From Vermamoeba vermiformis (lineage: Eukaryota): a stretch of DNA of 64,000 nt. The notes beneath the pieces are model-generated. The model made no database searches. It was not told the DNA's origin and saw only the letters and a program-made list of their open reading frames with translations. The translations under genes and the position numbers were made by a program. This document shows positions 1 through 64,000 of this stretch, in pieces (the first letter of the stretch is position 1; the number at the start of each line of letters is the position of its first letter). The stretch is taken from positions 62,001 to 126,000 of the forward strand of contig JBEWZL010000101.1 in NCBI GenBank assembly GCA_045837725.1, in the 5' to 3' direction.

Positions 1-3000
1 AATTGGGCCAACAGTGGATCAACTACATAATCGTACGGACCAATATGCTCTTGTGCGATCTGCAGCATGGTTAATATTAAATAATGTACGGATAAATAGC
101 TTTACCAAATGCAGGTAAGTATTGCCAAAAGAATCTAGCAGATTCAAATCCGACAAAGCCAATAGTTTTGTAATAGTCTCCAAAGGGTTCCGAAGCACGG
201 AGCTACATAAAAATTATAAGGGCATCTTATATATGGCAATTACTTACTCGAAGTCTACTTCTTTTAGCGTTTCTTGAGAACGAGTCTCGAAATTGATCCA
301 AGGAGGTTCAATTAGCGGTGCGAGGGGTAAGTCTCTAAACATGCAATATTATTAGGAACCGATTAATTAAATTGTCTTGCTCTTACGCAGTAAAATCTTT
401 TGCGGTCGGCGTTGAAAAAAATAAGGTGCCAAAAGTGAGCAGATTCGCCATGAATTTAGATTCGCTAGAGTCAACTTTTGGTTTATGATAAACCATTCTA
501 GATATACGAGTCGTTATATGAAAATATAACATGGCCGCTACGAAGAAAGAAAGAGTCAGTTTAGATCAAAGGTTTTGGGATCATTACGTACGGGTTAGTT
601 TTAGCGCATATGTTTGCAAATTTGGATTAGCCCCATGATCGAGCAAATATTCTATTGTTGCATTGCACCCTCGGAGTACTGCGTAGTGTAGTGGCGTGAA
701 GCCTTCCGCATCCCTAGCAAAAATAGTTGCAATGATTAAAGTGACGCTAGTTTGTGCTATTTAATAAATACTTACCGAGCATTAACGTCAATATGGTCTA
801 TTATTTTAGCCAGGAGATTTGGGTCTTCAAATCCGGCGAGCAAATGGACACAATTTCTTTTCCAGATCTGGAGATGTTGAGTAACCGAGTTTCCGTATTG
901 AATAAAGAATATTAAAACTTACGTTATCGCATGCCTTAGAATCTATTTGATTGCCTACAAGGGTAATGAAATTTCGAATGAATGTTAGATTCGACGGCCT
1001 GGTCCATTCCACGTGGAGAAATCCATAAATGGAGGCCAGGAACGGAGTTATTCCGCGATTGTCACGTGCGTTGAGATTTGCGCCGCAGGTCAGTAACTTT
1101 TTCGCAAGCCGCAAATCGAGCGCATAACAAGCTGCGTGGAGTGGCGTCCAGCCATGTTTGTCCTGTTCATGAACCGTTAGTTAAATCGACCAATCAGATT
1201 CAATCTACTTACTGCAATATTAACGTCAGCGTGTCTGTGGAGAAGTACGTTGATCCGTTTTAGCTTGGTGTCTGATGGCAGCAAAGACTTGCAAACTAAC
1301 AACAACGCAGTCTCTCCCTCGCGCGTTGTCGCATTAATGTTACAACTGAAATCGCTTATTCGTGCGTTCAATTCTTTATCAATGGTATTTTCTTCTTCTT
1401 CTTCTTTCATTGTCACATCGTCATTTTGGTCCTTGTCTTCTCCGAGTGTACGTGGGGCAGATTCGTCAAGCAAAATAGTCCAGCGCTGGAAATTCTCGGA
1501 TTTTAACTGTTTTGTAATATAATTACGATATTTAGTTAGCAACACCAAGTAGTGCAGAGTGTTGTAGCCCTCATTGTTTAGCGCATCTGCATAATGTTGC
1601 CGAAATACGGATCTGAGACAATTCGTTACAAAATTGTGGTGGAGTTCATTACTTACATATTATTAATGAGGTTTTTTTGTGTAGTTATTGCCTTAACAGC
1701 CAGCTGTGGTAGTATTAATTTTTGGTCGATCTGGTACGTTTCAAGTACTCGCCAAAACTAAACGTACTATTAATGGCTAATCATAATAATAATATTATCC
1801 TCAGACATACTGAATCTACATTCGCTTTAAATAGAGCATCTAGTGCACCGGGAGTCCATTCAATAGTTTCGAAAGACATTAGGGTCCAAAACATGAAACG
1901 ATATGCATTTCGTATGGCAAGCTAAGAGAGAGCAATGTCAATAATAGGCGATAATTGGAGCATATTGACTTTCATACCTCTAAAAATGACTCGCCGTTTG
2001 AAGTTGTGACGTTCATATTAACACCACGGTCTTTCAACGCATTCAAGTACCGCCCAACTCCTATAAAAACACATAAGCTTGAATATTATGTTAATGTTTA
2101 ATATTAATTAGACTGTCATTAATTTGAGGTTAAATTTAACGATCAGATCTACGTTCGAGATCGGACTTACCCGTAGTGGTAATATCTCGACGTTCAAACA
2201 AAAATCCCATAAATGCAGGGTATTTGCATTCGATTCTAGATCCTGGTTCTTCAATCATTTTGTTCGGATCTGCTCCTAACTCCAGTAACAAAATTCTTGC
2301 ATCTTCGGTACGAGCGATTCTTAAATAAGAATCATTCGGATCTGGACATTCAGCGCTTTCCCCGAGGTTAACTAAGAATCTGATTTGCTCTAGACGGCTG
2401 TGTTGAACTGCACTATGGAGAGGAATGTTCTAGTTCAAAAAGTGAGCGAGGTTATTATCGTATTAATATCGAATACTTACGTGATATGTATAATTTTCGA
2501 AAATATTTGGACGGTATATTCCTGTCTGGTCTTCTGGCGTACTAATTTTTTGTCAGATCTTGTCGTCTTATCAGGATCGAGTTTTTACTCACGTGCAATT
2601 GAGATCGATGTGCCCTTCTTTTACCAAAAATTCAAATATTGGTTTGCTGCGTTCAAAATCAAGTTCAAGTAATCTACTAAGGCAGCACAGATCTTGTTTT
2701 GTTAGTAACGGACAAATCATCTTGCATCGCTCCAAGTCCAAGAAATCAATATTCCTAGGCACATGCACTATATTCGTGGATGCAATGCGCTGCGAAAGTA
2801 CTCTGCTAGAATGTCTGGCCGCGAGTATAAACTTTAATGACGGGCATTGTTCGATAATATCCTCTGCAGTCAGTTCAATACTAAGAGTTGTCATCAGGCG
2901 CTCTAATTTCTTCGTGTGGCTGAACGGTCTTGCTGAAGTGAAGGTCGCGCGTTCCGGCAAATAGAGCTCGATCAGATTCGGCAAGCCCTAACAACATGTT

Positions 3001-3569
3001 GACATTAAGCACTCATATTAGTAATAGTATACGTACGGATAATATAAGGGTTAAGGTCTTAACACTGAGGTTGTCAGGCCCGTTGAGCCGCAGGAGTTGT
3101 AGATCGCGACAATTTGGCACTTGACTGACGAACTTGTCTTTCGGGATGTGAATATAATTCAAGCTAATAGAAAGCCTTTTTAGAGTTCTAATTGCAAAAA
3201 CATAATCAAGCCAGTTTTCTTCGATGAGATCCAGCAGTTGTAGATTCAGATCCACCAGGGTGTTGCAGTACTTAGTCAAGTATTGCCTTAGTTTTACGAC
3301 CAATCTTGTTTGGCCCTTTATGTCATATTTTTTGCCATAGTGCTGGTCTTTTGAGAATAAATTTAATTCGAATGATGTCCAAGATCGCGAAACAATTTCT
3401 TGGAAGGACTTTGAAACCTACAAAAATCATGGAAATTAATTCTAAAATTGTATAATTAATTACACTGACAGATTTGAAAAAAACTTACTTCAGCAATTTT
3501 TGGCTTCGAACGAGTCGGCAAGAAGGAAAAAATATGTCTCCAATTATCGACGACTAAAGTATTATGCAT
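1..3569 (-). CDS. F-box-like / LRR / ankyrin-repeat protein (multi-exon; 3' end runs off the window)
   Basis: ATG 3569 MHNTLVVDNWRHIFSFLPTRSKPKIAE|VSKSFQEIVSRSW (F-box-like), LRR-like exons 2589-3303, ankyrin motifs (NATTREGETALLLVC, GANLNARDNRGITPF, DAEGFTPLHYA), GT-AG introns. Confidence 0.75.
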
Positions 3570-3723
3570 GGGCTGTTGTACAACAATAAAAGAATCTGAT
3601 TTAATTGTTTTGGCGCGTAATTTTTTCGTCAAGGCGAAAACCAAAATTTGTGCAATAATCAACATTAGTATACGGCTATAACAACAAAAGATTGGCACAG
3701 GAATATATTTTACGCCTTTCATA

Positions 3724-6700
3724 ATGGATGTCGAGCCACAGAATGATAATTTATTCTTTCATCAAAATATTTGGCCACTAGTGCTAGAATTTATACCAGC
3801 TAATATTCGGCCTCTACTTTCTGAGGTAATTTTATAATTTTCTTATATTGTATGACACTTCCAAAATTGTCCGCCTGGATATTTAGTTGATCGGCTGTAA
3901 AATCATTAATTAATGCTTATTTTAAAGAAGAAACATTATAAAAATATTAATAAAATTATTTGCGTTAGGTTTCAAAATTATGGCACGAGCTCGTAGCTGG
4001 ATCTTGGCGCGCATTTGAAATTTCGTTGACGCAGCAACCAAAGGAGGAGTTACAAGAGTTCACGCAGAGAATAGATAACATGATACACTACCTAAAGCGC
4101 CATAGCAAAAGATTGGTCGACGTAAACATTTGCCTGAATTTTCAAGGCGGCGCTTACACCTATTATAATAATTTTCAATCTGAATGGCTGAACAAGCTGC
4201 TGCGGATAAAAACCTTAAAACGGCTGCACTTGCATATATCGCCTAAAAGCAAAAGTCCTATTGGTATCGATTCGGAGCTTACTTGTCACGGACTAGAGTT
4301 GTTGAACTTGCGCACATTAAATCTCAAAAGCCAGGCCCTGGAGGATCTATTATTGGTACGTTCATTCACCGTATTATCAAGAAATATTAATAGCGTTGTA
4401 CTATTTATAGAATTTACCGAATTTGGTCGAGTTGTACGTTGGTCCCGACAGCATCGTCACATCCGTCGACATGTTAAAACACGCAAAAAAGCTGCAACGA
4501 TTGATGGTTCGTGCTAAGGGCATCTCCAGCGAAGATATAATCGCCGCATGTCCATCTCTCAAGTACTTAATTCGACCTCGAAGCGATCAACAGCAGATCA
4601 GCTCAGTCATCGGCAAAACTCTCGTCGTTTCAACCAAGTCATTCAAATTGAAGAACCTCGCGAATATAGAGCACCTTAAACGAATCATGCCGCTTTTGAA
4701 CGAATATTGTTACTCGGCTGATAATAGACTCGTTCCTTTATTAACGTGGCTGGCGCTGCATCCAGAACGCCATCAAGAAGTTATCGAATTCTTAGTGAAC
4801 GAAGCAAAATTTAATATAAACATTGGGTAAGGTTACTTAGATGCGTGTAATAAGCAATATTAACCTTCGATCCAGGCCTCCAGAATTTTTGTATCGACCG
4901 ACACTCTGCAAGAAATACAGTACAATCGTACGTAAACTATAATGAATAATTATATATATTAATCCCATTATTTAGGCTGCTACTTACCCTCTGGAAGTCG
5001 CGTTGAAATCAAAAAACCTGGATCTTGCGTGGAGGCTGATAGAGCTTGGCGCCCATGTAGAATGCCCCAATCCCGCTGATTCATTTTTTGGAGTTGCTGG
5101 AGGTGATGAAATGCTAAAGCTGCTAGTTGATTCTGGAGCGGATCTGCGTAAGCTAGTCAGCTTCCAAGAGAATGAAACGAGACGGGAAGCTCCGATTTAT
5201 AAGGAAAAGTTTCCAGCGTTCATGATTCCGACATTAAAAAACAAAGGTATAATAAGGTATGGGCAGCTTCTTGTATTAACGTTAATTCAGATTCACGAAA
5301 TTTCATCGACCTTATCAAGAGCCGAGTGAACCTTAATATAGTTGTCAATGGCCGATCATTCCTCGAGGTACATCTTAAGACTTTCATATTCAAAAGTACT
5401 AAGTATCGTTTGCATTATAGTGGGCTATTGTTAAAGGCTGTTGGGAGACGTACATTGCATTGTTAAATGCTGGAGCGCACTGGACCTCTGGCGCACTTTA
5501 CTCCTTGTTAGCATATGCTCCAGATAGGGTAAGATAGCTATATTTAGCCACCTTCAATCATATTAACGATGCGCTATTGTAGTTTGAGCGCGTGGTTACG
5601 AAGAAAGACTTTGATATGGAATTGATTACTCCGATGGTAGCCGCACTTGCCGTTCAGCAAGGTTACGCACATTTACTGTAAGCTGCTGTAAAAGTGACCT
5701 CGATATCCTTGCTAATATTTAAATAGAACTAAGTACTTTGTGCAATCTCCGAATGTCTTGGACGAGAATGGATTTGGTTGCCTGCATTACATCACTTTGT
5801 TGAGTGCAGAAGATACTTACTATGGAGGTCATTCACATGACGAGGGGTACGATCGATGGGTTGTGCCAAAGGCTCGTGCCTCGGAACCAGAATCAATTTT
5901 TAGTCGAGATAGCGATGGTTGGAGTGAAGATGCGGTCGAAGATTGGAGTGATGAATTTGGCGATGAAGATGATGACATGATGGTGGATGAGGCTCAAGAA
6001 GAAGAAGAAGAGGACATTTCACTCGATACACCGAAAGAATTTAAATTAGAACGGTACATCGAGGACGCAGCTTTAAAACGAAAGTCTCAATGGCAATCGC
6101 CGCAACAGGAAGAAATCGATGAACCGAAGCCAAGCAATCCGTTTGCATATAACAGTGGAGCAAAAGCGCTCAAAAACTTCTTTGAGGCCCTGGATCTGTT
6201 GCACGGCGACATAAATCTGACGACAAAAGAAGGCGAGAGTGCAGTACTGTTGTTATGTCGGTCCAATATGACCCGAGAACGGAAAGTTGGAAGATTGAAA
6301 GCTTTATTAGCTAAGCGGGCGGATGTTCGCATTCCAGTACGTTGAAGATTTTTGACCGTCAAATTTTGTCACCTAATTTTTGACCGTCAAATTTCGTCTA
6401 GGATAAAAATGGATGGACTCCACTACACGCAGCTTGCTATCAACAAGAGTTTAGAGTCTTTGAAGTATTACTCCAAGCTGGTGCAGATATCAATGCCCGC
6501 GACAAATATGGAAATACGCCGCTGATGGTTGGCTACAAAAGCGATTTAACTCTTTTGAGTGAATTAGGCGAGGAATTCTCGTTAGGAGACTTCACTAGGT
6601 TTTACTTTAGAGCCTTGCAGTTGGCCGATAAGCTGAATATTAAAGTGGATTTGAACGCAGCTCATCCGGTACGTAGAACCTATTTTGAATCAATCTTTAC

Positions 6701-9075
6701 TAATACTTTAAATAGCATCTCAAAAAGCAATTCATTCATCATATCGCAACTATAGGAACGCCAGAGTTTTTGAATTACATCGCTGATCGCGTCGATATAA
6801 ATAGCCAGTACGTGCCTTGAATCATCTGAATTATTTTTCTAAAAATTAAGAAATTCAGGGACGCTAATGGTCTTACGCCGTTACACCACGCCATATTAAT
6901 GTGCAACTCACTGATGGTCAAAGAACTGATCAAGTTAGGAGCCAACCCGAACATCCCGACTCATTCACTGAAAATGACTCGTACGTACCAATGTTTAAAT
7001 AGCATTGCAGCTACGGTATTCTAATCAAATGATAGCTGCAATGCTATTTATGCATATGCTGACCAAAGGCAAGGACGCGACTCCCGATGAAAATAGCAAG
7101 AGGCTGGAGGGAAATCCGTTCATGAAAATCGCGTGGTTTGAATCGCCGTACATGATGTGGCTGCTAACAAACGAGACATTGATTGAATCGGATTTTAGAT
7201 ATAGAGACATCTTACGGTACGTAGATAGAAATTTAGCTAACTAGCTTAATTAATATTTTAATAGGAATAAAGACAAAATTCTTTTGTTGTCGAGCTTAAA
7301 AGATGCGCCGTGGCTCGAGTACGCTCATTCACTGAACGAAAAATTCAACTACAACTACAGGTAGTACCTTACGTATAAACCATATGAAGTAAATTAACGG
7401 TCGTACAGGACGAGGCTAACAAATATTGAAAACACGCTGGATCTGCTGCTGAGCCACTCGGATCTGATGCAAATTGATTCGCACGGAAACACTTATTTGC
7501 ACTTGGTAATGAGCCTGAATACTGTATCTTCAATAATATGAACTAATCCTTGACTTAACGATAGGCTGTAATGTACCACACCAGGCCCGGGTGCATATGG
7601 CAGATTGAATCATTGTTAGAGAAATTTCCACAACTCAACACACTATGGAACGTCAAGAACGATTATAACGACACGCCGTTCAGTTTGTAAGTACAGCTTG
7701 CGATTCAAAAACTTTTCACGATGGTGAATCTCGATCGATCTACCTCCCTGCCTTTGATCAGAACCCGAAGCCATACCACTTCTCTGTGATGTACTTGGGG
7801 ACTATACAACCCTCGTAAAATATGAGACATCAGAGTAGCTTTGGTGTGAGGCTACGGTATCGTGATTATGACCTCTAACAATGATTTTTGCGTAGAATGT
7901 GCCAAGCGTGCAAACACTTCCAAGGCTTCATTCCCGTGATTAAATCGGTGATCAAACAATACGACGTCAATGTGAATGACTTTGATGGCCACGGACACTC
8001 ACCGCTGCATTACTTAATTCATCATGTGGAGCGAGATGACTTTTTGGTCGACTTGGAGTTGCCGAGTAAGAGCTGTTAGACGTCGTATCTGTACAGAGCT
8101 AACATACCACCAACAGTGACTTGGTCCAGCGTGACAATATGCCAGCCTACGACAACTGCTATTGACCGTCTGTTAGAATACAAACTCACAAAAGAGACAC
8201 TCGCCGAATTGACCAATGACCGATTGGCAAAAGATTTGTCTGGACAAACTTTCTTAATGAGAATTCTTCGTGGCGTAAGTACAACGCTCATAGTCTACGT
8301 ATGATAAGGTACTAACTATCGACTTGTTTTACTACGATAGATCTTTGAACAGAACGTGAGTCAAGCGAATTTCAGCCGATTTTTTGCGTTACTAATATTA
8401 CACAGCGCGACTATTGGGCGTATTTAGATGTCCTGTTGCAGCACAAGGCACACTTGAATGTTCAAGACAACAACGGCAACACAGCACTGCACATTGCATG
8501 CAAGTACTTTCATCTCGGTCTCGTGGAGTCCATTCTCGGCAAGATCAACAACACGCGCTACTCGGAGAGGTTCTTTGTCACTGTGTTCAAGCTCTTGGAA
8601 GGTGAGTGTTGCAATAGCAACACCAAAGTTGACTACTATGACACGTGCCAATGATATTTTTCACACATGCGTCTCAAAAGTGTCAAAAGTGTCATCTGAG
8701 TGTCACCGTTATGAACGTGCATTGTCATTGTTTCTAACTCGTGGTTTTTTATTGACAGCTGGTTGCGATCCATCGATCAAAAACAAGCGAGGTGAAACAC
8801 CACAGGATTACGTGCCTCACTTGCGCGAGTACTATCAATCGTTGTATCTCGATTGGATCAAAGCGCTGAATTACCAGGACGATATGACCATCACTTATGA
8901 AGGGCTGCTTGCTAACAAGCAATCTGACATGCCCGAGAGAACTGTGCAAGGACTGTTTGACGACGAAGATGACAAGAACAACAATGAGTTCGCTGCAAAC
9001 CTTGGAATTTTTGATATTATGGACCAACTTGCTGAAGATCCAATCGACTTTAACAACGACATGGTGGAATGGTGA
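3724..9075 (+). CDS. F-box-like / LRR / ankyrin-repeat protein, paralogue of the divergent neighbour
   Basis: ATG 3724 MDVEPQNDNLFFHQNIWPLVLEFIPANIRPLLSE|VSKLWHELVAGSW; ankyrin motifs DENGFGCLHY, GADINARDKYGNTPL, DANGLTPLHHA, DNNGNTALHIAC; stop after NNDMVEW. Confidence 0.8.
6348..6394. repeat. 19-bp direct repeat ATTTTTGACCGTCAAATTT x2 inside a 65-nt intron
   Basis: Copies at 6348-6366 and 6376-6394 within intron 6337-6401; each contains the inverted repeat TTTGAC-C-GTCAAA. Confidence 0.9.
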
Positions 9076-9426
9076 AAATGAGTAGTATTTGACAAAATAA
9101 AGGACGAATACATAAAAATAGGAATTCGTTACCGTATTCTTAACGGATTATGTGTGATGAAATTTCCATCCGCCGTAACATTGTACGGGCAGCAAGCACA
9201 AGTCTTGCAGTATTCGTACAAGTGAACGGTATTATCTAAGTATGATAGTGATACGTAGCGTAGGCGACCGCTTAACCCGAAGATTAAATTAAGTAGATTA
9301 TAATAAATCGGATTCCGAAAGTCGGACTTTATTTTAATAATCAAATGTCTACGATATCCAAGTGACAATAAGTATCAGTACGCTTATAATAGCATTCTTT
9401 GGAAATCACTAGCCGACGTTACTCGG

Positions 9427-9630
9427 TCATCTCGTAGAAGGTCTCAAGGGCAGAGTCTTGCCTACATTTTGGTAGATCGCCTCGCCACCCACAGGCGTGT
9501 TATAGTAGACAATGGAGTTGTCACCTTTATAGTAGTTAGTGTAGCCAGTAGTCGAGGTTGCAGGAATATTGGGGGTGATGGTCGGGGTACTTCCGGTCAC
9601 GACGCTGACAATTGTGTCCCACCAGCTCAT
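9427..9630 (-). CDS. Small 67-aa Thr/Tyr-rich hypothetical protein
   Basis: Clean ORF MSWWDTIVSVVTG...; many C-ending codons against AT-rich flanks; A/C-rich start context; possible 5'UTR intron with CTAAC branch point upstream. Confidence 0.55.
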   Translation of the reverse strand: MSWWDTIVSVVTGSTPTITPNIPATSTTGYTNYYKGDNSIVYYNTPVGGEAIYQNVGKTLPLRPSTR

Positions 9631-10131
9631 GATTGAAATGTAGGTGTTGTTGCTTGAGGTTTAAGGTTAGTGAGCTGTTTGTAACTCAAATTACAATTTA
9701 ACTTGTTTGTTTTGTCCGTTTGGCCCGAAAATAAATTTCGCGAAGCAAAACAAAAGACACATTTTCCTTTTTTGGTAAGCTAAACGACTCGCTTTCTGTT
9801 CTTCAAAGCGTAACCATGTTTTCATGCAATCCACCAGATATGGTATGTATAATAAAGCTTATAAAGAAATTTGATTATTAAGTGCTTTCGAACGAACGGC
9901 GGGAAGATCACACGATTCAGAATTAAGTACACTCGTGCGTACCAGGGATGCAGCTTGCTAGCGAGCGACCCGTTACAATAGAACGAACAAGGCAACTGCT
10001 ATATAGATATGATTTCCTTTTAGTGCACAAACGGTCGAGGATTAGTTTTGCCGCAGATCTAACCCGAGTTAAAAAATAAATAGTTTAGCCATATGCTAAA
10101 TCCCCATTTAGCTAATTTTGATTTATTGGCA

Positions 10132-11616
10132 TCAAAAATTAGGATTATATTTGATCATGCCGTTTTTGATCATTGCTCGGCGAATCGATGCGTTATTGCT
10201 GTAGCGAGTGAAGATCGCGAAAGGTGGATCTCCCCAACATGCATAAGCAACTGCGGCAGGTCTACGAATTGTTGATAGTAACAGCTGTTGGAAATATTGC
10301 GCGTAACGGTCATCTTGATGAATGACAACAGGGAAATTCGGATCCTGCAGGACTTTTTCTTTAAATTCAGCTTGCCCAATTAAACTTATCACAATGTGCG
10401 GGAGTTGATACGGCTGATAAAAATCTTGCCATATACGACCTAAGCCTTTCTTACGATAGGCCGCTAACTTAATTTGAGACTTTGTGATTGGGCCGAAAGG
10501 TCTTCTTGCGATCTGCTCCAAAACTTGTCTGCATTTATCCATGTAGTTAATCCTCGTGCCGTCTGGCTCCTTTAACTCCATATCGTACTTTGACACGTCA
10601 ACCTGTCAAAAGAATTGTCATTGGTTAATATCGCGTTAACCGTAAAAATATGATGACACGTGTCAAAGATATTTTAAGCGTTTACGTACGACGAGGACTA
10701 CCACGCTTTCATCTTCATGGGCCTGGTAATAATGATAATTTTTCAGATAAATCTCTAACGGAATCGCTCGCAGGCTCCAGATGCTGTTGCAAAAAAATGT
10801 TAACTTTGTATCTAAGATTATTACATAATTCACTGACTCATGGCAGGGTTTCTTCTTATAGACATAATCTCGTTCGTACGTAAATGTCCAGTTTTCGTCG
10901 AACAGCAGCTTTTTGCATTCCGTAGTTGTAAACGACGAACAATTTTCAACGCCTTTATCGGCGCAATACTTCCTCCATATTGGTGCCACATTTAGTACTA
11001 TAGAGCATTAATTTAGTCCTATTATTGATATCCAAAGAACGAACCTTGATTTAGAAGTTTGTTCACCAATATTAAATTGAGACAATCTCTCGGGTGCAGG
11101 TACGAAGCGAATAAATATAACATTTCTGATGGTAATGCGCGTGAGATATCAACTCCACTGCCAAAACAATCATAGTAGGCTGGATCTGTTGAAGTTGTTA
11201 TTAGGGGACTTAAAGGTCCCTTGTGATTTACCTGATGGCACTGGCGCGTATGGCTCATAAAATCCATTAACGTTCTCAATTATATTTAGTGCTGTCTTAT
11301 CGTATTCGCTCAAGCTTCGCGAGACCGAGCGGCTGATGGATCCGAAAGCTGACAGAAGATGTGATCCAGGAATCGCTGTCAGAAATATTAACGAAAATAA
11401 TTAAAAAACGTAATTTATGCAAATTCTTACCAATAAATGATATCAAGGGCGTATAGATCTTCGGCGGCTTTTCTGTCATTTTCGTGGTTATTAAGTAATA
11501 ATTATTCTCAGCACTAGACATCTGCTGATTGATTTCTCTCGTATGCACGTACCTTTCTTGATCGATTTAGCGTTCTTTTCTTCTTTTTTCTCTTTTCTGT
11601 GCTCTTCTTTTTCCAT
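10132..11616 (-). CDS. F-box domain protein (multi-exon)
   Basis: ATG 11616 MEKEEHRKEKKEEKNAKSIKK|; F-box RALPSEMLYLFASYLHPRDCLNLILVNK ... APIWRKYC; further exons 10690-10989 and 10132-10603. Confidence 0.7.
10654..10665. promoter_or_regulatory. Palindrome TGACACGTGTCA (intronic)
   Basis: Exact 12-mer in an F-box gene intron, with TGACA/TGTCA half-sites at 10591-10620; regulatory role inferred. Confidence 0.6.
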
Positions 11617-12002
11617 CCTCCTTGAGATCTGACCTTTTCACCACTCTATGCGTAGTATTAGTAGCAACTACCTTGCGACACGAGGTGTTCAAAAATAAAA
11701 AGAAAAGCACGAAACGAAAGAAAGCAAGGTCGAATCACAAATCCTCAGCTGTCAACCAATTAAGAGGATTTCCAAAACTTAACTAACGGATCCCAATAAC
11801 TTCACGATTATTACAATCATCGTTAATGCTTAATATAACAATAAACCGATCACAGCAACGACTCCACAAACGATTACAGGTTGGATCCATTCAACATTTA
11901 AAGGTAAAGCGAATTGCACACCGTGTAAAAATAATCACAAAAATAAAATTGATAAATAAGTTTTATCGATGGCACGCAATTACAAGTCAATTACATTGCG
12001 CG

Positions 12003-15561
<3,559 letters not shown>

Positions 15562-15669
15562 AGCTGTGGTGTCCTCGTTGTAAAAATAAAAAAATAATCG
15601 TGCTCGGATCGCGGCGAATTTTAAAATGCACTGCGTATTCGGTAAGGATTGTATTTTACAGAATTATAT

Positions 15670-16524
15670 TTAAATGTCTACAATAACATAAATTTCGCTT
15701 TTTTCAGGCTGTTCAATGATTTTCATTGCGCTATAAGTAATCGCTTTGATCTCCGTGCCTTGACCGTGCTTTGCTTTTGAAAATTTCTCGCCTCGGCTAC
15801 AAAATACAATATCAATAACCTAATCAATACTATAATAGCGTCTACGTTGATTTAGAATTGATTTGAACATCGTGTAACGGTCGATCAGATCTGCAACAAA
15901 TTCCAGTTTGCTTAAATCTTACCATACGGCCTTGATTTTGAACTCTTTAGTGTCAAAAACCGTCAGCTTAATGTCTTTAAATACTAGCAGCTCTGTGCCG
16001 AAGATAAAAATGAACTCTTCTAAAAATTCGTATAATAAACTCTCCAGATCCTCCGCTACAATCATAAAATGTAAAATTAATGTAATTAATATGCATCAAG
16101 TATAAATATTACCTGAAACCTCGAACTCTGTGGGTTCTAATGAATCGTCAATGTCAACTTTATCGATCTCGATCATGTAACCAAACAATCCGACGGCACA
16201 TGCTTCAAATGCTTCTTTTAAATTATTGCCCCCTATAAGCATTATATTTACGCGTTAATAATGCTACCATTAATTTACAACGATTTTTTAAATAATTTCT
16301 GCACTATTTCGCAATCTTAAACGCACTTCTGTTGCTTGTACGATATTATTTGGTGCACCAATAAATTATATGAACTTACATGAATGAATTTGCACGTCGG
16401 CTGTGTGATCTAGGTCTAAAAAGAGGATCAGATTGCAACGAAGATTTCAGAGTAACGCTAATTAACTGAAACTTGTATGGTAGTACTTACATTCGTAATT
16501 TTTTCCTTTGTGATTGTCTTCCAT
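15670..16524 (-). CDS. Archease (RtcB tRNA ligase cofactor), 5 exons
   Basis: Spliced MEDNHKGKNYE|YLDHTADVQIHS|WGNNLKEAF...EDLESLLYEFLEE...GEKFSKAKHGQGTEIKAITYSAMKI...YVIVDI*; DHTAD, KAITY and terminal DI are archease signatures. Confidence 0.93.
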
Positions 16525-16581
16525 GTTGTGTTTGTTTGGTGATTTCGTTCCAAAAAAATCTAACTTTTTTTCATTCTTTCG

Positions 16582-19500
16582 ATGGCAGATCAACCACAAA
16601 TAGAATTTAATAATCTGCCTACTGAAGCTTTATTCAGCTTCTTCTTTGCCTTGGATCCCCTGACACTCGGTAAAAATCCCGCCTAAAATATTCTGCCGTT
16701 TTAAAATTACATGAAGATACGAATTTGGGTGAAAAAAGATCATTAATATTAATATACTATTACAGTCCATTAAAATAATATTTAAAAATAAATTTAGGCA
16801 ACTACAGTACGGTCTGCAAGAGATGGAGTCAGCTAAGTAAAGACAACGAGCTGTGGCGTCAATATTGCCTTCAACGATGGGAAAAAAATCCTAAAGAATC
16901 AGATTGTAGCAGAAACTGGCTTATTCCCGTGCGTGAAGGAGGTAAGAATTGAGTTTTCTTCCGTGATCTGCTAGATCTTATGAATAATCCTATTAATTAT
17001 TAGGCGGTCAAAAAGAAACAAGAATTGATTGGAAAAAAGTTTATATCTTACGGTACGCTTATTTAAAAGCCTAGAAAGTGAAATTAATTTTGGATCCTGG
17101 ATTTAGCGACATTGCCGATAAAGCTAAAGAAGTTGTTAATACGTTGCTGAATTCAAGCAATAAGCCCAAGCTAGCCTTCTTAAAGAAGAATACAAAGAAG
17201 AACACAGATCCGTTTTCAAAAGGTTGGCCTACGGTCGACGATCTCGCCGCCTTCGATAAGCGCGTTCATATTGCTTGGAGAAAAGCAAGTGAATTTACAG
17301 GCGATGAGCCATTCCCATTTGACGCATCTGAACTGCACGACAAGTTCATGCACATTATTGATTTTTATTTTGAGATGGAGTTAATGATGCTCAAGCAATC
17401 AACTGTTGCAAGACAAAAACATTTGTTAATGACCAGCAATTTATTGCTAAAATTTAGCGAATTTATCAAAGAGATGATCGTAGTATTGCCCGAAAGGTGA
17501 CCAAAACAAATCTATTTTTTATTCGTAGATCTGACTTTGATTATTTCATGATTAGATTGGCTAAAACAGCCGCTGCTTATGTAAATATCGCCAGAGAAAA
17601 AGATATTCCAATCGAGATTGTTACCAAACACTTGGAAAGTTGCGCAAGGATCTTCGCTGCGATGAACGAAAACACGCCCTTAAAATATTTCCAACCAACA
17701 TATTTCAGCAATATAACATTACTAGTTGCTTCAGTTATTAAAGTAATGGAGATCTGGCCATTGGATGAAGCCTTTGTAAGTCATATTGAAATTTCAACCT
17801 TTGCGCAGCTCTAGATCTGGCGCAATATTTACACTATTGTAGGATAAATGGGTCAACGAATTTGTCGATGCTGAATCAACGACGTCACCTACATATGACT
17901 TAGAAGAGTGTCTTGACATTGTGAGCTTTTCTTTAAGTAAGTCAATAGTAACAAGTGACTGGATCCGACGAACTAATTTTTTTGATACCAGGATCTAATA
18001 GCAAATTTGTCTACGATTTGCTGAAGAAAATGGTGCATAATATTGGTCCTCCAAATACACCTCGCAAACGACTGACTGTCATGAGTGTCATTGTCGGATT
18101 CGCATCCGGTTGCAAAGAACACGTTGGAAAAAATCTTGCTGAATTCATGGACGAGTAATATAACTAATATTTTACTAAACAGTATATATGCAATTAATAT
18201 TTCTCCTACTAGGTTCTTTTTCCCGTTCTTCGAACCGAAGTCGGATCCAAAGGAGGCAATTTCGATGTTGTATTACTGTTCGGCCAGTTTATTTTTTATT
18301 GATGTAAGTACCTTATACATAACGACAAGTATAACTAACGATTTTTTGATAGCGCGAGACCGAGCCTTCGATTGAAACAAAAGTCCTGTCGCAGTTCATC
18401 AAAATGACGGATGTCAAAAATAACACGTAAGACCTGCGATCAAATACTAATAATATTATTACTTATGAACGTATATAGGTTCCAAAAGCAACTATGCAAC
18501 TTTATTATTTCGTACTGCGAACGAATTTTCGAGCACGATTTTATGTTGCCTTTTCTGCCTGCCTTGTTCGACGTTTTCTACGGACTGTTGCGCACTGATG
18601 ATATCGATCTTAGAGTCGACGCTATTCTCGCCATTAGTTCATTGATTATCACCTGTGGGTCAGTCTTTCTTCAAGTATGTAACGAGTGGATGATTCCAAC
18701 CTCAACCCAAGCCAATTTCCTTAAAAGGAAATTAAGTTATGATATGAAAATCCTCGAGCTTAAACGAAATCTACCTCGAATAATATTGATTTCCTTATTT
18801 GGCATAAGCATCTCAATAGCTCAATTCCGTTTAACAATACATTTTTTCCGCAGTACCGCGAGAGATTGATGAAAGAATTCAAAGAGGTGCTGCTCAGAAC
18901 TAACGGTGAAAAAAAGACCCGTGAAGCAGTTATTGAAGCGATGGTCAGAATCGGTGCTGGTGTCGAGAACAACGATATTTCAACGGAATTAGAATCGACC
19001 TACGAGCAAATGATTGAAGACTTTAAGAAAGATCGACCGGCCAATGAAGAAATGCTCGTGAAAATGACAGAATTTTTCGTGTCAGCCTTGGGCGATAGAT
19101 TTGAGAAGTATTTGGCCTTTATATTGCCTATTATTCTCGAACAAGTCAATTCGAATGTCATCGATGTCGTGGCGCCTAATCCACAGCAACAGAACAACAA
19201 CAATAATAATGGTAAGACTTAATACCGCCCTATAATTAGATTAGTATTATTTCTCGAAATATTCTAAACAAAATATTTTTATTTAGCAGCGAATGCCAAC
19301 CAAAATAATAATAATGCCGCTGCGATGGAACAAGAAGGCGAAGATGAAGATGAAGACATGCAATTAGCTGAAGAGGTAAGGATAAAATTAATATTAATAT
19401 CGCGCAACGAGTCTTATTCTTTACGTAGCCCGAGGTCAAAGTGAATAGTGTTCAAGCGACGTTGAAAAAATCAGCGATCAATGCGCTGTTGAAGATCATT

Positions 19501-21172
19501 GGTCAGCTCAACATCGAAACTCTGTTGCCGATCAAGACTGGATTATATGACGCTATTGTCTCTATTCTACGCGGTGACAACACGATTGGTACATCCACGA
19601 AAAATATTAATTTGAATTATTTTTTAATTTAATTACTCCATTTCTTTATTCTAATCATTTGTATTTTAGAATGCATGACGCTGGCAGCAGAGGCATTCTA
19701 TCTGTTCGCGCTCAAATTTGAAGGCGCAGCGAACAAGACCAATCGCGTTACATTTTTGAACGACGCAGTGCTCATCTTTTTGAATGCAATCGTGCTCATT
19801 GCGAATATGGCTGATCGAGCTAAAATACTCAACTGGTTCAATCAGGTAACAAACGAAAGCTTTCTTTTGAATCGATGGATTTTTTATCCATTCCCAGACG
19901 TTCCTTATTTGGAAAGTTGAGTTTAACTCATCTCTGTTGACGCTGTTTGGTTAGGTTGTGCTCCATTTAATTACTGTTGGTGCTGATGAAGAGCCTGTAT
20001 TGACCGTAGTGCCTACACGTGTGCTCACTTCAACCGTGTACGAGCTCATGCAAATGTTGGACGAAGACATGCCCATCGAAGACAGAAAAGAATTCGCTAT
20101 AGAGGTATCGATCGATCGATTTCCTATTTAACTTCATTACTAAATAAGGATATTTTATTTTTAGATCGCGAATTTGTACGAAGAAGTTTGCAAGAATGTC
20201 CGAGGCGAAGCGCGCGAGAAATTCTTCGAAATTAGCAAGAATCTGTACGAAAAAGCCGTTCAAACCTTTGCAGATGGAGGTGCAAATGAAGAACGGTGGT
20301 TTGAAGTCAGTTTGTTGGTGATTACATTCGATCACTTGGGCGACTTGTTCAAGACTACTGATTACATGGTATGCACTTGCACATTGCCTAATTTGGAAAT
20401 TTACTTAAATCTATCTTTGCAGATGAAACTCCTTCCCGTACTAGAACTGTGCAAAGAAATTGATGCGGACGAAGTTCAACAGTCAATTGCCTATCATTTT
20501 GGTAATACAAATATATTGTAGTATTATAGCTCGTATTTAATATTGATATGAAGGTGTTATGGTCAAAAAATATCCCTCGTATCTTCCTGCCGACAACGGC
20601 TTGGGTAAGTCTTCACATCCAAAGTTCAACACAACGGTTTTATTAATTTTATTTTACGACCGAAGAGCACTTAAATTGGTTATTATCCTTGCTCACACCA
20701 GAAGTTCGTTCCGCCTCCCCAGCCTTATACGACAATGCCTTAGGTAAATATTATTAATTTTTTGAATTTTTATTTATTATGTTGACTGATGCCTATATAT
20801 CATTAGTGTCTGTTGGACATACATTAAATTGCTGGCAAGCGAACGGCATAGACATTACAGCGCACTTCAAGCAATTCGCAATGAAATTTCCTCCGACTGA
20901 CAACGGCGACAAAGCTGAAGGCGCAATGTGCTATCATATCTTGCTGCAATTGGGTAACAAGTAAGTATAATTATCGAATCGCGATATAAAGAGCTAACTT
21001 TTAATCAAGCAACCCGGATCTGGTCAAAAACGATGAAAAGTTATTGAACTATCTCGAAGAGGTTGGTTTTGCTGGTCGAAGAGTGCAAGAATTTGTATTC
21101 GTCAGTGGAAAGTTCTTAAGATGGATTCAATTGAATGTCAAAGGTCAAACCAACACGCCAACCGATAAATAA
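16582..21172 (+). CDS. F-box protein with importin-4/5 (karyopherin-beta)-like HEAT repeats
   Basis: N-terminal NNLPTEALFSFFFALDPLTL...VCKRWSQLSKDNELWRQYC; C-terminal ALGDRFEKYLAFILPIILEQ, acidic loop, EVQQSIAYHFGVM, LYDNALVSVGH; many GT-AG introns; stop TAA 21170-21172. Confidence 0.7.
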
Positions 21173-21211
21173 TTTAATATTTTATTTTTAAATTGCACAA
21201 TTACATTGTAA

Positions 21212-24200
21212 TTAAAAAAATTGTATTATCCACAAGAAATGACATACAGCCATAACAACACCGCTTGAAATTGCGGTAGGATTATCATTGGTCAGCGAAA
21301 ATGATCCTGTGGGCTGTTCTACGGCACATTGAATGCGATAGAAATATTCCGAGGACGAATCAGGATTAAGATCCACAGAAATTTTGCGATCTCTATCGCC
21401 ACCCGCATCCGCTGTCCGACTGAATGATCCGAACAGTTTGTCGCCACTAATGTCTACGTGACATATATCGCTGTCAGGGGCTCTATACTGAATCCTGACT
21501 GAGCTGCCAATGACTTCAACTGTCACATCTGACACGCGACCTTGCAGCCTAGTTCGTTCGGATCATCCGTACCCACACAATATGCGTTGTCAAATACACT
21601 CATTTGATCATCACAATCTGTCTTTGATACGCTGTAATCTGTGATCTCAAAATTTGACTTCACAGTTAAGTTAGTGACACCTGTCAAAACCAATGAGAAT
21701 CCCAGTTTGACACGTGTCAATCTAAACACCTAGATTAAAGACTATAATTACCTGGAATTACGATAATTGACAGCACACTCTTCAAAAGCACTCCTCGAGT
21801 TCGTCGCGTTAATGGGTGGTTTGACGTCTCTTTGGCCGTAAAAAGCAGCGCTCGATATAAATCCGCCGTATTGATAGTCGTTGTTCATTTCACCAATGTT
21901 GTTTTCTATCAAAATGCCTGAAACGCGGCAATTGCCAATAAAGGCAAACACTAAAAATGAAATTTTTCAGTCAGTAGCTCAAACAGTCCTAAAATACTAC
22001 GGTACAATAAATTGATCTGATCCAAGGAATAGTTTACAAAAATTAAATCAAGGCAACGATACGTACCAGGAGCAAGTCCTCGAGAAAAACCAGTGTTATG
22101 GGTGATACTGACGTCTTCCAGAGCATAATCGAGGTAAATTGATTGCCCGCCAAAATTAAATACTTTTGTTGGGCCATCCTCTGAACAATAACGGCCGTTA
22201 TTAGGATTATATTTAATAATAGCTAGTTATTGATGGTATACGTACTGCTAGGAAGAGATCTGAAAGTATAATAATCCACGTCGATAATGTTGTTCGAGAT
22301 GCGGATGCGTTGCGTGTTTTCAACGGTTGCTGAAGACAGTGTTTCATGTCCAAAGACCATAATACCCTCACTAGTATTGATGATCGTATTGTCGGTAATG
22401 TCCATGTCTGCTATTCCATGATGCTGATTGGCTCCAGTGCCCGCTACAAAAAAAAATTAAGTACGAATGAGATAATTATGGAGTATGGTAAATTAATTAA
22501 TAATAATTAATAACTAAGTACCTCTCGGACTAAACAAGATCGTAGGACCTAAGGGAATTGAATCAGCCCAGTTGCCGTCGAGAAAATATTTCCTCGAACT
22601 TTAAACTGGCGACCGACCTACAAGAAAGGTTTGTTAACAATAGCCTAATATTTGAAACAATATCAGGCGTACTTTAGCTTCGAGTTGATGTCGTAGCATG
22701 TAGTAACGTCCGTTCGAAGTCGCAGATCCAGCCATGTACTTGAGATCCGTATGGATTGTATTTCGCTCGATTATTACGTTGAATGGCATAATATCTCCAA
22801 ACTGTTCATAAATACCAAAGCGTATTAGTTATGATGATTAAGGAAAACTGAGTAAGATCGGATCTGCAGATCTTACCTCTTCGGCGAAGATCGTGATTCC
22901 CGGAATGTCCTTAATTAGATTATTATAGATCATTTTGTTCACGCCTGTAGTGATACTAAACGCTACTCCAACATAGTTGGCAGTTTTGGCGTATTCGTAG
23001 GTATTTGTAACGGGTTTAACGCCTTTCCAGTTGCTCAACTCTTGCACGACTGAATTCATCACCACGCTGTCATTAGCAGCCATTTGAATAGCACTCAAAT
23101 ACCGATAAGGAAAGCCACGGCCACTGAATATGCACCGATCGAAAACGCATTTTGATGAGCTGCTGAATAAGCCGATAAAGTCCATAATGATATCAATGTC
23201 TTGCACGACCCATCCACCACCATTATAGCCACTCAACGGACCATCTGAAATTTCCAAAATATTAACACATAGCGACAGAAGTTTTTTTTTGTTACCTATA
23301 GTAAGTACTCTGAAAGAATTAGGACTCAGCACGTCGTACAAAACTCCGTTTAATATGCCAGGCACACCACTAACTTGCGCACCAGTCTTAACTTCGATAA
23401 AGCCGCAGTCTGAAAGACATTGACCTACAAAGTGATGTCAGATCTGCGATCGATAACTTTTTTCTGTTTCTTATTGTGAGTATGTAATTGACGTACCAGC
23501 AGGGAAATTGCTTTGCATGGCCATGGAGCTATCAGACGGCAAGCTGGAAATGCCCCACAAGCCATTGAACGTAGTGACCGAGCTGGAGGTAACTTGAACG
23601 ACACCATAGGCAATCTCGTAATTATGCGACGATGATATAGTTATAACACCATCATTAATCGACGTTATGCTGATTTTAGGATTGACAGCCAACATGTGTG
23701 GTGATGACAGGTGTCACTTCGTTTGACACGGACGCAATGTCAATGGGTCTAAATGCTGCATACACTAGTCCAGTGCCTATCACCCATGACCCACTCACCG
23801 AGGAGGACCGCAAATCCAACATGATTGCATTGGTAGGTGCTTGATCACGCGAGTAAATGCGGTGATGAGAATTGAGACCGATCAGGCCTTCAACTCCAGC
23901 CACACTGACCAAACTGTGCGTCGTAATCAATTCGTTGTCGGTGATTGTGTCGTTCAATACTAGCACCACCAGATCGCCGTCGAGATTAATTTGAGATATT
24001 CCAAAATACACGGGAGTCACTTCACTCGGATCCATTGTTGTGAACTCAATTCCAACGAACCGCCAGTAATGCGTGTCGTACGCCCTAACGAGCCCTGCAC
24101 CTCCTGCATTTTTTGCGTACTTTGGATGCAGGGTCAGAGTTGCCATATAAGGCAAGTACGAAGGGTTTGTACGGACACCTTCGGGTGGCAATAAATCTAA

Positions 24201-25064
24201 ATGAGAAGTTCTGACGACGATATAACCAGGTCCGCTACGTGCGGGTAAAGTTAACGGGCCTACAAGAATAAAATTAATAAATTTCTCGGTACGTGCTCGA
24301 AATTTCGTAAAGCAAAAAAATTCGTACCATCACAAACAGCACCGGCTTGAATTACAATCTCGTGATTGAGATTCTGATCAGCTTGAGCAGCAGCTGCAAA
24401 GGTCTCCGTTATATTGACGCAACGATTGTTCTCGTCCATAGGCAGAATAAAAGAAGATCCATCTATTTGCGGCATCGGAATATCAAATGTATCTGTAGTA
24501 GTCGGATGAGGTGGAATAGGGGAGTCGCTAGGTCTGGCAGCTGTAACAAATGAAGGGGGTACTCCGGCTCCTTCACAAGTGTAACCAGATCCAGCACTCG
24601 CATCCGAACAGAGTACCTGGCTGTTGATCTCGTTGTTTGCCGTAATTACTGGATTGAAATAATATTTTGTAGATGGAGCAAGACCTCCTATGCCAAATGC
24701 TTTCATCGTGGAACTTCGAGCTAAGGGGATGCGCAAAAAAAAGAATTAAATTAAATTTGAAATTCAAAATATTCAATATTAGTTTTGTCCTAAGCTTACA
24801 AGTCATGGTATATGTTGATGAACCCAATGCCGTAGTCGTGCCAAAGTCAACGCGATCGGACGTAGCAGCATCTTGGGCCAAGTAAACGCGGAGCGTAACA
24901 GAGCTACATTGGATAAATTTAAAAACTAATATCGTTTTAATAAATAATTACCTGTGGCTAATATTATCAACCTCGAAGGACGATATAACCGGAGCGGAGC
25001 TCGCTATATTGCAGCAAAAGATCAGAAATGTAACGGCAAAAAACCACTTCGCTAGCTCGCGCAT
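21212..25064 (-). pseudogene. Secreted FN3 + parallel beta-helix protein of bacterial appearance; intron-containing, apparently frameshifted
   Basis: Signal peptide MRELAKWFFAVTFLIFCCNIASSA; GLAPSTKYYF; LPPEGVRTNP; NVIIERN, DMDITDN, RIRISNN, DVSITHNT beta-helix coils; hydrophobic C-terminus. Extra TC at ~22580 breaks GNIF/DGNWAD; further frame breaks near 23695, 21760 and 21550. Confidence 0.6.
21708..21719. promoter_or_regulatory. Palindrome TGACACGTGTCA (intronic)
   Basis: Exact 12-mer; variant TGACACCTGTCA at 21675-21686 straddles the same intron's 3' splice site. Confidence 0.6.
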
Positions 25065-25370
25065 CTGAAGGAATAATTGGGCAGATAGCTGTGTGGCTTT
25101 TGCTGTGTAGTAATAATAAGTATAATCTTTCGAGAAGAAGAAATTTTTCTTGTTCTGAAAATTCGCTGCGTAATTACAGTATTTTTGTACTGCTTCTAAT
25201 TACGAAATGCTTTGACTCGGTAGTATAGTAGTTTGTACGGTATAGATATTCAACGTCAAGAACTTACTCCGTTTCTTTGGCCTTGAGCGAGCATTTTGAG
25301 TTGGAAGGGCGGTGGTTTTGATCAGCTGGTCAGTAAGACTATATTTTATATAATATTACACGAATTTTAC

Positions 25371-26234
25371 TTATTTTTTGCTTTTTCCAAAGTTTTTAAG
25401 CTGCGCTAATAACGCATTTCTGTTGGCCGCACCGGATGGCTTTGACTGCGAAGGCTGTTTGGCCATAGGAGGAGGTGGGGCTAGGAAATACCGTCATATT
25501 AAAATAAGTCACTAATATAATGCTATTTAAATTCCTTACGCGGTGCATCGACTAGGTATTGTTCCAATTTTAGCGCTCTGTTGATCAGCGAAGGCAAAAT
25601 ACTAGTATCAATATTTACTACGCCTAGATTATGCTCATCTTCATATTCACGTAGCTCTACCAGTCCTGGCGTGCCTAACTCTACGTCTTCGCGAACACGT
25701 TCAATCGGATTCGTAGCATCGCTAACATTCTAAAGGTCAGAATCATTGCTCGATTAGGCATTAATTTAAATCTCACTGAGTTCCGTGAGCCAAAACGATG
25801 GGTAATTGAGGTACTATTGTGCTCGAGGTCTAAAAATCATGACAGTCAGTCAATCTGGACGAGACCGATCGGAAGTAAAGACTTACGCTCATGGCACTTA
25901 ACAATACGAGTGGTTTTTTCCAAATACCAGCTGACACCAACTCAGCTGCATATTTACCGCCTCTAAATTGAAATTACAGTTTAATTAATTAAGGATCTGA
26001 AAATTTAAAAATAGAATAAACTGACCTGGAAGACGCTATAATCACATTGGGCTGCCACGTCTCTATTTTATTTTTTAAAATTTCTACGCCTTTTTCCAGC
26101 TCATCTGTTGGTTCTGGAACTATTATCATTTCAACTGTAAATACATTCTGGATGTGCTTTATCCTTCCATCTTTGGAAAACCCTTTATCAATAACGAGTA
26201 CCTTGACATCTAACTGCGGTTCTATTGTCTCCAT
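25371..26234 (-). CDS. Alpha/beta-hydrolase-fold protein with polyproline and WH2-like C-terminus
   Basis: Spliced: PNVIIASSR|GGKYA (nucleophile elbow), IVLAHGTH|DATNPIE (Asp), EYEDEHNL (His), then APPPPPPMAK...NRNALLAQLKNFGKSKK*. Confidence 0.7.
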
Positions 26235-26314
26235 TGTGATGTTCGTTAAATTTTTGGCTCGATCAAAGTTTCTTTATTTTTCATTCAATTCTGGCTTGAG
26301 CTACAACACGAGAT

Positions 26315-29300
26315 ATGGACGATATTATTAGCGTACTGTCTAATGAAATCTTGCTGCAAATAGCAGAGTTCATTCCCACTGCGCGAGACCTGTTCAGTTT
26401 TCGTGTTGTTTGTCAAGCCTTTAATCTGATCGCAGATGACGTGTCATCGACTCTTTGGCGTCAGTATTACGCAGACAGATTTAATATTAACGAACGCGAG
26501 CTCGAGGGTCATAATGAAATTAAGTAAGTAGAATTTCTTTCGTGCCATTAAAAATCTTTTTGCGTGGAATTCATCTTTTTAACTCCTTAATAGCACCAAA
26601 ATTTTAGCTAAGCTATATGAAATATTATTTACCAGTTTTTAAGCAAATTGACGGCTGTAAGCCTATTTTTGTGGTGATCTGAATTTTCCAAATATTTTCC
26701 CCGCATTTATTTGAATTGACAGGGACTGGAAAGAACGATACAAGACAAGAGTACTTAAGGAAGATAGTCTCTTGGCTCTATCAGAGCCCATTCCTGACAC
26801 TAGACCACAAACAATCGAGACGTTGAAGCGCATTGTCCACATCCACAACAAAAATCGCGAGCTGAAGCCTTTAATTGCTCCAGAGCCCGAACCTGCACCA
26901 GAGCCTACACCTAATGCCGCTATTGAAGAGCCCAACGACCAACCTATAATTCCTGCAGCTGATCCGGACGCACCAGCGAATCCTGAAGAAGAAAATCCAC
27001 CACCGCCACAAAACCCAGTTCTTGGCGGGCTGCAAGTCGAGGCAGACGGTGGATTGTTTTTCAATGCCGTAAAGCACGACGAGGCAGAATTATACGCACG
27101 AGCTCCGTTGGATCAACTTCGTTGGTGCCTGCAAGATTTGTATTCTCAGATCAACAACTTTAAGCTCTTGATTCGCATGTCAGGTACGTATAATATAATC
27201 CATTACAATAGTACTAATTATAATAGCCGTCCAAGAAAATGAGGACGAAGAAGATGTCAAAAAAATTGAGCTACATCCGTTCGTGCAAGTCGGAGCTTTT
27301 GACTTGGTTATTTCGCTATTGAACAAATACGTCGATGATGCCCAAACATTTGAACACGCCCTCTTTTGCGCTGATTACTTAGGTATTACCTCTTCTATCA
27401 AAAATATTTTTTCTTCCGTAAGGCCTTACACTTTTTTCATACAGTGCGAGCCATGGCGTTTTCGACTGAAATTTTGGGCATTGTAAATCCATTGCTGCAC
27501 GCTATTGTAGTGCACACTGAGCAAAAGATTCGATCACGTGCCACACATCTGTTGTGGTACTTGATGAAACAGACGTACGTGCGTCGTTTGTTCTGCGAAC
27601 TTGGCGGCATTCCTCAATTTGCCAAATTGATCAAAACACCCGAGAGCGAGGACAATCCTCGGTCACTCCACATCAACTGCATTGCGACGTTGACCTGGGT
27701 CTATTCAGGTAATTATCTGCAAAGAAAATTGTTGCAAAACTAACGCTCGGACCATGACAGAAAACAGCGATGCTGAAATGCAAGCAGCAGATTTAGTGCC
27801 GCAAATGATTGACAACTTGAAAGTCGATGACGGCTCAAGATTGGCTGAAGTGTCAGCCAAGTTATTGTACAGCTTGGCTAAATTTGGTAAGTGGCAAAAG
27901 TGACACGTGTCATCGCATGTCACTAACAAAAATCTCCTCAGACTCGGCTAGAATTGTCAAGCTTGGTGGTGTTGAGGCCTTGGCAAGTCTTATTAACCAC
28001 AAGAACGAAGCGATTGCCTCATCGGCTGTTGACACTTTACTCTCACTCAGCTGGGAAGGTACGCACTCGAACAACTTTGAACGAGCTTCTTTGGCTCAGA
28101 GAACACGGGAACTAATTATCCTTTACAGAGGCCGGTGCCGCGTACTTGGCCGAGACCAGCACGATGGAGTCAATCATCACGCTGATGCGTCAAAATGCTG
28201 AGCCTGGTGACAATCAATCACTGATCATTGTCGACAAGTGTCTCAGACTGCTGTACAACTTGATGTGCCACTCAGGTAAGTCCTGGAATAATATAATTAT
28301 ACGTACGTAGATTAATACTAATGTGTTGTTATAGAGCTTCAAATGATGAAGTTCCTCGAGTTGGATGGGCTCAAAACAATGTTCGATATTTTGCCGTACT
28401 GCTTGCAGACTGAAGAAGGTCCCAAAACACTCGTTCTATCCTATTTGAATATGATGAGTGGTTCTATTAACGGTGCCATGGAGATGGGTAAGTTTCTTAA
28501 GACATTTGTTCTGGATGTGGCAAGCTAACGAGATCTCAACTTGTTGCAGGTCAAACTGAAGAACTGTTGCCAATGTTGAAAGCCAACCTCGAGAAATTTG
28601 CAGCGATGATCGATCACACTGACTTGCGCGTGCAACATCGCGTCGTGGATTTCTTCTTGAGCGTCACTTGCGGTAAGTCAGCATAGGTTGTATTAAATGT
28701 AATGACGCTAATTTCCTTTTATAGTAACTGCACCTGAAGGCCCCTCAGCTGAGGCTATTATTAGCAAGCTGTTGAATAAGTTGAAGTCGCCCGACAGTGA
28801 AAAATATCTGAGACTTAACTCGGCAAACGTGTTGGCCAACTTGGCTGAAACTGATTGTACGTCACCATTTAATATCTCATTATAGTAATATATTAACATA
28901 TAATATAGCTCAATTATTCGCTTTCTGCGATTTGAAAGATTTGACCGATTTCTTGACGGATGCATTGACCGCAGCGGATGTGACCAAAGAAGAAGAGACT
29001 TGGTCCTTGAGTTTGATCGGATACTTATTAAACTTGGGTATGTTACAATAGGCAAACATATAACTTCTATAGTATTAACATTTGCTATTCCAGAGGCCGT
29101 GCGAGATTTCCTTATTGCCAAGCCCAAGGCCCTCGACGTGTTATTTGAATGCACCAAACAACCCCTGGCCGCTGATGTACGCTTCAGAGCTGTGCTGGCA
29201 TTCAGTTACTTGAATCTGACTGGCAAGCTCGACCGCAAGTACCTCACGTCCCTCGAAGACTTTGCGACGAGTGTCTTCTTCAACATCAAATGGGGCTTTG

Positions 29301-29600
29301 TGTTCCCGTTCTTGGACGCGTACAGACACCTGTTCAACAGCGAGCAAGAAGAAGTGTGTTTGTTTGCTGCGTGGTTCATGGCCCACATTAGCACGAACGG
29401 TAAGTGGATCCAGGTGACTTGTAAGAATATTATATTGATTGTATGATATAGAACCCGGTAAGAAGAGTGCTAAATCGTTGGATCCGAGCGTTATTGCACG
29501 ATTTGAAAATATGCAGCACTCCAAGATCCAGTTCTTCATGCAACAGTTCCACCGAAACATGAGTGCCAAGACGTCGTTCTTGTTCTTCCACAATCATTAG
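26315..29600 (+). CDS. F-box + armadillo-repeat protein
   Basis: VLSNEILLQIAEFIPTARDLFSFRVVCQAF...LWRQYY; ARM motifs ELGGIPQFAKLI, KLGGVEALASLI, ELDGLKTMFDIL; stop TAG 29598-29600. Confidence 0.8.
27901..27912. promoter_or_regulatory. Palindrome TGACACGTGTCA (intronic)
   Basis: Exact 12-mer in intron gtaagt...ctcag of the F-box/ARM gene. Confidence 0.6.
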
Positions 29601-29742
29601 ATCTGTGATGACTGCCATGGATATTGTATAAATTGTCATTTTTTGTTAAGTTCCTTGATAAAAGTTTATTCTTCAAAACAACGAATCATGATTTCAGTGC
29701 TAAAAATACAATATGCAAATCAAATTGGCTTGCTCATTCTGC

Positions 29743-30913
29743 TTAAAGTAGTATACAGAATGCAGCAATGAGAACATAGAAGCAACCAGTGGTAGTCATT
29801 GCGGACGACGTAAGAGTTAGTCTTTCAGGCCTCGGACGACTGCCGGGCACTCGAACAGGAGGACTAACAGGCACAACCACCGCCGTACATCCCTCGCTCT
29901 CGTAAGGATTCCCTTGAAGTCCTTCGTTGCACGTGCATTTAAAGCCTCCTATCGTGTTGTTACAGAAAGCGTTCGATCCGCAAGTCGAGTTACTAGCCAA
30001 GCACTCATCGACATCTACAAAGCATATATTAGGTATATTAAGTTAACTAACGTCTTATAGTTACCTTCACAGCCGTTAGGGCCCATTCCATCGCCGATGA
30101 AACCTGGATTGCAAGTGCAATTGAACCCTCCGTTTGCATTGACACATGTGGCCGAAGAGCTGCAGGGATTAGTCTCGCACTCATTTATGTCTGTAGTAGA
30201 CGTCAGTTACTGCGGAATAATAACAAAGATCTTGTGTCCATACCTTTACATTCTCCGTCGATGTCGCGGAAAAATCCATCTTTGCAGTAGTAAAACGTCC
30301 ATTGAATGTCGTCCATTACATTAATGGCGTTTGTAATAACAACACTATAGATAGGCGTCCTCGAGGAGAACCCAAGAACAGTGTAGTTGTTGACAGCACC
30401 AGCCATCATCGGGATATTTGTTGTTGAAATTTCATTGCCGTTCATATCCAAAATTTGAATTATTGATTTGGTGCGATTCAAATCCTCTGTAGATACGACT
30501 TCTGTATTGACTCTTGCCGCGAATTGTGCAATAGGTTCTTTAAAATATAGCGTGCAATTATCCCCTTCAGAGTAGTAGCCGGATCCGATAAAATAACCCG
30601 GAAAAGTTTGATTGTTGCTGTCTGGCCAAGCCTTGCTACCATCCCATCGTGCTTCCATCAATGTAAATGCCTTGCTTATCGTGCACAAGAAGCCTCGGAG
30701 CGTAAACACTTGTTGCCGCTCCTCTACGGTAATGTTCATGGAGAATCCGCCAAGTGGAATGTACCAGGGCAATTTAGGGAGTTCCAAATCATCTAAAGTG
30801 ATAGTATTGTCGATGTAATTTGGTGGCTCTGTTAGGATTGTCACGTTTGCTGCGGCATCCGCGAGGACCATTGGCAAAAAATAGAAGCAAACGAGTACAA
30901 AGACAATCTTCAT
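29743..30913 (-). CDS. Secreted/GPI-anchored protein with calcium-binding EGF-like repeats
   Basis: Signal peptide MKIVFVLVCFYFLPMVLA; DINECETNPCSSSATCVNANGGFNCTCNPGF and DVDECLASNSTCGSNAFCNNTIGGFKCTCNEG; hydrophobic C-terminal tail. Confidence 0.85.
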
Positions 30914-31953
30914 CGCAAATTTTCTTGTTTCGTGGTGTTTATGCTTAGAAGATCTTTGTAAATGTAAAATGAACTAATTTAAATCGCTCTATTTGGGTAA
31001 AAAGATTGTGTTTGGATGTCATTTGTCAGGTTGCGTGATTACGCGGTAATTTAGTTGGTACGCCATCCCGAGCAAGTGCACACTATAAATTGTGATGAAT
31101 CCGTAGTCAAGGAAAGTGACTGACGGGTAATTACCTTTTTAGTGCACTGGTATTTATTACAAAATTAGTATTATTAGTATAATCTGATCACGTTGTGGTA
31201 CTTCAGAATTTAACATGACCAGCCACAAAGCCCAGAGAATGTCATTCTCAATACGGCATTTGTTCAAAGTCCACCCGTAATTTGAACAAATTCATTGTAT
31301 TTACCTGTTCCATGATTGTTTGATATATTGTTTGAGGTTGTTCATTGAAACGATATCTTTTTTGAAACAGCGCACATCCATTTTGTTCCACAACCCTACC
31401 AAACACCAACACCTTGAGCGCCTTGCTAGAAAAACCTTCATCGTTTATTGTCCATCAAATCATTCATGTAGCGACGGGCTGAGGGCAAAAATGGAGCGGA
31501 GATGGCTGATCTGATCTTGCAATGACGCGGCGATGGAGTAAGTTTTAATACTCACTTTAGAATTCCAATTTTTTGTTAAGGCGTACTCTGATATTCTGAA
31601 AGTTTAGAAATTTAACTGTTAATTTATTTTATTTTTGAAAATTGTGGCGAATACCGAACGAAAAAAATTATGTTCCGAGTTTGTATTCAACTTTCCAAGA
31701 GTGTTTTGTTGAATCTCGCGATTAAAGGATTTTTGTTGCTTTTTTTTGCTGAATCTAATTTCAGGCCAGTTTCACAGCAGATTTCGCATAAAATTATGAA
31801 CCGGCAAGCGCACAAAGAGCGAAAATAACAACAGAGTGATATTTCAACTAACCTTGCATTACGATTGTGCTCCAATCGGCACTATAAATCACCTTGTTGT
31901 CCTTTGTAACGAATAAGACTGTCTAGATCAGACACAACAGAAGAATCCAAACA

Positions 31954-34514
31954 ATGAATTTAAAGTCTCTACTCTCTATCGTAGCCTTTGCTACACTATT
32001 GACCTATATCTCAGCGCATCCAGTTTGCGCAATCAATGATCCAAGCGAAGAACTTCGTTTTCCAACTGTGGTAAGTCCCCGCTAAATTTTTGAATTTTAA
32101 TAATAATTACTATTTATATTAATCACATCGGCATCATATTCATCGTAATTAGCTCATTACTAACGCAACTTTATGATTTTAATAGCCTCAGCCGGCCTTG
32201 TCTTTCTGCAATGGTTTTAACAACTGGCCGGGGTCATGCTGCAATAAAGACACTGAATTGACTGATGCCCGAGACCCCCTCAATAGCTTAGTTAGCCAAG
32301 CTTTATATCCTGCTTGCTACGCTCAGCTCAAGGCCGTCTATTGCTCGTGGTGCGATCCGTGGGCCGGACACATTTACGGCAGCGAAGAAACTTCAACTGC
32401 GACGCCTTATCCCATGCTCTGCAATGCCTATTGCAATAGGTATGTTCCGAGCATAATCTAACTAATCCTTTATTTGCAAAGTCAATCAACAAACGATTTC
32501 GGAGTGGATGTACTAATGATTTTTCGTAGAATGTTCGATGCTTGCGCCGATGTTCCATTGAATCAAGCTTATGGTCGCCGTGTTGGTGGTATTCCCGCAG
32601 GCACTGGTATGTACAATCAGCTTAAATTCTTATTCATCGAAAGAATTTTTTCTGATCTGGAATTCGGGTCTATTTTAGGAAGCGTTACGTTGAGATCGCT
32701 CTTCCCTACTGCTACTGACTACTGCAATGTCTATTCGACTAACTCAAGTTTGTACTGCTTGACTGATAACCCCAGCGAAGTTCAACAACCCGATGCCCAG
32801 ATGCCGGCTACTTCTTACCCCGTTGAGCCTGCTTTCCCTAAATTAAAACTCAACGACCCTTTCTTATTAACTGACCCTAATTTGAGAAACCATCTCGTTC
32901 AAGTCTTGCCTGTTCCCGGATCCAACTACCTCGCTGCTTCTTTGCAACACGGCATTATCGTTATCTTCGATAACAACTACGATGTTGATAGTTACAATAT
33001 CTTCCTTGATATCCGCAGCCGCACTGTAAGTTCATTATTTAATTCTTAATTGTTCGCGTACTGGATCTGACTTTGAAATTTATAGTCTTACTCTGAACCC
33101 ACTGAAAACGGTCTTCATGGCCTTGCCTTCCATCCTAACTTTGCTAACAACGGTCACATCTACGTCAAGTGGAACGACGGCCCGAACGACATTGTGATCT
33201 CCAGATTTACCGCAAATGCCGCCAGAACAGCCATTCTCCCTGAAACTGAAGTCAACTACTTCAAGTTCCCCAAGTCTAGTCTCATTCACAATGGTGGCTC
33301 TCCTATTTTCGGTGAAGACGGTTACCTTTACATCCCGGTCGGTGACGGCATCTCGTTCACTGAAAACTTTGTGCCTTACAATACTGCTCCTGATAAGGCT
33401 AAGCCTAACGGCAAAGTGCTCAGAATTGATGTCGATAATGTCCCTCAAGGTGCAGCTTACGGTATTCCTCAAGACAATCCTTTCATCAACACTCCTGGTG
33501 CCTTGCCCGAGATCTACGCTTATGGCTTGAGAAACCCTTGGACTCTTGTCTATGATAATCAAACGTAAGTAATAATGTTGAAATCTAGGTCCTATTCGAA
33601 CATCATTCGATCGGTGAGTCTTTGTACCGGATGCTAATTGAAGTTTCATTTAGAAAACTTTGGTTTATTGGTGATGTTGGTCAAGCGACTTGGGAAGAGA
33701 TCGATGTTTTACGTAAAGGAAAGAACTACGGATGGTACGTTATAACTCGAGAGAAAATGAAAGAAATTTCTAAATTTCTTTTTGGATGCGATCTAAAATT
33801 TGACTAAAAATAGCTGAATCGCAATAAAAACAACATAATTATGCTCTTTAATAGGTTAAAATTCTAAATTTACTATTTTCTAGGCACAAGAAAGAAGCTT
33901 TTAACTGCTACTACCCCGGCGATCAGGATTGCGTTGTTGAAAATGAAGAACTGCCTATCTTCGCTTACCCTCACGAAGAAACCTTATGTACCACTAAGCC
34001 TTGTGCATTCGGCACTGCAGTCATCGTCGGCGGTGTTTACCGTGGCGATCGAGTCCCTTCGCTCAGAGGTCAACTCATCTTCTCAGATTTCGAAAAGACG
34101 ACCACTTACGCCATGCAATTCAACCCCACAAACCCTAAGCAGAACGTAGTCTACAGATTGGACCTCCAAGGACAAGATTTTCCAATCAACATTGCTGGAT
34201 TCGGTCACGATCACGCCGGTCAGATGTACATTTTGAACTGGTACCAAGCCAATATTATGCGCTTCAAGGCAGAGACCGTCAAACCTCCTACGACTATCCC
34301 TCCAGTCGCATTCCCCACCGAACCCATCGCTGATGCTGTCCCTACATCCGCTACACCAATTACCAGCAATCCCACCTCGCCTATTCCCGTTGTACCGAGC
34401 ACTATTACCACTCCAGGCACTCAATCCAACGAAGTCAGTCTTGCTACCCGCGATAGATTCGATCCTCGCATCTTAGGCTTGGCTGCTGCCGCTGCTTTGT
34501 TTTACTTTGCTTAA
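31954..34514 (+). CDS. HHIP/HIPL1-like protein (Cys-rich folate-receptor-like domain + glucose/sorbosone dehydrogenase propeller), probably GPI-anchored
   Basis: Signal peptide then HPVCA, SCC, CDPWAGH, PMLCNAYC; GLHGLAFHPNF, HNGGSPIFGEDGYLYI.VGDG, GKVLRIDVD, YGIPQDNPF, PEIYAYGLRNPW, GDVGQATWEEID...GKNYGW; Pro/Thr stalk and hydrophobic tail. Confidence 0.9.
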
Positions 34515-34743
34515 AGCGTGCAGATCCGGCTTTCCCACAATGTAAACATGACATGTACATATGTTAATTCCCAACCTACCTATTTATTTCACATAAACTA
34601 CTTTTATAACATGGCGTAAAGAGTTATTTTATTTTTGACTTACCAGGGATTTAACACAAACTTCGGCATTGATTGACCACCAAACGGAAGATTCCTTATT
34701 ATGTTAGCGGTAGACTAGGCAAATCCACACAGCAATAGAGAGC

Positions 34744-35894
34744 ATGCAAGAGCGAGTAAGGATAATTTAGAAATTATTTTAAAGATACCCCAGATTGCAG
34801 AATTATTATTTTCAAAATATACGATAATTATTGAGATAGAATTACTACTGTCGTCTTATTAATTTTATGAGGGTTGCGAAATTGTCGACGATCTGGAGAG
34901 GCTCTGCCAGCTACTTTTTGAAGTCGAAGCTCCTTATATTATCAATATGACCAGCCTTGATTTGCGCGAGGCAGAGGTGGATTATGATCCATACAACGAA
35001 GACCAGATTCGCTCAGTGAACTTTTTTGTGGATGCGATAAGAAATTGTACCTCACTTCGTCACCTCGATTTATCGTATAAAACCAGCCTAACAGGTCACT
35101 TCACTCGTCAAAATTTATGGCAAAGATTATTTGAAGTCAATGGCAAAAATCTAACGGGCTTGATCCTCTCTGGCTGTTACGAGCTGACTGCAGGACCCGA
35201 CTTTTGTGCCGCGCTATCAAAATTACCCAATTTGGAGCACTTAGAGCTAAGCTGCTGTGATTTACAATCGAACAATTGCCGAGAGATCCTCGAGCGCCTA
35301 TTAACCAACAATCACCGTTTGGTCACGCTGGATCTATCAAGAAACACTTTGAATAAGAAGCCTGAAAGATATTTTGATAGCTGTTTGCGGGAAAAACCAC
35401 AGCCACCAGTTACGGATATATTATGCAAATTAATCTCTACGACAACTACTTTAAGAACGCTGGATCTGTCTGGAAACTCAAATATCAGCCTTTCAGACCG
35501 CATGGCGATGCACAAGGCATTAAAAACGAATTCATCGATTACGGAACTTAACGTTCAGCGCACTGAAGTGCCGTTCAACGAGACTCCATCCAGTCACAAC
35601 ATGATCTTCTCCGCTGGAATGGAAAATAAGCGTCAAATCTTATTGGTACGACAGTCTTTGCTAGAATTGATGGTACAAATATGCATTAAAAGTAGCTCGT
35701 GGCTCCTTCCTTGCGAGATCTGGAAGATCGTGTTCACGCACCTCGATTTGCCCACGCTGAAACGTAGCTACAGTGCATTGGAGATATTCAATAATATATG
35801 GACACTCAAAGACCAGTTGTATAATGCGGTGGCACGGAGATTGAGCTTTTCTGAAGCCACTGGCGGCAAATGGGTGAAAATTAAGCAGCTGTGA
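34744..35894 (+). CDS. RNI-like leucine-rich repeat protein with C-terminal F-box-like motif (start uncertain; main ORF 34947-35894)
   Basis: LRHLDLSY, LTGLILSGC, LEHLELSCC, LVTLDLSRN, LRTLDLSGN; C-terminal LLPCEIWKIVFTHLD; possible micro-exon MQER at 34744. Confidence 0.75.
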
Positions 35895-36396
35895 AATAGT
35901 CATCATTAAATGGATAATAGTACTGCTAATAATGGCCATGGCCAGTATACTTTTCGAAGGCATGCGGTTGTCGACACAACGAGATTTGGAGTTGGATCAC
36001 ATCACCAATGCCGTCCAATGTATGTCATAACCGACACGGACGAAAAATTTTGACTATGCAACGACTTAGATATTATTAGAATCGTATTTTTCTCTTTAAG
36101 TAGTTTTCTCGAGCTTCAAATAATTGTTTCGATCCAGAAATTTTACAAATTTTTGTAATTTTCAGCTTCTAATGCTAAAAAATATTTCGATGATTTGTGG
36201 TCAAAGGTTCACACGGCGTTCTTTTAATAAAAAACAGGAGTACTAGATTCGGTTAATAGATCAACCTCTCGTGTGCTCCGTTGCTCTGAATCACGAAAAA
36301 CACAAAAAAATATACTCGTATCGGTTAGTGCACACTATTCGTACTAGGCGGCGGTTTCGAATTTGCAACTAGAACTGTGTAGAAGAGCAGATCTGA

Positions 36397-36408
36397 TGAC
36401 ACGTGTCA
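36397..36408. promoter_or_regulatory. Palindrome TGACACGTGTCA (intergenic, ~380 bp upstream of glucan synthase)
   Basis: Exact 12-mer. Confidence 0.6.
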
Positions 36409-36784
36409 CAACGCCTCGTAATAACTCTGTGTTGCAGCAATCAACCGCTAAAGTGCACGCGCGGGATTTGATGCATCTTACGGACTTTGAGACACTATAA
36501 CCGTGTTGCAACAATCATGAAGGATATTAAACTGAAAACTCGGATAAAATTGATCGATTTGATTTTCATTGCACAGTTTATTTTAAAAGATTCACAGAAC
36601 GAATGAATTCTGTTGTAAAACTCGATAAACATTCAGTTTTGTAGTTTGCCGCATGTTGACGAGTTATAAAAGAGCCAAATTTTTGATTTAATCAGATTTT
36701 ATTAACCAACAGCGCACAAGGACCAATTAGATCTTCGCTCTTTGAACCTGATTCGGACTTTGCATTGCGTAAATAATTAATATA

Positions 36785-39700
36785 ATGTCTGACAAAGAAG
36801 AAGTCCCTCAACAACCGGCCTCCCACTCGACCAATGAAAGCGATCCGTCGAAGGAGGTAGAGATGGACCACGTTCCTCCTGTTGCAGACGGCCACAGACT
36901 CACTGCTGCTATTGGCGACAACCACAGCACTAGTGAAGAAGGGTCACATAAGGAAGGAATTTTTTCTAGCTCAGATGAGCTGAAGGAAAGAAAAAAGAAG
37001 AACAGAGAATCCGTCGCGTCGAATAGCCAATTCGAAAAGCCCAATCTCAAGACTCTTTTCAACCGAGAAAATGGCCAGCCTATCGAGGAGAATACCAAGA
37101 AAGGCCGTCCTCCCGTTCCCGGCAAACTTTACGACGATGATGTTAGACAGATCATAGATGTGCAATATAAGCTCATGCGCCAGACACTCAAGGGCGAGGA
37201 CATCTACGCAAACGAGGTGGCTATGGAATTTTTGGACGGATATTTGTGCTGGACAGAGCGCAATGACCCGAAGAAATTAGATGAGTCGATCAGAAGAATC
37301 AATGAAGCCCCCATGCACTGTCTTCTGCTTTTCAAGACTATTTACGCAGTTTGCGAACAAATTTCACACGCTGGCGATCGTCTGAGTCAGATCTATCACC
37401 AGGAACTCTACAAGAAAGAGCCCTATGGTCGTCTGAATGACCTCGTGACTGAAAAACTCGACGATATTGCTAACGGAAGCAAAAGCCGAAAGAATTATGA
37501 CAAGGTAAAGATTTCAAAACATAATATACGTTAGAATACTGAAATTAAAACTAAATCAGCACGTCGGATCGGAATTTCGGAGATTTATTTTGAGTGTGCC
37601 AAATGACTGATAAGCTATTCTTAATAGGAAGCCGGCGCTGACATAAGACAGACTTATCACCGCGGTTTGGACGAGCTTAAAACACATCAAGTAAGTTTAA
37701 AAAATTACTATTTTTGTGGTCTCAAAGTTTAAATGTACCATTTCGCAATTATACCAACGCAACGCAGTGGAAAATATGTGACTAACAAGCGCATTTATCA
37801 GGTTAATTTCGACGATATTGCGGATACCGCGCGCATTAACCAAAACAAGCCAATTAAGACTTTCCGCGAGCCTGAAAGTGTTTGGTCGTACATTGTTACG
37901 CTAAGAAACTATTGGTCAATTATTCAGTTCAATGGATTGATGATTTTCTGCATTTGGTGGTGGTTGCAGCCCGAAGACATCACGTTAATGATGTTGGCCT
38001 ATTTTGAAGGCGCATCTATGTTCGTTGGACTTTTGCTCGATTTCTCCTCTCGTATTTATGTGTATAGGTAAGTTATTGTTGAATTCTCGATACCCCAGAT
38101 ATTCGAATCAAATTTAATCAAATTTCAGTGGATTTGAGAAAACTAACGTGTTTTTCTGAATTATTATAGAGGCTCACCTTATCGCCTTGGTTTCTTCGGC
38201 TGGCCAGGCTGGATGGTCTTCTTCCACTGGCTCATATTCGTGATTTCATTGGCTTACTTCCCTGTTCTGATTGTAATCCCAATGTTGTCAGCGGATTTGT
38301 TCAAAGGCGAGCCACCAATCATTCTGATTGCTATCGTGTGCGGTGTCTTCTTAATTCGTTGGATCTACAATATCCTCCTAGTTTTGAAGTTCCCGTACAT
38401 CGCCAAGGGTCATCTCAAGCAATCTCGTCCGCCTTTGGGACAACGCGTTAAGCGAGGTACGTTCTGCGCCGTTAAAAATAACCACCGTACTCGAATACTA
38501 ACGAACATATTACTCTTAGGTCTGTTGATGTTGGGCTACTTCCTCATCACAATCGCCATCATGGTGATCTTGATCCGCTGGTTCATTTTGCCCACTCTCC
38601 AAAACTCCTCGTTCTGGAAGGTCTGCACCACTCAGCGCTCAAGCCTCGACTCTGCGTACATTCTTTGCGTCATGGGCACGACCTCTTTGTGGTTGCCTAT
38701 TTTGGCTACTGTCCTTATTTTGAACTACGTAAGTACTTGACACGTGTCAACAATATCCGAACGGAATTCTAACGAATTCTTTAACAGATTGCCCATACCT
38801 TGGTGCTCTCTATCATCGGCTCCGTGATGGCTCAGTCGAAGGGCATTGGTGAGTTCAGAGGCGAGAACTACGCCGTTCAAACTGCACTCAGCAAGCTCGA
38901 TCGCATGGTCGAATCTACCAAAGAAATCTACGACGCCAAGATTGCCCACCACGGCGAAAAGCAACGTGACGACGCCGGCAAGACGATCAAGCCGCAAATG
39001 TTCCACTTCACGATGAAGAAACAAGACAGCTTCGTGTATCAGACTCAAAAGTACAACAGCGCCACGCACATCTGGTGGCACATTATGTACGATCTCGTGG
39101 AGACTGATATGATCAACGAGGAACAAGCTTGGAACTCTCTCTTCCGCGAAAAGATGTACAGCATCGACTTGCCCAATGAACCCGAAAAGGCCATTCGCTT
39201 CTTCTTGAGTTCGTTGTCCAAGATCCACACCAGCGAAGTCACCAGCGTCGATTTGGACCGATTGCCTTCATTGTCCATGTTGATCCCGACGTACTCTGAA
39301 GCCTTGTTGTTCACTGAAAACTACCTCCGCAACACTACCGACAAGAAGATTAGCAACATTGAATTCTTGGCCAAGAAGTACAAGAACGAGTGGAAGAATT
39401 TCACTGAACGTATGGCTGCGACTTACAAGATCCCCAACGACCCTGACTGGATGTTGCAAAACTTCTTGCACCCACCAAAGGACGCCACTGACAAGAAGTT
39501 CTCCAAGAAGCTCGACGAAGAAGTCATGTTCTGGGCCTCTTTGCGCGGTCAAACCGTCTATAGAACCATTCGTGGCGCTCACTGCTACAGAACTGCTCTC
39601 GAGCTCTTGTTCCACGACTGCTTGCCCGACGCTGACTTCGAAGCTCTTCAAAAGAAGGTCGACGAGAAGCTGCAAATCATCTTGGCTCACCAATTGTTCG

Positions 39701-42324
39701 GTGACCCTGCCCAACACCCAAACTTAGCCCGTGAAACCAAGCTGATGATGAGAAAGTTCACTCACGGCTGCCACAAGATGTGCCCGTTGGCCGAGTGCCC
39801 CTTGAAGAAGGACCGCAAGTGCCCCATTGACTTGGTCTTCGATTGGGACTCCAACAAGATCTCCTCGTTGGAAGCTAGACGCGCTAAGCTCGAAGAAAGA
39901 AGAAAGACCGAGAACATCAGCTACTACTGGGAATCTGTTCTTCAACAAACCAACTCTTCCATTGAGATCGGCAAGAAGCTCGCAAGCATGATTAACTCGC
40001 CGGGCCAGTTCTCTTCAGTCTTGGCTGTCTACGACGAAACTGTCAAGAACTCCATCAACCCCGCCATGTACAAGTCCGTTGAGAACATTGTCACCAAGAC
40101 TACCGCTGCCAAGGACGACGATGACGACGACATTTTGCCCTTCAGAATCAAGCACGTCATTCCTCGTTTGAACCCGCTCGTGTTGGCCGTGCAAGGCAGT
40201 CTCAAGTTCTCGCCCCCTGAGATCATTCAGGGTAAGGCCAGCAATCAGCGCAACGGTCTGCTCTTTGCATGGGGTACTGTCGTGCAAACTAAGGACGCCA
40301 ATCAAGGTGGTAATCTCGCCGAAGCTGTCAAGTTCCCCATCATTCTGCAACGCTTCTTGTGGAAGGCTGAACGACCTGCCATCATCGGTTTCAGAGAACG
40401 CGTGTTCACTGAACGCCAAGGCACCATTGCTCGATTCCAAGCCTACGCTGAGTGGTCTTTCGTCACCATCACGCAACGTGTGCTCTCATTGCTCGGAGTT
40501 CGTATGCATTACGGTCACCCTGACTTTTTCTATGCTCCATGGGTCTACTCTCGTGCAGCACTCAGCAAGGCCTCGCCACGATACAACTTGTCTGAAGATA
40601 TCTTTGCCGGCTACATGGCCTTCTTGCACGGCAAGCGCTCGACTCACACTGATCGTATTCAAGACGACAAGGGTCGTGACGTCTCTATCTCTTCGACTGC
40701 TGTCTTCACTGCCAAGTTGGCTCAAGGTGCTGCTTCGCAATTGAAGACTCGTGACTTGTTCGAGCTCAACTCTCGCTGCGACTTCATCACGCAATTCTTG
40801 CTCTACCAAGGTACTCTCGGCTTCTACTTGAGTACCACGCTGATGTTAAGCTCTGTCCAACTCTACGTCTTTGCCCTGTGGCTCTTCTCCTTGGCGCGAT
40901 TCTCTACTGAGAACTTGGGTAACTTGGAGTTGGCGTACAGCGTGCCCTGGTTGTTCCAGACTGGTAACTTCTTGCTCATTCCTTTGCTCTTGGAATCTGC
41001 CATCGAAGCTGGTGTTTGGAAGGCCTTCCGTGTGTTGATCGACGTGCCGTTGTCTATGTTCTTCTTCCTGTTCCAGAGTCAGACAACCAACTACAACTTC
41101 TGGCAGTCCTTCAGATTTGGTTTCGCACAGTACATGCCGACTGGTCGTAAGCTGGAGTTGTCGCACAAGTCCCTCACGGAGCTCTATCAACGTTTCGGTC
41201 GCTCTCACTTCTTCCCTGGTGTCGATTTGTTCCTCTACTGCATCGTGTACATCGTCACCACTAGCTCTCGCGAAGGTGGTATCTTGCCCCTGTTCGCCCC
41301 TGCCATCACCATCATCATTTTCTTGGCCGCTCCCGTCCTTTACGACGGCATGTTGACTTTGAAGGTCTTCTTGCGCGACATTCGTGGATTCGTCTCGTGG
41401 GTCTACACCAAGAAGTCCATCAACAAGGTCAAGGCCGAATGGAAGAAGCGCCGTCAATTCGAGCAGTTCTGGAAAGAGCACACTGGTGTTATTAACATTC
41501 CTTACAACCTCTTGCAAACTTACAACATCTTCAACGCTGTCGAAAGCATGCTCAAGACCACTTCGTCCGTCGACGTTGGCTTGGCCCTCTACAACCTCCT
41601 CAAGTCCTTCTTCTGGATGTTGATCGTCGTCAGTGTTCCGGGTCAATTGCGTGATGTCACCGTGCACGTGTTCTTGCTCGGCTTGATCTACGTCGTCTGG
41701 AGCTTCGTGCTTGCCTTGTTGACCACTCGCAAGGCCAACCGCGCTGCCAACATTGTTGTCTGGATCATTATGCTTGGTGTCATCGTCGCTTACGCCACCA
41801 TCATGAAGCTCTACATGTTTTACGACCACCTCTTCATTGGTGTCTTCATCGTGTTCAAGTTGTTTGCCGCCCTGACTTGGTTCGTGGTCTACCTCAAGGG
41901 TGCCGTCGCTAAGAACCGCGCCAACGCAGCCTTCAAACACTTAGAGTCTCAAAAGAAGAAAGGAAAGATTGACGATGCTACTTACAAGACCAACATGACC
42001 AAGACCAGAGACAGCCTCGAGAACTCGCTGATCGTGACTGTCTACTTCGGTGAATTGATAGAGAAGCCTTACTACAGCTTGTCTGTCACTCTCATTTTGC
42101 TTCCTTGCCACTTCTTGCTCGGTGCCTTCCTCCACATCCCGGGCTTGTCTGATCTTTTGCTCTACGGAATGCGCTTGCAAGACAAACGTCCTCCTCAAGT
42201 CGGCGGTGCTCTTGGTAACCCTTACCAGACTCCCACTCCTGAAGGAGATAACATCGAACAGTTCTTTGATGAAGACGACATTGGTGATTTTGGAGAGAAC
42301 TCGATGACGGGATCTTTTGTATAA
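36785..42324 (+). CDS. 1,3-beta-glucan synthase (GT48, FKS/callose synthase family)
   Basis: PSLSMLIPTYSE, WASLRGQTVYRTIRG, GKASNQ, QTKDANQ, IIGFRERVFT, RMHYGHPDF, SKASPRYNLSEDIFAG, KGRDV, AQYMPTGR, LYQRFGRSHF; multiple TM helices; ~3.5-kb terminal exon. Confidence 0.93.
38738..38749. promoter_or_regulatory. Palindrome TGACACGTGTCA (intronic)
   Basis: Exact 12-mer in the last intron of the glucan synthase gene. Confidence 0.6.
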
Positions 42325-42694
42325 AGAATAGCGCTGCGCACTAAATCGATGTAAATATAATTTTTAAGAACAAAAAATATTGTTCGCACCACGTTTCATA
42401 TTTATTCGAATAAATATAAATTTGAAATAATTAGCTTGTTCGATCTTCTCTATTCACTTCGATTTGATTAAAAGAGAACATACTAGCGGTGAGACTATAA
42501 AACGACAAGGTAGGAGCGTGGTATTATTGCTGTTTTGAAGCCAAAAACTGTGAGGTTAGACGTTAGCCGTTTCTTTTTTTGCTCTTGGCGCCAAAATTAT
42601 TCAAAAAGTTACCGTTACTCCGCGAACTGAAATTTGTTCTCGCTCGCTTTTTGTTCAGTTTGAACGTGCGTCTAATACAAGTAACACATAAGCA

Positions 42695-45600
42695 ATGAGT
42701 CTTGCGCCATATAGAATTATCTCTGTCTCGAAGAAAGGAGAGCGACCATTCTCTGTTAAGAATCCTCAAAAGAGCTTTTCATTTGGAACGTAAGTTGCAC
42801 ATAAATTATTACAATAAAATAAATATTTTGTATTAATATTTTGCTAGCGATTCTACCTGCCACATTCGCTTGAAGGATGTAAAGGACTCTGGATTTGCTG
42901 CAGTTCATTGCCAAGTCACTCCTATCGAAGGCAAGATATTTCTTGTGTCTCATGCACCTGTTTTAGTCAATGGTCAACCCACTAAGGGCATTCCCGTCGC
43001 GTTGAACAACGGTGATATGATCTCGATCGGCAAAGGAGTGCACGTCAATTTCAGATACGAAACTGCCCCAATCGACAAGCCTGCTGAGTAAGTGTTTTTA
43101 CTTTGCTCGAGCACGACATCGCTGCACGCATTTCTCGAACATCACTAATCTAGTTCCTTTTTAGATCAGCTGTTCCTTTTAAGGACATTACTCAACAAGT
43201 TGTCGTGCCCGATACTCCCATCAAGGTCGAGAAGAGCACCGATGGTCAACTTGCTCACTCTTCTAGCTCTTTGTTCGAGACTCTCAACGGATCTCAAGAT
43301 CGAAGCCGTCACGACGATGAAGACAGCGTTGAAGACAAGGAGAACAATCCTAGCGGTGTTGCCAAGGAGCGCAGACCTACTACAGAAGCTGCTCGCCCCG
43401 AGGCTGACAGAGAAGAGGCTCCCAAGTCGGATGTCGCACCCAAATCCAAAGCCACTCCCTCCAAGCCCCTCTCTCGCAAGTTGACTTACAGTGATGCTAT
43501 GGTGCCCCCTCCTCAAGAGAAGAAGACCGAAAAGAAGATTGCCAGCTCATCATCCAGCTTGGCTGTTGACAACGAGTTGAAGAACTACGAAGACGAAGAG
43601 GAGATCCAACAAGTCTCGCTCAGCAGTGCTCGTGATGAAGTCGAAGAAGAGTCAGTTGAGGAGAAGAAGGTCGCTAAGACCTCTAAGAAGCAAGCTAAGA
43701 CGCCCAAGAAGAACACTAAGGCCAAGAAGACCGAAGAGAAGGAAGAGTCAGAGGCCGAATCCAAGGCTGAAGAAGAAGAGGCCGAGAAGCCTGTTAAGGA
43801 AACCAAGTCCGCCAAGACACCCAAGAAACAAGCCAAGAGCAACAAGGCTGAAGAGAAGCCCGTTGAGGTCGAAGAGAGCGAGAACAACGAGGCCTCTGAA
43901 GCCGCTGAAGAGCCTGCCAAGGGCAAGAAGAAGGTAGCTAAGACTCCTAAGAAGAACACTAAGGCTAAGAAGGAGGCCGAGAAGGAGGCCGAGAAGGTCG
44001 AGGAGAAGTCCGCTGAAGAGAAGGAAGAGTCAGAGGCTGAATCAAAGGTCGAAGAAGAACCCGTCAAGGAGACCAAGAAGAAGGGCGCCAAGACCCCCAA
44101 GAAGAACACTAAGACTAAGAAGGAGGCCGAGAAGGTCGAAGAGAGCGAAGAAGTCTCCGAGGCCGAGACTAAGCCCGAGAAGAAGGCCGCTAAAACTCCT
44201 AAGAAGAACTCCAAGGCCAAGAAGGAGACTAAGCAAGAGAGCGAGCCCGAGAAGGAGTCCGAGGCTGAAGAAGAGTCCGTTAAGGAGACCAAGAAGACCA
44301 CTAAGAAGGCTTCCGGCAAGTCAAAGAAGGAGGCCAAGGCCGTCGAGAAGAGCGAGTCCGAGAAGGAAGAATCAGAGGCCGAGCAATCAGAACAAGAGAA
44401 GCCCAAGCCCGGGTTCAAGACTCCCACCAAGAAGTCATCAAAGACACCCAGCAAGGCCTACGTTGCCAACGCCACTTACGACTCGCCCAAGAGCAGTCCT
44501 ACCAAGTCTCCTCGTCCTCTCGCTATCAGCCCTAGCAAGCGTTACCAGAAGATCACGCACATCAGTGGCTCAGTGTCACACGAAGTCTACTCACGCTGGG
44601 TCCCTCAGGGCTTTGATATCAACAAGGACAAGAAGCAACCCAGACAATTGCGTAACTCACCGGAGCGCAAGAGCACCAACTTCTTGGCTCAAAAGGTCTA
44701 CCCCGGCACTGCTGTCAAGTCCGCCAAGAAGTCCAAGAAGAACAAGAAGCAAGCCTCAGCTCCTAACTCCCCGACTAAGACCGTCAAGACCCCTGCCAAG
44801 TCCGTCAAGAAGGAAGTTAAGATCAAGACTGAGTCTCACAAGGCCAAGTCCTCTAGTCGCCCAGTCGAGCACTTCGATGCTCCCGACGAGCGATCTCGCA
44901 TGGAGATTTTGAACATGTCTATGGTCAACATGATCAAAGAGCAACTTGCCTTGATGAACACTTGGGTCTCGTTCGACGAAATCTACACTTACCACCGCGC
45001 TCACTACGCTGTTCTCAACATGGATGCTTTGCGCGACATTGTCAAGGAGCTTGTCAACGAGAAGGTTGTGAGCTTGAGCACCAAGTCCAAGACTAAGCGC
45101 TACTGCTTGGCTGGTTGCGAGCCTGAAGAGCCCGTCAAGGAGAAGCAGGCCAAGGTCCAAGAAGAGCTTCCTGAGAACGAAACTGACGACGAAGAGTCTG
45201 AAGATGAAGGCGATCTCCGCACTGACTTGCAACAACAAATGATGCAGATCTGGTTGCGCGTCAAGGCTGCCAAGAGCGACAAGTTCTCTCAAGCCGTTCT
45301 TCCTTTCATGCACCGCCCCAGCAAGACCAAGTACCCCGAGTACTACGCCAGCGTGTCACGTGTTGTCACGATGAAGATGATCTTGCAAAGCATCAAGGCC
45401 GGTGACTACGAGACTCTCGAAGACATGGCCAAGGACTTTAGACAAATGTTCATCAACTTCAAGCGCTTCAACAGACCTACGTCCGATGTCTACAAGTGTG
45501 GTGCTTTGTTGGAGAAGGCCTACAAAGCTGCCATGAAGGAGGCTAAAGAGGCGGCTAATGAGAAGCCTGAAGAGGAGGGATCTGAACACGAGAGCGAAGA

Positions 45601-45790
45601 GAAGAGCGAGTCTGAAGAGCGCGAACAATCTTCTGACCGCGAGTCTGATAATGAAGACGAAGAAGAGAAGTCTGAACGCGACGAAGAGAGCGAGAACGGA
45701 TCCGACAATGAAGAAGAGAAGAGCGGATCTGACAACGAAGATGAAGCCCAAGAGAGCGTCAAAGAAAGCGTCGAATCTGACGATGAATAA
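42695..45790 (+). CDS. FHA domain + Lys/Glu-rich TPKK repeats + bromodomain chromatin protein
   Basis: Exons 1-2 FSFG|TDSTCHIRL...VHCQV...VLVNG...LNNGDMISIG...FRYE (FHA); repeated KTPKKN(T/S)KAKK; bromodomain PFMHRPSKTKYPEYY...GDYETLEDMAKDFRQMFINFKRFNRPTSDVY; acidic tail. Confidence 0.85.
43660..44440 (+). repeat. Imperfect coding tandem repeats alternating basic (AKTPKK) and acidic (EEKEESEAE) blocks
   Basis: At least 5 KTPKK copies with nucleotide-level similarity (aagac.cc.aagaagaacactaag). Confidence 0.85.
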
Positions 45791-46069
45791 GAAAGTTATT
45801 CAAATCTCAATTTTGTCGTAATAATCAACCTGTATCATAGCACGGCGATGTTTAATTGCATCGTCTAATAAAAGTTTATTTAATTCCAACTAGATCGAAC
45901 AACACAAGTTACTAAATGTGACGAAGAATATTATTGTGTAAATAGTGTAATTAAGAATATTCGGAGCATTAAGGGAGTTTTAAAAAAGTAAGTAGATCGG
46001 ATCGCGTGACGAGAAAAATTCAAATTAATTTAAAAATTATTTAGAGAATATTATATTGCCTTACATTGA

Positions 46070-47187
46070 ATGAACCAGCAAGTACCATCATTATTCAAAT
46101 TATGTGTGACGGTGATTGCAAGAAGTCAAGATCCTATAATCACTACACGGCTTAGTACTGCATCTTCAGTGCCAGCTAAGCTTGCAAATATTATAGCAAC
46201 TAGCGCATTAAAAGAGGACGTACCAATAACCGAAGAATTTTGTCGAATATATTTTAATGAAAATGTTACGAAGCTTGATCTGCAACACAGAAGTCCAAAA
46301 CGAGACTATTCAACGTTATTATGCCACGTAATGAACTCGTGTCCTAATTTAATCGAGTTATATATTCCTGGATGGAAAGACAGAGAAACACTAATCAAAG
46401 TTATGGATCAGATCCAATGTCGATACTTGCAACGCTTAGATATATCAGGAATCGACGATAACATCATATGGTCTGCTATATTTAGAGAGTTGCCTTATTT
46501 GGAACAACTAAAAGCGAATGGAACGATCTATTTCGACGATGAATGCTTGAAAACACTGGCCAAAGACGAAGAAACGACCGATGACACGTGTCAAAATGAG
46601 GACTCTGCTGAAAACTTCAATTTGACACTTTTACATTTGAGTGGCAACAGCGTCACGCACAGAGCGATGGATTTTATTGCTCAGTGTCCGAATCTGACCA
46701 ATCTGAATTTGGCTGGCAAAATGTCGTTAGACGATCAATCGATCAACAAATTATCGTAAGATCACATCGATATTTTGCACTGACTATTAACACGACTTTT
46801 TTCAGGAAATGTACCAGTTTAGATTCCATTGATTTGACCGGATGCACTCGGTTGTCAAGCGAAGCAATCGTAGACTTTTGTTTGACACATACACGGTTGA
46901 CATCTGTCAATTTGAGCTCAAACAGGCAATTGACAGTTGATGGCATCATGCAGATAGTACGAGGCTTGAAACACTCGCTACAACGGTTTTCTTTAGGCTG
47001 GCACAAAAATCTCATGACAAATGAAGCCATCCAAATGATCAATCTTTGCAGTAATTTACAGTACTTGAATCTGCTCGGCTGTCACAAAGTCAATGTCGAT
47101 CAGGTGTCAGAATACGTCTCGCACTTGACGTATTTATCCGTGATTGGATTCAAAAAATCACAGCTAGCTAAAAATGCAAAAAAATAA
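46070..47187 (+). CDS. Cys-containing LRR protein with N-terminal BC-box-like motif (2 exons)
   Basis: VPSLFKLCVTVIAR (BC-box consensus); CPNLIELYI, LQRLDISG, CPNLTNLNLAG, CTSLDSIDLTGCTRLS, LQYLNLLGCHKV. Confidence 0.8.
46582..46593. promoter_or_regulatory. Palindrome TGACACGTGTCA (inside CDS, encodes part of DDTCQ)
   Basis: Exact 12-mer; variant TGACATCTGTCA at 46898-46909. Confidence 0.5.
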
Positions 47188-47252
47188 AGCGAGGGTTTTA
47201 GCTGTTATATTACAAGTGCAGTATTAACATGTTAAATTATGATCGCTGTGGT

Positions 47253-49506
47253 CTATACAAGGTTGACGTTGGCAAGTGTCGCGCGTTGTTCTTTGTCCAA
47301 CAATCGAATGCTCGAGGCCATTTTCAAGGTACAATACCACTGCTCTAACTTGCTCAGCCCGCCTTTGTACTTTGGTGCGGCCAATTTGCTCAACAATTGA
47401 AAGCGTTTGCACAACACTGGCTTGCTCGCTTGTCGCAGCGTCATCTTTTCTGCCAATAAGCCGACGTAGAACGTTTGAGCAATGATTCTAAACGGAAATT
47501 TCAAGTTAGTAATTTGATCTGAAACAAACCACAATGTTGGATATCTTACCGAAGCGAGTGCCAAATGCAATACAATACAGCATCGAATGAATACTCGGGC
47601 CATTTACCACCGGTCAGAATGAAGGCTTCAGTGAGCACTTCTTTGCGTTGTTTCGGATCTTCAATTTCATCGGCTATCTTTTCGAGCTTGCCGACACGCT
47701 TCCAAATACGAGCATTGAGGGTCGGATAGCGCGAACCAATAGTAGCTCCCAAGCTAATAATAATAATTAGACTGTGGCCGATATCATTTTAACCCTTGTG
47801 GCTGAAACTTACATGCAATAGAGCAAGAGCAAATAGCACAACAATGTGACTTCACTCGATTGTGAAGCGAATTGAATAAAAGCAAGTAAAATCCATAAAT
47901 AATACGTCAATCTCGTGCTCCAAGTGTTGGCGTGTGAAGTCAACGTCGCATCCATCGACTGCAGGGATCTGCCGTTGGACTGCGAAGAGTTGCTTGGTTC
48001 GCCAAAGGACAAGAAGTTGTATGCTTGATGGAATAAACTGAAAAAGACGAAGATGCCCTATAATCGAATCAAATATCAAACGTCAGTTCGGATCCAAGTG
48101 TGATTAAAAAATCAAGTCACGAAATTTCTGGCTGAATTTAAAGATTTAAATTTTTATCGTTTCACCTTACCATTAGGAACCTAGAATATTCGACCATGCC
48201 TTGAGGGTTGTCATATTGACCAGTACTATTGCCATTTCCATTGTTATTCGGGATTGATTGAGTCGAATTAGTTTGATTGCGCGTGGGGCTGTTCGAATTG
48301 CCCGTTTGACTCGTGTTGTTCGAGTATTGGCCTGAATATGTGTTGGGCATGTTAGCCTGCTGGGCCACTTGCCACTGTGGTTGCGGCGAGGCCACGTTTT
48401 GCTGTTGAACTCTCGAGCTTGCGGTTGGATTCGCTTGTTGATTTGGATCCAAAAACAACTTTTCATTTGCTTTGTTCAACATTAAGTGGGAGGGTAATGA
48501 GGTTTGTAAGAAATATGGATTCTGAAGCATTTGGTTGATAACCGCTGGATCTGGAGTGGTAGGAACGGTGTATCCAGATAACGGAATCTGATCGGATTTT
48601 GTGCTGTAATTGGGAGCAATGTGATATCCAGATTGACGATAGATTTGAGCGTCGATTGGAAAACTAGGCGGTAGAGCATATGTCGGTTGAGCTGGCCGAC
48701 TAGCCTCTACATCTGGTACGTCGCTGTTAGCAGATACGCTCGGCGAATCCGATCTATTCGAGCGCAACTCTTCGATATAGGTTATCTGCAAAATTAATTA
48801 ATTAATTAACATATTAGGCTTAAACGTCGTTACGCGCGAATCGAGAAACGCGCAAAATCGAAAATAAGCACGTGCGGTGGATTTTTTCTAAATAAGGAAA
48901 GTACGCGCTGCAGTTCGCGTGCTTGGAGGCGGAAAGTTGGCCGCGGATGTGACCACCAGCTTAAAATATTTGTAAAATTACGTACGAGTTTTTTAAGGCC
49001 CGGGATCTCAGTTATATTTCTCATCAACTGGTTCTGTTTTGGGTCTACAGCTTTGTCTTTTAATAGAAGTAAGCAGGATGTGGCTTCCTTGACTATCGCA
49101 CTTCTACTATATAAATTTTTTGCACCATAATGCGCGACTAAGACATTTTTTAGATCTTCAAAAGCTGAAGTCAAATTTTCTCTTCGTTTCCTTTCGTACT
49201 CTTTGCGTTTTTCTTTTGCTTCTCCAGCTATTAATGGTTCTCCTCGCTTTAAATCGTCGTCCTCGTCACTTATAATAATATTCAGAAATTTGTTTGCTTG
49301 GCTTTTTAAAAGCAAAAAAAGCGGCGGAATCCAGCCGCGCGATCGCCGATCGGCTTTGAAATAATTTAGCTTACCTTAAAATTCCATCTTCTTCGTCTGA
49401 ATTATCAAGACGTGGACCTTAATTTAAAATGTCAATCATATTAATAAATCTTTGGGCACGTACGTTTTAATCCAGATCTTTTTCTTTCGTAAATTGAATC
49501 GCTCAT
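47253..49506 (-). CDS. SREBP-like membrane-tethered bHLH transcription factor
   Basis: bHLH KRKEYERKRRENLTSAFEDLKNVL...SRSAIVKEATSCL; Q/N/S-rich linker; GMVEYSRFLM|GIFVFFSLF (TM1); loop GRSLQS; hydrophobic LTYYLWILLAFI and LLCYLLLLYCILG; C-terminal IWKR...GGKWPEYSFDAVLYCIWHSLRIIAQTFYVG resembling the SREBP regulatory domain. Confidence 0.78.
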
Positions 49507-49627
49507 TGTGTATTGATATTGAATATGACAGAAATATTGGTCAATCGAAAAAGGACCGCAAAACCCTCCTCAACGCGGCAGAAATGTAAAAGTTCAGTGA
49601 ACGGTGAAACTGACTTGTTTGGTTGGA

Positions 49628-49667
49628 CCAATAGTATCACGCCACTTGTCGTGTATCGCGCGATTGG
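49628..49667. promoter_or_regulatory. CCAAT - SRE (ATCACGCCAC) - inverted CCAAT module
   Basis: CCAAT 49628-49632, ATCACGCCAC 49636-49645, ATTGG 49663-49667; 120-160 bp upstream of the SREBP-like ATG. Confidence 0.55.
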
Positions 49668-50141
49668 CCGTGCTATCAGTCCAAACTTGGAAAGTGAGTA
49701 TATTGTTATTGTCTATGTCTGTCAATGCGTTGAACACGTTTCGTAGCGAAGGATGGTACTCCTCGATCAAGGTCGAGTGCGGGAATAACTCCTTTTGAAA
49801 CGGTTAAAAATACCTTTAATTAGCGACGGCAAGGATTGATCGTCCATAATTGAATTGATCGAGCTGTAAGGTTTTTACTAATTTCAGACGAATCCGGATT
49901 TCAGGTTTTGTTGCAGTTTGAATTGCTTGCCAAATTCAGCACTAACGCAATACATAGGATTCAACAATTATGTTGCCTTTGTCCCGTGTTGCGGATTACA
50001 GTGATTGTGTCAATTAAACTTTTCTCCGGCCATAAATCGCAGCAAAGTTTCGATCAAAAATCTCGCACAAAAATAACCTCGCAATTCAGCATTTGGTATT
50101 CCTAAAATACCTCCTTACACCGCCACAGCTTCCCTTGTATC

Positions 50142-53100
50142 ATGGAGTTGTCTCGCGAGGGTGTTGTCGTGCGAGGTCTAACGCGATCTTACGGATCGCA
50201 CCGCGTTCTCGACAAACTCGATATGAACGTTGAACCCGGTAGTATTTATGGTGCGTACACATATGCTATTTGTGGTAATTATTAACTCGTTGATTTAGCT
50301 TTATTGGGGCCTAGCGGATCTGGAAAGACAACTCTGCTTAAGGTAAGCGACAAATATCAAATGTGACAATAATAATTTAGAAATTACAACCCTAAGTTAA
50401 TTCATTGCTCATATTATGTCCACCTATTTATTTGAGAATTTCAATAATTTTCGTATTTACGTTACTACGCCTACGCTATTATTGTTCAGCAAAATAAGTT
50501 GCTAATTTTACTTTAGCTATTATTAGGCAGGCTCGAGCCTGATTATGGCTCAGTAGTAGTGCTCGGTAAACCGCCAAACGCACGTGCTCATCCAGTTCCT
50601 GGACCAGCAGTTGGTAATTTAATCCTCCGTATTCATGAATCGTTCGAGTATTAACTATATAATTTAAAGGCTATGCGCCTCAAGAATTTGCTTTACACGA
50701 AGATCTATCAATTCGCGAGACGTTATTATTTTACTCGAGCCTGAATCAAATGAGCGCGAGTGATTTTAAAGCACGCAAGAAATATTTATTGGAAATGTTA
50801 GATTTACCTTCAGAAAAACGAATTATCAAAACTTTAAGTGGCGGTCAACAAAGGCGCGTGTCACTAGCCGTGGCATTATTGCACAATCCAGAGCTATTGA
50901 TCCTCGATGAACCGACTGTAGGTGTGGACCCAATGTTGAGATCTCGCATTTGGGACTATTTGCGCGACATTACGCAGAAGACAGGTGTCACTGTCATCAT
51001 TACAACTCACTACATCGAAGAGGCTCGGTACGTACTTATAATAAGAGTCAATATCAAAACCGATGGATGAACTTTACGTTAACTAACGCTATTAAACTAT
51101 TATAGAGGTGCTGATCGCGTCGGATTGATGAGACACGGAAAGTAAGTGTCAAAATGTCAAGTTGCGAGAGTGACACTTTGTAACAAAATTTTACTGCAGG
51201 TTATTAGCGGAGGCAGATCCCGAGTCATTGCTTAAAGAGTACAACGCGACTAATCTCGAAGACGTGTTCTTACAGCTGTGTCGCGCTGAACACTACAAGA
51301 AGGAACATCATCAAAATGACCTCCCTGAAACGATGGAAAAAGGTCAATCAGTCGTCGAACGAAAGCCACCAGCGCGGGTAAGAACGACAGGGCTTAATAA
51401 AATCACGCGCTTTATACTAATGCATCTGTATCTAGAAAAATGTCGACAAGTTCCCTTCAATCAACGAGGACGGTGATGAACATGACGCGTTGTTACGTAA
51501 GTTCGGAAGTATTAGCTATTGTTCTTATTCTTAATTGTAATTTATAGGCACTAAGAGCTCGAAAAAGCCAAGCAATTGTTGCGCCACGACAGCGAAACAC
51601 GTGTTTGCAATTGCTCGAAGAAAATTGACGCAATTATTGCGTAATTGGCGGTTATTTGCATTTGAATTGTTATTGCCAGTATTTCAAGTGTATTTGCTCT
51701 TATCAGCTATTGGTGGAGATCCTCACAATCTAAAAATAGCGGTACGTACAATTTTATCTCTCCGTAATCTATATTTGACACGTGTCATTTTTAGGTGTTT
51801 AATGAAGATGCAGGAACACCTATTTTTAACGTGCATCTTTCCAATGAATATTTGGGATATTTTGCGCCGAATAATACGGATATGTTTGACTTGATTAATG
51901 TGACTGATTATAACACGGGCTACGACATGGTCAGAAATGCAAAAGGTAAGATATTATTGATTTTAGGCGAATTACTTAATAAATCTATTTTTAGCTTGGG
52001 GTTTCTTGCACTTTGGTCCAGATTTTTCAACGGGTTTATTGAGCAGAATCAATTTCCCATCGAATCAGACTTACATCAACCAATCAACGATTCATACTTA
52101 TTTGGACATGTCGAACTATCAAGTCGTTGCATTAATTTTGCGTCAGATGCAGACCTCTTTCGAGAGTAAGTTTCAATTTCCTTTTTAGGCAATCGACTTC
52201 TAACCACTTTGATCAGGCATGTCCGAAGCCAAGCTAGGCTCGAATATGAACCCTATTGATATCAATGCGGTCTACGGCTCAACAAATACAAACTACGTCG
52301 CGTTCATTGCGCCAGGCATGATTGTCATGACCACATTTGCATTCGCGATTGGTCTGACAGCGCTGGCCTTTGTGCGCGAGAAGAGCGATGGCTGTTTAGA
52401 TCGAATATTCTCGACGGGTATGTATTGGAGATGAATGAGTTGCACGCGTGCGAGTATTACAATGACACGTTAATTTGACAGGTGTCAAAGCGCGAAGTGT
52501 CATTGGCGGTCATTTCCTCACGCACAGTTTGATCGGTGTGTTCCAGACTGTATTCTTATTAATAGAAGTAGTGTACATATTTAAGGTACGCATATCATCC
52601 CCGTCAAAACACTCGTTCATAGCTCATTTTTTTATTGCAGATCCCAGTCGCTGGCCTCGTGGTGTATGTCTTCGCAATGATGTTGATCTTACAATTTGCG
52701 GGCATGAGCTTGGGTCTGTTGATATCAACGTAAGTACTAGACTACGGTTAGGTTACTAGATCTAACAGATCACGTAGTGCCTCAACGTCGGAACGTGATG
52801 CCGTTCAACTGACACTCGGCTCGTTCTTCCCTGTAATGATTATGAGCGGCATTCTTTGGCCTATTGAAGCCGTAAGCTCACATCATAAATATATAAATGT
52901 GAGCTGATCTAACACACTTTTAGATCCCGAAGTACTTGGTGTGGATCTCCAAGATATTGCCAACGATGTGGGCAGCAGATGCAATGCGCAGTGTCATGAT
53001 TCGAGGCTGGGGCATGGAGTGGCAAGGTGTATGGCAATCATTCTTGATCACTGGTGCGTGGGCCCTGGCATTGGTGGTGTTGGCCTCGTTCAACTTGTCC

Positions 53101-53163
53101 GAGAAAGAAAGCCGCTGGTGGTGGAAACTAACGCGTTGTTGTCGCAAGGAGAAGACTAAATAG
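50142..53163 (+). CDS. ABC half-transporter, NBD-TMD order, ABCH/AbcG20-like
   Basis: LLGPSGSGKTT (Walker A), LSGGQQRRVSLAVALLHNPELLILDEPTVGVDP, IITTHYIEEA, LEDVFL; ABC2-type TMD (FIAPGMIV, REKSDGCLDR, SGILWPIEA, RSVMIRGWG). Confidence 0.92.
51776..51787. promoter_or_regulatory. Palindrome TGACACGTGTCA (intronic)
   Basis: Exact 12-mer just before the 3' splice site; variant TGACAGGTGTCA at 52476-52487 across another acceptor. Confidence 0.6.
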
Positions 53164-53440
53164 AAAAGATTCTCTATAGATGCGTTCTAGAAGTGTTTCT
53201 TTAATTTAATGGCATGTGATTCGTACCCGGTTACGTGTGAATCAGAAGGGAATTATATTTGATTTATTTGAATTGTAGGTAAAGATGCAACCGTGAGAAT
53301 GGTTTTAATTGAAATAGATGTTTATAGGAAGGTAGCATTTGCCACTGGACAAGAGACTGGTCCTGCTGCCAACTATTTAAGCGAAACAATCAATTTTTCG
53401 AATCATTTTCATATCACGGAACAAAGAACAACAACAAACG

Positions 53441-53860
53441 ATGGGTGTTTTTCAATCATCACTTACTTTTGATCGCGAGAAGATCAGCACTGACGGAGGT
53501 ATCAAGTACGAAGGATACTGGGCATCCGAAGAAGACAAGGCTTCTCCGTTCCCTTTTCCAGTTGGAAGTGACACTCCTTGGCCTGGAAAGGAAGAGTTCT
53601 TAACGAAATTAAGAGCTAAACAAGAAAAGGCTGAAGTGATTTCATACAGAGGTTTATCCCACTGCAGATTAGTTGAAAAGAACGGATGTGAGTCGGAACT
53701 TCCGCCTGGAATGGATCCCTTAAAAAACAACGGTGCTTCTGAATATAAAATGGTCACAGCAAATGGCGACGTCATTCACTGGCCAGAAGGATACGAGCAT
53801 TACATCGAAGTTCACAACGTCAAACCCAGCAGAGAGTTTTACAACTTTATTATGAATTAA
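53441..53860 (+). CDS. Intronless 139-aa hypothetical protein (Cys/His motifs), copy 1
   Basis: Single ORF YEGYW...YRGLSHCRL...NG..EY...WPEGYEHYIEVHNVKPSREFY; TATTTAA upstream; A/C-rich start context; paralogue at 57219. Confidence 0.85.
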   Translation: MGVFQSSLTFDREKISTDGGIKYEGYWASEEDKASPFPFPVGSDTPWPGKEEFLTKLRAKQEKAEVISYRGLSHCRLVEKNGCESELPPGMDPLKNNGASEYKMVTANGDVIHWPEGYEHYIEVHNVKPSREFYNFIMN

Positions 53861-54126
53861 ACAAGGTTTATTTGTAATTTGCTTGCAGTGGATTGAATAA
53901 AAGCATTCCAGAAATTTATCGGATATTAAAAAATTGCGAACACAACACGGTATTCGACTGATTGACATCTACCCTCTTAGTTGTTCTCCCGGGTTGAACG
54001 CTGAATATTTCAGGAAGCAGGTTTACGTTTAAATTGAAAAATAGATTAGTTTGATTTTTAGATCGCAAGTAAGAATCGTCACAACTCTCCTCCGAAGCAG
54101 CATTAGTATAAATTATAAAAGGGTGA

Positions 54127-56977
54127 ATGAGCGCGAAAGAGTACACGATTGCCGATATATTTGATGCAGCAAAGACCAATGACAGCAAAAAGTTGCTTGA
54201 TATTCTATGCAACTCCGAAATTAATTACCTTCGCCAGTTAAGACAAACATTAGTAGGCGATCTGTGGGCTCTTGAAACGGTAGGATATTTTAATTGAATA
54301 TTTTGAATATTATAAAAGTATTTTTTGAAAATTAATTAATAATTAATAAAATTCAAGGCGTTACTGCACGGAAATATGGAAGCGGCGAATGTACTAGCGT
54401 GGTATGAATTACGCGGTGGAGAAGTAGACTCCAACACTAAACCGGACAATATTACAATATCAAAGTCTGCCTGGTGCGATTGTTTAAGTAAGCGCTTGCT
54501 TAAGAATTGCATATCACGCGTTTGGCACCTAATTTTACCGGAAATACAGGCTCCTCTGTACTTCGCATGAAAAAAATGTATAGGAAGAAGCTACGAGCCC
54601 CCTCAGACTATGTAGAGCACATATTCAATCACGGATCATACCACCAATTAAGAGCAAGGGAGTGGCATCCTTTTTATTATGTAGTGCGCGATTACTACAG
54701 CAAAATTTTGACGCCGTTTGAAGCCATCGCGCATCCGGCGGCGTTCATGGCCTTAGTGCGACTAGACGACAAATTTCGGATCCTCAGTCCAGAAGGTAAG
54801 CAGCTCTTCAACACTACACTACACCACTCGCTCGGGCTTGTTGGGCGTTAAGTTCTCAGAAATTTCAATTTTGTTTTTTTTCGGTCAAAATTTGGTCAAC
54901 GCGTACTGACCTGTTTGATTTCCGTAGGATACTCTCTCGCAATGCATATCGTAATGTCAAGGAGTATTAACAAGCAGCACAAGCTCGCCATGCTACAATT
55001 CCTTGAATTCTTCGACGAAGAAGTTTTTCAGATCCCGAGTGGCCCTGAGGGACTCGTGCCGTCAGTTTATTGCTTGAAGACGAATCAAGTGTTTTTATTT
55101 GAGCGAATTCCAGTGTTGAAAGACTTTTCTAAATGTACGTCAGCTCATTTAAGGTAGTTCGAACTAACTTACATGCTGCAGTCCGATTTAACGACGGTAA
55201 AACAATCATGAATTATTACACCAATAACAAAATTTCGATGATAACTGCTAATCAAAGAAGAAAAGTTTATACTGAGACGTAAGCTAGGCCATCAAACGAT
55301 AAATTGATAATTAATTATTGTATATACAATAGGGATGGTGCGTTAAACACTTTCCTAATAAGGAATATAACCAGCGGAAGTGATACAAAGTATTATGATA
55401 GTAAGTTAGATGAGTTTATCGATACGATAAATGTAACCAAAGAGCCAATAACAAATTAATGCTTTCGCAGATCTGGCTATCGAAGCGATAGAGACGCTAT
55501 TCAACAACGGCAAGCAAGATCAATTGAAAGAATATGCCGATATGATAGCTGCGACAGACGACGCAGTAATGGGGGCTTACATGCTGCAGATCGGCTACCA
55601 ATTCGACAGTCTGAACAAATTCAGAAACAATCGTAAGCAACTCTATTCTGAGCCTCCTTTACTATATTTATATTATTATATAGTATTAGCCCTAACGAGC
55701 AAGAAAGAATATTTCAAGCAAGATCCGCAGACTTCATTCGACTTTATTAATCTCCCGCGCGAGATGTTGGAGCTAATTATGGTAGAGCTGTCAGCACGTG
55801 ACGTAATGAGCCTATTTATGGTCACTAAGCAGATGCACCAATGGTTCCAAACCTTCGATAGTGCTCTACTATGGCAAAATGTGCTAAAAAATACGAAGAT
55901 CTCGCTCGACGGAGACATTCCGATGCCGACCAAAGACATGAAAAGATACGTTTTGAATACGGAAAGGTACACGTATCATTTACATTGATGGTAAATTAAC
56001 TAGGCTCAATTTAGATACCGTCGCAATTGGCGGAGAGGAAAATTCCGAGAACGACTTTTGTACTCCAGGCCTGGAGAAAGTGTTCGCGACTACACACTCG
56101 ATGACGATTGGTTGTGTACAGTATCATATGGACCTAACACGCTGCGATATACAAACTTGCACACCGAACAGACTTTTACATTGGCTCCGTCCGGCAACCC
56201 GCACAGGTACATCACTCAATGCTTCTTAGATCCGCAGCCATTGTCCGCGCCACTTGTTGCGTTGTACAGCTCACATGGTGAACTGTATTATGGACGACTT
56301 GGCGATGAAATTACGAAGAGTAAGATACAGCTGGAGGCTTCTTATGATTATGGCCTGATTCATGCGCAAAGTCACGACCGAGTGGTAGCATCAAAACGTA
56401 CGTGGAACTAAATGAAATTTCGTTGTTTGTTGCTAACCAAACCTCATTTGCAGATCTGCAAGTCGTGGATATGAATACTCAGCAAGTCGTAGCAGCGCCT
56501 GGATTTCGCGTGTCAGAAGCAATACCACACGCGTTCAATCGTTCAATGACCATTGCCAATCAGGGCAATGAGGTAATGCTACTCGACAAGAACATGCTCG
56601 TAGTGCAGCAACTGATGGTCCAACTGACTGACATGCCCTCGGTGAGACTGATTGGCATGATCGACGAATTCACTTTGGCTGTGGGTGCGATCAAGGGTAT
56701 CAATCTGTATGACACTCGCAAACTTGAAGCAGACAACTATCAACTATTGATGGAATGCAACTCAACAAGATATGTCAGTTTAGATGCGAGAAATCAACGC
56801 ATGTTGGCGCCAGTAGGGCCGTATCAGATGTCCGCGCAAATTGACTTGAAAACGCGGCAATGGGAGCGAGTGTGGAAAAATTTCAAGACTATGTATTACA
56901 ACCCATACCCGCGCATCAACGGCAGATACATGGTGTTCCTAGGCTCGCAAGTCAAGGTCTATGACTTCAGTGTATAG
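54127..56977 (+). CDS. Protein with ankyrin-like N-terminus, internal F-box and C-terminal beta-propeller-like region
   Basis: MSAKEYTIADIFDAAKTNDSKKL; F-box FINLPREMLELIMVELSARDVMSLFMVTKQMHQW...LLWQNV; RRNWRRG; INLYDTRK and VKVYDFSV WD-like ends. Confidence 0.7.
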
Positions 56978-57218
56978 ATTTGCTGTCAAATTGCTTGTAC
57001 TAAAATAGGATCATACAAATTTGGATAAATTGCGATTCAATCCGTGGTCATTTGTATTAACAATAACAAATGAAATAAACTAAAAAAAGTTGTAACAATC
57101 ATGTGACTTTTCGCTGACGTGACTTGACAACAAGGTACAACATTTGTCCCCTGACGAGACAGGACCGGCGTTAGAACTTGTGCTTTTATTCCCGCTACAC
57201 ACAAGACAGAAGACAACA

Positions 57219-57635
57219 ATGGAGACGTCACTCGACTCATTTGATCGCGAGGTCATCAATGTTGACCACGGAATTAAATACGAAGGCTACTGGGCCACAT
57301 CTGCTGAGGACAAATCGTCCAATTTTCCTTTTCCATGTAGATACGATGCTCCTTGGGCCGGAAAGGATGTATTCGTAAGAAAATTGCGAGAAAAACAAGA
57401 GAAAGCGGAAGTTCTTCGTTTCAAAGGGTTTTCGACCTGCAGATTGGTTGGTGCTGACGGATGCGTAGCTACCCCAGCAGGTTTTCTAGGAGAAGTATGC
57501 ATGAATGGAACGGCGGAGTACAAGATTACCGCGCCTAATGGCGAAGTGATTCACTGGCCTGAAGGATACGAACACTACATCCAAGTTCACAACGTCAAAC
57601 CCAGCAGAGAGTTTTACAATTTCATTATGAATTAA
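57219..57635 (+). CDS. Intronless 138-aa hypothetical protein, copy 2
   Basis: METSLDSFDRE...YEGYW...FKGFSTCRL...WPEGYEHYIQVHNVKPSREFYNFIMN; clear paralogue of 53441-53860. Confidence 0.85.
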   Translation: METSLDSFDREVINVDHGIKYEGYWATSAEDKSSNFPFPCRYDAPWAGKDVFVRKLREKQEKAEVLRFKGFSTCRLVGADGCVATPAGFLGEVCMNGTAEYKITAPNGEVIHWPEGYEHYIQVHNVKPSREFYNFIMN

Positions 57636-57692
57636 ACTAATTAATTAAATTGCAAGGTTAATAAATGCAACTTCGATCTACAATAGCTAAAT

Positions 57693-59397
57693 TTATTTAC
57701 AGGCAGATAGATCCAAGCACATCAGGATCGCGTCTTCATTCTCATCGCGGTAATAGTTATCTAAATACTTAGCAGGCTTAAATCCGAATTTTTGATACAA
57801 TTGTTGCGCACCCTTGTTGAATATTGACACGTGCAAGAAAATCTTTAAAAGAAAAAACAAAAGTTAGCAACTCGGATCCGACATTTTGACAACTCAAACA
57901 ACATTAGCAATGTGATGAATATGCTGTGAGTAGTATAGTAAATTGCGATAGGGTAGACTTACATGAGGGATGCCAGAGAGCTTGGCCCAGTCCACTACAT
58001 GCTGCATAAACTTGCTGCCAACACCGCGTCCTCGGCTGTGTGATGCGACAGCAATGCTGACCACTGTGACTTCGTTGTGTTTGATCCAAAAGCTCACGTA
58101 GCCTGCAATCACGTGCGTCACTGGCTCGTGTTGTTGTTGCTGACACGTGTCATCAATGTCCATGTCATCCGAGTCGTAGTACTGGTACTGGCGCAGCAAC
58201 TTCCTAGTTTGGCACAGCTCGCGCAGTTCGTGCTCATCGGCATCGATCTCGCGTTCTGCGACCAGTAAAAACACGTTGTTCTTGTACAGCGACTTCTTGA
58301 AGAAACTGCGTTGATAGGGCTCGAAAAATGATTCGTTCTCGATCAGCATGACGTCATCTAAATCTTCTTCCGTCATCTCGCGCAGGGTTACTGTTATAAC
58401 AGGAAATTATTTCAGATCCAGTACAAGTATTGAAATATTTGAAAGAAATCTTGATCGAATAGCTACGTACTCTTTTTCTCGTCGCATATAATCTTTTTAA
58501 ACTGTTCTGATGAAGGAATTGTTCGTTGATTTTGCGCCACAACTTGTTCTTGTAATTGTTTGCGTGAGCCACTCTTGCCGAGAGCATCTTCGTAACAAAT
58601 AGGGAATTGAAATTGCGGCCATAGGTCACGTGGTGGTAAGGCGAAGGGCGTCTTCAAGCACAAATGGTTCAATGGATGGACTGAGTTGTGGATCTCGCAT
58701 TTCTCGCATAGATCTACTTTAGGACAATTGAGACATATGAAGCGAGCTCCTATTATAGGTCCCGAGCATGAACTGCAGAATAATTCTTTGTGTACGATCA
58801 TCGCATCTGTTTCAAATTGTTATTCAGACGTGATTCAAGTCCGTATAATGTATATATTACCTTCTATAACCTTCTCGTCGACTAATAAAGGCAATGTCAT
58901 ATTTGGTCGCTTCTCAACTTCAGGTAATGGATAATACACTTTGATGAACAGATGGGCAGGTTGATGATGTTTCTTTTCGAGGTTCTCAGCTTCGCATATC
59001 TCACATAGATCGTAGTCTTCGCAAATGCTGCATCTGTAGCGAATACCGAGGATTGGAAAGTCACAAGCATCGCAAATTGCTTCGTGATCCAGTTGCTAAC
59101 CGAAGAGCGTTAATGTACGGTTATTGAGACGAAAAATATGTAGAAAATTGAGTAAGAAAGTTGTTATTGTGCGAAACATAACGAATAGATATGACAGATC
59201 TGAGTAAATTGAACCAAATTGAAAATATCTGAAATAAATTCAATTAAATACTGTAATAGCGCGATATTTCACTACTAATTATAAGCTTAATATAAAAGCA
59301 CTCCTCTATATTAATAAAAAGGTCTTATCGCTAACGCTCACATCCAGATGGGTTGAAGTCTTTAACATACCTTTATCGTGCTGCTAGCATTCAACAT
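57693..59397 (-). CDS. Tandem ZZ zinc fingers fused to RimI/Ard1-type GNAT acetyltransferase
   Basis: HEAICDACDFPILGIRYRCSICEDYDLCEICE; HKELFCSSCSGPIIGARFICLNCPKVDLCEKCE; REMTEEDLDDVMLIENESF, SIAVASHSRGRGVG, LHVSIFNKGAQQLYQKFGF, YYRDENEDAILM. Confidence 0.88.
58141..58152. promoter_or_regulatory. Palindrome TGACACGTGTCA (inside CDS, encodes part of DDTCQ)
   Basis: Exact 12-mer within an acidic/Gln insertion of the GNAT domain. Confidence 0.5.
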
Positions 59398-59599
59398 CTT
59401 ATGCTGATTAATTCATACTATGTTATTACGTCGATATATACATGTAACAGAACAGTCCGCAATGTTAAACTGTTCCACAGAAGTCAAAACTAAATCGCAG
59501 AGAAAGTACAGAAAAGTCGTCGAGGATATGTACAAGGTTTATTTTACTATAAGTTACACTATAAACATGATAATACAATGCTTATACATAGCACTGTAC

Positions 59600-61553
<1,954 letters not shown>

Positions 61554-61752
61554 AGTGCAGCTCTAGTGTTGATGTAACACGTAGATAAAATTAGTTAGAA
61601 ATGACAGCGAAGCATAGCGATAACGAAAAAAGATAAAAAATAAACTTGATAAAAAAGTTGGCACGAGATCCAGCTGCGAAACTCTTTTCTTCACTATTTT
61701 GACTGTCTGTAACATACGTGTAAATATTTGTAAATATTTGTGACTGTCAAAT

Positions 61753-62354
61753 ATGGCACAACCGCTCGACTTGCAAGATCCAGCGAAGTACGGCGCTAAA
61801 ATGGAAGAGATCGCAGAAGAAATTATGAGCCTTCAACACCAGGTAAAAATCATATAATTATTCAACTATTTATTGGATTAACTAGCTTGCGTAATGCTTG
61901 ATATCAAATTATTTTTATTTGTCTCAGATCTCTCAGATCCTCTTTTAGCCGCACCTCTTCAACGATTACTAAAATGGTGTTTTTGTAGCTTACAGATTTC
62001 GATAAAAGGCGCCAAAGTAACAGAGAAGCACTTACAGCAATGAAAAATCAAAAAGTACCTGACACCAAGCCGACGTGGGTCTGTGCGGGCGACTTCTTCG
62101 TGCGCATGCCTGCTGGCACTGTCAGAAGTGTAGTTGATAAAGGTAAATACGGCAACGCGAACAGATCCATTGGATGCGCAAGTTTTTAATCGCTCGTTCT
62201 AGAACAAGCTAAAATTGAAGAAGAGATTGAAGAGGCTCGCAAACTGATTAAAAACAAGACTACAGAGCTGAAGACTATGGAGGGCAAGTTAAATCAAGTT
62301 AGTGGATTTCATCTCAAGGGCATGTCGGTAGACGACCTTAAAATCGCCAAATAA
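61753..62354 (+). CDS. PDRG1: PDRG1-like prefoldin-family protein (3 exons)
   Basis: EEIAEEIMSLQHQ|LTDFDKRRQSNREALTAM...TWVCAGDFFVRM...|EQAKIEEEIEEARKLIKNK...GFHLKGMS. Confidence 0.85.
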
Positions 62355-62448
62355 ATGTATTGTTGCAATATGAATAGGCTTACGTAGATTAATATTAGGT
62401 GGATTCGGTTAAAAAAATTAACAAACATTTACTCAAATAAATAACAGC

Positions 62449-64000
62449 TTATTTCTTAGCTTGAGTAGCACCTTCAGTGCCCTCGCGCTTCTTATCTTCG
62501 GAGAACAGATAGTCGTTCATCTTCGTTGACAAGTTCTTGAATTTGTTCAAAAATCCACCGCTCTTTTCCTTCGGTTTCTACAATCGCTATTAGTACCGCG
62601 TAATAGTTACTATAGTCATTCAATACATACCTCGGCAGGCTTTTCAGTGGGATGAGGCTCTTCGTGCACTTCAGGGCCGTCTTGTGGGTGCACGTGCTCG
62701 TCGTCAGAAGAGTCGTCTTGCTTCTTGTTCTCGGGCTGTGTCTTCAAGCCAGAAACAATGGCAGTGGTCTTGTCTTTGAGCTGTTGAGTCAATGGCGCAA
62801 GAGCAGTGCCGACACGATTGAATTGACGGTTGACTTGGCCCATCAAAGTCGCGCCTTGCAAGCCCATGCCAGGGTGGTGAGGAGGATCGTCCTTGACGAG
62901 GCTCAAATCGACTTTAGTCTTCCACAATTGGAAGTTGAGTGTGCTCTTCCATTCGTCAATCCACAATGCGTTGTAGTCATTAAGAGGCTCTACAAAGGGT
63001 GTTATTGATACCGCTTATGTTGTATCGTTCGCTACTTACTGGCAGCAAAATCAGTGGCAGCGACAGCAGCCAAGGCAGATTGAATGTATTCGCCAAACTT
63101 GGCGCGGATCCAATCATCTGAACCTTCCCAGCCATTGGTCTTGTTGTTGTTCACCTTCTCGATAATATCTTCAATGAAGGCACGATCGAATGTGGACAAA
63201 GTGAAGGCCTCTGTGATGAGTGCGTTAATAAACTAGTGCAATACATGAATGAAGTGTTGACATACTGCGCAGTTCAGGCTTAGTGCACACAAATGTAGCG
63301 GTCTCAACATCAACGACGACATCGGCCTTGAGCACGTTGTTAGCGCTGGAGAAGAGGGCATTGGAAGTACCAATCAAATAGGACTTTTGTTTTTGCAAGA
63401 AGTCGATTTGAGGCAAGGACTATTGAAAAGTTAATGTACCACTCTTAATAGTAGAGATTATTATACGCACTTGATAAGGACTGAAGTAGCAAGCTTCGAA
63501 GATTTGCAAGGGGAAGGCGTACTTGGCAACAGCAGGCTTTTCAGGCTCGACACTTTCAGTATTGCCTTGGCTCTGAGAGATTGTTAGACCATATGACTCG
63601 ATTGATCAATAGATTACATCGTCGTTGGCGTTATTACGCACCATGTGTCGCAACAATTTAGGGAACAGTGACGCGAGGGCAACAATCGTATTGCATGTCT
63701 CGCCGATGGGGACACCGTAAAATACAACCTTCTTCTCGCTAGAGAAATGGCGAGTTAGCGCGAAGTATAATAAAAATATTAATAGCTTGGCACTTACAGG
63801 CACATGAGTTTCACTAAGTTAATAACACGCTTGCCCCATTTGCGCACGAGTTGATCCAAATTGATGCCCAAGTGAAGGGTCTCGTTGTCCAAAACTTTAG
63901 CGCGGAATCGTTCGTTCAATTGAGTGTAAACAGCCTCTAATATAGCAGTGTCTGAGAATGATTTTTGTCCAAAATAGGCTTGTGTAACGGTATCGAGGAT
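62449..64000 (-). CDS. AVL9: AVL9/DENN-like late secretory pathway protein (5' part outside the window)
   Basis: EKKVVFYG, LASLFP, FPLQIF...SPYQSLPQIDFL, SYLIGTSNALF, WEGSDDWIRAKFGEYI, WKSTLNFQLW, HPGMG. Confidence 0.88.

Follow-up and report, generated by a model that had tools for sequence, protein, structure and literature searches.

A perfect 12-bp palindrome recurs across 64 kb of Vermamoeba vermiformis DNA and may be the binding site of a dimeric protein

The locus analyzed here, a 64-kb (64,000-nucleotide) stretch of Vermamoeba vermiformis DNA referred to below as the window, raises the question why a single perfect 12-bp palindrome, TGACACGTGTCA, should recur along it. A model-generated reading of the letters alone (hereafter the sequence-only reading) had reported eight exact copies, estimated about 0.003 by chance, and put forward k-mer enrichment against a Markov model as a check. 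Run within the window, this check gave eight exact copies versus approximately 0.005 expected; Markov orders 1–3 yielded 0.004–0.006 copies, similar to the earlier estimate, and 0 of 100 dinucleotide-preserving shuffles contained the word. In an unbiased k-mer count of the window, TGACACGTGTCA ranked first among the 12-mers and its core first among 10-bp palindromes. Allowing up to one mismatch, 12 matches were found versus 0.08 expected, giving a ratio of exact to one-mismatch copies of 8:4 and, for the exact word, a low density of about one per 8 kb. All eight exact positions were verified, as were the near-copies reported at 8639 (TGACACGTGCCA, one mismatch) and 12782 (TGACACGTGCTA, two mismatches), and three further one-mismatch copies were identified at 21675 (TGACACCTGTCA), 23705 and 52476 (both TGACAGGTGTCA). 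The shuffles, the Markov expectations and the half-site architecture described below rule out a chance occurrence. A literature search for the exact word found no published description of it as a genomic motif. The exact copies and their variants are as follows.

8639..8650: one mismatch (TGACACGTGCCA), within an ankyrin-gene intron predicted at 8602-8758 (157 nt) that also holds at least five further TGTCA/TGACA half-sites
10654..10665: exact copy within a minus-strand gene, in an 87-nt intron (10603-10689) predicted from GTACGT...TTAAC...CAG signals and open flanking frames; the 10-mer TGACGTGTCA lies immediately beyond the 3' splice site
12782..12793: two-mismatch copy TGACACGTGCTA, grouping with 57825 (TGACACGTGCAA) and 8639 in the TGACACGTGC class
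21675..21686: centre variant TGACACCTGTCA in the predicted intron ~21630-21752, 33 bp from the copy at 21708 and abutting the CTAAC branch point
21708..21719: exact copy in the same predicted intron, close to the 3' end of a minus-strand gene; frame analysis gave a CAG|GTAATT donor, a CACTAAC branch, an acceptor and open frames on both sides
23705..23716: centre variant TGACAGGTGTCA within the minus-strand gene that carries 21708, either coding or intronic
27901..27912: exact copy lying ~1.6 kb into a plus-strand F-box gene, where a 55-nt intron (27887-27941) is predicted
36397..36408: exact copy, intergenic; an LRR gene lies ~500 bp upstream of it, and the glucan synthase ATG (36785) follows 388 bp downstream
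38738..38749: exact copy 3 nt past the GTAAGT donor of a glucan synthase intron of 59 nt (38729-38787)
46582..46593: exact copy, coding, in a plus-strand LRR gene; read as GAT GAC ACG TGT CAA, it gives the peptide DDTCQ, part of an acidic loop
46898..46909: centre variant TGACATCTGTCA in the same LRR gene, encoding RLTSVN, an LRR consensus (a peptide kept in the related protein P0132), and possibly due to chance
51776..51787: exact copy right before the 3' splice site of a predicted 53-nt intron (51742-51794); the gene, on the plus strand, encodes an ABC transporter
52476..52487: centre variant TGACAGGTGTCA straddling the 3' splice site that RNA confirms for intron 52418-52481 (TTTGACAG|GTGTCA)
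58141..58152: exact copy, coding, in a minus-strand GNAT acetyltransferase gene, with codons identical to those at 46582 (DDTCQ)

Gene contexts were curated by hand for each site; an automatic spliced-ORF finder merged or missed genes, and codon scoring discriminated poorly. The assignment of the 12 sites to genes, like the figure of approximately 30 genes for the window, depends on gene territories that are approximate. The tally of five intronic, one intergenic and two coding exact copies was reproduced, with four of the five introns predicted from splice signals and reading frames and one, 38729-38787, confirmed by a spliced GT..AG joint in RNA contigs of run X4. Introns beside 51742-51794 in the ABC transporter gene are RNA-confirmed, while 51742-51794 itself is absent from the confirmed list. 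Four of the 23 runs listed were aligned; the three raw RNA runs among them, labelled as the same species, contributed 27, 29 and 154 reads on a 20-kb stretch (95–99% identity, mostly in the conserved part of glucan synthase), too few to obtain transcript starts or ends. Although introns make up only ~11% (at most ~20%) of the window, they hold five of the eight exact copies (P 0.0004–0.01). Rfam and tRNA scans of the window returned 0 hits, so that the motif-bearing introns are without a known snoRNA or other RNA gene. The earlier statement that no copy lies in a promoter needs one amendment: there is no promoter bias, with seven of eight exact copies intragenic, but the copy at 36397 does sit upstream of a gene (between two tandem genes, 388 bp from the glucan synthase ATG). 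The remaining copies are found 0.2–2.2 kb into genes or close to their 3' ends.

What, then, is the unit that recurs? Inverted TGACA pairs separated by 2 bp (TGACA-N2-TGTCA) occur 12 times in the window versus 0.15 expected, and none was found at spacings of 0, 1 or 3–7. The true unit is TGACA-N2-TGTCA rather than the exact 12-mer. Among its 12 members the centre is CG in eight, CC/GG in three, TC in one and GC in none, and the CACGTG core is intact in eight. Four members retain both pentamers around an altered centre, 31-fold more than the 0.13 expected, and all four lack an ACGT/CACGTG core. ACACGTGT flanked by other outer bases is not enriched (2 versus 0.81 expected), and the outermost T and A, six bases off the dyad, are invariant in all eight GACACGTGTC copies. 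Plain CACGTG outside the exact copies shows a 1.9-fold excess (22 versus 11.6), and the TGACACGTGC class has three members (8639, 12782 and 57825) versus 0.6 expected. Up to 100 bp away from exact sites, half-sites are about twofold enriched (10 versus 4.4, P=0.026), and three of the four centre variants lie within 700 bp of an exact site (P=0.019). We agree with the sequence-only reading that the word combines a CACGTG core with inverted TGACA half-sites; of the two, the half-site architecture is the stronger signal. Its suggestion of a methylation target was not borne out, as nothing in the window favours methylation: CpG is not depleted (observed/expected 1.13). The central dinucleotide of three of the four one-mismatch copies is changed by a C/G transversion, which does not match a pattern of CpG decay.

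The gaps between exact copies are those given before (11.1, 6.2, 8.5, 2.3, 7.8, 5.2 and 6.4 kb). Their coefficient of variation is 0.40, and 1.1% of random placements were equally even (P=0.011, based on seven gaps in one 64-kb window). With the four centre variants added, close pairs appear at 33, 316 and 700 bp. By a rough reckoning from the positions, short distances are overall not obviously over-represented among the gaps of the whole 12-member family. The proximity to convergent gene ends that the sequence-only reading had noted was recovered in part: for three of eight exact copies, one of five convergent junctions is no more than 650 bp away (P=0.039), a figure that depends on an approximate gene map and on a cut-off picked after the data were seen. 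The near-copies at 8639 and 57825 are likewise near convergent junctions.

We then asked whether the copies could be relics of a repeat. Flank comparison and a self-BLAST of the window agree with the earlier view that the flanks are unrelated: the self-BLAST of the 64 kb revealed eight distinct repeat pairs, all elsewhere and none at any site. Judged by eye, the flanks contain no direct repeat bracketing the word as a target-site duplication, and the only flank signal is GA at −2/−1 in 5 of 16 half-sites. A MITE or transposon remnant was discarded based on the unrelated flanks and the lack of repeat or terminal homology beyond the word, and an introner because the motif-bearing introns have nothing but the word in common.

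A metagenome search provided 80 loci, of which one (L001) is a close relative and the other 79 served as background control only. Over its 6.9 kb, L001 contains no copy of the word with up to two mismatches and no CACGTG. The L001 intron orthologous to 38729-38787 reads TGACGCGTGAAA at the site, with 3 of 12 positions mismatched, no better than the remainder of the intron. In this one orthologous intron compared, the difference from the window consists of substitutions and a 2-nt indel, with no clean 12-bp insertion. The stretch around 36397 has no alignment to L001. Loci from other eukaryotes, 796 kb in total, contain the TGACA-N2-TGTCA family five times (two independent) versus 1.0 expected, so the word does not reflect a general sequence bias. 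Relatives retain the sites only in part.

The two coding copies offer a further view on constraint. Two unrelated proteins, LRR and GNAT, carry the word in the identical frame, resulting in DDTCQ in both, and the probability that DTCQ after a T-ending codon takes exactly these codons is approximately 0.04. LRR relatives have DDTCQ at 97% and 85% identity and DDTRQ at 81%, while five more distant GNAT relatives have DDTCQ (two), DDMCQ (two) and DDACQ (one). The pentapeptide is thus retained in four of eight relatives' proteins, with substitutions confined to the two central codons; in the LRR protein, the flanking residues are more variable than DDTCQ itself. DDTCQ is older than the split of species at 82–88% protein identity.

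From these patterns we infer, with slightly less than even confidence, that the word is a high-affinity, operator-like site of a symmetric dimeric, sequence-specific DNA-binding protein, maintained by selection at the DNA level and acting in cis on a subset of genes. Each protein subunit would read one TGACA pentamer, the two pentamers being inverted and exactly 2 bp apart with CG as the favoured spacer. Selection on the DNA itself would keep the sites, which would consequently be placed wherever a fixed 12-mer is tolerable: short introns in most cases, an intergenic stretch in one and, as DDTCQ, the loops of two proteins. The bound protein, inside or beside transcription units, would most likely influence in cis the transcription or the local chromatin of a gene subset that includes glucan synthase, ABC transporter, LRR, GNAT and F-box genes and two unnamed genes. 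Several findings speak against parts of this proposal. Only one of eight exact sites lies upstream of a gene, and the placement of the others would not be typical of a regulon element; there are twice as many exact as one-mismatch copies (8 versus 4), whereas ordinary transcription-factor sites are usually degenerate; and at the orthologous L001 site, with its 3/12 mismatches, the word is no better kept than the surrounding intron. Of the protein-binding landmark proposed by the sequence-only reading, the binding site is retained as the best reading, while boundary, loop anchor and origin are conjectural roles.

By analogy, the geometry is best read as that of TALE-homeodomain dimer sites (TGIF1, MEIS3), with a G-box bZIP/bHLH factor as the main alternative reader. 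A crystal structure has two TGIF1 homeodomains occupying both halves of the palindrome TGACAGCTGTCA (PMC6158717), and the word listed for MEIS3 is TGACAGGTGTCA, letter for letter the GG/CC variant found three times in the window (PMC5449588). TALE dimer sites share with our sites the inverted TGACA pentamers, the exact 2-bp spacing, the total length of 12 bp and the variable centre; the words in these two papers have GC or GG at the centre, whereas CG is preferred here (8/12). TALE sites are known from animal in-vitro and enhancer work, in contrast to the dispersed, mostly intronic perfect copies in this protist. Among window ORFs of at least 70 amino acids, no TALE homeobox gene was found using Pfam (211 of 242 scanned, the rest overlapping two large ORFs already scanned). 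A TGAC-type element of a unicellular eukaryote, the Chlamydomonas zygotic response element (ZYRE, YGACAYGAC), requires the TALE protein GSP1, is tied to a TALE heterodimer and is active from promoters and from the first intron of one tested gene (PMC4889651). However, ZYRE is a degenerate YGAC direct repeat, promoter-enriched and linked to one co-expressed gene class, whereas the word here is an exact inverted repeat lying mostly deep in genes.

The TGACACGTGC class (3 versus 0.6) and the 1.9-fold CACGTG excess suit a G-box reader better than a TALE reader. An ordinary bZIP or bHLH factor might read the extended CACGTG/ACGT core, the word then being this organism's preferred G-box/ABRE-like palindrome, although we consider this distinctly unlikely. 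CACGTG is present in all eight exact copies, and the plant G-box/ABRE elements (bZIP HY5, GBF, ABF; bHLH) have the same core and the same flanks (TGACACGTGGCA; GACACGTGTC): GACACGTGTC is attributed to a bZIP in peach promoters (PMC8133646), and the G-box TGACACGTGGCA, identical to TGACACGTGTCA at 11 of 12 positions, is tied to HY5 (PMC4415419). At one unrelated locus (L032), the exact word is accompanied by two more G-box palindromes at intervals of ~20 bp. The window furthermore encodes a predicted bHLH-domain protein (48833-49375, minus strand; Pfam HLH, E=6.6e-6), a candidate reader; a PDB sequence search with this ORF gave no match. Such a factor does not readily account for the four core-less members, which keep their outer pentamers at the exact spacing (4 versus 0.13), for the lack of enrichment of ACACGTGT with other outer bases, or for the invariant outermost T/A in 8/8 GACACGTGTC copies. 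Moreover, plant G-box/ABRE sites are degenerate promoter elements, no more than a few hundred bp from the start, whereas seven of eight sites here are intragenic and outside promoters.

A second reading also involves a bound protein, with the word as a site for chromosome architecture (boundary, cohesin/condensin stop, loop anchor, replication origin or recombination site) placed every 6–11 kb where tolerated; we regard this as possible but doubtful. The even gaps (CV 0.40; 1.1% of placements), the lack of preference for promoters, the twofold imposition of the word on coding sequence, the predominance of exact over degenerate copies and the proximity of three of eight copies and two near-copies (8639, 57825) to convergent junctions are in line with it. 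On the other hand, the evenness derives from seven gaps in a single 64-kb window, the centre variants create close pairs (33, 316 and 700 bp) resembling homotypic regulatory clusters, the junctions (P=0.039) come from an approximate map with a post hoc 650-bp cut-off, and sites are lost in some relatives. General regulatory and insulator sites (Reb1, Abf1 and Cbf1 in yeast, CTCF in animals) and the cyanobacterial HIP1 are likewise long, information-rich words at kilobase spacing that act on chromatin or have an unclear role. Unlike the word here, however, the yeast sites centre on promoters, CTCF sites lack palindromic symmetry, and HIP1 is a bacterial 8-bp word of far higher density. To our knowledge, none of these occurs mainly in short spliceosomal introns, and we know of no sequence-defined chromosomal landmark of such a kind in protists. 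It is unlikely, in our view, that we are seeing the landmark of an under-sampled protist lineage, in which a dimer would dock every 6–11 kb to organise chromosomes and strong selection would thread the word through short introns and, as DDTCQ, even into unrelated proteins. An ordinary regulatory function exerted from introns is no less likely than a role as boundary, loop anchor or origin.

Two readings dispense with a DNA-binding protein. The word could be a non-adaptive by-product, spread or kept by biases of mutation, repair or gene conversion, or be all that remains of an extinct mobile element; either way, it would resemble HIP1, the highly iterated palindrome of cyanobacteria. The word keeps no constant position relative to gene features, exact copies predominate, coding and non-coding DNA are both affected, and some relatives lack the sites, all of which would fit. 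We nevertheless hold this to be very improbable, considering that no flanking homology, target-site duplication or repeat family was found, that the L001 intron differs by substitutions and a 2-nt indel rather than by a clean 12-bp insertion, that strict half-sites and spacing with a tolerant centre are what dimer binding predicts, that DDTCQ predates the species split at 82–88% protein identity, and that the density is low (about one per 8 kb). An RNA-level element, with the palindrome in pre-mRNA serving as a hairpin, duplex or RNA-binding-protein site that affects splicing of the carrier introns, is scarcely credible. Five of eight exact copies are intronic in a window with ~11% (at most ~20%) introns, TGAC is similar to a branch-site core, two copies sit next to or in place of the probable branch point, and two of the five introns with the motif are better folded than shuffled sequences (z = −3.4 and −3.1). 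The other three are not (z = −1.3, −0.4 and −0.1), the motif alone forms a stem of only 4–5 bp, its position in the intron varies from 3 nt past the donor to right before the acceptor, and the copy at 36397 lies upstream of the glucan synthase RNA contig, which begins near 36741. Perfect dyad symmetry is a hallmark of double-stranded DNA recognition, and coding constraint largely accounts for the intron excess, with six of eight copies being non-coding.

If a protein docks at these sites, the word would be an unusually clean cis-element, with all 12 bp specified, located mostly in introns of 50–120 nt and imposing the same pentapeptide on two unrelated proteins; a single oligonucleotide would then be a direct handle to pull out a major DNA-binding factor. 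Should it prove to be merely the organism's favourite G-box or TALE site, it would be a useful, ordinary regulatory motif. The word in any case provides a simple test of whether compact protist genomes conceal regulatory or architectural sites in their introns. If the even spacing holds genome-wide, sequence-encoded chromosome organisation would become testable outside animals, and if the landmark reading is true, the word would be a eukaryotic counterpart of the architecture-imparting words of bacteria.

The perfect 12-bp palindrome TGACACGTGTCA occurs in eight exact copies in the 64 kb window, at all the positions where the sequence-only reading had placed them. The expectation under Markov models of order 1-3 is 0.004-0.006 copies, and none of 100 dinucleotide-preserving shuffles of the window contained any. 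Allowing up to one mismatch yielded 12 matches against 0.08 expected, and an unbiased count ranks the word first among the 12-mers of the window and its core first among the 10-bp palindromes. Two near-copies noticed earlier were recovered (8639, one mismatch; 12782, two mismatches), and three had been overlooked (21675, 23705 and 52476). The word is a real, strongly non-random feature of the window. As had been claimed, it is not a transposon remnant: the flanks show no likeness to each other, and none of the eight distinct repeat pairs found by self-BLAST of the window lies at a site, so the word belongs to no family of repeats, MITEs or introners. The enrichment of the family TGACA-N2-TGTCA is specific to the window's organism, since 79 loci from other eukaryotes (796 kb) gave five members against 1.0 expected, and these come from two independent places once duplicate contigs are allowed for.

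The window is eukaryotic nuclear DNA of about 41% G+C with many short GT..AG introns and CTAAC-like branch sites; its most over-represented hexamer is GTAAGT/ACTTAC, and 14 introns read from spliced contigs measure 48-123 nt. Its genes encode a callose-synthase-type glucan synthase, FHA-bromodomain, ankyrin, copine, F-box, LRR, ABC transporter, GNAT, KRR1 and bHLH proteins. The nearest relatives of the glucan synthase are metagenome proteins, and named matches (plants, Symbiodinium) are 32-40% identical. The exact copies and close variants are placed as follows.

Copies and close variants of the word (window positions)
10654, 21708, 27901 and 51776: exact copies in predicted introns, from splice signals and frames
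38738: exact copy in glucan synthase intron 38729-38787 (59 nt, RNA-confirmed)
36397: exact copy in the intergenic region of a tandem gene pair, 388 bp before the ATG of the glucan synthase and also upstream of the transcript contig start
46582: exact copy, coding, LRR gene
58141: exact copy, coding, GNAT gene
21675: centre variant TGACACCTGTCA, in the same predicted intron as 21708
52476: centre variant TGACAGGTGTCA, across an RNA-confirmed 3' splice site
46898: centre variant with TC centre, coding
23705: centre variant TGACAGGTGTCA, coding or intronic
8639: one-mismatch copy in a predicted 157-nt intron, 8602-8758 (+), of the ankyrin gene, with at least five further half-sites

Some features were observed alongside. 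Intron 8602-8758 holds a dense half-site cluster, comprising a tandem AAAGTGTCA AAAGTGTCA, GAGTGTCAC, ATTGTCATTG and TTGACAG at the acceptor. Directly beyond the 3' splice site of the intron holding 10654 lies TTGACGTGTCAA (10590-10602), a 10-bp relative of the word (TGACGTGTCA) without the two central bases. GATC-containing hexamers are strongly over-represented relative to a third-order model (GATCTG 49 vs 22.9, CAGATC 39 vs 20.1, CGGATC 34 vs 16.4, AGATCC 34 vs 18.0), and one GATCTG directly adjoins site 36397; codon pairs or a second motif may lie behind this. The FHA-bromodomain protein (43685-44227, +) carries internal Lys/Glu-rich repeats of AKTPKKN-type units, visible as DNA self-matches. 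Two DUF7919 ORFs (53381-53857 and 57123-57632) share at their 3' ends a 101-bp stretch of 92% identity (53762-53862 and 57537-57637) and look like recent paralogues or the product of gene conversion. RNA-seq runs under the same species label as the DNA source (X21-X23) contributed only 27-154 reads on 36300-56299, which are 95-99% identical and show fixed differences; possible reasons are a label that spans another strain or species, or scarcity of the organism in the samples.

The architecture of the word is strict. The window holds 12 inverted TGACA..TGTCA pairs with exactly 2 bp between the halves, where half-site frequencies predict 0.15, and none with a spacing of 0, 1 or 3-7; for everted and direct TGACA arrangements no spacing stands out. 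The centre of the 12 members is CG in eight, CC/GG in three (21675, 23705, 52476) and TC in one (46898), and these centre changes are C/G transversions, not products of CpG decay. Compared with 200 third-order Markov simulations, variants with an altered centre and both half-sites intact are enriched (4 vs 0.13 expected), as are those with one full half plus CACGTG and the other side altered (3 vs 0.6, all TGACACGTGC), while ACACGTGT with different outer bases reached 2 vs 0.81 and the two-mismatch class overall was not enriched in the window (4 vs 2.4). All eight exact copies combine CACGTG with inverted TGACA half-sites, as described earlier, with T and A flanking GACACGTGTC in each. Outside the 12 bp, preferences are weak (A or T at -1 in 19/24 half-sites; GA at -2/-1 in 5/16, P=0.001). 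Based on the variant classes, the flanks of GACACGTGTC and the weak signal past 12 bp, the outer pentamers and their spacing are the invariant features, and the centre favours CG and tolerates change. CACGTG outside the 12-mers is also about 1.9-fold enriched in the window (22 vs 11.6), and this plain excess suggests that an ordinary G-box element is present as well.

The earlier tally of five intronic, one intergenic and two coding exact copies was reproduced. With introns making up about 11% of the window, as estimated from strong-signal candidates, the intronic excess is significant (P=0.0004 at 10% intron content, P=0.010 at 20%); much of it reflects avoidance of coding sequence, since six of the eight copies are non-coding. 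Within introns, the word lies anywhere from 3 nt past the donor to right before the acceptor. Except for 36397, the exact copies sit 0.2-2.2 kb inside genes or close to 3' ends, and there is therefore no promoter preference. A proposed proximity to convergent gene ends holds for three of the eight, within 650 bp of one of five junctions (P=0.039, on our own, approximate junction map and cut-off).

Gaps between exact copies range from 2.3 to 11.1 kb (seven gaps, CV 0.40), and 1.1% of random eight-point placements are equally even. Of the four centre variants, three have an exact copy no more than 700 bp away (P=0.019), and the stretches up to 100 bp from exact copies hold about twice the expected number of isolated half-sites (10 vs 4.4, P=0.026); this is the pattern of homotypic binding-site clusters. 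According to approximate gene territories, the 12 family members fall in or beside seven of an estimated 30 or so genes, with one unnamed gene accounting for three and the glucan synthase, LRR and ABC transporter genes for two apiece; these genes are long.

Both coding copies are read in the same frame (GAT GAC ACG TGT CA) as DDTCQ, within acidic loops of two unrelated proteins. The Thr codon ACG is a minor one (16%), and the chance that DTCQ after a T-ending codon is spelled as TGACACGTGTCA is about 0.04. DDTCQ is kept in the 99% identical GNAT relative P0125; five further GNAT relatives, 78-89% identical in the alignment, carry DDTCQ (two), DDMCQ (two) and DDACQ (one). LRR relatives have DDTCQ at 97% and 85% identity and DDTRQ at 81%, and the acidic flanks of the LRR protein vary more than DDTCQ. 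Since relatives of both proteins keep DDTCQ, the word at the coding sites is probably older than the divergence of the compared species. Judged from the proteins, it must be broken in four of eight more distant relatives, every time within the two central codons; assuming single substitutions, these changes would fall on word bases 5, 6 and 8.

Genomic DNA was compared for one relative, the metagenome locus L001 (76-89% nucleotide identity). The orthologous site in its glucan synthase intron reads TGACGCGTGAAA, 9/12 identical, a match no closer than in the remainder of the intron; it differs by substitutions and a 2-nt indel, and not by a clean insertion of 12 bp. The 36397 region does not align to L001, whose 6.9 kb hold neither a copy with up to two mismatches nor CACGTG; with about 1.3 family members expected there at window density, this absence is weak evidence. 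The sites appear old, yet turning over. The intronless LRR gene upstream of the glucan synthase gene (34863-35891) is absent from L001, where 1597-2361 (~0.76 kb) corresponds to window 34515-36533 (~2.0 kb), and represents a presence/absence difference between close relatives.

The word is very likely a protein docking site. Its perfect dyad symmetry, the unvarying outer pentamers with their fixed spacing, a centre that tolerates change, half-sites close by and apparent DNA-level selection on the coding copies together point to a sequence-specific DNA-binding protein, acting as a symmetric dimer, as the predicted reader. TALE homeodomain dimers share the geometry of TGACA-N2-TGTCA: in a crystal structure, the palindrome TGACAGCTGTCA carries two TGIF1 homeodomains (PMC6158717), and the MEIS3 word tabulated in PMC5449588, TGACAGGTGTCA, is identical to the variant met three times in the window. 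The TGAC-type ZYRE of Chlamydomonas is described as requiring the TALE protein GSP1 and as acting from promoters and, for a single gene that was tested, from a first intron (PMC4889651). The main alternative candidate is a G-box bZIP or bHLH factor, given the peach bZIP motif GACACGTGTC (PMC8133646) and the HY5-linked named G-box TGACACGTGGCA (PMC4415419). The TGACACGTGC class and the CACGTG excess agree with such a reader, and an HLH-domain protein is among those encoded in the window; however, the enrichment of centre variants without the core speaks against it, and we place a TALE-like half-site reader ahead, if not by much. The HLH ORF (48833-49375, -; Pfam HLH, E=6.6e-6; basic region EKRKEYERKRRENL), for which a PDB sequence search gave no match, lies a few kb away from 46582 and 51776 and could be a reader of CACGTG. 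At one of the two independent places where the family was met in other eukaryotes, in an AT-rich unrelated organism (L032 16089-16140, also L033 and L039), TGCCACGTGGCA, TGTCACGTGGCA and TGACACGTGTCA lie about 20 bp apart, with TGACACGTGTCA the third of three G-box palindromes in a textbook-looking G-box cluster.

As to function, we tentatively favour, at somewhat less than even odds, that the bound protein would act in cis from its intronic sites, affecting transcription or local chromatin in a subset of genes. The sequence-only reading had instead proposed a landmark of chromosome architecture (boundary, loop anchor or origin). Close pairs, half-site clusters and partial loss among relatives argue for cis-action over this idea, which we consider possible but rather unlikely; in its favour are the evenly spread sites, the preponderance of exact copies and the absence of a bias towards promoters. 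The further suggestion of a methylation target found no support, as the CpG observed/expected ratio of 1.13 does not show the trace that mutagenic CpG methylation would leave. In RNA, the isolated word forms a stem of 4-5 bp. Of the five introns that carry the motif, three are no more stably folded than shuffled sequence (z = -1.3, -0.4, -0.1); the other two are (z = -3.4, -3.1), through pairing with another copy or a half-site close by.

Among the papers listed by a full-text literature search with the 12-mer and its 10-bp core, none reports a comparable word dispersed through a genome; judged by title and abstract they deal with unrelated topics, and in two of them the string serves as a plant promoter motif or probe. 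While sites for dimeric factors are a known kind of element, what is new as far as this search reaches is the fully specified 12-bp form, mostly intronic and roughly evenly spaced in a protist, and a word twice imposed on proteins as DDTCQ.

Follow-up and report, generated by a model that had tools for sequence, protein, structure and literature searches.

Does a membrane-anchored bHLH factor of the SREBP kind exist outside animals and fungi? The question is raised by a minus-strand gene at 47253..49506 of the window, the 64-kb stretch of DNA that was analysed. Regulated intramembrane proteolysis, like sterol and oxygen sensing, has its textbook example in SREBP; the C-terminal domain (CTD) of this protein is the part that binds SCAP, and its motifs include R-x-hydrophobic-x as the site-1 protease site, together with D-R-S-R and Asn-Pro as determinants for S2P. 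In a 2025 paper (PMC12926077) the accessible text presents the mechanism as one conserved in animals and fungi alike, the available part of a 2025 paper on hypoxia in Dictyostelium leaves open whether anything similar exists in amoebae (PMC12750705), and for Tetrahymena the excerpted text of PMC8079401 reports no SREBP or SCAP homologues. The host of the present gene is Vermamoeba-like (Amoebozoa) and thus neither animal nor fungal, as the initial annotation of the locus had supposed: a glucan-synthase (GT48) ORF at 38785-42324 is identical at 1137 of 1178 positions (97%) to the EukProt Vermamoeba vermiformis protein P0156. Scanning the 64-kb window with Rfam and for tRNAs returned no matches, and no SREBP-pathway partner genes were recognised among the window ORFs scanned.

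Rebuilt from the window DNA, the gene (49506..47253) comprises seven exons with GT..AG introns throughout, and its coding sequence of 1668 nt stays in frame and encodes 555 aa, arranged as a bHLH, a Q/N-rich linker, a two-pass membrane hairpin and a 139-aa tail. The interval originally assigned to it (47253-49506) runs exactly from the ATG at 49506 to the last base of the TAG stop (47255-47253), and all strings that had been quoted from the protein, ERKRR, GRSLQS and IWKR included, are present in the translation. Exon 1 (49464..49506) holds the start codon and the first 14 codons plus 1 nt, and exon 2 (49375..49417) an acidic N-terminal stretch; exon 2 follows from the in-frame model, and the N-termini of P0138 and P0141 are colinear over the exon 1/2 junction. 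Further downstream, GMVEYSRFLM and GIFVFFSLF adjoin across the exon 4/5 junction, as do WPEYSFDAVLYCIWHSLR and IIAQTFYVG across the exon 6/7 junction. Splicing is supported by colinear relatives, this strain's own RNA not being the basis: P0001, P0137, P0138 and P0141 (544-567 aa, ~83% identical) are colinear over 6/6 junctions and have their stop at the same place, P0001 and P0138 following the whole coding region. P0141 is a 567-aa ORF on a contig of 1771 nt, which therefore has no room for introns. A convergent LRR gene ends at 47187, 66 bp past the stop, so there is no space for further 3' exons. The three RNA runs labelled with the same species contributed 1, 4 and 5 reads at the locus (95-99% likeness), too few to serve as evidence of expression or splicing, and no splice joints occur among these 10 reads. 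All 10 lie in bins with exon or UTR sequence, the wholly intronic bins being empty (10 reads only).

The human SREBP strings cited in the initial annotation were compared by way of P0167, a 1073-aa animal-type SREBP used as a stand-in; that it is a real SREBP is seen from its bHLH, which matches the human SREBP-1a chain 1am9 at 2.9e-27 and 1ukl at 1.7e-17. In the window protein, exon 3 (48986..49268) encodes the bHLH and a zipper-like helix. Pfam HLH matches this exon at ~49216-49061 with 28 bits (cut-off 20.7) and P0001 with 24.6 bits, and by this measure the protein carries the N-terminal bHLH(-zip) domain that characterises the SREBP family. Direct reading of the basic-region core (49181..49195) gave E-R-K-R-R, to be set against E-K-R-Y-R in P0167 and 1am9, and the Arg codon CGA at 49186-49184 occupies the position of the SREBP hallmark Tyr, a replacement that had been pointed out from the start. 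The same Arg is found in 9/9 amoebozoan bHLHs read (window, P0001, P0129-P0133, P0138 and P0164), whereas P0167 and 1am9 carry Tyr, a residue to which the accessible text of PMC12926077 ascribes a role in SRE binding.

The view that the bHLH itself is specifically SREBP-like found no support in the comparisons made. The best PDB chains for exon 3 were Max, in a weak match; a profile of the bHLH family gave 22 PDB matches at E<=1, headed by Max at 1.7e-5, and the SREBP chains 1am9 and 1ukl were absent from these 22. BLASTP of amoebozoan bHLHs (P0164, P0138) to that of P0167 reached an E of 0.035-0.037 only. Judged on these alignments, the window protein's bHLH is not specifically nearest to SREBP bHLHs. 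Max/Myc-type group-B bHLH-zip proteins share its E-R-K-R-R basic region, and its helix 1 is most like that of Max; they differ in being soluble and having no membrane module, the window protein being predicted to be membrane-anchored. Because the basic region is Max-type (E9, R12, R13), a released factor would be predicted to bind CACGTG-type E-boxes and not sterol regulatory elements.

On the Kyte-Doolittle scale, hydropathy peaks at 326-344 and 398-416, and a loop of 31 aa separates the hydrophobic regions. Exon 4 (48171..48785) encodes the linker, rich in Q, N, S and P, followed by the E-Y-S-R motif that precedes TM1 and by the first TM1 residues (48200-48171). The rest of TM1 opens exon 5 (48004..48057) and coincides with a hydropathy peak that aligns to TM1 of longer relatives and of P0167. 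It is followed by the loop, predicted to be lumenal (47911..48003), in which G-R-S-L lies at 47973-47962, and by the second hydrophobic region (TM2), which ends exon 5 (47813..47910), runs on in exon 6 to 47735, has a hydropathy of 2.2 and aligns to TM2 of P0167. Both by hydropathy and by alignment to TM1 and TM2 of P0167, then, the window protein has the two spans and the loop of ~30 aa, with its predicted lumenal side, that belong to the SREBP layout. The motif G-R-x-L is conserved in P0132, P0133, P0164 and P0165 and in the SREBP P0167. The first hydrophobic span contains no Asn-Pro in the window translation, and the claim that the NP helix-breaker is lacking from TM1 is therefore correct. 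At 40 residues, the second hydrophobic region is long enough that it might cross the membrane twice, which would make the tail lumenal.

Behind the membrane, exon 6 (47550..47753) encodes the last part of TM2, then a basic stretch and conserved juxtamembrane helices recognised by hhalign, and is 85% identical to P0001. Exon 7 (47253..47487) encodes a V-G-L-L-A-E-K motif, a 70-aa remnant of the CTD start and the stop; the alignment to the long forms reaches profile column 442. These long forms are P0164 (Stenamoeba stenopodia, 935 aa), P0165 (Sappinia pedata, 762 aa), P0132 (776 aa) and P0133 (925 aa), and it is through them that the relation to SREBP becomes visible. When six amoebozoan sequences were aligned to P0167 by hhalign, the match had Prob 97.5 and E 8.3e-12 over 269 columns (P0167 433-726), and over the hhalign runs the long forms matched SREBP with Prob 96-97.5 and E 2e-9 to 8e-12. 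The long forms alone scored 76.2 against residues 400-760 of P0167, block shuffles scoring <=32.4 in 10/10 cases. BLASTP of P0164 against P0167, with composition adjustment, gave 1e-10 at 25% identity over 311 columns. The short form in turn matched the long forms with the bHLH left out (hhalign; Prob 93.4, E 2.4e-7, 160 columns), its real score of 61.6 exceeding that of 30/30 full shuffles (<=20.1), the reversed sequence (15.9) and 12/12 block shuffles (<=27.5); residues 300-555 of the window protein by themselves matched the long forms at Prob 86.7 and E 4.3e-6 over 213 columns. Directly, BLASTP of P0138 against P0167 was weak (E 0.015 for the juxtamembrane stretch, 0.035 for the bHLH), and the link between Vermamoeba and SREBP is for this reason a transitive one. 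The homology of the TM, juxtamembrane and CTD-start module to SREBP is thus supported by way of the longer amoebozoan relatives, in line with the earlier suggestion that the region behind the membrane is related to SREBP.

What is absent from the window protein is the large C-terminal regulatory domain. Only 139 residues lie between the end of TM2 and the stop, so that the domain is indeed much shorter, as had been proposed; the long relatives are 350-500 residues longer there, and ~450 CTD residues are missing. Pfam PF09427 (DUF2014) gave no match to exons 6+7 (E<=10), to P0001 (E<=0.01) or to P0132 and P0133 (E<=1). In the ESM Atlas, the two clusters nearest to the P0001 tail score 0.79 and 0.76 and have DUF2014 on 12% and 88% of members respectively, and the P0164 tail is near TPR and cohesin-loader clusters at <=0.83; both sets of scores are under the level where chance matches are common and provide leads only. 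A single-sequence AlphaFold model of P0001 was unusable (mean pLDDT 47). The C-terminal domain of P0164, modelled by AlphaFold from seven sequences, is predicted to be an alpha-solenoid, with pLDDT mostly 70-97 over residues 350-900. The PDB matches that Foldseek listed for this model are generic TPR solenoids, with a best TMq of 0.32, and include no SREBP chain; nor was a PDB chain found that matches the post-membrane region of P0167, phmmer of which finds bHLH chains only. Of the proposal that the gene encodes a divergent SREBP outside animals and fungi, the membrane and post-membrane homology stands, and against it count the Max-like bHLH and the DUF2014 scans.

In a phmmer search with P0001 over 1.84 billion representatives, 13 proteins were found at E<=0.001, among which there was no recognisable SREBP. 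One of the candidates, P0134 (E 5e-5), consists of tandem repeats and has no HLH match; it was discounted as probably spurious. The long relatives and the window protein share I-P-G-L after the zipper, the TM hairpin, G-R-x-L and the juxtamembrane motif; P0165 is without a bHLH, and the other three (P0164, P0132, P0133) have E-R-K-R-R. On this shared layout the long amoebozoan relatives are the true family of the window protein, from which they differ in having kept a CTD of 350-500 residues. An origin by horizontal transfer out of animals or fungi was rejected, because the family occurs in both Tubulinea and Discosea, with 23-26% identity and with the Arg and I-P-G-L in common.

We consider it probable, with some reserve, that the gene encodes an ER-tethered bHLH-zipper factor of an amoebozoan family, the hairpin, juxtamembrane helices and CTD start of which are homologous to those of SREBP, and which would be released and bind E-boxes. 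A cytosolic position would be expected both for the half that carries the bHLH and for the C-terminal stub, in view of the alignment to SREBP and of the basic stretch that directly follows TM2. Proteolysis at or near the membrane would free the N-terminal half; the conserved G-R-x-L, predicted to be lumenal, fits R-x-hydrophobic-x, and D/E-x-S-R precedes TM1 as in SREBP. A pathway of regulated intramembrane proteolysis, as first suggested, may be at work. Shared with animal SREBP (SREBP-1/2, Drosophila HLH106; here P0167) is the order of parts, which comprises the bHLH-zip, the long low-complexity linker, D/E-x-S-R, TM1, the ~30-aa loop with G-R-x-L, TM2, the basic stretch, the juxtamembrane helices, which end in '...P-x-S/T ... 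R ... H/Q ... V/L-G', and the CTD start. In contrast to animal SREBP, the window protein has Arg for Tyr, a Max-nearest bHLH, no Asn-Pro in TM1 and ~139 residues after TM2, against ~540 in P0167. Fungal Sre1/SrbA is likewise a membrane-bound bHLH protein with a C-terminal regulatory domain, and differs in that the fungi have a DUF2014 CTD and Tyr, the amoebozoan proteins scanned being without a DUF2014 match.

Part of the same evidence could be read as a canonical SREBP, taken to the Golgi by a SCAP-like escort, cleaved by S1P and S2P on depletion of sterol or oxygen, and in control of sterol-synthesis genes. The loop G-R-x-L and the D/E-x-S-R before TM1 are common to the family and P0167, the first CTD helices are kept in the window protein, and the large CTD of the long amoebozoan relatives makes an escort plausible for those. 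For the window protein this reading is nevertheless unlikely, as ~450 CTD residues are missing, the Tyr that is needed for SRE binding according to the accessible text of PMC12926077 is Arg, and Sre2 of fission yeast, in the part of PMC5285346 available, stands as a two-TM SREBP that is Scap-independent and constitutively cleaved. The short C-terminal domain argues against a SCAP-type escort, and on its sequence features the window protein is not a canonical SREBP. Because most of the regulatory domain is missing, the Vermamoeba form would more likely be processed without a SCAP-like escort, by analogy with Sre2, its closest parallel: likened by description and not by sequence, this SREBP-type protein has two TM spans and no functioning escort domain. 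The same portion of PMC5285346 describes Sre2 as an SREBP paralogue that shows no binding to Scp1 and undergoes cleavage constitutively and independently of sterol, from which constitutive, sterol-independent release would be expected of the window protein; Sre2 differs in keeping the hallmark Tyr and in needing the Dsc E3 ligase. An opposite scenario is that of a permanent tether in the ER or nuclear envelope, with the protein acting at the inner nuclear membrane or using its bHLH for dimerisation only. A TM1 without the Asn-Pro helix breaker would suit such a protein, as would the 87% conservation of the C-terminal stub, a possible sign that the stub itself functions close to the membrane; this reading is quite improbable, however, given that the homologous SREBP module is a release device and that a syntenic relative has dropped the anchor with its bHLH and linker exons intact.

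The likeness to SREBP might also be convergent or compositional, an unrelated bHLH having independently gained a two-pass anchor. This would agree with a bHLH unlike that of SREBP, with the marginal score of the short form when matched directly to SREBP and with the inflation of profile scores by hydrophobic segments; convergence is very improbable all the same, for the alignment continues at least 130 columns beyond the membrane into soluble helices, the landmarks occur in the same order and spacing, the BLASTP value of 1e-10 was reached after composition adjustment, and the hhalign scores beat block shuffles preserving local hydropathy. Gene decay, or a mis-assembled and functionless model, is very unlikely to explain the locus: the reading frame stays open through seven exons with canonical splice sites, relatives with 83% identity share its frame and stop on contigs without room for introns, and conservation is higher in the C-terminal part than in the linker (identity to P0138 is 84% for the TM part, 87% post-TM and 75% for the linker, the least conserved part), even if the anchor exons have decayed in the syntenic relative and hardly any RNA reads under the same species label fall at the locus.

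The kinship of the amoeba's membrane anchor with that of SREBP suggests that the anchor design is older than animals and fungi. With its homologous anchor and E-box-type basic region, the amoebozoan family would provide an outgroup for separating ancestral from derived features of SREBP: on the ancestral side the question concerns the anchor, the lumenal site and the regulatory domain, and on the derived side Tyr and SRE binding. Whether the anchor can function without a SCAP-binding domain is a further question, and Vermamoeba is culturable, so that N-terminal release and DNA targets are directly testable. We give about even chances to a history in which the tethered bHLH-zip with hairpin, G-R-x-L and helical CTD was present before the opisthokonts, in the common ancestor of Amoebozoa with animals and fungi, Arg and E-box binding being ancestral, Tyr, SRE binding and perhaps the sterol link being later opisthokont additions, and the system being dismantled stepwise in the Vermamoeba lineage. 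The series contained in this history would lead from a full CTD in Discosea through the truncated Vermamoeba form to loss of the anchor in a syntenic uncultured relative. At L001 and L002, which are syntenic loci, a stop stands just before TM1 and the anchor exons have decayed, whereas the exons for the bHLH and the linker are intact, a pattern that fits an N-terminal half that is the active part.

The gene on the minus strand at 49506..47253 was rebuilt as seven exons (exon 1, 49506-49464; exon 2, 49417-49375; exon 3, 49268-48986; exon 4, 48785-48171; exon 5, 48057-47813; exon 6, 47753-47550; exon 7, 47487-47253), separated by introns of 46-200 nt, all GT..AG. The spliced coding sequence (1668 nt, 555 residues) extends from the ATG at 49506, the earliest downstream of an in-frame stop, to a stop codon at 47255-47253. 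Exon 3 encodes the bHLH (Pfam HLH, 28 bits with a cut-off of 20.7), and no Pfam match at E<=10 was obtained for the other exons. Additional 3' exons are implausible, as only 66 bp separate this stop codon from that of a convergent LRR gene ending at 47187. The coordinates and all motifs quoted from this protein in the initial annotation were reproduced by the rebuilt model.

The joining of the bHLH and transmembrane (TM) exons was seen in close relatives. When exon 6 was used as a query in a word-based search limited to longer proteins, the sole match among 24 candidates was P0001 (544 aa, also containing an HLH domain), 85% identical over this exon. P0001, P0137, P0138 (554 aa) and P0141 (567 aa) belong to the same cluster; they are colinear with the window model at six of six junctions and stop at the identical position, with 454 identities to the window protein over 558 alignment columns (about 83% of the residues aligned). 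P0141 is a 567-codon ORF on a contig of 1771 nt, which cannot hold introns, and the bHLH and membrane exons are therefore contiguous in a close relative. Ten RNA reads from three runs contained no splice joints for the gene, a number negligible as evidence in the window strain.

The window has a G+C content of 41.8%, short introns and large exons. It carries a GT48 1,3-beta-glucan (callose-type) synthase gene (36773-42324, plus strand), the last exon of which is a 1179-codon ORF at 38785-42324 (Pfam 310 bits). Among the 120 matches listed for this ORF, the named relatives were from plants, stramenopiles, dinoflagellates and a haptophyte (ca. 28-42% identity), with no fungus or animal, and no fungal FKS, among the named rows. 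A Rhizamoeba saxonica protein matched at 50%, and P0002, 95% identical, falls into the same 90% cluster as the EukProt Vermamoeba vermiformis protein P0156. Direct comparison of the ORF with P0156 by BLASTP gave 1137 identities in 1178 positions (97%); on this basis the host is assigned to Vermamoeba or a very closely related amoeba (Amoebozoa, Tubulinea). The non-animal, non-fungal genome proposed by the initial annotation was thereby borne out; the host is not an opisthokont, which would have removed the novelty. The glucan synthase itself may bear on the cyst wall.

A phmmer search with P0001 over 1.84 billion representatives returned just 13 proteins at E<=0.001. Seven were exon-sized pieces of close relatives, three (P0129-P0131) were bHLH fragments of 42-46% identity, and two were long proteins, P0132 (776 aa) and P0133 (925 aa); P0134, a repeat protein, was regarded as spurious. 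A profile of P0133, P0132 and P0138, run over 8000 candidates, recovered five at E<=1: the query member P0133, P0164 from Stenamoeba stenopodia (935 aa), P0165 from Sappinia pedata (EukProt, 762 aa, an ORF without a bHLH), the C-terminal fragment P0166, and P0167 (1073 aa). The long forms (P0132, P0133, P0164 and P0165) contain 350-500 further C-terminal residues, predicted by AlphaFold (seven sequences) to form a confident alpha-solenoid in P0164.

Nine amoebozoan bHLHs were read (the window protein, P0001, P0129-P0133, P0138 and P0164). All share an I/V/T-P-G-L motif after the zipper, and the basic region is E-R-K-R-R in every case except P0130 (E-K-K-R-R). Common to the full-length members and P0165 are a D/E-x-S/G-R motif preceding TM1, a loop with G-R-x-L (replaced by S-R-x-L in proteins of the P0001/P0138 type), the second hydrophobic region and, after it, the motif F/W-P ... 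R ... H/Q ... V/I/L-G. P0165 is labelled a complete ORF and displays the TM hairpin, G-R-x-L and the whole C-terminal domain, with a Q-rich N-terminus where the bHLH is expected; either its transcript assembly is truncated or it is a paralogue lacking the bHLH.

P0167 is, by its matches and motifs, an authentic SREBP of the animal type: its bHLH matched human SREBP-1a (1am9) at 2.9e-27 and SREBP-2 (1ukl) at 1.7e-17, and it carries E-K-R-Y-R and an Asn-Pro in TM1. An hhalign comparison of six amoebozoan sequences with P0167 (residues 433-726) gave 269 columns at Prob 97.5 and E 8.3e-12, in a region that begins just N-terminal of TM1, takes in both TM segments, the loop and the juxtamembrane helices, and ends within the C-terminal domain. 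The same region was aligned by composition-adjusted BLASTP of P0164 with P0167 (1e-10, 25% identity, 311 columns). The four long forms alone scored 76.2 against P0167 400-760 (Prob 96.2); shuffling in blocks of 12 residues, so that local hydropathy was preserved, gave 32.4 or less in ten of ten cases. P0135, a short-form fragment without the bHLH, matched the long forms over 160 columns (Prob 93.4, E 2.4e-7, score 61.6); its controls reached at most 20.1 (30 of 30 full shuffles), 15.9 (reversed) and 27.5 (12 of 12 block shuffles). Residues 300-555 of the window protein matched the long forms over 213 columns, reaching the start of the C-terminal domain (Prob 86.7, E 4.3e-6). With four to seven sequences, the alignments compared are shallow. 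Searched against SREBP directly, the short form gave marginal matches (juxtamembrane helices, E 0.015; bHLH, E 0.035), and the homology therefore rests on a transitive chain, from short form to long forms to SREBP. We consider this chain sound, since the landmarks hold their order and spacing throughout; the post-TM match to SREBP for which the initial annotation had proposed a profile search was thus found in two steps.

Several features set the protein apart from SREBP. The SREBP-defining Tyr, present in P0167, is replaced by Arg in all nine amoebozoan bHLHs read, the window protein (codon 49186-49184) among them, and TM1 of the window protein lacks the Asn-Pro seen in P0167. PMC12926077 describes this Tyr as essential for SRE binding. 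Neither SREBP chain (1am9, 1ukl) was among the 22 PDB matches to the family bHLH profile at E<=1; these included Max (1.7e-5) and further E-box factors. Pfam DUF2014 was not matched in the window exons, P0001, P0132 or P0133. Only 139 residues lie between TM2 and the stop, comprising the juxtamembrane helices and the first ca. 70 residues of the regulatory domain. The Arg, the missing helix-breaker and the much shorter C-terminal domain had all been noted earlier and were upheld; as to the SREBP-like bHLH then proposed, the likeness holds for the anchor module, which is homologous, and not for the bHLH itself. Because of the Arg, the Max-like bHLH, the short tail and the lack of DUF2014 and Asn-Pro, we assign the protein to an amoebozoan sister family sharing the SREBP anchor module, and not to the SREBPs themselves.

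The basic cluster that directly follows TM2 and the alignment register shared with SREBP suggest that the 31-residue loop faces the lumen, with the N-terminal half and C-terminal stub on the cytosolic side. The second hydrophobic region, 40 residues aligned to the single TM2 region of P0167, may represent two spans. The active part would be the N-terminal bHLH half, freed by proteolysis. Site-1 protease substrates display an R-x-hydrophobic-x pattern, which the conserved lumenal G-R-x-L fits as a candidate site; D-R-S-R is a determinant for site-2 protease, possibly mirrored by the D/E-x-S-R before TM1. In SREBP, exchange of the Tyr for Arg limits binding to E-boxes. A CACGTG-type E-box is the predicted target here, since E9, R12 and R13 are as in Max. 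As most of the regulatory domain is absent, the closest functional analogue for regulation would be fission-yeast Sre2; according to PMC5285346, Sre2 has two TM domains and no Scp1 binding, and is sterol-independent and cleaved constitutively.

Identity between the window protein and its 83%-identical relative was 84% in the TM region, 87% after it and 75% in the linker. Two metagenome contigs from a related uncultured amoeba, L001 and L002, are syntenic with window positions ~45300-49500 (bromodomain gene, LRR gene, convergent bHLH gene). In their bHLH orthologue (L001:640-2440, L002:641-2440), exons 3-4, encoding the bHLH and linker, are intact and 57-60% identical; an in-frame TGA lies at the end of exon 4, immediately before TM1, and just remnants full of stops are left of the TM and juxtamembrane exons. 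A stop-bearing 40-mer is identical in both contigs. The factor appears to have been converted to a soluble bHLH protein; loss of the anchor with retention of the bHLH is expected if the N-terminal half does the work and the anchor merely controls it.

No description of an amoebozoan SREBP-type protein was found in the papers searched; prior automatic annotation, for instance in PANTHER or InterPro, is possible. The SREBP mechanism is called "conserved across animals and fungi" (PMC12926077), a similar mechanism in Dictyostelium is left unclear (PMC12750705), SREBP/SCAP homologues are reported absent from Tetrahymena (PMC8079401), and SREBP is mentioned for animals and fungi only (PMC5064789, PMC1828162). 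The chief value of the amoebozoan family is as an outgroup polarising SREBP evolution; it also provides a natural series in which the regulatory domain and the anchor are lost.

No SREBP-pathway member was found among the genes for a glucose/sorbosone dehydrogenase-like protein (GSDH; 33086-34514, plus), a bromodomain protein with lysine-rich repeats (43154-45790, plus), an ABC-transporter ATPase (50106-51070, plus), a copine (12295-13044, minus) and a GNAT acetyltransferase (57894-58406, minus). Paralogous F-box-like/LRR and ankyrin-type genes are dispersed in the window (1177-6345, 34863-35894, 46070-47187), the last being convergent with the bHLH gene, an arrangement kept in L001. Two paralogous plus-strand ORFs, 53381-53860 (Pfam DUF7919, 32 bits) and 57123-57635, lie ~3.7 kb apart and share a near-identical C-terminal stretch. 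CACGTG occurs 33 times in the whole window (10.8 expected; none of 100 shuffles reached 33). Eight of these candidate bHLH sites cluster in a 1.8-kb stretch at the copine-like gene (12521-14352), and another candidate (48869-48874) lies inside intron 3 of the bHLH gene, which at 200 nt is long and GC-rich relative to the rest of the gene.
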